Below, piece after piece: positions 1-28,738 of a DNA stretch of 28,738 nt (positions within the stretch are counted from its first letter, which is position 1; the number at the start of each line of letters is the position of its first letter). The notes beneath the pieces are model-generated. The model searched no databases. It worked only from the letters and a program-made list of their open reading frames with translations, and was not told where the DNA came from. The position numbers were made by a program, and so were the translations under genes. This stretch comes from Pyrinomonadaceae bacterium (GTDB lineage: Bacteria > Acidobacteriota > Blastocatellia > Pyrinomonadales > Pyrinomonadaceae): the NCBI GenBank assembly GCA_050999015.1, contig JBPCPQ010000291.1, positions 1-28,738 on the forward strand, read 5' to 3'.

Positions 1-1197
1 GATGGATTGATGGCGCTTCTCGGCGACATGCTCTTTCCTGATCCCGCGACCCGCCAGTATGTGACCGGGGAGTTGGCCGGGCGTCTGGAAGTCACGACAA
101 CCTTTGACGCGATCACCATCACGCTCACCGGACGCGCTGGGGAGTTTGAGCGTCTAGCTGAGATTATGCGCAACGCTTTGGTCACACAGCAGATTACGGA
201 CGATAGTCTACAGCGGCTGCGCGACGCGCGGATCAAAACCGCGCGTGAGCTAAACCTCGCGCCCGAAACAATTGCTGATCGCGCCGCCGCCCGCCGGCTC
301 TATGGGACGTACCCTTACGGGCGCACCGTTTCCGGTTCGCCTGAGACTCTGTCGCGGATTGATCGCGCCGATTTGCTTCGCGCGCGCGAAAGATTCTTCA
401 ATCCGAACAACGCCACGCTGGTCTACGCCGGCGGCGTCGAATTGAGCCGCGTGCGGCGCACGCTACGACAGTTTCTCGGCGTCTGGCGAAAAAGCGAGCG
501 TGTCGTGCCCGCCACCTTTCGGCAGCCGGAGACGCCGGACGCGCGCACGCTCATTGTTAACTTTGCGGGCATGCCGGGCGCGGAAGTCCGTCTGTCGGCG
601 CCCGGTCTGGCGCTCACCGACCGCGATGTGGCCGGAGCAAACGTCTTGTCGCTGCTCGCGCACGCGCGTTGGCTCGCCGCTGTTCCTGAGCTTAAAGGAA
701 ACGCTGTCTCGGTGAGACATGATAGCTACGCCCTCAGCGGAGTTTTTCGCATGAGCGCTTCCGTGTCGTCGCCCCTCACGGCGGCGAAAGCATTAGAGGC
801 AGCGCGCGGTGTTTTGCGATCTCTCCTCGCCGCCCCGCCTTCAGCCGCCGAATTTGAGACCGCGAAACGTGAGAGCCTCGCACTCCTTAACCGTGAACAG
901 GAAAAACCCGACGCCGCCACCGACGCATGGCTCGACGCGCAAATTTATAACCGCACGATGGCGGATGTCGCTCGCGCAGTGAGCGCGCTGACGCCCGCCG
1001 ACGTGGGGCGCGTGGCGGCAAAACTTTTTCGTGAAGCGCCAATCGCCTCCGTCGTTGTCGGAGATGCGGCGAAACTGCGCGACGACGTAGCGCGCGTCGG
1101 TCCAATTGAAGTGATGAGTGTGGAAGCAATGTCCGAAGCCAAACCGAAAGCAGAGGTTCCCAAACAAACTCCCGGTGTCCAAATCAAACGCCCTTAA
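1..1197 (+). CDS. M16 (insulinase/PqqL-like) peptidase family protein, C-terminal part; probably starts upstream of the window
   Basis: Frame is open from base 1. M16-type segments: YGTYPYGRTVSGSPETLSRIDRADLLRARERFFNPNNATLVYAGG and LTPADVGRVAAKLF...VVVGD. No HxxEH zinc motif in the visible part. Stop TAA overlaps the next ATG (TAATG). Confidence 0.8.
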   Translation, partial: DGLMALLGDMLFPDPATRQYVTGELAGRLEVTTTFDAITITLTGRAGEFERLAEIMRNALVTQQITDDSLQRLRDARIKTARELNLAPETIADRAAARRLYGTYPYGRTVSGSPETLSRIDRADLLRARERFFNPNNATLVYAGGVELSRVRRTLRQFLGVWRKSERVVPATFRQPETPDARTLIVNFAGMPGAEVRLSAPGLALTDRDVAGANVLSLLAHARWLAAVPELKGNAVSVRHDSYALSGVFRMSASVSSPLTAAKALEAARGVLRSLLAAPPSAAEFETAKRESLALLNREQEKPDAATDAWLDAQIYNRTMADVARAVSALTPADVGRVAAKLFREAPIASVVVGDAAKLRDDVARVGPIEVMSVEAMSEAKPKAEVPKQTPGVQIKRP

Positions 1198-1997
1198 TGA
1201 GTATGAAAACTTCCTCGCAAGGATCGTCATCAACCCTGAATCGGCGCGAGTACGCTGTGTCAACTTCCGAAAACCCACCGGACACTTCCGCCTTGCAGGA
1301 TGACCACTCGCGCCGCGTGCGCTCGATGTTTGCGGGAATCGCCGGTCGCTACGACTTTCTGAATCATCTTTTGTCAGGGAATACGGACAAACGCTGGCGG
1401 CGTCTGGTCGCTGACAAATTGCGCCCCGCGCTCGGAGCGGACAGTCGCGCGCTCGATGTCGCCTGCGGCACCGGCGACCTCGCGCTCACGCTCGGCGAGG
1501 TCGGAAGGGGACGCATCGTCGGCGTGGACTTTTGCCGCCCGATGTTGGAAATCGCGCGGCGAAAACCGGCGACGAACGGGCGGTTGATTCCCTTCATCGA
1601 AGGCGACGCTTTACAACTTCCGTTCGCCGATTCTTCTTTCGATGTCGTCACCATCGCTTTCGGTCTACGCAATCTCGCGGGCGTCGAAAACGGTTTGCGC
1701 GAGTTGCGGCGCGTGTTGAAACCGGGCGGGCATATTGCGGTGCTCGAATTTTCGCAGCCCGTGCTGCCGGGCTTTCGCGCGTTATTCAATTTTTACTTTA
1801 CGCGCGTTCTGCCACGCATCGGCGGCCTCGTCAGCGGCTCGCGCGGAGCTTACGAGTATCTGCCGGATTCGGTGTCGCGCTTTCCCGATCAAAAGAATCT
1901 TGCCGCTCTAATGCGCCAAGTGGGATTCGAGGGAGTCGAGTATCAAAATTTAACCGGTGGCATCGCCGCGCTTCACACTGGCACTCGCTCTCTCTGA
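1197..1997 (+). CDS. ubiE: UbiE/MenG demethylmenaquinone methyltransferase
   Basis: VRSMFAGIAGRYDFLNHLLSGNTDKRWRR, SAM motif LDVACGTGD, GDALQLPFADSSFDVVTIAFGLRN and AYEYLPDSVSRFP are hallmark UbiE/MenG motifs. The true start may be slightly downstream. Confidence 0.92.
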   Translation: MSMKTSSQGSSSTLNRREYAVSTSENPPDTSALQDDHSRRVRSMFAGIAGRYDFLNHLLSGNTDKRWRRLVADKLRPALGADSRALDVACGTGDLALTLGEVGRGRIVGVDFCRPMLEIARRKPATNGRLIPFIEGDALQLPFADSSFDVVTIAFGLRNLAGVENGLRELRRVLKPGGHIAVLEFSQPVLPGFRALFNFYFTRVLPRIGGLVSGSRGAYEYLPDSVSRFPDQKNLAALMRQVGFEGVEYQNLTGGIAALHTGTRSL

Positions 1998-2007
1998 GCG
2001 CATGGCT

Positions 2008-2080
2008 TTCTCTGTGCGCTCTCTGTGACCTCTGTGCCTCAGTGTTAGAAATTCTCTATCCCAACACAGAGCGCACAGAA
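2008..2080. repeat. CTCTGTG/CACAGAG-family tandem repeats arranged as an inverted pair
   Basis: Left arm ttctctgtgcgctctctgtgacctctgtgcctcagtg (from 2008); right arm cacagagcgcacagaa (2065-2080), complementary to the left. The same family recurs at 6076-6259. Confidence 0.75.
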
Positions 2081-2149
2081 GCGGAATGAGTGCTATCATC
2101 ATTCGGCAATTCTAATTTCTACTTCCCAAAACGAATCGCGCCTTTCCGA

Positions 2150-3142
2150 ATGAAGCATAAGCTTCTCGACATCCTGCGCCGCGCGCTGATACTGCTCCTC
2201 GTCGTGTGGACGGTCGTGTCGCTCGTTACGCTGTTAATCGAACTTGTGCCCGGCGATCCGGCGGTGGCGATTCTCGGAGATCAGGCGACGCCGGAGCAAA
2301 TCACCCAGTTTCGACAAAAGCACGGCCTTGACCGCCCGGCCTTCTTCTTCTCTTTTACACCCGACACGCAGGGACGCCGAACATTCCGTTGGCACGGCGC
2401 AGACAATCGTTATGCGGATTACTGGCGGGCGCTTTTGCGCGGCGACATGGGACGCTCTTTCCGCACCGACCGCCCCGTCAGAGAGTTAATTCTCTCGCGC
2501 TACCGGGCGACGATTGAACTCGCCGTCGCCGCGCTTCTTGTCGCCGTCGCAATTGCGATTCCGCTCGGCGTGATTGCCGGAAAGAATCGCGGCACACTAA
2601 CCGACAACGCCCTCTCGGTGATTGCGCTCGTCGGCATCAGTCTGCCGAGTTTCGTCGTCGGCCCACTGATGATTTACGTCTTCGCGGTCTGGCTTGGTTG
2701 GCTCTCGCCTTCTGGACGCTTCAACCCCGAAGACATCATCCTACCTGCCGTGACGCTTGGCGCGGCGCTCTCGGCTTTGCTGACACGCCTTGTCCGCTCG
2801 TCGGTCATCGAAGAACTCGGCGAAGATTATGTGCGGACGGCGCGCGCGAAGGGTCTGAGCGAAACGAAAGTGGTATACAAACACGTCCTCAAGAACGGTC
2901 TGATACCTGTCGTCACCGTGCTTGGCCTGCAACTCGGCGTGCTGCTCGCGGGCGCGATTATCACCGAGAAAATTTTCAACTGGCCCGGCATCGGTCTGTT
3001 ACTGGTGGACGACGGCATCGGCAAACGCGACTATCGCCTCGTGCAAGGCTGTGTACTCGTCATCAGCGTCACATACATCGTCGCCAACACGCTGACCGAC
3101 ACCGTTTATCGCTGGCTCGACCCGCGCATCAGAGTCTCGTGA
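2150..3142 (+). CDS. Dipeptide/oligopeptide/nickel ABC transporter permease (DppB/OppB family)
   Basis: PGDPAVAILG N-terminal motif, GDMGRSF, EAA loop EDYVRTARAKGLSE, ITEKIFNWPGIG and YRWLDPRIR end. Start assigned to ATG 2150 (MKHKLL). Confidence 0.9.
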   Translation: MKHKLLDILRRALILLLVVWTVVSLVTLLIELVPGDPAVAILGDQATPEQITQFRQKHGLDRPAFFFSFTPDTQGRRTFRWHGADNRYADYWRALLRGDMGRSFRTDRPVRELILSRYRATIELAVAALLVAVAIAIPLGVIAGKNRGTLTDNALSVIALVGISLPSFVVGPLMIYVFAVWLGWLSPSGRFNPEDIILPAVTLGAALSALLTRLVRSSVIEELGEDYVRTARAKGLSETKVVYKHVLKNGLIPVVTVLGLQLGVLLAGAIITEKIFNWPGIGLLLVDDGIGKRDYRLVQGCVLVISVTYIVANTLTDTVYRWLDPRIRVS

Positions 3143-3145
3143 AAA

Positions 3146-3218
3146 AGTGGTCAGTAGCCGGTGGTCAGTGAACAGCTAAAAGCTTTTACTGAGCACCGGT
3201 CACTGACTACTGACCACT
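3146..3218. repeat. 7-nt tandem repeat inverted pair (AGTGGTC / ACTGACC family)
   Basis: Left AGTGGTC AGTAGCC GGTGGTC AGTGAAC (3146-3173); right ACTGAGC ACCGGTC ACTGACT ACTGACC ACT (3188-3218). Ends 5 nt before the next ATG. Confidence 0.8.
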
Positions 3219-3223
3219 GCTTT

Positions 3224-4039
3224 ATGAATCGTCTTGCTACCTTCGGATTGATCTTCGTCGTGCTGCTAATTGTCGTCGCCATCTTCGCGCCGCTGATTGC
3301 GACGCATGACGTGGGCGCGACGAATCTCGCAGCGCGCTACCTTTCGCCGTCGTCATCCCACCTGTTCGGCACGGACGCGACGGGGCGCGATATTTTTTCG
3401 CGCGTCGTCTACGGCGCACGCATCTCTTTGCGCGTGGGCTTGGTCGTCGTTACCGTGTCGGCGGTCATCGGAACGATTATCGGGGCCGTCGCGGGCTATT
3501 ACGGCGGGTGGGCGGATCGCATCATCTCCGGTTACTTGCTCAACGTCTTTCTCGCGTTTCCGGGTTTGCTGCTGGCAATCGCGATGGTCGCGTTCCTCGG
3601 CGCGGGACTCAACAAGCTGATTCTGGCGTTGTGCATCATCGGCTGGGTCGGATATGCGCGACTCATTCGCGGGCAGGTGCTGAAGGTGCGCGAGTATGAT
3701 TTCGTGCAGGCGGCGCGGGCGCTCGGCGCGCGTGATCTGCGCATTTTATTCGTCCACATTATGCCGAACGCGATTCAGCCGCTGATCGTGCAGGCAAGTC
3801 TCGGCATGGCCGGCGCGGTGCTGTCGGAAGCGTCGCTGTCGTTCCTCGGTTTGGGCGTGCCGCCGCCGGCTCCGTCGTGGGGCGTGATGCTCGAAGAGGC
3901 GCGCGATATGGCGACGCTTCAGGCCGCGCCGCACGCGCTCATCTTTCCCGGCTTGGCAATTGCCCTGACTGTTCTCGCCTTCAACTTCCTCGGCGACGGG
4001 CTGCGCGAGTATCTTGATCCCCGCCAGCGCGCGCGCTGA
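3224..4039 (+). CDS. Dipeptide/oligopeptide/nickel ABC transporter permease (DppC/OppC family)
   Basis: PSSSHLFGTDATGRDIFSRVVYGARISL, YDFVQAARALGA, SLSFLGLG and FNFLGDGLREYLDPR. Start assigned to ATG 3224; the longer ORF-track N-terminus is translated repeat. Confidence 0.9.
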   Translation: MNRLATFGLIFVVLLIVVAIFAPLIATHDVGATNLAARYLSPSSSHLFGTDATGRDIFSRVVYGARISLRVGLVVVTVSAVIGTIIGAVAGYYGGWADRIISGYLLNVFLAFPGLLLAIAMVAFLGAGLNKLILALCIIGWVGYARLIRGQVLKVREYDFVQAARALGARDLRILFVHIMPNAIQPLIVQASLGMAGAVLSEASLSFLGLGVPPPAPSWGVMLEEARDMATLQAAPHALIFPGLAIALTVLAFNFLGDGLREYLDPRQRAR

Positions 4040-4071
4040 AGTCGAACGTCGCGCTTCAAATTTTCCACTGA

Positions 4072-5184
4072 ATGACCGCTCAATTCTCCACGTCAGTTGT
4101 CGAACCTGTTGACGCTTCCGCCCCGCTCGAAGTGAGTTTCGATGATGGACGCACTTCCGCCGCGACTCCACCAGCGATAGATATTTCCGTGGTGTCGAAA
4201 ACTTACCCGGTGCCGCTCGTCCGCCTCAAACAGTTTTTTCGTCTGCGCGCGAAAGACCCGGTCGAAGCGCTCCGCGATGTCACGCTTTCAGTCCGGCGCG
4301 GCGAGGTTTTCGGCCTCATCGGTCGTAACGGCGCGGGCAAAACGACGCTCACTAAAATCATCGCCACGCTCGTCCAACCGACCTTTGGCGCGGTCTCGGT
4401 CAATGGTTATGACACCGTGCGCGACGAAGCCTCGGTGCGCGGGCAGATTGGATTGGCGAGCGCTGAGGAGCGAAGCTTCTACTGGCGCTTAACAATTGTA
4501 CAGAATCTGACGTTCTTCGCGCGGCTCTATGGACTCAATGCGCGTGCGGCGCGCGCACGCATCGCCGAGTTGCTCGCGCAGTTTGATCTCAAACCTTTGG
4601 CACTTCGACGCTTCGGCGAGCTTTCGACCGGCAACAAGCAACGCATGGCGGTCGCGCGCGCGCTGCTCAACTCGCCGCCCGTTTTGCTTTTAGACGAGCC
4701 GACGCGCTCGCTCGACCCGCTCGCCGCGTCGAGCATGCGCGCGCTCATCGGCTCGCTCGCCGAATCCGACCCGCCGGTGACGGTGCTGCTCACGTCGCAC
4801 AATCTAGCGGAGATTGAGGAACTATGCGCGCGCGTCGCCGTCATCAGTCAGGGGCGCATCCGCGCGCTCGACACGCCGTCCAATCTTCGTGCGCTGCACA
4901 AACACCAGGAGCACGTCCATCTCACCGTGCGCGGCATCACCGCCGAGACCGCCCGGCGTTTGCTCGCCCCGGAGATTGAAGGAATCGAAGTCATCCCGCG
5001 CGACAACACGCTCGACATCACTCTGATACGCGAGCCGATTGACGATCTTCTGGACAAATGCGTTCGCACGTTGATCGGCGGCGGCGCGCACATCGTTTCG
5101 TGCCACGCCGAGCGCGCGACGTTGCTCGACGTGCTGGAAGGTTACGAGCGCGAGCCGAACAACGCGGGGGATACGAAGCGATGA
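4072..5184 (+). CDS. ABC exporter ATP-binding protein (ABC-2/multidrug type)
   Basis: Walker A GRNGAGKTT, signature LSTGNKQR, Walker B VLLLDEPT, H-loop LTSH. Confidence 0.9.
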   Translation: MTAQFSTSVVEPVDASAPLEVSFDDGRTSAATPPAIDISVVSKTYPVPLVRLKQFFRLRAKDPVEALRDVTLSVRRGEVFGLIGRNGAGKTTLTKIIATLVQPTFGAVSVNGYDTVRDEASVRGQIGLASAEERSFYWRLTIVQNLTFFARLYGLNARAARARIAELLAQFDLKPLALRRFGELSTGNKQRMAVARALLNSPPVLLLDEPTRSLDPLAASSMRALIGSLAESDPPVTVLLTSHNLAEIEELCARVAVISQGRIRALDTPSNLRALHKHQEHVHLTVRGITAETARRLLAPEIEGIEVIPRDNTLDITLIREPIDDLLDKCVRTLIGGGAHIVSCHAERATLLDVLEGYEREPNNAGDTKR

Positions 5185-6011
5185 ACGGACTGGCTCTTTT
5201 GTTAGGACGGGTGCGCGCTTTCGTCGCGCGGGATTTCCAGTTGGCGGTCAGCTACCGTCTCGATTTTTTTATGCGGATGCTGAGCATTCTGTTCGTCGTC
5301 ACGACGCTGTTTTTCATCTCGCAAATTTTCACGGGGCAGTTCGAGGCGCGCTTCACGCAGTGGCGCGACCCGCTCGCCGCGTGGATCACGGGTCTCGCAG
5401 TTCTCAACTACTTCATGACCGGATTCTCAAGCCTCGCTACCGCGATCCGCTCCGAGCAATCACAAGGCACGTTAGAAAGCGTGCTGATGACGCCCATCGG
5501 CGTGCCGACTTTAATCATCGCCAGCTCGGCGTGGGATTTCGTGCTCGTCACGTTCCACTCATTTCTCTATTTGTTCTTCGGCTGGCTCTTTTTCGGAGTG
5601 ACGTATCAGGGCAGCTTCCTTCTGGCATTCATGTTCCTGATTCTGACGACGCTCGTGCTCGCGTCGCTCGGCATCATGTCGGCAAGTTTCGCGATGGTCT
5701 TCAAACGCGGCGACCCGTTCGCGCTCATCCTCGGCACCGGCTCGGCCTTCTTCTCCGGCGTCTTCTTCCCGACGCAGCTTTTGTCAGAAGTCGCCGGCAG
5801 CGCTGTCGCAAATATTTCGCGCCTGATTCCGACAACTCACGGCCTCGACGGCATCCGCCGCGTATTGATTCAGGGACAAGGTTTCGCGGAAGTGCGCGAG
5901 CCGATGATGACACTGCTTTTGTTTCTCTCCATCCTGCTTCCCCTCTCCCTCTGGGTCTTTGGTCGCGCCGTGCGCCGCGCAAAACGCGAGGGCAGCTTGA
6001 TACAGTATTGA
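5181..6011 (+). CDS. ABC-2 type transporter permease
   Basis: ATG 5181 overlaps the upstream TGA (ATGA). About 6 hydrophobic helices, IRSEQSQGTLESVLMTP loop, FFSGVFFP and PTTHGLDGIR motifs typical of ABC-2 membrane proteins. Confidence 0.88.
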   Translation: MNGLALLLGRVRAFVARDFQLAVSYRLDFFMRMLSILFVVTTLFFISQIFTGQFEARFTQWRDPLAAWITGLAVLNYFMTGFSSLATAIRSEQSQGTLESVLMTPIGVPTLIIASSAWDFVLVTFHSFLYLFFGWLFFGVTYQGSFLLAFMFLILTTLVLASLGIMSASFAMVFKRGDPFALILGTGSAFFSGVFFPTQLLSEVAGSAVANISRLIPTTHGLDGIRRVLIQGQGFAEVREPMMTLLLFLSILLPLSLWVFGRAVRRAKREGSLIQY

Positions 6012-6367
6012 TTTTCGATTTGCGATTTGCGATTGAATGGCCTCCGGCTCTGATGAGCGTTCGGCTCATTGAGGCTTCACACAGAGACACAGCGCGGCTA
6101 CGCCGCGAGGGGAAAACGGGGAAGGGGAAAAGGGGAAAGGAGGTTGCCGCCCCGACGCTCGCTTCGTCGCAGAATTTCTTCCGCGCAAACAAAGAAATTA
6201 AAGCCTTGTCACACAGAGATTTGGATGATTCCTCCGTGACCTCTGTGCCTCTGTGTGAAACTGCCGCTGCCCATCCACTCACGCGCGCTTACCAACACGA
6301 CGGATCACAACAGAATCGCCAACTTTAAGAACATAAAAGCGCAAACCGAAAATCTAAAATCGCAAAT
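6011..6367. repeat. Nested intergenic repeats: outer ATTTGCG/CGCAAAT heptamer arms, inner CACAGAG/CTCTGTG arms and a G-tract cluster
   Basis: Outer left ATTTTCG ATTTGCG ATTTGCG ATTG (6011-6035); outer right CGCAAAC CGAAAAT CTAAAAT CGCAAAT (6340-6367). Inner arms 6076-6092 and 6243-6259 are 16/17 complementary. Four GGGG runs at 6109-6135. Confidence 0.8.
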
Positions 6368-6370
6368 CAA

Positions 6371-7333
6371 ATGCTTCGCGTTTCCTACACCCCCCGCTAC
6401 TACGCCGACATCGGCGAGAACCACGTCTTTCCGATCCGCAAGTTTGAGATGGCGAGCCGCAGGCTCGTCGAGGAAGGCACTTTGCGGCGCGAGCAGATCA
6501 TCGAGCCGCTGCCGGCGGCGGTCAATGACGTGTTGCTCGTACACACCGAAGATTACATCACGCGATTGCGCGCCGGGACGCTCACCCCGCGCGAGATTCG
6601 CCGCCTCGGTTTGCCGTGGTCGAAAGCTCTGGTGCGCCGCTCGTTTCTTGCCACCGGCGGCACGATCAACGCCGCGCGGTGGGCGCTCGAAGAAGGCGTC
6701 GGCTCGAATCTCGCCGGCGGGACTCATCACGCCTTCGGTGATCGCGGCGAAGGCTTTTGTGTTCTGAATGATGTCGCAATAGCGATTCGCGTCCTGCGGC
6801 GCGACAAGTTGATTCGGCGCGCGGCAATCGTTGACTGTGATGTTCATCAGGGCAACGGCACCGCGACGATCTTCGCGGGCGACCCCGACGTGTTCACCTT
6901 CTCGATGCACGGCGCGAAGAACTATCCGCTTTTCAAAGCCACTTCATCGCTCGATGTGGAGTTGGAAGACGACACTGGTAACGATGCTTACATGGAGACG
7001 CTCGCGCATTACTTACCACAGGTTTTCGCGTTTGCGCCTGACATCATTTTCTATCTGGCGGGGGCTGACCCTTATGCGGGCGACAAGCTCGGACGACTCG
7101 CGCTGACGATTCCCGGTTTGCGTGCGCGCGACGAATTTGTGCTTGGCGCGTGTCAGTCACTGGGACTTCCCGTCGTCACCGTGATGTCCGGCGGTTACGC
7201 GGCGGACATCAACGACACGGTGGAAATCCACTGCAACACGATCCGCGCTGCACAAAGCATCTTCGATGCAGTTCAAAGTTCAAGATTCAAAGTTCAAAGA
7301 GGTGAGCCGCACGTTTTGAACTTTGAACCTTAA
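6371..7333 (+). CDS. Histone deacetylase / AcuC family Zn-dependent deacetylase
   Basis: GGTHHA, GFCVLND, DCDVHQGNGT, YLAGADPYAGDKLG and SGGY catalytic motifs. Confidence 0.92.
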   Translation: MLRVSYTPRYYADIGENHVFPIRKFEMASRRLVEEGTLRREQIIEPLPAAVNDVLLVHTEDYITRLRAGTLTPREIRRLGLPWSKALVRRSFLATGGTINAARWALEEGVGSNLAGGTHHAFGDRGEGFCVLNDVAIAIRVLRRDKLIRRAAIVDCDVHQGNGTATIFAGDPDVFTFSMHGAKNYPLFKATSSLDVELEDDTGNDAYMETLAHYLPQVFAFAPDIIFYLAGADPYAGDKLGRLALTIPGLRARDEFVLGACQSLGLPVVTVMSGGYAADINDTVEIHCNTIRAAQSIFDAVQSSRFKVQRGEPHVLNFEP

Positions 7334-7356
7334 ATTTTGAACTTTGAACTTTGAAT
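7271..7356. repeat. 7-nt tandem repeat inverted pair (GTTCAAA / TTTGAAC family)
   Basis: Left GTTCAAA GTTCAAG ATTCAAA GTTCAAA (7271-7298); right TTTGAAC TTTGAAC CTTAAAT TTTGAAC TTTGAAC TTTGAAT (7315-7356). Overlaps the deacetylase 3' end and stops 2 nt before the crtI ATG. Confidence 0.85.
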
Positions 7357-7358
7357 TT

Positions 7359-8843
7359 ATGAATATCACCGTTATCGGCAGCGGCTTCGGCGGATTATAC
7401 GCCGCGATTCTTTTGCAGGCGCAGGGACACGAAGTCACAATCATTGAGAAGCGCGATAAGCCGGGCGGTCGGGCGTATGTTTACGAGCAGGATGGCTTCG
7501 TCTTTGACGGCGGCCCGACGATCATCACCGCGCCGTGGCTGATCCGCGAGCTTTTCGAGCGTTGCGGCAAGCGCACGGAAGATTACGTCAGCCTCGTTCC
7601 CGTTGATCCGTTCTATAACGTCCGCTTCGAGGATGGCTCGGTTTTTCATTACAACGGCGACCGGGAGTTTCTGTTGAGTGAGATTCGCCGTTTCAATCCT
7701 GAAGATGTCGAGGGCTATAAGCGATTCCTCGCCGCGACCGAGAAGATTTACAAGACCGGCTTTGAGTTGATTGATAAGCCGTTCACCAATTTCGGCGACA
7801 TGATGAGAGTCATCCCAGACATGGTGCGGCTCAGGTCGCACAAATCGGTCGCGCAATTTGTCAACGGCTTCATCAAAGACGAACGGCTGCGGCAGGTCTT
7901 CAGCTTTCACCCGCTCCTAATCGGCGGCAATCCGTTCCAGACCACTTCGATCTACGCGCTGATTCACAAGCTGGAACAGGAGTCGGGCGTCTGGTTTGCG
8001 ATGGGCGGGACGGGCGCGCTGGTACGAGCGTTCGTCAAACTCTTTGAAGACATCGGCGGCCAGATGATGCTCGATACGGAAGTTGCTGAGATTGTAGTTG
8101 ATGAAAACACGCGCCGCGCGAAAGGAGTGCGACTGAAGAATGATGAGCTAGTTCCCGCCGATGCTGTGGTTAGCAATGCGGATGTGGCGTTCACTTACCT
8201 CAACCTCGTACACGCAAGGTTTCGCCGCAAGCATACTGACCGCAGGCTTCAACGCATGCGCTATTCGATGTCGCTGTTTGTGGTTTACTTCGGCACCGAC
8301 CGGAAGTATGAAGACATCGCCCACCACGAGATCATCATGGGGCCGCGCTATCGCGGACTCGTTGACGACATCTTCCGGCGCAAGCATCTCCCCGACGATT
8401 TCTCGCTGTACCTTCATCGCCCGACGGCGACCGATCCGTCGCTCGCCCCGGCGGGCTGTGATTCGTGGTACGTGCTTTCGCCCGTTCCGCACCTCGGCGG
8501 CGTAACGGATTGGCGCACTAAGGCAAAACCCTACCGTGACGCAATCATCAAGTATCTTGAAGAGCGATACCTGCCTGACCTCTCGAAGCACATCGTCACC
8601 GAGCACTACATTGACCCGCTTCACTTCCGCGACACGTTGAACAGTTATTTGGGGAGCGCCTTTTCCGTCGAGCCGATTCTCACGCAGTCGGCGTGGTTTC
8701 GCCCGCACAACTTGAGCGAAGACATTCCGAATCTTTTCTTCGTCGGTGCGGGCACGCACCCCGGCGCGGGGCTGCCCGGCGTGATGAGTTCCGGTAAGAT
8801 CGTCGCGCAGATGATCGGCGACGGAAACGGGAAAGTCGCCTAA
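7359..8843 (+). CDS. crtI: Phytoene desaturase (CrtI family carotenoid desaturase)
   Basis: FAD motif VIGSGFGGL, EKRDKPGGRAY, FDGGPTIITAP, FSFHPLLIGGNPF, QSAWFRPHN and VGAGTHPGAGLPGV. Start assigned to ATG 7359. Confidence 0.88.
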   Translation: MNITVIGSGFGGLYAAILLQAQGHEVTIIEKRDKPGGRAYVYEQDGFVFDGGPTIITAPWLIRELFERCGKRTEDYVSLVPVDPFYNVRFEDGSVFHYNGDREFLLSEIRRFNPEDVEGYKRFLAATEKIYKTGFELIDKPFTNFGDMMRVIPDMVRLRSHKSVAQFVNGFIKDERLRQVFSFHPLLIGGNPFQTTSIYALIHKLEQESGVWFAMGGTGALVRAFVKLFEDIGGQMMLDTEVAEIVVDENTRRAKGVRLKNDELVPADAVVSNADVAFTYLNLVHARFRRKHTDRRLQRMRYSMSLFVVYFGTDRKYEDIAHHEIIMGPRYRGLVDDIFRRKHLPDDFSLYLHRPTATDPSLAPAGCDSWYVLSPVPHLGGVTDWRTKAKPYRDAIIKYLEERYLPDLSKHIVTEHYIDPLHFRDTLNSYLGSAFSVEPILTQSAWFRPHNLSEDIPNLFFVGAGTHPGAGLPGVMSSGKIVAQMIGDGNGKVA

Positions 8844-8874
8844 TGTTTTGGTTCACCGAAGCCAACTCTTGAAA

Positions 8875-8893
8875 CTGACATCTGACCTCCGAC
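8875..8893. repeat. Short 7-nt tandem repeat (CTGACAT CTGACCT CCGAC)
   Basis: Three units with period 7 in the crtI-mtgA spacer; no partner arm seen. Confidence 0.5.
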
Positions 8894-8906
8894 GTTTTAA
8901 GACTTC

Positions 8907-9677
8907 ATGTCGAGATTGATTAAATTAACGGCGCTCGGCGTTTTGGCGCTCGTCACTTTATGGATTGTTTATGAGGTAGCGACGTTCCCGCGCGTCGCAC
9001 CCCTGCGTGATAAGAATCCTGAGACGACCGCGCTGATTGAGACCCGCATCGAAGAGGCGCGGCGTGCGGGCAGGAATCCGAGGCGCGTGCAGGGGTGGGT
9101 TCCGCTCGAAAGAATTTCCCCGCACCTGCAACGCGCGGTGCTCGCCGGCGAAGATGCGAACTTCACGACGCACAACGGTTTTGATTACGAAGCTTTACAG
9201 AAGGCGTGGGACGAGGCCGAGCGCGAAGCAGCGAAGGAGGCGAAGGAAGAAGGTGATACAGATCCGCCGAGTTGGATGGCGACGATGAACAATCTCAAGC
9301 GCGGCGCGTCAACAATCACGCAACAACTGGCAAAAAATCTCTATCTGACGACCGAACGCTCCTTCGTGCGGAAAGCGCGCGAAGCCGTCCTCACATATTT
9401 CCTCGAACGCTCGCTATCGAAGCGCCGCATCCTTGAGATTTACCTGAACGTGATCGAATGGGGAGACGGTGTTTACGGAGCGGAAGCGGCGGCGCGGACT
9501 TACTTCAACAAATCGGCGGCGCAATTGAGCGAGCGCGAAGCGGCTTTTCTGTCCGCGATGATTCCCAACCCGCGTACCGTCTTCAACCCCAAACAGAATC
9601 CCCGCCGCGTTGCCCGGCGGCAGCGAATCATCCTGCGCGGCGTGCCTTACGTGAAGCTTCCGGCAGGCACGAATTAG
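8907..9677 (+). CDS. mtgA: Monofunctional biosynthetic peptidoglycan transglycosylase
   Basis: N-terminal TM, WVPLERISPHLQRAVLAGEDANF, RGASTITQQLAKNLYL, RKAREA and RRILEIYLNVIEWGDGVYGAEAAA (GT51 motifs); no transpeptidase domain. Confidence 0.9.
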   Translation: MSRLIKLTALGVLALVTLWIVYEVATFPRVAPLRDKNPETTALIETRIEEARRAGRNPRRVQGWVPLERISPHLQRAVLAGEDANFTTHNGFDYEALQKAWDEAEREAAKEAKEEGDTDPPSWMATMNNLKRGASTITQQLAKNLYLTTERSFVRKAREAVLTYFLERSLSKRRILEIYLNVIEWGDGVYGAEAAARTYFNKSAAQLSEREAAFLSAMIPNPRTVFNPKQNPRRVARRQRIILRGVPYVKLPAGTN

Positions 9678-9683
9678 CCCTCG

Positions 9684-9796
9684 TAGGACTTACGCAAAAG
9701 AAGTTTAGAGTTACGCCTTGAGGCGTGAAGTGCCCACAGCAAAACCACACCTCAAGGCGTAACTCTAAACCTTTCCCTCCTTCTGCGTAAGTTATA
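9684..9796. mobile_element. MITE/REPIN-like non-autonomous element (nested inverted repeats)
   Basis: Outer arms TAGGACTTACGCA (9684-9696) and TGCGTAAGTTATA (9784-9796) are 11/13 complementary and both end in TA. Inner arms 9703-9727 and 9746-9770 are 24/25 complementary. The left inner arm contains the palindrome ACGCCT-TG-AGGCGT. Confidence 0.6.
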
Positions 9797-9816
9797 CCTC
9801 ACGTGCACGGCGGGTG

Positions 9817-9862
9817 AAAAAAGAAAGATGCCGCCGTATATTTGGCGGCATCTTTCATTTTT
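9817..9862. terminator. Bidirectional intrinsic terminator between mtgA and the pil operon
   Basis: 13-bp stem GAAAGATGCCGCC/GGCGGCATCTTTC flanked by A6 on the left and ATTTTT on the right, between convergent genes. Confidence 0.85.
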
Positions 9863-9888
9863 CGCGCGGTGAAACGCACCGAAGCTTT

Positions 9889-10254
9889 TCAGACCGCAAA
9901 CTCCCTCGCAAGATCGAGTTCGGCTTTGCGCAACTCAAACCTGCCACGCCCGATGTTGCTCTCGGCTTTGAGCGCGAGGATGACGAAGTAATCGCGCGTG
10001 AAGAGGCGCGCGATGATCGTCATCGTGTCGAAGGTGATGACTAATTCGCGCAAACCGCCGAGGCCGATGTCGTGACCCGCGCGCTGTGCGTTGCGCACGA
10101 GCGAGGTGACTTCGGCGGCGGCAACATCCATGTTGGCGTCGCTTCCTTCGGGCAGCAAAGCCTTTTCGACGGCGATACCGTCGGTGCCCATGATAAGCGC
10201 CCCAAGCGATCCCTCGGTTCGCTCAACAATTCGTTCGAGTGCTTCTTTGAACAT
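9889..10254 (-). CDS. Roadblock/LC7 domain protein, MglC-like
   Basis: 121 aa. LERIVERTEGSLGALIMGTDGIAV and RDYFVILALKAESNIGRGRFELRK match the pattern I recall for Myxococcus MglC. Position directly downstream of pilQ is also MglC-like. Confidence 0.82.
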   Translation of the reverse strand: MFKEALERIVERTEGSLGALIMGTDGIAVEKALLPEGSDANMDVAAAEVTSLVRNAQRAGHDIGLGGLRELVITFDTMTIIARLFTRDYFVILALKAESNIGRGRFELRKAELDLAREFAV

Positions 10255-10305
10255 TATTCGTCGGTGCCTCCTCCTTCGGTCTTAGGGACTCGCGCCGGGA
10301 GTTGC

Positions 10306-12147
10306 TTAGGGACGCGCCGCCGGTTGCGAGGTCAGCGGCTGCTCGTTCGTGAACGGCACGCTTTGCAACTGCGGCGACAGCGGCTGGACGCTGGACTGCG
10401 GGGTCGGCGTCGGGGTGTTGGTTTCGGGGTTGCCGAGCGGCACCGGCTGCGGAATCGTGACGATGCGCGTGCTCGTCCCGACAGTGCCCGCCATCGGGCG
10501 TCCGTGGTAGTCGGAGCGGTAAATGCGCGGCGTGATGAAGAACAGAATTTCGTCGGTGTTGCGTGTCGTCGCACGACGCTTAAAGAGATTGCCGAGCAGC
10601 GGCACGCTGGCAAGGCCAGGCGTCCGGTTCTGCGTTTCGCCTTCGATGTCAATCAGCGAGCCGCCGATCACGGTCGTACCGCCGTCGGGCACCAGCACTT
10701 CGGTTTGCATGCGCTGCGTGTTGATGCCGGGCGTGCCGAGAGAGTTCGCAAGGTCGGTGCGGACGTTGTTGTTCTCCGCCGAGACGCGAAGCACAACCGT
10801 GCCGGCGTCCGTAATCTGCGGCGTCACGGCCAGACGGAGCGGAACGGAAACGAATGTCGTCGTGAACACCGCCGCGCCACCGCCCGCGCCCTGCGGCGTG
10901 ACGACCGGAATCTGTGTGCCGGCCTCGATTTGCGCCGTGCGGTTGTTCAGAGTGGAGACGCGCGGGCTGGCAATCGTCTTCGCCTGCCCTCTGGCTTCGC
11001 CGGCTGTAATCAACGCGCTGATCTGCGCGGTGCCGATAAGGCCGGTCGTCAGGCCGATGACGGTGTTCCGCGCGGTCGCGCCGAGCGAACCGACGGGCTG
11101 CGCCGAGTCTGCCAAACCGCCGGGGATGCCGAAGGGACTGGGGCCGCTGGTTATGTCCCCGATACCCGGCAGCGTGCTGAAAGAGCCGAGGCCGCCGCGC
11201 TGGGCGTTGATCGCCACCGCGCTGAGTTGCACGCCGAGGTCGCGACTGAAGTTGCGGCTGGCGATGACGATGCGCGTTTCAATTTCGACCTGCGGCTCGG
11301 GTTGATCGAGCAGCATCACGAGTTGGCGGATGGCATCAATGTTTTCTCGCACGTCGGTGACGATCAGCGTGTTGCTGCGCCCATCAATTTCGATGCCGCC
11401 GCGCCGTGACAAACGGCGCTTGATGATTGCGAGAATTCCCTGCTCGCTTCCTCCACCTGCCCCGCCCGAAAAACTCTGGCCCGTCGCACCTCCTGAGAAG
11501 CCGCCGCTCGAGCCGGCGACTTGTTCGAGCGTGCCGCTCGCGCGTGCGTAGTTGAGGCGAATGAATTCCGTGACGAGGGGAGAATTGTTCAGCCGCGCGT
11601 CTTTGATTGTCGCCTGCACAGCGGCCTCGCCGGCGATGACGTCGTTAGTGGCGACGCGCAGGATATTGCCGGTCACGTCAATACCCAGCCGGTTGGCTTT
11701 CAGGATCGAATCGAGCGCGATGTTCCACGGCACGCCCGTCACGTTAACCGTGACCGGAACAGCGGCGACGGATTTATCAATGACGAAGTTCACGCCGTAT
11801 TGCTCGGTGATGTAATTGAGGATGTCGCGGATGTCGGCGTTGACGACGTTGAGGTCAATTGGTTCGCCGACGAATCCGGGCTGCCCGTACTGCTGCCCCT
11901 GACTCGATTGCTGTGTGGTGTTGGCGGCGGCGGTCATCCCGCCGGGGTTTTGCGGCGGGGATGGTCGTGGCGCGGTCGGTTGTTGCGCCGGAGTCTGCAC
12001 GGGTGAGCGCGCGCCGCTTTCAGTAGCAGCCGCGCCGGAGACCCCCGCTCCGACAGCGCGGGCGGATATGGCGAGCACGCACACGAGTGAGAGGACGAGC
12101 GCGCCTCTGAGCGTGTGTGCGTGTGGGAAGTTTGAATGGAAGGTCAT
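10306..12147 (-). CDS. pilQ: Type IVa pilus secretin PilQ
   Basis: Signal peptide, N0/STN domain (GEPIDLNVVNADIRDIL...VPWNIALDSIL), N-domain (IDGRSNTLIVTD), secretin core (PQVEIETRIV, SPRVSTLNNRTAQIEAG, VLVPDGGTTVIGG, PGLASVPLLGNLFK, EILFFITPRI). Start set at ATG 12147, behind AAAGGA. Confidence 0.92.
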   Translation of the reverse strand: MTFHSNFPHAHTLRGALVLSLVCVLAISARAVGAGVSGAAATESGARSPVQTPAQQPTAPRPSPPQNPGGMTAAANTTQQSSQGQQYGQPGFVGEPIDLNVVNADIRDILNYITEQYGVNFVIDKSVAAVPVTVNVTGVPWNIALDSILKANRLGIDVTGNILRVATNDVIAGEAAVQATIKDARLNNSPLVTEFIRLNYARASGTLEQVAGSSGGFSGGATGQSFSGGAGGGSEQGILAIIKRRLSRRGGIEIDGRSNTLIVTDVRENIDAIRQLVMLLDQPEPQVEIETRIVIASRNFSRDLGVQLSAVAINAQRGGLGSFSTLPGIGDITSGPSPFGIPGGLADSAQPVGSLGATARNTVIGLTTGLIGTAQISALITAGEARGQAKTIASPRVSTLNNRTAQIEAGTQIPVVTPQGAGGGAAVFTTTFVSVPLRLAVTPQITDAGTVVLRVSAENNNVRTDLANSLGTPGINTQRMQTEVLVPDGGTTVIGGSLIDIEGETQNRTPGLASVPLLGNLFKRRATTRNTDEILFFITPRIYRSDYHGRPMAGTVGTSTRIVTIPQPVPLGNPETNTPTPTPQSSVQPLSPQLQSVPFTNEQPLTSQPAARP

Positions 12148-12408
12148 GATTTTATCCTTTAGAGATGAGCCGGCTGAAAGAGTTCGCCACGCGCTAACGC
12201 TCGTTCGGAAACTCTCGTGAGTCCTTAAAAGCGCGCGCCGCACAACGCGAAGCCGTCCGGCCATGTTGGCAAATGACTCGTGCGCGTTCGTCGGGTCGCA
12301 CTCCGGTGCGCCGAAGCGCCGCCGGCACGGCGCGCACGCTGGGAAAAACAATCCGGCGCACAGACAGGCTCAGGCTTCCGGCCCGTGCGCTCGACTCGAT
12401 TCTTGAAG

Positions 12409-13041
12409 TTATTGGTTGTCGGACACCGAAGCATTCGGCTGTTTTCGATTGCCGCCCGCTTCAGCCGAGGGTGGGTTAGGGGAGGAAGCCCGCGTCGTGG
12501 TCATCGAGTCAACGACCGCGTTGGGTTCTCGCAGAAGCTTATTTTCAACACTCACTTGACGCTTGCCGTCGCTTAATTTCGTTTCGCGGCGGAAGACGAG
12601 GCGGTTATCTTCCACCGCGACGAGGTGCCCGTCGAAGAACGGTTCGCCGGGGTAAACCACGTAGGAGAGCTTGATCGGCGTCGCCTCAACCATCGCCGCG
12701 AGTCCGCGCGGCGTGCGGAAAATTCCTGTCACCTGAACTTCGCCAATCAGCATCGCGGTGGTCGGCTTCGGCGCGGGCTGCTGCAAATTCATTGCGGCGG
12801 CTTTCTGCGCTTTGTAGCGCGCGATGCGCTCCTGAATTGAAGGCACGTCGAGCGCCGTCACCCCTTTCCGTACAACCTTTCGCCTGACCGGAGCCTTGTA
12901 TCTTACAAACGGGTCGCGCCCCGATCCCCGGTAGGAAGTGCTCGCTTCCTGCGCCGAAGCGATTGAACCCATCAGCGAGATTGCGCCGAAGGCGACGAGG
13001 CTGACAATTGTTTTACCTTTCATAAGTGTGTGGCTCTTCAT
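12409..13041 (-). CDS. pilP: PilP-like type IV pilus assembly protein
   Basis: Sits between pilO and pilQ. YRGSGRDPF motif and a C-terminal beta domain (VQVTGIFRTPRGLAAMV...YVVYPGEPFFDGHLVAVE). No lipobox Cys. Confidence 0.7.
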   Translation of the reverse strand: MKSHTLMKGKTIVSLVAFGAISLMGSIASAQEASTSYRGSGRDPFVRYKAPVRRKVVRKGVTALDVPSIQERIARYKAQKAAAMNLQQPAPKPTTAMLIGEVQVTGIFRTPRGLAAMVEATPIKLSYVVYPGEPFFDGHLVAVEDNRLVFRRETKLSDGKRQVSVENKLLREPNAVVDSMTTTRASSPNPPSAEAGGNRKQPNASVSDNQ

Positions 13042-13099
13042 ATTTCGTTCCCAGTCCGCTTCGATATGAGCGCCGATGGCGCGTTTCGAAGACAGGTTT

Positions 13100-13756
13100 T
13101 CATTTGGCTGGTGCGGGCGGTTTCGCCGCCCCGTTCGCGGGAGTCGCGGCGGGCTTCGCCGTTGCAGTCGCGGTGCTTTGAAGTTTTTCCGGTGAAACGT
13201 AATAAGCTGTTAGCAGAAACTGCGCGTCAATCGTCTTTCCGCCCCCTTGTTCTTTCACCTGCGCGACCTTGAAGTCAGTGATCGAAACAATCCGCTGGTA
13301 GGCGGCCATCTGCGCGTAGAACGCGCCAAGGTTATTGTACGTCCCCGTGACTTCGACTTCGATTGGCTTGCCAGTATAGAAGTCCTGTTGCACGTCGTCT
13401 TTCGGGGAGAAGCGGCGCACCGACAGGCGACCCCGCGCGCGCTCCTGAACGCCCTGTAGAACGGTCGTCAACTCGCGCTGTTCCGGCAACAGCGCCTTCA
13501 GGTCATCGTAGTCGGCCTGCGCCCGCTCGTAAGAGACCTTAAATTCGTTAAGGCGTTGCGAAGCGATCTGCGCGCGCGCGTTGCCCTGCCGTAGCGTCGC
13601 AACCTTTTCTTCAAGCTCGCGCGTCTCCGCCCGCGTACCGCTCGTCATGAAATACCAAAACCCTCCGTAGAGCGCGAGGGCCACGGTGCCGAAGATGACG
13701 AATTGAAGATACCAGGGTTTGTCTTGCAGGGTTTCTAATTTAAACATCGTGTGCAT
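13100..13756 (-). CDS. pilO: Type IV pilus assembly protein PilO
   Basis: TM, coiled coil, LLPEQRE motif, FYTGKPIEVEVTGTYNNLGAFYAQMAAYQRIVSI ferredoxin-like core. Confidence 0.9.
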   Translation of the reverse strand: MHTMFKLETLQDKPWYLQFVIFGTVALALYGGFWYFMTSGTRAETRELEEKVATLRQGNARAQIASQRLNEFKVSYERAQADYDDLKALLPEQRELTTVLQGVQERARGRLSVRRFSPKDDVQQDFYTGKPIEVEVTGTYNNLGAFYAQMAAYQRIVSITDFKVAQVKEQGGGKTIDAQFLLTAYYVSPEKLQSTATATAKPAATPANGAAKPPAPAK

Positions 13757-13793
13757 TCCTTAGACCGCTGACTGTAAGGTGCGTCTCCGCGTT

Positions 13794-14495
13794 CTATTTC
13801 TGAGCGACTTGGTTGGCCGGGGTAGTGGCGCTGTTTGCTTGCGGAGCGGCAGCGATGTTCGAGCCGGGCGCCGTGTATTTGCACTTGACCTTGAAACTGA
13901 CGGTTTCAGGCTTCGGCGCCGACGGGTCTATCTCGATGGTCTGCCCCTTCGAGTCGGTGGTACTGACTTCGACTGTCTGTCGCATCGTCTCGATGTTGAC
14001 GTTGGAGAAGAGGCCGGAGGAAAACTCTAAGCTGCGACCGAACTGTGTCACCGCCGATTCATTGGGCGAGTGGCCTTCGATGATTAACTCTTCGTTCTTT
14101 TGCTCGATGCCGGTGAGGCGGAAATCGCCAATCGTGGGCAGCCGTTCGTTAATCGCCGAGAGCACCGCCACGGGACCCTGCTGCGCGGCCCGCAGTTTTT
14201 TGATAACGTCAATGCGCGTCTGAATGTCTTTAATTTTCTTCTCCAGTTCAGCCTGCTCTTTGTTGACGGCCTCCATCTGCACCTTAATCTGCTCTTCACG
14301 CTTTAGCTCGTCCTGCGCCGAAGCGTGCGCGGAATTCGCGCTGATCCAGTCGAACACCATTCCGAGAAACATCAGCGTGGCGACTGTTGCCGCGAGCATA
14401 ACCATGCGCGCGCGCGGATTGGCGACGCGATCCTCGACGACGGCGGCGCTCCGCGCACGGTCGGTGACGGAATCCAGTAAGTTGACTTTAATCAT
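13794..14495 (-). CDS. pilN: Type IV pilus assembly protein PilN
   Basis: N-terminal MIKVNLL (PilM-binding INLL motif), TM, coiled coil, QQGPVAVLSAINERLP and SGLFSNV. Start abuts the pilM stop. Confidence 0.9.
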   Translation of the reverse strand: MIKVNLLDSVTDRARSAAVVEDRVANPRARMVMLAATVATLMFLGMVFDWISANSAHASAQDELKREEQIKVQMEAVNKEQAELEKKIKDIQTRIDVIKKLRAAQQGPVAVLSAINERLPTIGDFRLTGIEQKNEELIIEGHSPNESAVTQFGRSLEFSSGLFSNVNIETMRQTVEVSTTDSKGQTIEIDPSAPKPETVSFKVKCKYTAPGSNIAAAPQANSATTPANQVAQK

Positions 14496-15557
14496 TTAGC
14501 CTTCCACTCCTCTCAGCGCCAGCCCGACGGCGACGGCCATCTCCGGCACGACGTCGCGCATGTAATCCGCGTCGAACCGCTTGGCGTCAACCTTGATGCG
14601 GCGGAACGGGTCGAAAGCCTCGACCGGGATTTCAAAGCGCGCTTCGAGGTAGTGCGGTAAGCCTTTGAGCTTAGCTCCTCCGCCAGAGATGAGAATTTTT
14701 TGCACCGACGCGCTGTTTTCCTCCGCCGTCGTGCGGTAAAAGTCGAAAGTCTTTTGAATTTCCAGCGCCAGCAGATCGGACACTACTTCGAGCACCGACT
14801 CGGTGTCGAACGCCTCCGCGTTGGTAGGCACCGCCCCGCCACGCTTCACGGCTTCGGCCTGTTCGTAGGTCAGCCCCAACTCCTTCTGAAGCATCGCCGT
14901 GTACTGGTTTCCGCCGACCGACACGTCGCGCGTAAACGCGCTTCGGGTGCCGCGTAGGATGTTGATGTTCATCGTCGAAGCGCCGACGTTGAGGAGGGCG
15001 ACCGTTTCATCAGGCGAAGGCTCGTAATTAATTTCGTAGCAATTCTGGAGGGCGAACGCATCAACATCAATAATCGCCGGCTGCTTGCCCGCGAGTTGGA
15101 TCACCTGCTTGAGGCTGGCGACGAAATCGCGCTTGCACGCGGCCATCAACACGTGTAACGAATCTTGCCCGGTGCCGACGATTTGGAAATCCAGACTCAC
15201 GTCCGCAATGTCGAAAGGGATGTGCTCTTCGGCGTGCCAGTCAATTGATTCTTCAAGTTCTTCCCGGCTCATCTGCGGCACGATGATGTTTTTAACGATC
15301 ACGGAACTGCCGCTCACGCCCGCCGCCACACGGTTGGTTTTTATCTGGTGGGCGCTGAACATGCCGGCAACGACACTCGACACGTCGTTCAACTCCATGA
15401 TCTGCCCGTCAACCACTGAGTCCGGTTGCAGCGCCTCGTAGCCGAGACTCGCCAGCGAGAGATTTCCCGGCTTCCCCTGCAACTCGATTGCCTTAACGGA
15501 GCTTGAGCCGATGTCTAAACCGACAAGATTTTTTTTGCCGATGCTTTTCCTGAACAT
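14496..15557 (-). CDS. pilM: Type IV pilus assembly protein PilM (actin-like ATPase fold)
   Basis: VGLDIGSSSVKAIEL, EEHIPFDIADVSLDF, IIDVDAFALQN, ALLNVGASTMNI, ILISGGGAKL and VAVGLALRG. Confidence 0.95.
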   Translation of the reverse strand: MFRKSIGKKNLVGLDIGSSSVKAIELQGKPGNLSLASLGYEALQPDSVVDGQIMELNDVSSVVAGMFSAHQIKTNRVAAGVSGSSVIVKNIIVPQMSREELEESIDWHAEEHIPFDIADVSLDFQIVGTGQDSLHVLMAACKRDFVASLKQVIQLAGKQPAIIDVDAFALQNCYEINYEPSPDETVALLNVGASTMNINILRGTRSAFTRDVSVGGNQYTAMLQKELGLTYEQAEAVKRGGAVPTNAEAFDTESVLEVVSDLLALEIQKTFDFYRTTAEENSASVQKILISGGGAKLKGLPHYLEARFEIPVEAFDPFRRIKVDAKRFDADYMRDVVPEMAVAVGLALRGVEG

Positions 15558-15761
15558 AGATTAATGTTTCCCTGCGACCCGGAAATCTCTCCGCCGCCGG
15601 AGTTGCTTGAGACGGGCGCGAACGCGGCGCACTGTGAAGAGGAACACGGCTGAGGACAATTAGCGCGTGCTCCGAGCAGAGACGTGAATGGTAGGTACAA
15701 GAAGCGGGCGGAATGAACGCGGCTCTCAAAATTACTTCTGTATGGCACGCGGCAACCGTCT

Positions 15762-15862
15762 CCCCTTCGGCAACCCGGCTGAGTCAGGTCTCAATGTATT
15801 GCTCTGACTCCCTGTAGGTTTTGCGACCCCCGCTCACGCGAGGTGTGCCTTTATCGGTTGAG
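15762..15862 (-). ncRNA. c-di-GMP-I (GEMM-I) riboswitch aptamer in the pilM leader
   Basis: Minus-strand RNA CCGAUAAAG-GC-ACA-CCUCGC-GUGA-GCGGGG-GUC-GC-AAAACCUACAGG-GAGUCAG...CUGACUC-AGCCGGGUUGCCGAA. It has a P2 with GNRA loop, the CGCAAA junction, a P3 stem and the AGCCGGGUUGCCG 3' end, matching the GEMM-I consensus. It lies in sense orientation upstream of pilM. Confidence 0.9.
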
Positions 15863-15995
15863 TCCGAATGGCGGCTGGGGTCTTTCGTCCTGCCTTATTG
15901 CCGCCGGCTGCGATTCTCTATCACTTGATTGGGTGACGCTTGAAATGGGTGACCATTAGTAAAGGCTTCTGAGCCGCTACCGATTAGCCGAGCAG

Positions 15996-16024
15996 ACTAT
16001 AAACTACTGGGAAATCATTGTCAA
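15996..16024 (-). promoter_or_regulatory. Sigma70-type promoter for the pil operon
   Basis: Minus strand TTGACA (16024-16019), 17 nt spacer, TATAGT (16001-15996). Predicted start near 15989, giving a leader of about 430 nt that includes the riboswitch. Confidence 0.8.
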
Positions 16025-16088
16025 TCATAATTTATCAATGTTTAAATGCAATGCTATTAACAACTTAACGACAGTATAGCCCTATACT

Positions 16089-16198
16089 ATGAAACGGTTT
16101 TTGGAAACACACCAAGTGTGTTCCAGAATCATCCTTAGTAAGCGTCTTTTAGGACGCTAAGGATTCCAGTTTCGTGGTTCAAACCTACTGCGTTTCAT
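16089..16198. other. Candidate structured element (multi-stem, 110 nt)
   Basis: Closing stem ATGAAACG/CGTTTCAT (8 bp) encloses hairpins TGGAAACACAC-CAA-GTGTGTTCCA and ATCCTT..AGCGTC-TTTTAG-GACGCT-AAGGAT in AT-rich DNA. Confidence 0.45.
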
Positions 16199-16256
16199 GA
16201 TAAGGACTAACCCTCGGTTGCTCAGTTGTCTGCAATGAAGTTAGGATGATTTCAGT

Positions 16257-17981
16257 ATGAGAATGATTTGGAAGGCTTCATTAATCACCCTACTGCTGAT
16301 TGCGATAGGGGCCGGATGGCTATGGTGGAACCGCGTCCAATCGGTTGATATGTCGAGATATGTTCCGGCTGATTCAATCATCTACGCCGAAGCCAACAGC
16401 TTGCCCGAAATCATATCGGCCTTCGGTTCAACCGACGCGTGGCAATCTCTCGCTCCGCACGCAGGCATTGATGTTGATGTTGCGAAAGCGGTTTGGTTGA
16501 GCAGAATCGCCAAGTGGACTGGTATCGGCGCAGCTGAAGCGGTCGTGCTGTCGCGCGCTCAGATTGCGGTAACCGTGCTCGGCGTCGAGGCCTTTGAAGA
16601 CTCCGCGTCAACACTCAAGGTCGCTCCCCGCATCGCGCTCGTCGCCGAAACTCACTGCGGGGAATCCCGCGCGCGTGCCGCCGCCGAAAAAATCGTCGGG
16701 GAGTTTGCTAGTCGCGCCTACACGTCTCCGCGTGTCGAGCGCAAAGACGTCGGCGGCACGTCTTTTATCTCGTGGATTGCGCCGCATGACGCGCGACGAA
16801 AAATCGTCGCGGCTGTGTCAGGAAGCGTCATAATTGTCGGTAACAACGACGCGGCCGTTGAGGCGTGCCTCGCTGTCGCCCGTGGTGAGCGTCCCGATTT
16901 AGGTGAGAACGTCGGACTACACCAGACGCGCAAGCAATTTACGCTACCAGACTCGCCCGCCTTCGGCTTCGTTCCGCAGGGCGGCGCGGCGAAGCTTTTG
17001 GAAGTCGCGGTCTTACCCTACGCCGGACAGATTTCTTCCAATCAAAATATCCAAAGCTTGGCCGCGAGCCTCGCGCCGCAACTCGGCAACAAACTCATCA
17101 GCATCGGAGCGTGGAGCGCCCGCCTGAGCAACGGAATGATTGAAGACCGATTTTATATCGGCCTGCCCGATGGCTTGGCCTCGCGCGTGCAGACGGCGTT
17201 TGCCCCGGCAGAGAAATATGACGGGAACGCCAGCCAACTGCTTCCCGCCGACACGTACCAAATAACCCAGTACAACTATCGTGACCCTGAAGGAGCGTGG
17301 CGCGGATTTCAAGCGGCGATTGCTTCTCAACTCGACCCGCTCAGCGCCCCGTTCGTCGGAGTCGTTCTTGACGGAGCGATGAAGCCTTACGGGATTGAAA
17401 CTCCGCGCGAGTTTCTGCGCTCCGTCGGGCCTGAAATTATAACCGCCCGTCTCGACGAATCTGGCAACAGCACAGTGCTGATCGTCACGGCACGCGACGC
17501 GCGAGCGTTGCGCGAGCAACTACGCAAAAGATTCGGAACCCTCGCGCGCACGACGAAGGTCGGCAAAGAAGAAATGATCATTTCCCCGAAGCCGGAGCGC
17601 GGCGCCGCCAGTTTCGTTTCCAACTTCCTTATCACGGGGAGCGAAGAAAGCGTTCGTCGGTGTTTGAAGGCTTACGATGCCGGGAACACTCTCGCCGCTA
17701 ACGAACATTTTAAACGAGCCGCCGAGCATTTACCCGCCGACAGCCAATTCAATGTTGTGACCTACACTGACGACAGAGAATCCACACGCTTGTTTTTTTC
17801 ACGCCTTGCCGGGCAGAACAGTACGGATGCGACCCTACCGAAAGCCAAACGCTTCGAGGAATTGCTGAAGGGTGATTCTTACACGATAACTGTAACCGAA
17901 TTAGTAGATAACGGTTTCATGCGGCAAACGTACTCAAGCTTCGGACAGTTCAGTAAGCTGGTCGGAGAGCTTGCCCGTTAA
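16257..17981 (+). CDS. Membrane-anchored/exported hypothetical protein (resembles DUF3352-type proteins)
   Basis: 574-aa ORF with N-terminal TM/signal (LITLLLIAIGAGWLWW) followed by YVPADSIIYAE, and an internal similar LLPADTY segment. Family assignment is tentative. Confidence 0.75.
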   Translation: MRMIWKASLITLLLIAIGAGWLWWNRVQSVDMSRYVPADSIIYAEANSLPEIISAFGSTDAWQSLAPHAGIDVDVAKAVWLSRIAKWTGIGAAEAVVLSRAQIAVTVLGVEAFEDSASTLKVAPRIALVAETHCGESRARAAAEKIVGEFASRAYTSPRVERKDVGGTSFISWIAPHDARRKIVAAVSGSVIIVGNNDAAVEACLAVARGERPDLGENVGLHQTRKQFTLPDSPAFGFVPQGGAAKLLEVAVLPYAGQISSNQNIQSLAASLAPQLGNKLISIGAWSARLSNGMIEDRFYIGLPDGLASRVQTAFAPAEKYDGNASQLLPADTYQITQYNYRDPEGAWRGFQAAIASQLDPLSAPFVGVVLDGAMKPYGIETPREFLRSVGPEIITARLDESGNSTVLIVTARDARALREQLRKRFGTLARTTKVGKEEMIISPKPERGAASFVSNFLITGSEESVRRCLKAYDAGNTLAANEHFKRAAEHLPADSQFNVVTYTDDRESTRLFFSRLAGQNSTDATLPKAKRFEELLKGDSYTITVTELVDNGFMRQTYSSFGQFSKLVGELAR

Positions 17982-18012
17982 GCCGGATGTGTCGCCGACT
18001 GACTGATTGAAC

Positions 18013-19467
18013 TTATGGATTAATGGCGGGGTAATCGAAAGGGTGCGCAGAGAACACGGCACGCATGTTTATTTGCCCGAATAGTGTTTCGAGGTAAGCG
18101 CCGAAGCGGTGAAGCACCGGAGCAAGCTCAACCGCTCCACGCGCGGCGGCGACTTCCTCCAGAAATCGTTCGTAAGACTCCCAATCCTTATACATTAAAT
18201 ATCGCAAGCTTCCCTCACGGAAAGCAATCAGGCGTTCGACCAGCGGAGCGACGGGGCGCCGGTCGCGCTCCTTTTCAGCGCGCTGCACGTGTTGGAGCAG
18301 CACCCAAAGGTCGCGTCGCAGCGTCAGAGACTGATCAAGTTTAGTTTGAAAAGCCCGGAAAATCCGTGTCCCGTCAAGAGTGCTTTCAAACACCTGCGCG
18401 AGGCTGATTAAAGATTGCTGAAAGCAATCGCGTAATACGCCGTGCGCGTTTTCTACTTTGGCGTATATTGCGGGTGCCTGCTGTGCGCCGCTCAATCCGA
18501 CAAGCTCGTGTTCAAAGGCTTTCCGCATCTCCATCGCGATTGCGTAAGCGCTGCCGTCGAGAGCGCTAACCGTGGCCTCTGGCAAGCCTTTGGCGCGAAG
18601 ACATCGCGTCTCGAACAAATCCAGTAGATTGCGAGTGTCCTCGTGGACAAGGATGAAAATAGGAAGAGTCTGTTTCAGAGGCTGGTCGCGCTGCAAAAGG
18701 GATTTAATGAAGCGCAGGTGTTCGAGCAATTCTGTCAGGCCGAAAAAAACACTCAACAAGTCGGAACTGAGGGCTTCAGGTTCAACCTTTTCAGTAATCT
18801 CCCGTAGAACAGAAGGAAGTTTCGCTTTGTTCACATCTCTCGCAGTGCGCGTGAGTTGAGAGGCGACATCCGACCGACTGATGTCCCTTTCGATAATCGC
18901 CCCCAGACTTGTCCACGTGCGGAAGCCAACGCGAGGCGTGTTCAGCAAAGCGGAGCAAATAACCTGCAAGTCACCAAATGTCTCGGTAAGCGGGCTGAAG
19001 GTAAGGGAAGAGTCTCTGCCCTCCACACTGTCACTTTCATACTCCTCCGGTAAGTTCGCGGACACCTCGTCGTGGTCTCTCTCGTAGAAGGGCGCAACAG
19101 CCCATTGAGGTTGTGTTAGAGTGGCAATCAGTTTAGAACAGCGCAGCAAGATGGATTGGGTAGTGTGAGTTTCATTCGCGAAGTCCCGCTCTAAAATTCC
19201 CGCACGTTCGGATTCCGTAAACGGGTGGTAGCGAGGATTAAAGTAGCTTCCGAAAGCGCGGAGCCACATCGCAAGCTCTTCTGCAGGCGCCGCGACTTCT
19301 TCGAGAGTCGTGTCGGCCTCGTGCGTGGTGCGCGACGGTTGGGCTGTTTCAGACGCCCTGCTTTGCGCGATAAGCTCAGCGAAATTTGTGCTTGCGTTCA
19401 AACCGGATGTCCTCTGATCTTGAGGCCGATTGTCCAAACAAGAAAGGCCCCGCGAGATTGTAAGCAT
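18013..19467 (-). CDS. Hypothetical, predicted all-alpha-helical cytoplasmic protein
   Basis: 484-aa ORF with Leu/Glu/Arg-rich amphipathic helices and protein-like composition; no recognised motif. Start uncertain. Confidence 0.75.
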   Translation of the reverse strand: MLTISRGLSCLDNRPQDQRTSGLNASTNFAELIAQSRASETAQPSRTTHEADTTLEEVAAPAEELAMWLRAFGSYFNPRYHPFTESERAGILERDFANETHTTQSILLRCSKLIATLTQPQWAVAPFYERDHDEVSANLPEEYESDSVEGRDSSLTFSPLTETFGDLQVICSALLNTPRVGFRTWTSLGAIIERDISRSDVASQLTRTARDVNKAKLPSVLREITEKVEPEALSSDLLSVFFGLTELLEHLRFIKSLLQRDQPLKQTLPIFILVHEDTRNLLDLFETRCLRAKGLPEATVSALDGSAYAIAMEMRKAFEHELVGLSGAQQAPAIYAKVENAHGVLRDCFQQSLISLAQVFESTLDGTRIFRAFQTKLDQSLTLRRDLWVLLQHVQRAEKERDRRPVAPLVERLIAFREGSLRYLMYKDWESYERFLEEVAAARGAVELAPVLHRFGAYLETLFGQINMRAVFSAHPFDYPAINP

Positions 19468-19556
19468 GAACCACTTAAACAGGCAAAACAGAACGCTAGA
19501 TTTTTACTTTGTGTTTGAAAGTTGCTTTCTTCCGTAGCTACAAAGTTTCTTTTGGC

Positions 19557-20168
19557 ATGTCAAACATACCTGTCTTACTAATAGCAACCCACAATCAGGG
19601 GAAACTTCGAGAATTTAGTGCGCTTTTTAAGGAAGAAGAGATGCTGACACGAAGCCTCGCGGATTTTCCGTCAATCGGTATTGTGGAGGAGACCGGTTCG
19701 ACTTTCGCGCAAAATGCTGAGATTAAAGCCCGCTTTTACTCGAAACAAACCGGTCTCAGAACGCTCGCTGACGATTCAGGGTTGGAGGTCGAGGCGCTTG
19801 GCGGCGCCCCGGGAATTTTCTCAGCACGCTATGCTGGCCCTACCGCTTCAGACGGCGAGCGGATCGCTCACCTCCTTCGTGAGCTTAAGCGCGCGGGCGA
19901 CACACAGCGGCGTGCGCGCTTCGTCTGCGCGGTCGCCATAGCTTCGCCCGTCGCCGAAGTCACCGATATTTTTACAGGTCAATGCACCGGGAAAATCTCA
20001 CACTCTTCGCGCGGACTGAACGGATTCGGCTATGATCCGGTATTCATCCCTGACGGCTATGAGCAAACCTTTGGTGAGTTGCCGAAAGAGATTAAATTGC
20101 GGATCAGCCATCGGTTTCGTGCCTTAAAGTCCGCTCGTAACTTTCTCATTGGTCTTTCTCTGGAATGA
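19557..20168 (+). CDS. rdgB: Non-canonical purine NTP pyrophosphatase (RdgB/HAM1)
   Basis: IATHNQGKLREF, EETGSTFAQNAEIKA, ADDSGLEVEALGGAPGIFSARYAG, NGFGYDPVF and ISHRFRAL. Start assigned to ATG 19557. Confidence 0.95.
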   Translation: MSNIPVLLIATHNQGKLREFSALFKEEEMLTRSLADFPSIGIVEETGSTFAQNAEIKARFYSKQTGLRTLADDSGLEVEALGGAPGIFSARYAGPTASDGERIAHLLRELKRAGDTQRRARFVCAVAIASPVAEVTDIFTGQCTGKISHSSRGLNGFGYDPVFIPDGYEQTFGELPKEIKLRISHRFRALKSARNFLIGLSLE

Positions 20169-20169
20169 C

Positions 20170-20199
20170 TTGACCCATGCTTTAAGCCATCGCTAGAAT
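20170..20199 (+). promoter_or_regulatory. Probable sigma70 promoter for tRNA-Pro
   Basis: TTGACC, 18 nt spacer, TAGAAT; about 36 nt upstream of the tRNA. Confidence 0.6.
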
Positions 20200-20235
20200 G
20201 GCAGATAGTTTCAAGCTTCTGATGTTGAAAGATTT

Positions 20236-20309
<74 letters not shown>

Positions 20310-20539
20310 TAAGTACACTTGTCAGACCATAAATGTGGACGCGGATAACGTATTCACCTTTGATTACGATAGCCGCCGAAGACATCACAGCCGCGAGTTT
20401 ACCAACACAGAGTATGCTTTTTCGCATAAAACCGTCAAAACCAGCGTTTTTTTAAGAGACGCCGCGCCGGTCTCTGTGATATATGTCGTTACGTAAGCTT
20501 TTCAATTTTCCATTTCGCAGGAGGTAGCCACACCACGCC

Positions 20540-20851
20540 ATGGCGACGACCAAAACAGCCAAGAAACGCATGACTCAATCCGAAGTGCTCAATCACTTCG
20601 CCGAAAAGTTCGACATGAAACGCACGCAGGCAAAGGAAATCTTTGAAGAATTAGCTACGCTCGCAAGTAGCGAAGTCGCAAAGAACGGCGAATTTGCTCT
20701 GCCGGGATTCGGGAAACTGGTACTTTCAGAACGTAAAGCGCGCGAGGGACGCAATCCGCAGACTGGTGAAACTATTGCCATTCCTGCCAAAACTACGCTT
20801 AAGTTCCGCGTTAGTAAGGGAATGAAAGATACCGTCGTGCCCAAAAAGTAG
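20540..20851 (+). CDS. hup: HU family DNA-binding protein
   Basis: FALPGFGKLVLSERKAREGRNPQTGETIAIPAKTTLKFR is the HU/IHF signature; AGGAGGT upstream. Confidence 0.93.
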   Translation: MATTKTAKKRMTQSEVLNHFAEKFDMKRTQAKEIFEELATLASSEVAKNGEFALPGFGKLVLSERKAREGRNPQTGETIAIPAKTTLKFRVSKGMKDTVVPKK

Positions 20852-21450
20852 TTGCCGGCCAGATCGTTATTTTGCCACTGATAAACATCAACAACGCATC
20901 ATGCGAGTGGCGGCTGGCAGGAAGAATCTTCCGGTCAGCCGCTCCTCGCAGGTCATCTAAAGCTAATCTTTCAGTTACATCATCCCCTCCCCTCTCCGAC
21001 CGACGGGTGAGTTCTTAATCACGAGAAGAAAGAATCAGCGACAGACAACGATTTGCGATTGCGCGGGGTTCCGGTTTGGCTGCGCTTTATGCGAGCGGGA
21101 ATCTAACGCCAACGCCGATGTTCGCTTGCGTGTAGACAAGACCCTCTTGGCTGGCTAATTCTCTTATGAAATGGTGCCAAACCCAAGCTAAAAGCCCTCT
21201 AATCCTTCAATTCCCTTAAAATTTCAAGCGGCATAAAGGCGTAGAAAATTTTATAGCCTTTTTAGATAAAATCGTTTAGAATGCCGGTTTTCAAAGGCCC
21301 TACAATTTACTTCCTGAGAGATACGCTTACTGGAAGTGTGTCGGCCTGTGAGAGGAATCGTAAACGCATCCCGAAAGGGGTTCAATGCATCAAACTGTTT
21401 GTTTCGGGAAAAGAATATAAGCACATCCGATTGTTTGGGTATGCGCAATT

Positions 21451-21720
21451 ATGGAGGAGATTAGCGAAGTGAATTTTAATGTAACATTACCTTTGGATGA
21501 GCGGCTTAAAGGGATAGACCATATCCAAGCGCGCCGCTATTCCAAGTTGAATGGTATCGCCCTCGACATCGCCACAGAAGGGATTCTACGTCACTTGCGA
21601 GCCTGTGACCGGATGGATGTCAATCCCGACGTTGCAGCGGTGCGCGAAATTATTGACGATGCTCTTAATGGTCGCCGTGTTTTCGCCGAGACACATGACG
21701 ACCAGTATGTAGCGGCGTAA
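21451..21720 (+). CDS. Small hypothetical protein (89 aa, or 83 aa from GTG 21469)
   Basis: Protein-like helical sequence. GGAGGAG at 21453-21459 sits 9 nt before an in-frame GTG. Double stop TAATAA, followed by a strong hairpin. Confidence 0.7.
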   Translation: MEEISEVNFNVTLPLDERLKGIDHIQARRYSKLNGIALDIATEGILRHLRACDRMDVNPDVAAVREIIDDALNGRRVFAETHDDQYVAA

Positions 21721-21743
21721 TAATTTAGATTGCTTCCAAACCT

Positions 21744-21787
21744 TGCGAAAGGGCTGTCAGTTGCTAGCAACTGACAGCCCTTTCGCA
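21744..21787. terminator. Perfect 44-bp palindrome between convergent genes (probable bidirectional terminator)
   Basis: TGCGAAAGGGCTGTCAGTTGCTAGCAACTGACAGCCCTTTCGCA is its own reverse complement. Confidence 0.7.
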
Positions 21788-21813
21788 TGAAGAAAACTTT
21801 TATCCGACACTCA

Positions 21814-22380
21814 CTATGGATTTTCATTTTTTGCGATGCCCTTAAGTTGGAAGCGCATAATCGCGAGTAGACTTAAAGCGTCTGTAATCTCCCCGGAAAC
21901 TGACATTCGCACCGCCTCATCAATCGTCACACGTCGGATATTAAGAACCTCCGTACCATCTGGACGAGATTTGCCTTGAACGAGCTTGGTGGCTAAGAAC
22001 CAGATGGCGCGTTCATCGGTGACGGAGTTTGAAAGATACGCCTCGCCTAACTTTTCCCACTTCTCGGCATATAAGCCTGTTTCTTCTTCCAACTCGCGCC
22101 GCGCCGCATCAAGCGGTTCTTCGTCTTCCGCGCATCCGCCCTCAGGTATTTCCCATGAATACTCACCGAGCGGGTAACGGTACTGCCCGACGAGGTAAAT
22201 GAATCCTTCCTCGACGGCGAGTACTCCGATGGCAGTATTCTTGAAGCTGACCACACCGTAGATTCCCTCTTGACCGTCGGGACGAATCACGGCGTCTTCG
22301 CGGACGCTGATCCAAGGATTGTCATATATTTTTTGTGAGGAAAGTGTTCGCCATGGATTTATCGTCTCGTCGGATTTCAT
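21814..22380 (-). CDS. NUDIX hydrolase (ADP-ribose pyrophosphatase-like)
   Basis: Nudix box EGGCAEDEEPLDAARRELEEETG, YDNPWISVRED and GQYRYP motifs. Start assigned to ATG 22380. Confidence 0.9.
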   Translation of the reverse strand: MKSDETINPWRTLSSQKIYDNPWISVREDAVIRPDGQEGIYGVVSFKNTAIGVLAVEEGFIYLVGQYRYPLGEYSWEIPEGGCAEDEEPLDAARRELEEETGLYAEKWEKLGEAYLSNSVTDERAIWFLATKLVQGKSRPDGTEVLNIRRVTIDEAVRMSVSGEITDALSLLAIMRFQLKGIAKNENP

Positions 22381-22493
22381 AAACTGTCGGGAAGCCAAAG
22401 TTGTCGAACGGTGTCACGCCGACTCGATGCTTCTGTAATGTTCGTACACGTTTCAATGTTACTTGCCAAATGGCTCAATTCAAACCACTCGAC

Positions 22494-23597
22494 CTACTCG
22501 GCGGGAACATTCCGTAGCGAGTCTTGTTTCTCCATAACTGTCGGCTCGGTCATCGTTGATTCGACCGGACGCTCTGCCTGCCTGTAAACGTCTAATAAAG
22601 CGAGTGTGATGGCGACAATCACCGGCCCCATCACTAAGCCGAGAACTCCGAAGACCTGCAATCCGCCGAGAACTGAAAAGAAGATGAGTAGTTCGTGCAG
22701 CCGCGTTCTTTCACCCACCAACCGGGGACGAAGAAAGTTGTCAACCGTGCCAATTACGAGCGCGCCCCACACTGTTAGTAAAATCGCCTTCAGCCATGCC
22801 CCCGTCGCCGCCAAGTATATCGCCGCCGGAACCCACACGATGAACGCGCCGGCCATCGGTATCATTGACATAAACAGCATCACCACTCCCCACAGAAGCG
22901 GTGAAGGTAAACCTAACGCCCAAAAAGCGACGCCACCGAGCGCGCCCTGAATCGCGGCGATCACAAGCACCCCGTATAAGCTCGCGCTGATTACTTCGCG
23001 CGTGCGCTCGAATATGCTGTGCGCCTGCGCGCGCTCTAGAGGAAGAGAGTTTTTCAGACTTGTACGGATGCGCTCGCCGTCGCGGAACAAATAGTACATC
23101 GTGAAGATAACGAAAAAGATTTCCACCACGAGGCCCACGATGCCGCCGACGACGCCCAGTGTGCGCCCCGCAATTGCCCCACTGACGGCCTGCAACCGCT
23201 CCGCGATGAACTGCTGTGAACGCAGGCGCTCGGTATCAACATACTGGTCTAGCCAACGTAAGAACCGTCCCGTCAGCGGAGACTCAGGATCAAGTAAGAC
23301 TTCGACGTTTCGCTGGAGGTTCTGCGCCGCGTCGGTCACTTCGTTAACGACCGCGAGGGTGACAAGCGTCAACGGAAGAAGAATGGTTGTAATAACAATC
23401 AAGCACGAGATGGCCGAACTCCAGCTCGGGCTTTTCGTTCGTGCGACGAGCCGTTTGTGGACGGGATAGAAAACCACCACCAGCACCGCCGCCCACATTA
23501 GCACTTCAATGAAGGGTCGCAGCATTAGCCAGCACAAATAAATAGCGGCGAGTGTGGCGGCTGATAGGGCGATCCAACGGACTTCGATTTTTTTCAT
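22494..23597 (-). CDS. AI-2E family transporter (PerM/YhhT-like)
   Basis: Multiple TMs, FTMYYLFRDG, IQGALGG, DNFLRPRLVG and GGLQVFGVLGLVMGPVI are AI-2E hallmarks. Confidence 0.9.
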   Translation of the reverse strand: MKKIEVRWIALSAATLAAIYLCWLMLRPFIEVLMWAAVLVVVFYPVHKRLVARTKSPSWSSAISCLIVITTILLPLTLVTLAVVNEVTDAAQNLQRNVEVLLDPESPLTGRFLRWLDQYVDTERLRSQQFIAERLQAVSGAIAGRTLGVVGGIVGLVVEIFFVIFTMYYLFRDGERIRTSLKNSLPLERAQAHSIFERTREVISASLYGVLVIAAIQGALGGVAFWALGLPSPLLWGVVMLFMSMIPMAGAFIVWVPAAIYLAATGAWLKAILLTVWGALVIGTVDNFLRPRLVGERTRLHELLIFFSVLGGLQVFGVLGLVMGPVIVAITLALLDVYRQAERPVESTMTEPTVMEKQDSLRNVPAE

Positions 23598-23715
23598 TGC
23601 TTTAGTTTTTAGTGCTTCGTCGCCACTTTAACACACACGGCACGGGAGATTACGATTCATTCGCCGGCGCTCCCGGCGGCTTGCTGTCTGCGCCCTAAGT
23701 CTGCACACCGCCCGG

Positions 23716-23746
23716 TTGACGCAGACCGTCCGCCGCGTGATAACAT
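23716..23746 (+). promoter_or_regulatory. Possible promoter for tRNA-Arg
   Basis: TTGACG with an extended -10 TGa-TAACAT; the 19-nt spacer is long. Confidence 0.4.
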
Positions 23747-23772
23747 CGCCCGCAAATACCGTCATGGGATGT

Positions 23773-23847
<75 letters not shown>

Positions 23848-23958
23848 ATTTACCGCACATAATTTTCGGCGGGCGCTTAACTCCTCATGATGTTCACGGC
23901 GTTATACATTCATCTGCGTAGAAGACATCAGCCGACAGATCGCATATCGCTTAGGTAC

Positions 23959-23988
23959 TTGTCAGAATATAAATTGCTCCGGTACTAT
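23959..23988 (+). promoter_or_regulatory. Probable promoter for tRNA-His
   Basis: TTGTCA, 18 nt spacer, TACTAT; about 45 nt upstream of the tRNA. Confidence 0.55.
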
Positions 23989-24032
23989 GTCTCAGTTTTC
24001 GACCTTTCAAGGCGCGGTTGATTCAGCCTTAC

Positions 24033-24110
24033 GGCGGCTATAGCTCAGTCGGTTAGAGCGCAAGATTGTGGATCTTGAGGTCGAGGGTTCGAGACCCTCT
24101 AGCCGCCCCA
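24033..24110 (+). tRNA. tRNA-His(GUG) with encoded G-1 and CCA
   Basis: G-1, GCGGCTA/TAGCCGC acceptor, C73, CAAGA-TTGTGGA-TCTTG anticodon arm, GAGGG-TTCGAGA-CCCTC T arm, CCA end. Confidence 0.96.
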
Positions 24111-24125
24111 CCAATATCAGGAACT

Positions 24126-24158
24126 TACGGGCATCCACGCGATGCCCGTATCTGTTTT
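24126..24158 (+). terminator. Probable intrinsic terminator after tRNA-His
   Basis: 10-bp stem TACGGGCATC/GATGCCCGTA with a 5-nt loop, followed by TCTGTTTT. Confidence 0.6.
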
Positions 24159-24184
24159 GCGTGCCAGAGATATAAATTATCAAT

Positions 24185-24745
24185 ATGCCGGAAGAAACAC
24201 CGCTCGACTATTATGACGTGCTGCAGGTCAGCACGAGCGCCGAGCCGGAGACCATCAATCGCGTCTACCGGATGCTCGCGCAACGGTTCCATCCCGACAA
24301 TCAGAAAACAGGCGACGAGAGCCGCTTCCGCGCGCTCCTCGAAGCCTACACAATTCTGAGCGACCCGGAAAAGCGAGCGCGGTATGACGTTGTGCATCAG
24401 CAGCAGCGGCAGGATCGCTGGCGGCTCGTGTCCACCGGCGCGCAGGTTGAGAACGATTTCGAGATGGAGCAAATCGTCCGGCTTACGGTGCTCGAAGTCC
24501 TCTACACCAAACGGCGCATGGAGCCGAGTGACCCCAGCATCTTTTCGCGCGATCTTGAGAGACTGACCGGCAGGCCGCGTGAGCATCTCGAGTTCACCAT
24601 CTGGTATCTCGTGCAGAAGAGGTTGGTGACGCGCGACGATAATTCAAGCATGCACCTGACGGCTGAAGGCGCTGAATACTTGGAGCAGAGCTATCGCGCC
24701 AATTTACAGCAGAAGCGACTGCAAGCTTCCAACGAGAACAAGTGA
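24185..24745 (+). CDS. J-domain (DnaJ-like) protein with a C-terminal helical domain
   Basis: DYYDVLQV, AQRFHPDN (HPD motif) and AYTILSDPEKRARYD; C-terminal FTIWYLVQKRLV...LTAEGAEYLE. Confidence 0.88.
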   Translation: MPEETPLDYYDVLQVSTSAEPETINRVYRMLAQRFHPDNQKTGDESRFRALLEAYTILSDPEKRARYDVVHQQQRQDRWRLVSTGAQVENDFEMEQIVRLTVLEVLYTKRRMEPSDPSIFSRDLERLTGRPREHLEFTIWYLVQKRLVTRDDNSSMHLTAEGAEYLEQSYRANLQQKRLQASNENK

Positions 24746-24923
24746 GCCTGCGCGCACCGCGTGCCCTCAACACCCGCAGCCGGTAGTTCTTTTTAAGCTT
24801 CGATTATCCGCCGCGCTGTCGTCAGCAACATAAGCGCCTGTGGTAAAATCCATCACGTAAATGCGATTAACCTTTTACCGAAACAATACGCTGCCGACGG
24901 TCATACTTACGGGCGGTGTAAGA

Positions 24924-24954
24924 ACTGCCCACTGACCACCGGCCACGAATCACT
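24924..24954. repeat. 7-nt tandem repeat (ACTGACC family, single arm)
   Basis: ACTGCCC ACTGACC ACCGGCC ACGAATC ACT; same family as 3188-3218, just upstream of the AAGGAGA RBS. Confidence 0.6.
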
Positions 24955-24975
24955 CTTTCAAGGAGAAATTCAGCA

Positions 24976-25395
24976 ATGCCTTATCCAGAAATGTTCATTG
25001 CCCCGATGCGACAAGACCTGACGAACATCGGGGTTGAAGAGACTAGAAAGCCGGAGCAGGTCGAAGAAGCTCTGAACAAAAGCGACGGCACGGTGCTGGT
25101 CGTCGTCAACTCGGTCTGCGGCTGTGCGGCGGGCAAGGCCCGACCGGGCGTCGCCCTCGCGCTTCAGCACGAACGCCGCCCCGACCGCTCCATCACCGTC
25201 TTCGCCGGAGCGGACATTGACGCGACCGACACGGCGCGCAGCTACTTCGCGCCCTACCGCCCGTCGTCGCCACAAATCGCGCTCTTCAAAGACGGCCAGC
25301 TCGTCTATATGATGGAGCGTCATCAAATCGAAGGAAAATTCGCCGAGCAAATCGCGCGGGATTTAACCCAAGCCTTCGACGAGCACTGCGCATAA
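24976..25395 (+). CDS. BrxA/BrxB family bacilliredoxin (YphP/YqiW, DUF1094)
   Basis: MPYPEMFIAPMRQDLT start, VVVNSVCGCAAGKARPG (CGC active site), TVFAGAD and PSSPQIALFKDG; AAGGAGA RBS. Confidence 0.92.
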   Translation: MPYPEMFIAPMRQDLTNIGVEETRKPEQVEEALNKSDGTVLVVVNSVCGCAAGKARPGVALALQHERRPDRSITVFAGADIDATDTARSYFAPYRPSSPQIALFKDGQLVYMMERHQIEGKFAEQIARDLTQAFDEHCA

Positions 25396-25399
25396 TAAG

Positions 25400-25469
25400 G
25401 GATGAGGGCGGAAGGATGAGGGATGAAACAAAAAGTTCCTATTCATCCCTCATCCTTCCACCCTCATCC
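25400..25469. repeat. 7-nt tandem repeat inverted pair (GGATGAG / CTCATCC family)
   Basis: Left GGATGAG GGCGGAA GGATGAG GGATGAA; right TTCATCC CTCATCC TTCCACC CTCATCC. The arms are 27/28 complementary with a 14-nt loop, ending 8 nt before the recG ATG. Confidence 0.88.
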
Positions 25470-25477
25470 CTTCGTCT

Positions 25478-27916
25478 ATGACCGCCCTCACTCTCTTAAC
25501 GCCGATCCTCTCGCTCCCCCAACACCGCATCCCGCGCCTCGGCGCGACGGGCGCGCGGCGGCTCGCGCTCGCGCTGGCGAACGTCTCAGGCAAGGGAGAC
25601 GCGGGCGAATCAACAATTGAAGACCTGCTCAATTACCTGCCGATGCGCTACGAGGATCGCTCGAACCTCGCGCGCATCAGCGACCTTTATGACGGACTTG
25701 AGGCTTCGCTCGAACTTTACGTCCGCGTCGCGGGCGGCTTTCAGGTGGGAAAGAATCGTTCGCCGAAAGCGCCGCCACTCTTCATTTTTGAGATTACGGC
25801 GAGCGACCCCGAACGAACGGGTAAGCCCGTCGTCGTGTGGTGGTTCGTCTCGGGACGACAGGCGCAGCGCATCGTCGCTTACAACCGCCAGCGGTTCGAG
25901 CGGAGCGTGCGCTTCATCGCGTTTGGCAGGTGGGAGTGGGACGCGCGCCGCAACACCTTTGCCTTACGCCTCAACAAACCCGATGAACTTGAAATGCTTC
26001 CCGGCACGTGGACGCCGCCGGAGCACGCGCTACTCCGCCTCACCGAAGACGGGGGACAGGGGTCGGGGGTCGGGGGTCGGGAAAAAGAAGAACAAGAGGG
26101 GGAAGGGGGAAAGGGAAAGGGAAAGGGAGATGCTCATGGTAATTCGGCAGCCTTGAGTGATGAAGCGGATGCGGGAGAAGAGTCATCTGGTGTTGCAGAT
26201 GATCTTGAAGATGAAGATGAGGAGGGCGGGCACGATCCGGCGCTGGCGGCGATTCACGTCGGGCGGCGCGTGCCGGTGTATCGCAAGCTCGGAGAGTTTC
26301 GCACGAAGCGTCTGCGCGAGATTGTGCATGATGTCTTGGCGCGGTTAGATGACGAACAGATTGAAGAGACGCTACCCGCCGAATTACTCGTCCGGCAACA
26401 CTTGGTCAGTCGCGTCGAAGCCGTGCGTCGCATCCACTTCCCAATCGAAGATGTGCCGCTCGCCGAATACGAGCGGGCGCGAAGTCCGGCGCACCTGCGT
26501 CTCATCTTCGAGGAATTTTTCTGGGTCGCGCTTGCCATCGCCGTCCGTCGCGGTGAAAGAATCAAGGAGCCGAAGGGCGCGCTGATCGAAGTCACCGACC
26601 GCGTGCGTGAACGGATGGACTCGATTCTTCCCTTCACCCTCACCGCCGCGCAACAACGCTCGCTGACGCGCATCCTCGACGACATGCAATCGGACGCCCC
26701 GATGAATCGTCTCTTGCAGGGTGATGTCGGCAGCGGTAAAACGGTGGTCGCGCTGCTGGCGATGCTCGCCGCGATGGAGAACGGCTACCAGTCGGCGCTG
26801 ATGGTGCCCACAGAAATCCTCGCTGAGCAACACGCGCGCAACATTAAACGCATGCTCGCCCCGACGCCTTACCGCGTCGAGATGCTCGTCGGTTCCTTAC
26901 GCGCGGGCGAGAAGCGAAAACTTCATGCCGCGCTCGCCGAAGGCGAAGTCCACGCCTGCATCGGGACGCATGCGGTGATTCAGGAGGCAGTGTCGTTCAG
27001 CAAGCTCGGCCTCGTCGTGATTGACGAGCAGCACCGCTTCGGCGTGCTGCAACGCGCGGCGCTCCGCGAGCGCGGTTTCAACCCGGACGTTTTAGTGATG
27101 ACCGCGACGCCGATTCCCCGTTCGCTCGCAATGACCGTCTACGGTGACCTTGATGTATCGGTGATTGACGAACTGCCGCCCGGAAGGACGCCGATTAAAA
27201 CCGTCGTCGTCGGCGAGGATCAGCGCGCGGGCGTTTATAAAGGCGTCGAGCGCGAAGTGCGGAGCGGGCGTCAGGTTTACGTCGTTTATCCGCTCGTCGA
27301 AGAATCGGAGAAGATGGATTTGAAAGACGCGACGCGGATGTTTGAACAACTGCGCGACCGAGTGTTTCCGCATTTCCAGATCGGTCTGCTGCACGGCAGA
27401 ATGAAAACTGCGGAGAAGGAAGAAGCGATGCGCGCCTTCGTCTCCGGCGCGACGCAGGTACTCGTCGCCACCACGGTCGTCGAAGTCGGCGTTGACGTGC
27501 CGAACGCCTCGGTGATGGTGATCGAGCACGCCGAGCGCTTCGGCCTCTCGCAGCTTCATCAATTGCGCGGGCGCGTCGGGCGCGGCGCGGAGAAATCCTT
27601 CTGCGTGCTGCTCGCTTCCGACAAACAAACGAGTGTCGCGCGCGCGCGCCTCGGCATCATGGAGGAAACGTCGGACGGTTTTCGCATCGCCGAGAAAGAC
27701 CTCGAACTTCGCGGCCCCGGCGAAGTGATGGGCACCAGACAATCAGGCGTCCCAGTGTTCCGCGTCGGCAATCTCGTGCGCGACATCGAGATTCTGGAAG
27801 AAGCGCGGCGCGAAGCCGATTACTATTTCACCGCCCGCAAGCGCACGCGCGAAACATCCCAACTCATCGAGCGCGTGCGCGCCGACGTGCGCTTCGGATT
27901 GGCTGCCGTCGGGTGA
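25478..27916 (+). CDS. recG: ATP-dependent DNA helicase RecG
   Basis: LLNYLPMRYEDRS, MNRLLQGDVGSGKT (Walker A), IDEQHRFG, MTATPIPRSL, ATTVVEVGVDVPNA, QLHQLRGRVGRG and DLELRGPGE. Confidence 0.97.
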   Translation: MTALTLLTPILSLPQHRIPRLGATGARRLALALANVSGKGDAGESTIEDLLNYLPMRYEDRSNLARISDLYDGLEASLELYVRVAGGFQVGKNRSPKAPPLFIFEITASDPERTGKPVVVWWFVSGRQAQRIVAYNRQRFERSVRFIAFGRWEWDARRNTFALRLNKPDELEMLPGTWTPPEHALLRLTEDGGQGSGVGGREKEEQEGEGGKGKGKGDAHGNSAALSDEADAGEESSGVADDLEDEDEEGGHDPALAAIHVGRRVPVYRKLGEFRTKRLREIVHDVLARLDDEQIEETLPAELLVRQHLVSRVEAVRRIHFPIEDVPLAEYERARSPAHLRLIFEEFFWVALAIAVRRGERIKEPKGALIEVTDRVRERMDSILPFTLTAAQQRSLTRILDDMQSDAPMNRLLQGDVGSGKTVVALLAMLAAMENGYQSALMVPTEILAEQHARNIKRMLAPTPYRVEMLVGSLRAGEKRKLHAALAEGEVHACIGTHAVIQEAVSFSKLGLVVIDEQHRFGVLQRAALRERGFNPDVLVMTATPIPRSLAMTVYGDLDVSVIDELPPGRTPIKTVVVGEDQRAGVYKGVEREVRSGRQVYVVYPLVEESEKMDLKDATRMFEQLRDRVFPHFQIGLLHGRMKTAEKEEAMRAFVSGATQVLVATTVVEVGVDVPNASVMVIEHAERFGLSQLHQLRGRVGRGAEKSFCVLLASDKQTSVARARLGIMEETSDGFRIAEKDLELRGPGEVMGTRQSGVPVFRVGNLVRDIEILEEARREADYYFTARKRTRETSQLIERVRADVRFGLAAVG
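26051..26127 (+). repeat. G-rich 7-nt repeats (GGGGGTC; GGGGGAA) inside recG
   Basis: GGGGGAC AGGGGTC GGGGGTC GGGGGTC GGG (26051-26081) and GGGGGAA GGGGGAA AGGGAAA GGGAAAGGG (26098-26127), translated in frame. Confidence 0.8.
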
Positions 27917-28023
27917 TGAACTAACAGTGATGGAAGAAATGAAAACATTAAATGGAAAAAGAAAGGTGAATGCGTAACCGCTTTTACCATCCACTTTCTC
28001 TCTTTCCCTTTTCCCACTTCTGA

Positions 28024-28050
28024 ATCCTGTCTATCCTGTCCATCCTTGTT
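28024..28050. repeat. 9-nt tandem repeat ATCCTGTCT ATCCTGTCC ATCCTTGTT
   Basis: Three units with period 9 in the spacer after recG, next to purine/pyrimidine-rich arms at about 27930-28020. Confidence 0.6.
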
Positions 28051-28083
28051 AGGTTTTCTTATTTTGGTGTAGAGAGTAAATCA

Positions 28084-28738
28084 ATGATTCACGCCCTTAA
28101 ATGCCCGTCCTGTTCCGCGCCCTTAGATCACGATGACGACAGCGCGAGCCGTACTATCCGCTGCCCATTTTGCAACAACACGGTGATCGTCCCCGACGCT
28201 TTGCGCCGCACCCGCTCGCTACCCGCCCTGCCGCACCAAAAGACTTCGGTGGTTCCCCTTCTGGTTATCGGGGTGGTGGTGTCCGTCGTCCTCGTCGCGG
28301 GCGTGGTCGTAACGATTGCGATTTCCTTCCTCCGCCCAGCGCGCGTCGCCAACGTCTCGCCAACCCTGCCGCGACAAACGCTCGACATCCCGCGCCCACC
28401 CACGCCAAAGACGAATCCTTCGCCCGCCGGCTTCGCCTCTGTCACGCTCCAGTTCGGCAGCGAGGGCACGGGGGCGGGGACGTTCACCGATGCGCGGCAC
28501 GTCGCCGTTGACGGCGAGGGGCGCGTTTATGTTGGCGAGTATTCGGGAGGCCGCGTGCAGGTCTTCGACGCGGCGGGCAAGTTCATCACGCAATGGATCG
28601 CGGACGCGAAGATGCCGATGCGCGGATTGGCCGCTGACCGTAAAGGCACGGTCTACGTCGTGCAGCGCGGCAAGATTGAAAGGCGTGAGGGAGAGAGCGG
28701 GGCGCTCCTCGGAGTAGTTCAGTATTCGGACGGCTCTG
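28084..28738 (+). CDS. Zn-ribbon + TM + NHL-repeat (beta-propeller) protein, partial; runs off the window
   Basis: My translation: MIHALKCPSCSAPL...IRCPFCNNTV (2 x CxxC), a hydrophobic TM, a Pro-rich linker, then FGSEGTGAGTFTDARHVAVDGEGRVYVGEYSGGRVQVFDAAGKFITQW (NHL repeat). No stop before the window end. Confidence 0.85.
   Translation, partial: MIHALKCPSCSAPLDHDDDSASRTIRCPFCNNTVIVPDALRRTRSLPALPHQKTSVVPLLVIGVVVSVVLVAGVVVTIAISFLRPARVANVSPTLPRQTLDIPRPPTPKTNPSPAGFASVTLQFGSEGTGAGTFTDARHVAVDGEGRVYVGEYSGGRVQVFDAAGKFITQWIADAKMPMRGLAADRKGTVYVVQRGKIERREGESGALLGVVQYSDGS

Follow-up and report, generated by a model that had tools for sequence, protein, structure and literature searches.

Heptamer repeats recur along the window, by which we mean the whole 28,738-nucleotide stretch of a Pyrinomonadaceae contig that was analysed, and their unit sequences differ from site to site. 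This raises the question of whether such arrays arise separately at each locus or are parts of elements that have been copied from place to place. The original prediction proposed a common generating mechanism, which would imply that arrays arise locus by locus, and likened the arrays to the STRR sequences, intergenic tandem heptamers of cyanobacteria that Mazel reportedly described in 1990. The contig belongs to the MAG of a soil acidobacterium of the Pyrinomonadaceae, 2.79 Mb in 504 contigs and 69% complete, here called G000.

A TRF search of all 504 contigs assigned period 7 to 1066 of 2751 tandem-repeat rows, compared with 71 of 723 rows in a first-order Markov control, and the expected genome-wide excess was thus confirmed. 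Merging of the period-7 rows gave 1036 non-overlapping arrays with 200 canonical units. According to a crude purpose-made gene caller, 73% of the arrays were non-coding (25% or less in coding sequence), compared with a non-coding share of 16.6% for the genome. An excess of period 7 over expectation together with a mainly intergenic location is what characterizes STRR-type repeats, and the likeness drawn to them holds. An exact reverse-complement 10-mer was present within 250 nt of 66% of the non-coding arrays, and a direct 10-mer lay nearby for just 22 of the 1036 arrays. Adjacent arrays formed 238 inverted pairs, with a median loop of 24 nt, versus 4 direct pairs, and the inverted pairs comprised at least 55 unit families, in agreement with the claim that many unrelated heptamers share one architecture. 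Most pairs (84.5%) sit between co-directional genes, with a stop codon preceding the 5' arm at -2 to +5 nt and a start codon mostly 3-8 nt past the 3' arm (peak 5-6). The heptamer arrays constitute the paired arms of hairpin-forming DNA elements, hundreds of which occupy intergenic gaps, each extending from immediately behind a stop codon to within a few bases of the next start codon.

These elements have a shared anatomy. Arms of about four degenerate heptamers (28-31 nt; interquartile range 3.1-4.4 units) enclose an A-rich and then T-rich inner stem with an apical loop of 4-8 nt; read 5' to 3' on either strand, an element opens with its G-rich arm and closes with its C-rich arm. The left arm had more G than C in 195 of the 238 pairs, more C than G in 5 and equal amounts in 38; by family, 44 were exclusively G-first and 2 exclusively C-first. 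Base composition is 37% G and 11% C in the 5' arms and the reverse in the 3' arms. Across 156 elements the median stem was 30 bp with a folding energy of -43 kcal/mol. Most of the families cannot form G4.

Of the window sites examined, four are strong hairpins, one is a hairpin of moderate strength and the others lack the inverted-arm architecture. The first of the four, an AGTGGTC-family element at 3146-3219 identified by sequence and fold, runs from a G-rich 5' arm through an inner stem rich in A/T to a C-rich 3' arm; it begins 3 nt after a TGA stop (3140-3142) and ends 4 nt before a conserved ATG at 3224 that was assigned via orthologues (fold of 3140-3224, -46.1 kcal/mol, z -8.3). A nested element recognized by TRF, sequence and fold occupies 6010-6368, where outer ATTTGCG arms (6010-6034 and 6335-6368) surround a CACAGAG/CTCTGTG hairpin (~6075-6092 and ~6231-6256) and a GGGGAAA array (6108-6140). 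In the fold of 6005-6372 both the outer arms and the inner stem pair; a stop codon (6009-6011) overlaps the arm start, and an ATG starts at 6371, 2 nt past the element. A single metagenome contig covers 6023-6399, gap-free and with 3 substitutions. The third strong element, at 7270-7355 (TRF, sequence and fold), belongs to the AGTTCAA family, of which the genome has 18 pairs. The upstream deacetylase ORF runs through its 5' arm to a TAA within the 3' arm (7331-7333), and an ATG at 7359 sits 3 nt past the element (fold of 7262-7361, -38.0 kcal/mol, z -7.0). Metagenome depth was 460-1900x over 7040-7593 and ~10-90x elsewhere, which points to many other copies of this family. The fourth, an AGGGATG-family element at 25398-25471 supported by sequence and fold, has 29-nt arms, each with the family's fixed odd second unit, and a 16-nt A-rich/T-rich loop; it is flanked by a TAA (25393-25395) 2 nt before and by the recG ATG (25478) 6 nt after (fold of 25392-25477, -57.7 kcal/mol, z -11.2).

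A hairpin of moderate strength was found by TRF, sequence and fold at 2009-2081 in the spacer between ubiE and an oppB-like gene, where a CTCTGTG-type left arm (2009-2044) pairs with a CACAGAG-type right arm (~2065-2081; fold of 2003-2086, -28.2 kcal/mol, z -3.0). At 8875-8893 there is a short CTGACCT array of 2.5 units without a partner arm (fold z -1.0), possibly a decayed solo arm or a product of chance; the orthologous spacers in G014, G018 and L022 do contain heptamer hairpins. The degenerate C-rich stretch at 24924-24954, also without a partner arm (fold z -1.1), resembles the 3' arm of the AGTGGTC family and is at best a solo remnant. The site 26050-26128 was rejected as an inverted-arm element, both of its arrays being G-rich on one strand and situated in a variable, low-complexity RecG linker, and the 9-mer array at 28024-28046 forms no hairpin (z +0.2).

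To follow one arm across genomes, we searched for the 29-nt AGGGATG arm with up to 2 mismatches; a reversed-pattern control gave almost nothing (2 chance hits in one genome). The arm was detected in 59 of 151 family genomes and in 33 of 60 genera sampled, at 0 to 191 copies per genome and with about equal forward and reverse counts. G000 has 53 copies, and counts within one genus were 191, 53, 1 and 1. At 17-18 unrelated loci, arms of the AGGGATG and AGAGGTC families carry one and the same odd unit in a constant position. In G083, a relative with many copies, the whole arm-loop-arm unit is repeated in both orientations at unrelated loci, and its loops form subfamilies. Nearly all loops in G000 are unique, so recent copying is seen in the relatives instead. 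What defines a unit family is a fixed, non-periodic arm, ~29 nt long, that has been copied to many loci and is shared between genera; the arms were not made in place, and this part of the original prediction is not supported.

The locus-by-locus explanation would have slippage amplify a local heptamer and quasi-palindrome (template-switch) correction mirror it into the other arm, with no mobile element involved. Mrazek (2007), as cited in PMC4679880, is credited with the observation that in many bacteria the most frequent long simple repeats are heptamers, and with a proposal of slippage. In favour of such a process, both arms of an orthologous hairpin differ between G031 and G125 by a whole unit, and variant units are mirrored between arms. 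It does not account for non-periodic 29-nt arms at up to 191 loci per genome, for whole elements copied in both orientations with their loops, or for the narrow range of arm length, and contigs of strains at 97-99% identity showed no 7-nt indels. We therefore regard an origin locus by locus as improbable; slippage probably modifies existing arms but is not what creates them.

Comparison of orthologous spacers brings in a further explanation, namely that the hairpins are host regulatory RNA structures under selection, such as processing or stabilizer stems, terminators or devices for stop-start translation coupling, the family structure being secondary. One orthologous spacer carries hairpins of three different families in four congeners, each between a conserved TAA and ATG, and family replacement at orthologous spacers was also seen across genera. 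In G015 the spacer orthologous to that of 7270-7355 contains a diverged hairpin with similar periodicity. Persistence of a hairpin in the same spacer despite arm replacement, the stop-to-start span and the conservation of short A-rich and pyrimidine-rich linkers all fit a regulatory role, as does the scarcity of Shine-Dalgarno sites in this genome (31% at ATGA junctions compared with 15% in a control window). Against it, sense and antisense folds are equally stable (p = 0.62), so nothing shows selection at the RNA level, and the polarity, being identical on both strands, is uninformative about the direction of transcription. Intrinsic terminators were rejected, since convergent gaps are not enriched (16 of 220 pairs, 7%, versus 11% of all gaps). 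Stems of ~30-35 bp at -43 kcal/mol also exceed the needs of terminators or coupling, and copy number varies from 1 to 191 within a genus. A search for RNA runs holding window DNA returned DNA metagenomes only. Selection for regulatory RNA, which would be compatible with a mobile origin, is thus unlikely to be the primary explanation.

If the elements are mobile, REP or REPIN sequences moved by RAYT (a Y1 HUH transposase) or by IS200/IS605 TnpA offer a precedent. REPINs likewise have two conserved inverted arms in a long hairpin with a less conserved middle, occur between genes in numbers from tens to hundreds, and are co-inherited with their cognate gene (Bertels and Rainey 2011, PMC3116915). 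PF01797 matches, with clades pooled, place Y1_Tnp genes in 128 of the 151 family genomes. However, the Y1 genes of G000 (on C138 and C140) are flanked by different, GC-rich REP-like hairpins with no heptamer arrays nearby, and G015, which is 97% complete and has 36 arms, gave no PF01797 match. Only one Y1 gene was found between AGGGATG arms; it belongs to a 585-bp IS in G083 that has ends of its own and five further copies in other places. Moreover, the arms here are G-rich and, unlike palindromic REPs, unable to fold on themselves. Movement by RAYT or TnpA is accordingly very improbable, and the co-occurrence with RAYT suggested at the outset was not borne out, while the view that the arrays are neither one transposon nor fragments of a known IS was. 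Target-site duplications were absent from the flanks of 50 aligned copies.

A different gene does accompany the arms. PF05635 comprises S23p/Avd-like four-helix-bundle proteins, first found in 23S rRNA intervening sequences (IVSs), and we know of no transposase or catalytic activity in this family. Inverted heptamer arms, of three families, enclose all three PF05635 genes found in G000, and the same holds for 26 of 29 genes in relatives and for 15 of 16 in cyanobacterial, Bacteroidota and other MAGs. Among control small genes, inverted arms occurred in 7 of 554 (~1%), and in 3 of those 7 they were heptamer-periodic. The closest PDB chain to the protein was 2GSC (7e-24). This four-helix-bundle gene was not among the partners that the original prediction had put forward.

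Gene and arms are also correlated. The PF05635 protein tree groups by unit type, and protein clade correlates with unit sequence (Mantel r 0.33, reached in 0 of 5000 permutations). Cassettes cognate to AGGGATG occur in 19 relatives, and possession of at least 10 arms was associated with the cognate gene (odds ratio 28.8); these association statistics are overstated, given the non-independence of related genomes. Inverted arms (score at least 30) were present in 18 of 19 evaluable orthologues with 61-75% identity, clearly of the AGGGATG/AAGGATG type in 15, and several cassettes at 66-75% protein identity retain the 29-mer exactly or with 1-2 mismatches; the arms are better conserved than the protein. 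A cassette in the relative G132 (L178) carries GTGGTCG/GTGGTCA-type arms, comparable with those of the window element at 3146-3219. The gene-bearing L230 folds with its arms paired. In G083 the short loops share their first 12 nt with the start of the gene-bearing copy's inner region, and short and long AGAGGTC copies in G000 follow the same pattern; from these shared arms and loop starts, the short elements appear to derive from long ones by internal deletion. No window element contains a PF05635 gene, and tblastn of the long loops, including the interior of 6010-6368, detected no remnant. Several genomes are rich in AGGGATG arms and have no close match to the cognate gene (G130 with 73 arms, G111 with 40, G015 with 36 and G011 with 29), which suggests that short elements persist, and perhaps spread, without it. 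Only three cassettes were found in G000, a genome 69% complete.

The gene-bearing copies resemble the ORF-bearing IVSs of 23S rRNA in Coxiella burnetii and Leptospira (S23p, PF05635/TIGR02436), in which an inverted-repeat stem of about 28 bp surrounds a gene for a four-helix-bundle protein of ~120 amino acids; L230, L231, L232 and L147 have the same design. RNase III cuts the 28-bp terminal stem of the Coxiella IVS, a stem close in length to the median here; S23p of Xanthomonas forms a homopentamer; and IVSs have a sporadic distribution that suggests horizontal spread and are tolerated where the cut is harmless (PMC4990558). Unlike IVSs, all copies seen here lie between protein genes and none is inserted in a 23S rRNA helix; their arms are tandem heptamers of dozens of families, and hundreds of copies are gene-less. 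The 23S rRNA insertions of the two relatives checked, G083 and G137, contained no PF05635 and look like LAGLIDADG introns. Since none of them carries the gene, the window copies are classed as gene-less derivatives and not as IVS cassettes proper.

From these sequence comparisons we propose, with a probability of roughly 60%, that the elements are mobile foldback elements and that those in the window arose from PF05635 IVS-like cassettes by internal deletion, with loss of the gene. A pentameric PF05635 protein would recognize its cognate tandem heptamers, and this recognition would account for the periodicity as well as for arm conservation. By analogy with rRNA IVSs, the long perfect stem would be cut by RNase III in the transcript, and the element would then be tolerated only where the cut is harmless, that is, between cistrons. 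Spread may depend on an enzyme that is host-encoded or supplied in trans. More tentatively, the pentamers might bind the heptamers sequence-specifically, one unit per subunit, and constitute with the arms a class of mobile foldback elements without a conventional transposase. Such a class would unite cyanobacterial STRR sequences, Xanthomonas heptamers, ORF-bearing rRNA IVSs and the acidobacterial hairpins, and the fixed polarity, with the G-rich arm first, would be a trace left by element copying or recognition.

Other repeats share part of this design. Drosophila foldback elements have inverted arms of short tandem repeats around a variable centre, the arms being built as they are here. MITEs have terminal inverted repeats, and, as here, their short copies have arms and inner termini in common with a coding copy of greater length. 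The present elements, however, show neither transposase nor target-site duplication and have PF05635, not a Y1 transposase as in REPIN/RAYT systems, as their partner. The GGGAATC repeats of Xanthomonas are intergenic and number 70-75 arrays per genome, with convergent inverted pairs and the G-rich array first (Rehm 2015, PMC4692102). In the cyanobacterial MAGs checked here, PF05635 genes are flanked by heptamer arrays. Publications on the heptamers of cyanobacteria and Xanthomonas report a single unit or a few units per genome, as opposed to at least 55 families here, propose G-quadruplex or regulatory roles and do not link the arrays to a protein-coding cassette; the PF05635 gene now offers a testable partner for these long-unexplained repeats. 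The TAACTGA repeats of marine Beggiatoaceae also form heptamer arrays, located within a few nucleotides 5' of start codons, and are patchily distributed across phyla with heptamer repeats, but they consist of a single unit in 169 direct sets versus 1 inverted (MacGregor 2015, PMC4679880), the opposite of the 238 inverted and 4 direct pairs in G000.

The heptamer hairpins of the window are members of a population of foldback elements, in which two inverted arms of tandem heptamers surround a loop; this population is real, abundant and made up of many families. The genome-wide excess of period-7 arrays implied by the original prediction was borne out in the source genome G000 (2.79 Mb in 504 contigs, 69% complete), where 1066 of 2751 TRF rows had this period versus 71 of 723 in a control simulated with a Markov model; in the window, TRF reported 29 tandem arrays, 11 of them with period 7. 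The 1036 merged arrays of G000 comprise 200 canonical units, most arrays falling into some twenty families, and are strongly intergenic. The proposed inverted-arm architecture held as well, with neighbouring arrays forming 238 inverted versus 4 direct pairs at a median gap of 24 nt. Among the sites originally cited in the window, four are very stable hairpins, one is moderately stable and one is nested, whereas 8875-8893, 24924-24954, 26050-26128 and 28024-28046 do not stand as such elements. The last of these is a 9-mer array, and at 26050-26128, inside the RecG coding sequence, same-strand G-rich period-6/7 arrays without inverted-arm architecture encode part of a linker. This linker (approximately residues 190-250) is acidic, variable and of low complexity, as it is in the orthologue. 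Five or six gene-less element copies are present in the window, which is contig C159 of G000, and the genes near the repeats share one orientation and are ordinary housekeeping genes (M16 peptidase, UbiE, Opp permeases, ABC transporter, deacetylase, CrtI-like oxidase, transglycosylase, RecG).

The elements are copied, not produced locally. Within a family, non-periodic detail of the arm is constant at unrelated loci, for example, the odd second unit of the AGGGATG-family arm at window 25398-25426, which is mirrored in the partner arm. This 29-mer was found, with at most two mismatches, in 59 of the 151 genomes sampled from the bacterial family, covering 33 of the 60 genera, with 0 to 191 copies per genome (191, 53, 1 and 1 in four congeners); forward and reverse counts were equal, and a reversed-pattern control gave almost none (two chance hits, in one genome). 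In G083, a related complete genome, loops between exact arms form subfamilies whose members are found at unrelated loci in either orientation, indicating that the whole arm-loop-arm structure is the copied unit. The loops of G000 are nearly all unique (three similar pairs among 230 elements, none in shuffles) and 53 of its arms are at most two mismatches from the consensus, so the arms are far more tightly held than the loops. Hypervariability in copy number was also considered; contigs of the species (97-99% identity) from four independent metagenomes retain the hairpins with no 7-nt indels, which argues against it weakly, since contigs lose rare variants.

A link between the elements and cassettes carrying a PF05635 gene is well supported. 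In a cassette of G083, exact arms 386 nt apart enclose a 126-codon ORF (116 amino acids from the ATG used) that matches PF05635 and TIGR02436 ('four helix bundle protein' / 23S rRNA intervening-sequence protein). Each of the three PF05635 genes in G000 is enclosed by a pair of inverted heptamer arms; the three families represented, AGAGGTC, GAAGGCG and GATTGCG, are among the commonest short families. Heptamer arms closely surround the gene at 26 of 29 evaluable PF05635 loci in 29 relatives, and arms were present at 15 of 16 loci in two cyanobacterial, one Bacteroidota and one other metagenome-assembled genome; as a control, any inverted flanking arms were found for 7 of 554 small G000 genes, three of the seven being heptamer-periodic. 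The PF05635 protein tree groups by unit type, and protein and unit distances are correlated (Mantel r = 0.33, 0 of 5000 permutations). Orthologues of the G083 cassette protein with 61-75% identity have inverted arms in 18 of 19 cases (score at least 30), 15 of them clearly of AGGGATG/AAGGATG type. In several cassettes with 66-75% protein identity, the arm is exact or one to two mismatches off, and it is thus better conserved than the gene that it encloses. When genomes with at least ten arms were tabulated against genomes with the cognate gene (2x2 counts 16, 5, 13 and 117), the odds ratio was 28.8; 13 arm-rich genomes had no close cognate gene. Unpublished genomes (G017, G043, G121, G139 and G154) were counted in the tallies, with locus L004 coming from G017, L216 from G043, and both G043 and G154 contributing to the 2x2 table; no conclusion depends solely on them. 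The first 12 nt of the short G083 loops are identical to those that begin the interior of the gene-bearing copy, which is what internal deletion would be expected to leave, and no PF05635 remnants were found in long gene-less loops, including that at window 6035-6334. We infer that the mechanism would involve binding, RNase III cutting and a copying enzyme.

The order of the two arms is fixed. In G000, G exceeds C in the first arm of 195 pairs and C exceeds G in 5, while 38 pairs show neither, and 44 families are exclusively G-first and two exclusively C-first; the arms flanking PF05635 genes in relatives and other phyla are likewise G-first. Since an inverted repeat is identical on both strands, this order is an intrinsic polarity of the element, and it agrees with that of the GGGAATC pairs described as 'convergent' in Xanthomonas (PMC4692102). 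For the same reason, the purine-rich arm coming first (162 of 186) was rejected as an orientation to transcription. Stop codons were dropped as a cause of polarity, stop triplets lying in the 3' arm of some families instead, and telomerase-like addition at a break would be a speculative explanation. Selection at the RNA level was also rejected, as sense and antisense folds were equally stable and had equal G-U counts.

A typical arm has about four units, and the median stem is 30 bp long with a folding energy of -43 kcal/mol. The loop is polar, with about 50% A on the 5' side and 42-48% T on the 3' side, and these sides pair for about 5 bp more, leaving a tip of 4-8 nt. Relative to the 5' arm, the upstream stop codon ends at -2 to +5 nt, and the downstream start codon mostly lies 3-8 nt past the 3' arm (peak at 5-6). 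An SD-like 4-mer is present in just 14% of leaders between the 3' arm and the start in G000, which appears SD-poor overall; at ATGA-overlap junctions, such a 4-mer occurs at -20 to -4 in 31% versus 15% in the control window. For annotation, it matters that the elements occupy at least a tenth of intergenic spacers in G000, that they displace ribosome-binding regions, and that they give genes stop codons and C-terminal tails, as at window 7270-7355, where the upstream ORF runs into the element and stops within its 3' arm. They probably break metagenome assemblies, too.

At syntenic loci in other genera, the corresponding spacers hold hairpins of differing units, each abutting the stop codon and the ATG. 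One spacer of four G083 congeners has a conserved TAA and ATG, between which hairpins of three unrelated families are set off by short linkers that resemble one another; two of these hairpins are clearly homologous, with a one-unit difference in both arms. Elements were also found within the loops of other elements, at window 6010-6368 and at three G083 loci (L112, L137 and L148); strict nesting occurs in G000 in just one case beyond that of the window.

A RAYT/IS200 partner was not borne out; the original prediction had named RAYT among the genes to look for. Y1 transposases are widespread; those of G000 are flanked by other hairpins, G015, a relative with 36 arms, has no Y1 match, and the only Y1 gene that AGGGATG arms enclose in G083 belongs to an IS that landed in the loop. 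The Y1 (IS200/RAYT-like) genes of G000, at C138:670-1011 (locus L105) and C140:1400-1742 (L106), are flanked by GC-rich REP-like hairpins with a TAGCCC-like start, which are a second repeat system, unrelated to the heptamer elements. A 585-bp IS200-like element of G083 (L123:1529-2113, contig C1) has six near-identical copies, the others in L138-L142; one copy lies within an AGGGATG hairpin loop directly after the 5' arm and that of L139 within a terminator-like hairpin loop, which suggests that this IS targets hairpin loops.

Heptamer repeats have been reported from cyanobacteria since 1990, and we know of no generally accepted origin or partner for them. To our knowledge, the S23p/PF05635 protein encoded in rRNA intervening sequences (IVS) has a solved structure and no known function. 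The repeats have been described in cyanobacteria, Xanthomonas and Beggiatoaceae without a protein partner; those of Xanthomonas have been reported since 2015, in a paper noting that no detailed literature on heptamer repeats existed (PMC4692102), and our literature search found no paper linking them with PF05635/S23p. In Coxiella, the 23S rRNA harbours a selfish IVS whose terminal stem is 28 bp long and is cut by RNase III at its middle; this IVS has an S23p ORF, and the S23p of Xanthomonas is a homopentameric toroid (PMC4990558). PF05635 is also similar to Avd, the accessory protein of DGRs (PMC10053308). The solved chains nearest to the G000 PF05635 protein are 2GSC (7e-24) and 2RLD. Joining the repeats and PF05635 gives each a concrete, cheap test, namely, binding of the pentamer to its own flanking heptamers. 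An rRNA IVS link was rejected in two relatives: their 23S rRNA insertions, of about 1.4 kb in G083 (L202) and about 0.7 kb in G137 (L203), appear to be LAGLIDADG-type, and the LAGLIDADG-like motif encoded in the latter assigns it to introns or homing endonucleases and sets it apart from PF05635 IVSs.

Two further observations concern the window. In spacer g1|g2 (window 1997-2150), a structured region of about 150 nt is conserved among relatives (loci L015, L020, L039, L026, L014 and L018), where motifs such as GGTTGTCGGGGC and GCTACGTTTT surround a stem; the region may be an opp operon leader or riboswitch-like element, and G000 has a heptamer hairpin at this place. The nearest relatives of the CrtI-like amine oxidase (window 7359-8840) outside the Pyrinomonadaceae are in Ktedonobacteria, Cyanobacteria and Gemmatimonadota at 72-79% identity, and so wide a spread at such high identity is a hint that this carotenoid gene has moved horizontally.

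What the first reader, a model, noticed from the sequence alone, without database searches (positions are those of the whole stretch)
9889..16024. Cyclic-dinucleotide riboswitch at the head of a pilMNOPQ-mglC operon in an apparent acidobacterium
Seen in the sequence: a near-consensus promoter (TTGACA-17-TATAGT), a leader of about 430 nt with a full GEMM-I aptamer, then pilM-N-O-P-Q and a roadblock gene, closed by one strong terminator. Established: GEMM-I RNAs sense c-di-GMP, or 3',3'-cGAMP in Geobacter, where they precede pilus and cytochrome genes. Inference: synthesis of the whole pilus machine plus a polarity factor is gated directly by a second messenger at the RNA level. I am not aware of this being characterised in Acidobacteriota.
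Basis: partly seen in the sequence, partly recalled or inferred. Interest (0 to 1): 0.78.

Follow-up and report, generated by a model that had tools for sequence, protein, structure and literature searches.

The report
c-di-GMP riboswitch before pilus operon
The long leader of the type IV pilus assembly operon (pilMNOPQ plus an MglC-like gene) of this soil acidobacterium carries a genuine class I cyclic-di-GMP riboswitch; it is a sound new example of a known kind of switch, and how it acts on expression is unresolved.

Summary
Rfam's c-di-GMP-I model hits window 15766-15859 (-) at 48.5 bits (cut-off 35). It lies behind a TTGACA-17-TATAGT promoter and ahead of pilM, pilN, pilO, a PilP-fold gene, pilQ and an MglC-like roadblock gene. 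One strong terminator closes the operon.

The organism is a Pyrinomonadaceae MAG (Blastocatellia). The same aptamer lies upstream of pilM in 46 of 75 testable related loci, with compensatory base changes and a conserved -35 box. The pocket is G20/A47/C92, so the predicted ligand is c-di-GMP, not cGAMP.

- The operon encodes only the PilMNOPQ sub-complex, not the whole pilus machine.
- The 430-nt leader is not all non-coding. Relatives carry a conserved ~42-codon arginine-rich mini-gene that ends 1-7 nt before pilM; here a ~140-nt deletion has cut it to 32 codons.
- I found no canonical terminator or SD-sequestering helix in the window's leader; whether the switch turns the operon on or off is open.

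A GEMM-I riboswitch before pilM has been known since 2007 and is studied in Geobacter. This scan has already reported the same arrangement in other Pyrinomonadaceae windows. Verdict: new member of a known kind, modest interest.

The parts
15996..16024 (-). Sigma-70-type promoter: TTGACA (16024-16019), 17-nt spacer, TATAGT (16001-15996). The predicted transcription start is near 15989.
   Evidence: 11 of 12 matches; a perfect TTGACA with a -10-like hexamer 16-18 nt on lies 43-144 nt upstream of the aptamer in all 47 aptamer-bearing loci.
15860..15989 (-). 5' leader ahead of the aptamer, about 130 nt. CUC at 15862-15860 is the 5' strand of an extended P1 helix.
   Evidence: sequence; the flanking triplets covary across lineages (CUC/GAG, GUC/GAC, GACAC/GUGUC, GGAGC/GCUUC, GAAGUC/GACUUC, AAACU/AGUUU); no other Rfam family in 15500-16100.
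15766..15859 (-). c-di-GMP-I (GEMM-I) aptamer. The G20 equivalent is at 15849, A47 at 15822, C92 at 15770. The P2 tetraloop is GUGA (GYRA type, so no tetraloop receptor is expected).
   Evidence: RF01051, 48.5 bits against a cut-off of 35; 71.5 bits with my own model R1; 98.9% of cells paired, 10 pairs with compensatory changes, 0 of 500 shuffles as good. Pocket positions follow PMC6140456; the tetraloop rule follows PMC1950547.
15558..15765 (-). Expression platform, 208 nt. GAG at 15762-15760 is the 3' strand of the P1 extension. A pyrimidine-rich tract lies at about 15718-15690. The composition is C-rich and G-poor. No canonical intrinsic terminator was found.
   Evidence: no terminator. C exceeds G in all 47 platforms (means 34% and 24%); the local folds are not better than shuffles (z -0.6 and -0.7); about 140 nt shorter than in the nearest relatives.
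15561..15659 (-). Remnant of a conserved arginine-rich mini-ORF: at most 32 codons from a TTG start. The core VRRVRARLKQLRRRR is kept. The TAA stop lies 3 nt before the pilM ATG.
   Evidence: a ~42-codon ORF (MK...SRARKARARLRQQHR...RNK) in 68 of 77 related loci; coding signature; the native start was lost here by deletion.
14496..15557 (-). pilM, the actin-like cytoplasmic pilus assembly protein.
   Evidence: PF11104 at 243 bits; TIGR01175 at 252 bits against a cut-off of 133.
13794..14495 (-). pilN. It abuts the pilM stop codon.
   Evidence: PF05137 at 30 bits against a cut-off of 22.8. The gene is syntenic in all related loci.
13100..13756 (-). pilO.
   Evidence: PF04350 at 96.7 bits.
12409..13041 (-). 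PilP-like protein. It has a signal peptide without a lipobox cysteine, an RDPF motif, and a C-terminal beta domain.
   Evidence: no sequence-family or PDB sequence hit; model pLDDT 78.6, core above 90; the ten best Foldseek matches are all PilP (2y4x, 3jc8_P, 2lc4, 2ivw, 4av2), probability 1.0, TM to target 0.46-0.77.
10306..12351 (-). pilQ secretin.
   Evidence: PF00263 at 141 bits; TIGR02515 at 314 bits against a cut-off of 284.
9889..10254 (-). MglC-like roadblock/LC7 protein, 121 aa. It is the last gene of the operon.
   Evidence: PF03259 at 25.7 bits against a cut-off of 23. M. xanthus MglC (7ct3), E 1.2e-15 over residues 2-110; found directly after pilQ in 50 of 54 testable related loci.
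9823..9856 (-). Intrinsic terminator: 13-pair stem followed by TTTTTT. It is shared with the convergent gene at 8907-9677 (+).

Best explanation
This is a genuine class I c-di-GMP riboswitch (GEMM-I; pocket G20/A47/C92; GYRA-loop type). It is transcribed from a conserved sigma-70-type promoter. It sits about 130 nt into the roughly 430-nt leader of one operon: pilM, pilN, pilO, a pilP-like gene, pilQ and an mglC-like gene, in a Pyrinomonadaceae bacterium.

Shown: the aptamer, its covariation, the promoter, the gene identities, and conservation of the arrangement within the family.

Inferred mechanism:
- c-di-GMP binding locks P1 together with a covarying 3-7 bp P1 extension.
- The 3' strand of that extension (GGGGAGAC, 15765-15758) is otherwise free to pair with pyrimidine-rich leader sequence downstream.
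- That choice decides whether transcription or translation continues through a C-rich, G-poor 208-nt spacer and the stub of an arginine-rich mini-ORF into pilM.
- The route is not a canonical intrinsic terminator, nor direct masking of the pilM Shine-Dalgarno. My guess is Rho-dependent or attenuator-type control of elongation.

Direction is open. I put about 45% on ON (c-di-GMP promotes pilus assembly genes, as in the two characterised pilus-linked riboswitches). I put about 35% on OFF and the rest on other outcomes.
For: Aptamer:
- RF01051 at 48.5 bits against a cut-off of 35, full length.
- G at the position-20 equivalent, A at 47, C at 92.
- Per PMC6140456, G20 and C92 read the two guanines, and cGAMP switches carry A at position 20.

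Conservation:
- The aptamer lies on the pilM strand 242-360 nt upstream of pilM in 46 of 75 testable related loci.
- By PilM identity to the window: 34 of 34 loci at 70% or more, 12 of 34 at 65-70%, 0 of 7 below 65%.

Structure:
- 98.9% of cells pair and 10 pairs show compensatory changes. None of 500 shuffles and none of the slid controls come close.
- The P1 extension covaries across lineages.

Promoter and operon:
- TTGACA is conserved in all 47 loci.
- Intergenic gaps are 0-58 nt, with a single strong terminator after the last gene.

Signalling capacity: at least 8 full GGDEF genes in this assembly.

Platform:
- C exceeds G in all 47 platforms.
- In some relatives a stable hairpin starts at platform nt 1 and overlaps the 3' strand of the P1 extension (L016 z -4.2, L027 z -2.6).

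Precedent:
- The Geobacter pilM GEMM-Ib riboswitch is an ON switch (PMC9262584).
- The C. difficile pilA1 c-di-GMP-II riboswitch is an ON switch (PMC6366702).
Against: - Nothing here shows ligand binding or regulation.
- In the window itself the platform folds no better than shuffled sequence (z +1.6 for the first 95 nt).
- No terminator-like site was found in the platform.
- Complementarity between the P1 3' strand and downstream sequence is not above composition-matched shuffles across the 47 loci (mean z -0.2).
- Forcing or blocking the aptamer in silico barely changes the predicted accessibility of the pilM SD and AUG. That call's small-ORF site coordinates were mis-set and are not used.
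- The window's leader has lost about 140 nt compared with its nearest relatives, so this copy could be impaired.
- 29 related loci run the same operon without any riboswitch, so the switch is dispensable for the operon.
Confidence: 0.85

Rival explanations
1. The aptamer senses 3',3'-cGAMP (GEMM-Ib) or both dinucleotides, as the Geobacter pilM riboswitch does.
For: The gene context matches the Geobacter cGAMP switch (PMC9262584). The aptamer has a GYRA loop and a long P3 without a receptor, as many deltaproteobacterial examples do.
Against: The discriminator position is G (15849) here, and in nearly all of the other 46 pilM-linked aptamers. According to PMC6140456, cGAMP riboswitches have A there, and wild-type G20 RNA discriminates against cGAMP (Kd 10 uM against picomolar for c-di-GMP).
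Confidence: 0.05
2. c-di-GMP turns the operon OFF. With P1 locked, the pyrimidine-rich, C-rich leader is left single-stranded and loads Rho (or pairs elsewhere). Transcription then stops before pilM.
For: The platform is C-rich and G-poor in all 47 loci, and there is no canonical terminator. More than 100 nt of untranslated RNA lies between the aptamer and the first ORF. From established knowledge, ligand-exposed rut sites are known for the ribB and mgtA riboswitches. An OFF switch would also fit the common pattern of high c-di-GMP going with low motility.
Against: Composition is only a hint, and no rut site or Rho dependence was tested. Both characterised pilus-linked cyclic-dinucleotide riboswitches are ON switches (PMC9262584, PMC6366702). 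In groups A and C of the relatives, the hairpin that competes with the P1 extension ends in a short U-run. That reads more like an attenuator relieved by ligand.
Confidence: 0.3
3. In this particular genome the riboswitch is a relic. The aptamer is still intact, but the roughly 140-nt deletion has uncoupled it from expression, so the operon is effectively constitutive from the strong promoter.
For: The platform is 208 nt, against 337-355 nt in the nearest relatives. The deletion removed the mini-ORF start and about 20 codons. The post-aptamer hairpin that is stable in relatives is not stable here. Three relatives have visibly decayed aptamers (L040, L053, L050 at 27-44 bits). 29 loci lack the aptamer altogether.
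Against: The aptamer scores as well as those of relatives (71.5 bits against a range of 55-77). All pocket and helix positions are intact, as are the P1 extension and the promoter.
Confidence: 0.12
4. The primary regulated target is the arginine-rich mini-protein, and the pil genes follow only by translational coupling. The peptide itself would be part of the device, for example as an RNA-binding arginine-rich motif or a ribosome-slowing leader.
For: The mini-ORF is the first ORF after the aptamer in relatives. Its stop lies 1-7 nt before, or overlaps, the pilM ATG, and the pilM SD lies inside it. Its amino-acid sequence is under selection: 16847 synonymous against 16998 non-synonymous codon differences in frame, against 2332/30354 and 1478/31040 in the other two frames.
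Against: The mini-ORF is just as conserved in 22 loci that have no riboswitch, so it does not depend on the switch. In the window it is truncated. It has no known family.
Confidence: 0.15

Closest known systems
Geobacter pilM riboswitch (GEMM-Ib; G. metallireducens and G. sulfurreducens)
   Same: It is a GEMM-I-fold aptamer in the leader of pilM and the following pilus assembly genes. Aptamer formation competes with a downstream structure (PMC9262584). GEMM before pilM, pilO and pilQ was already tabulated in 2007 (PMC1950547).
   Different: The Geobacter RNA has A at position 20 and senses 3',3'-cGAMP. It uses a compact intrinsic terminator within about 110 nt. Here position 20 is G and the platform is 208 nt (242-360 nt in relatives) without a canonical terminator. 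A mini-ORF lies in between, and the phylum is different.
Vc2 c-di-GMP-I riboswitch of Vibrio cholerae (Rfam RF01051 prototype)
   Same: Same three-helix fold and the same ligand-contact nucleotides, G20, A47 and C92 (PMC6140456).
   Different: Vc2 has a GAAA tetraloop docking into a receptor in P3. This RNA is the GYRA type without a receptor (PMC1950547). Gene context and platform also differ.
Cdi-2-4, the c-di-GMP-II riboswitch upstream of pilA1 in Clostridioides difficile
   Same: c-di-GMP acts through an RNA leader on type IV pilus genes, and it is an ON switch (PMC6366702).
   Different: It belongs to an unrelated aptamer class (class II). It controls the pilin gene by a terminator, in a Gram-positive host.
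Myxococcus xanthus MglC (MXAN_5770; PDB 7ct3)
   Same: The last gene of the operon aligns with MglC end to end (E 1.2e-15). It is an 'orphan' roadblock gene, not next to mglA, as defined for the MglB_orphan1 group (PMC4719450).
   Different: Of the three surface residues tested in MglC, F25 is T here, while D26 and I28 are kept. MglA and MglB were not found in this incomplete assembly. No function has been tested outside myxobacteria.

Membership tests
c-di-GMP-I riboswitch (GEMM-I, Rfam RF01051) | Covariance-model score at or above the curated gathering score, over the full model | tested here: met
   48.5 bits against 35, model positions 1-87.
c-di-GMP-I riboswitch (GEMM-I, Rfam RF01051) | P1/P2/P3 helices supported by covariation | tested here: met
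   47 pilM-linked aptamers: 98.9% of cells paired, 10 pairs with changes on both sides, 0 of 500 shuffles as good, slid controls 25-43% paired. The alignment was fitted to the model, so it leans towards the structure.
c-di-GMP-I riboswitch (GEMM-I, Rfam RF01051) | Ligand-contact nucleotides G20, A47 and C92 (Vc2 numbering) | tested here: met
   G at 15849, A at 15822, C at 15770, by alignment to the Rfam consensus. Roles follow PMC6140456.
c-di-GMP-I riboswitch (GEMM-I, Rfam RF01051) | GNRA tetraloop on P2, with a receptor in P3 only when the loop is GAAA | tested here: met
   The loop is GUGA. All 47 relatives have GCGA or GUGA. No receptor is expected for GYRA loops (PMC1950547).
c-di-GMP-I riboswitch (GEMM-I, Rfam RF01051) | Binds c-di-GMP | not testable with these tools
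   Needs in-line probing, ITC or a reporter assay.
c-di-GMP-I riboswitch (GEMM-I, Rfam RF01051) | Expression platform with a ligand-dependent alternative structure | tested here: inconclusive
   The P1 extension covaries, and in some relatives a stable hairpin overlaps it. In the window there is no terminator. The anti-P1 pairing is not above shuffles, and the folds are not better than shuffles.
GEMM-Ib 3',3'-cGAMP riboswitch | Adenine at the position equivalent to Vc2 G20 | tested here: not met
   G at 15849. Rule from PMC6140456.
c-di-GMP-I-GGC variant (Rfam RF03167) | Score at or above the gathering score, and G at the position-47 equivalent | tested here: not met
   48.6 bits against a cut-off of 59. 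The window reads CGCAAAA where the variant consensus reads CGCGAA.
Type IVa pilus PilMNOPQ assembly/secretin sub-complex | PilM, PilN, PilO and PilQ family membership, in that gene order | tested here: met
   TIGR01175 252 bits against 133; PF05137 30 against 22.8; PF04350 96.7 against 22; TIGR02515 314 against 284.
Type IVa pilus PilMNOPQ assembly/secretin sub-complex | PilP between PilO and PilQ | tested here: met
   Met by fold only. The ten best PDB matches of the model are all PilP. There is no Pfam, NCBIfam or PDB sequence hit. Unlike the Pseudomonas PilP, which its PDB entry titles a lipoprotein, it has no lipobox cysteine.
MglC (MglB_orphan1 roadblock proteins) | Roadblock/LC7 domain that is closer to MglC than to MglB | tested here: met
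   PF03259 at 25.7 bits against 23. 7ct3 MglC matches at E 1.2e-15 and no MglB chain matches at E up to 10.
MglC (MglB_orphan1 roadblock proteins) | The genome also encodes a group 1 MglA and a coupled MglB (PMC4719450) | tested here: inconclusive
   Not found in this 69%-complete assembly. In relative G008 that gene is MglB-like and lies next to a Ras/Arf-like GTPase gene.
MglC (MglB_orphan1 roadblock proteins) | F25/D26/I28 surface used for partner binding; interaction with MglB and RomR | tested here: inconclusive
   In the alignment D and I are kept and F is T. The interactions cannot be tested here.

The most novel reading that the evidence does not exclude
The conserved arginine-rich mini-protein encoded between the riboswitch and pilM is a working part of pilus-operon control in Pyrinomonadaceae. 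In relatives it is about 42 aa, with an SRARKARARLRQQHR core, and it is translationally coupled to pilM. It could act as an RNA-binding arginine-rich-motif peptide, or as a polybasic leader whose translation sets Rho access and pilM initiation. In that case the c-di-GMP aptamer, the C-rich spacer and the mini-ORF would together form a composite expression platform of a kind not described for riboswitches.
Probability: 0.12. Interest if true: 0.6.

Novelty: new member of a known kind. Interest (0 to 1): 0.3.

Why it matters
It extends RNA-level c-di-GMP control of type IV pilus assembly genes to a poorly studied, abundant soil phylum. It predicts the ligand and gives a family-wide alignment of 47 aptamers with a covarying extended P1. 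It also marks out two open points that bench work could settle. One is a long, C-rich platform with no canonical terminator. The other is an unannotated arginine-rich mini-gene fused by position to pilM. The co-transcribed MglC-like gene hints that pilus assembly and a Myxococcus-type polarity factor are expressed together outside the myxobacteria. None of this changes what is known about how this riboswitch class works.

Tried and rejected
- Anti-aptamer helix. I computed the best duplex between the P1 3' strand plus 11 nt and the next 150 nt in all 47 loci. It is no better than shuffled targets (mean z -0.2; 3 of 47 below -2).
The GGUUGCCG repeat and the GCAACUCCGGC segment are in the window. 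The repeat is not seen in relatives' platforms, and the segment lies inside the mini-ORF coding region.
- Intrinsic terminator scans. There is none in the window's platform. Only scattered hairpin-plus-U sites appear in some relatives. A search for the most stable closed hairpin simply returned the longest substrings.
- Constrained folding of the whole leader, with the aptamer forced or P1 blocked. It gave no clear change at the pilM SD or AUG. My coordinates for the small-ORF sites in that script were wrong, so those rows are void.
- RNA evidence. No raw-read RNA run was available. Of the four runs laid, two are flagged 'probably DNA' and one is only guessed to be RNA. The one run on record as a metatranscriptome gave contigs at 90-95% identity, that is, from relatives. 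These cover pilM up to 15637, plus pieces of about 45 nt over the aptamer. This says nothing firm about a start site or about read-through.
- Complex prediction of PilM with the mini-protein: no answer.
- Mini-protein families: no significant Pfam hit. 59 database homologues were found; every one that carries a source name is called 'hypothetical protein', and those with an organism name are from Pyrinomonadaceae.
- Other RNA families upstream of pilM in 9 riboswitch-less loci: none.
- pilM linkage elsewhere in the phylum. 22 of 151 Acidobacteriota genomes have RF01051. Of the 56 riboswitch loci I could inspect, only 3 have pilM beside them, and all 3 are from this family.

Full report
**What is there**

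On the minus strand, the Rfam c-di-GMP-I model (RF01051) matches window 15766-15859 over its full length. The score is 48.5 bits against a gathering score of 35. In a permissive scan of 15500-16100 no family outside the c-di-GMP-I clan matches. The best clan member there is the GGC variant model RF03167. It scores the same 48.6 bits but fails its own cut-off of 59, and the window has A, not G, at the variant-defining position.

A TTGACA-17-TATAGT promoter lies at 16024-15996, with 11 of 12 matches. A start near 15989 gives a leader of about 432 nt before the pilM ATG at 15557.

Downstream, with gaps of 0-58 nt, lie six genes:
- pilM (TIGR01175, 252 bits)
- pilN (PF05137)
- pilO (PF04350)
- a 210-aa secreted protein
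- pilQ (TIGR02515, 314 bits)
- a 121-aa roadblock/LC7 protein

A 13-pair hairpin with a T6 tail at 9856-9823 ends the operon. It also serves the convergent transglycosylase gene.

**The two uncertain gene labels**

The 210-aa protein has no Pfam, NCBIfam or PDB sequence match. I built an alignment of 32 syntenic homologues and obtained an AlphaFold model with pLDDT 78.6 and a core above 90. Its ten best PDB matches are all PilP from Pseudomonas, Neisseria and Myxococcus, at probability 1.0. So 'pilP' is right by fold. The protein has an ordinary signal peptide and no lipobox cysteine.

The roadblock protein aligns end to end with M. xanthus MglC (7ct3, E 1.2e-15), and no MglB chain matches. 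Of the three MglC surface residues studied by McLoon et al. (PMC4719450), D26 and I28 are kept and F25 is T.

This 69%-complete assembly has no second roadblock gene and no MglA-like GTPase. All 25 family relatives searched do have a stronger second roadblock gene (that tally includes one unpublished genome, G017, and nothing rests on it alone). In relative G008 that gene is MglB-like and sits beside a Ras/Arf-like GTPase gene. A polarity module is therefore plausible for the family but is not shown for this genome.

None of the other window ORFs that I scanned against Pfam is a pilus gene. The operon is the PilMNOPQ sub-complex, not the whole machine.

**Organism and conservation**

The 80 closest PilM loci in the species-representative genome collection are almost all labelled Pyrinomonadaceae or Blastocatellia MAGs. 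I built a covariance model from 29 family aptamers. It finds an aptamer on the pilM strand in 46 of those loci, always 242-360 nt before pilM.

Counting only the 75 loci with at least 500 nt of upstream sequence, and sorting by PilM identity to the window:
- 70% or more: 34 of 34 have the aptamer
- 65-70%: 12 of 34
- below 65%: 0 of 7

Nine riboswitch-less loci have no Rfam element of any kind upstream of pilM.

The 47 aptamers pair in 98.9% of cells and have 10 pairs with compensatory changes. They beat all 500 shuffles and all slid controls.

Every one of the 47 loci has a perfect TTGACA with a -10-like hexamer, 43-144 nt upstream of the aptamer.

Across the phylum, 22 of 151 sampled genomes carry RF01051. 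Among the 56 riboswitch loci I could inspect, pilM was adjacent only in three, all from this family.

The genome has a second c-di-GMP-I riboswitch on another contig and at least eight full GGDEF genes. c-di-GMP signalling is therefore present.

**Ligand**

By alignment to the Rfam consensus, the Vc2 G20 equivalent is G (15849), A47 is A (15822) and C92 is C (15770). Per PMC6140456:
- G20 and C92 read the two guanines of c-di-GMP.
- cGAMP riboswitches replace G20 by A.
- Wild-type G20 RNA discriminates strongly against cGAMP.

The P2 loop is GUGA. GYRA loops go without a tetraloop receptor (PMC1950547), which explains the low-confidence P3 alignment. I therefore predict c-di-GMP and give cGAMP about 5%.

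**The leader is not all non-coding**

In relatives, an ORF of about 42 codons lies between the aptamer and pilM. Its consensus is MK-x(12-15)-SRARKARARLRQQHR-x(8)-RNK. It ends 1-7 nt before the pilM ATG, or overlaps it, and the pilM Shine-Dalgarno lies inside it.

It is present in 68 of 77 testable loci, including 22 of the 29 testable loci that have no riboswitch.

It is coding:
- Entropy at codon position 3 is 1.76 bits, against 0.83 and 0.74 at positions 1 and 2.
- Synonymous codon differences equal non-synonymous ones in frame (16847 against 16998).
- In the other two frames they are 7-20 times rarer.

It has no significant Pfam match. I found 59 homologues in the 5.8-billion-protein set. 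Every one that carries a source name is called 'hypothetical protein', and those with an organism name are from Pyrinomonadaceae.

In the window the platform is only 208 nt, against 337-355 nt in the nearest relatives. Alignment shows a net loss of about 140 nt that removed the ORF's start and about 20 codons. What remains is a 32-codon frame (15659-15561, TTG start) with the arginine core intact.

**How it might work**

One clearly conserved feature lies beyond the Rfam model. It is an extension of P1, separated from the inner two pairs by an internal loop. It covaries across lineages: CUC/GAG (the window), GUC/GAC, GACAC/GUGUC, GGAGC/GCUUC, GAAGUC/GACUUC and AAACU/AGUUU.

Its 3' strand lies within the first 8 nt of the platform. 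In two lineages of relatives a stable hairpin starts at platform nt 1 and so competes with the extension (L016 -35.7 kcal/mol, z -4.2; L027 z -2.6). That hairpin is followed by a pyrimidine-rich tract with a short U-run. This reads like an attenuator that ligand binding would relieve, that is, an ON switch, as in Geobacter pilM (PMC9262584) and C. difficile pilA1 (PMC6366702).

The evidence is weak on several counts:
- The U-tracts are poor, and a third lineage has none.
- In the window the equivalent hairpin is no better than shuffled sequence.
- No terminator is detected there.
- A general anti-P1 pairing is not above composition-matched shuffles.

What all 47 platforms share is C greater than G (34% against 24%, whereas pilM coding sequence has C equal to or below G). 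They also share a long untranslated stretch before the first ORF. That is compatible with Rho-dependent control, which would more naturally give an OFF switch.

I commit to 'regulates elongation into the mini-ORF/pilM by a non-canonical route'. My odds are ON about 45%, OFF about 35%, and impaired in this genome about 12%.

**Comparison with what is known, and novelty**

GEMM upstream of pilM, pilO and pilQ was tabulated when the motif was first described (PMC1950547). The Geobacter pilM riboswitch is a kinetic and NMR model system (PMC9262584).

The differences here are:
- the phylum
- G20, hence c-di-GMP
- the GYRA-type aptamer
- the long, C-rich platform without a canonical terminator
- the mini-ORF
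- the co-transcribed MglC-like gene

A full-text search found only three papers that mention Acidobacteria, riboswitch and c-di-GMP together, and none is about this.

This scan has already reported the same arrangement in other Pyrinomonadaceae windows, two of them with the arginine-rich mini-gene and one with the C-rich spacer, and in soil gammaproteobacteria. My results were reached before I read those notes and agree with them.

Verdict: observation confirmed, interpretation partly supported, a new member of a known kind, interest about 0.3.

Noticed in passing
window 15561-15659 (-); for example L056:6873-7001, L035:6869-6997, L071:6863-6997: A conserved arginine-rich mini-gene of about 42 codons lies directly upstream of pilM and is translationally coupled to it. 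It is found in 68 of 77 related loci, with or without the riboswitch. It has no known family, and where it is annotated at all it is called 'hypothetical protein'.
   Followed up: yes
window about 15640-15700 (-), compared with L003, L004 and L005: The window's leader is about 140 nt shorter than in its nearest relatives. The deletion removed the mini-ORF start and its N-terminal half, and weakened the post-aptamer hairpin.
   Followed up: partly
L001:611-720 (+) (own genome, contig C490) and L001:1155-1886: A second c-di-GMP-I riboswitch in the same genome (60 bits) lies about 430 nt upstream of a 243-aa secreted protein with no family. The same protein follows same-type riboswitches in at least four relatives (L091, L107, L111, L093; 52-59% identity).
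   Followed up: partly
Relatives: for example G019:C24:671747-672130, G011:C92:292-844, G013:C98:2936-3459, G012:C76:15035-15655: Many Pyrinomonadaceae genomes carry pairs of c-di-GMP-I aptamers on one strand, with starts about 280-540 nt apart. There are up to 6 aptamers per genome, and up to 10 in another acidobacterial family. I did not look at what they control.
   Followed up: no
L105:1501-1591 (-) (relative G014): One family aptamer reads A instead of G at the position-20 equivalent in the alignment (AAAAGC instead of AAAGGC). That is the signature of cGAMP-sensing or dual-specificity variants.
   Followed up: no
16 nt upstream of the aptamer in relatives; window 15875-15860: A UUUGAAAC/UUUGAAAG motif directly 5' of the aptamer is conserved in most relatives, beyond what the P1 extension needs. 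The window reads AUUCGGAC instead.
   Followed up: no
L115:1447-1926 and L115:1998-2582 (relative G008): Relatives carry an MglB-like gene (NF052242, 79 bits, below the equivalog cut-off) next to a Ras/Arf-like small GTPase gene. This is a candidate MglAB pair to go with the MglC-like gene of the pil operon. Neither was found in the window's own incomplete assembly.
   Followed up: partly
L073, L075-L082 (PilM about 62% identical): The most distant pilMNOPQ loci retrieved lack the riboswitch and the mini-ORF. The four that extend beyond pilQ also lack the MglC-like gene. The three features therefore share a distribution at the deep end of the family.
   Followed up: partly
window 9823-9856: The operon terminator is a perfect bidirectional hairpin shared with the convergent monofunctional transglycosylase gene (8907-9677, +).
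   Followed up: no
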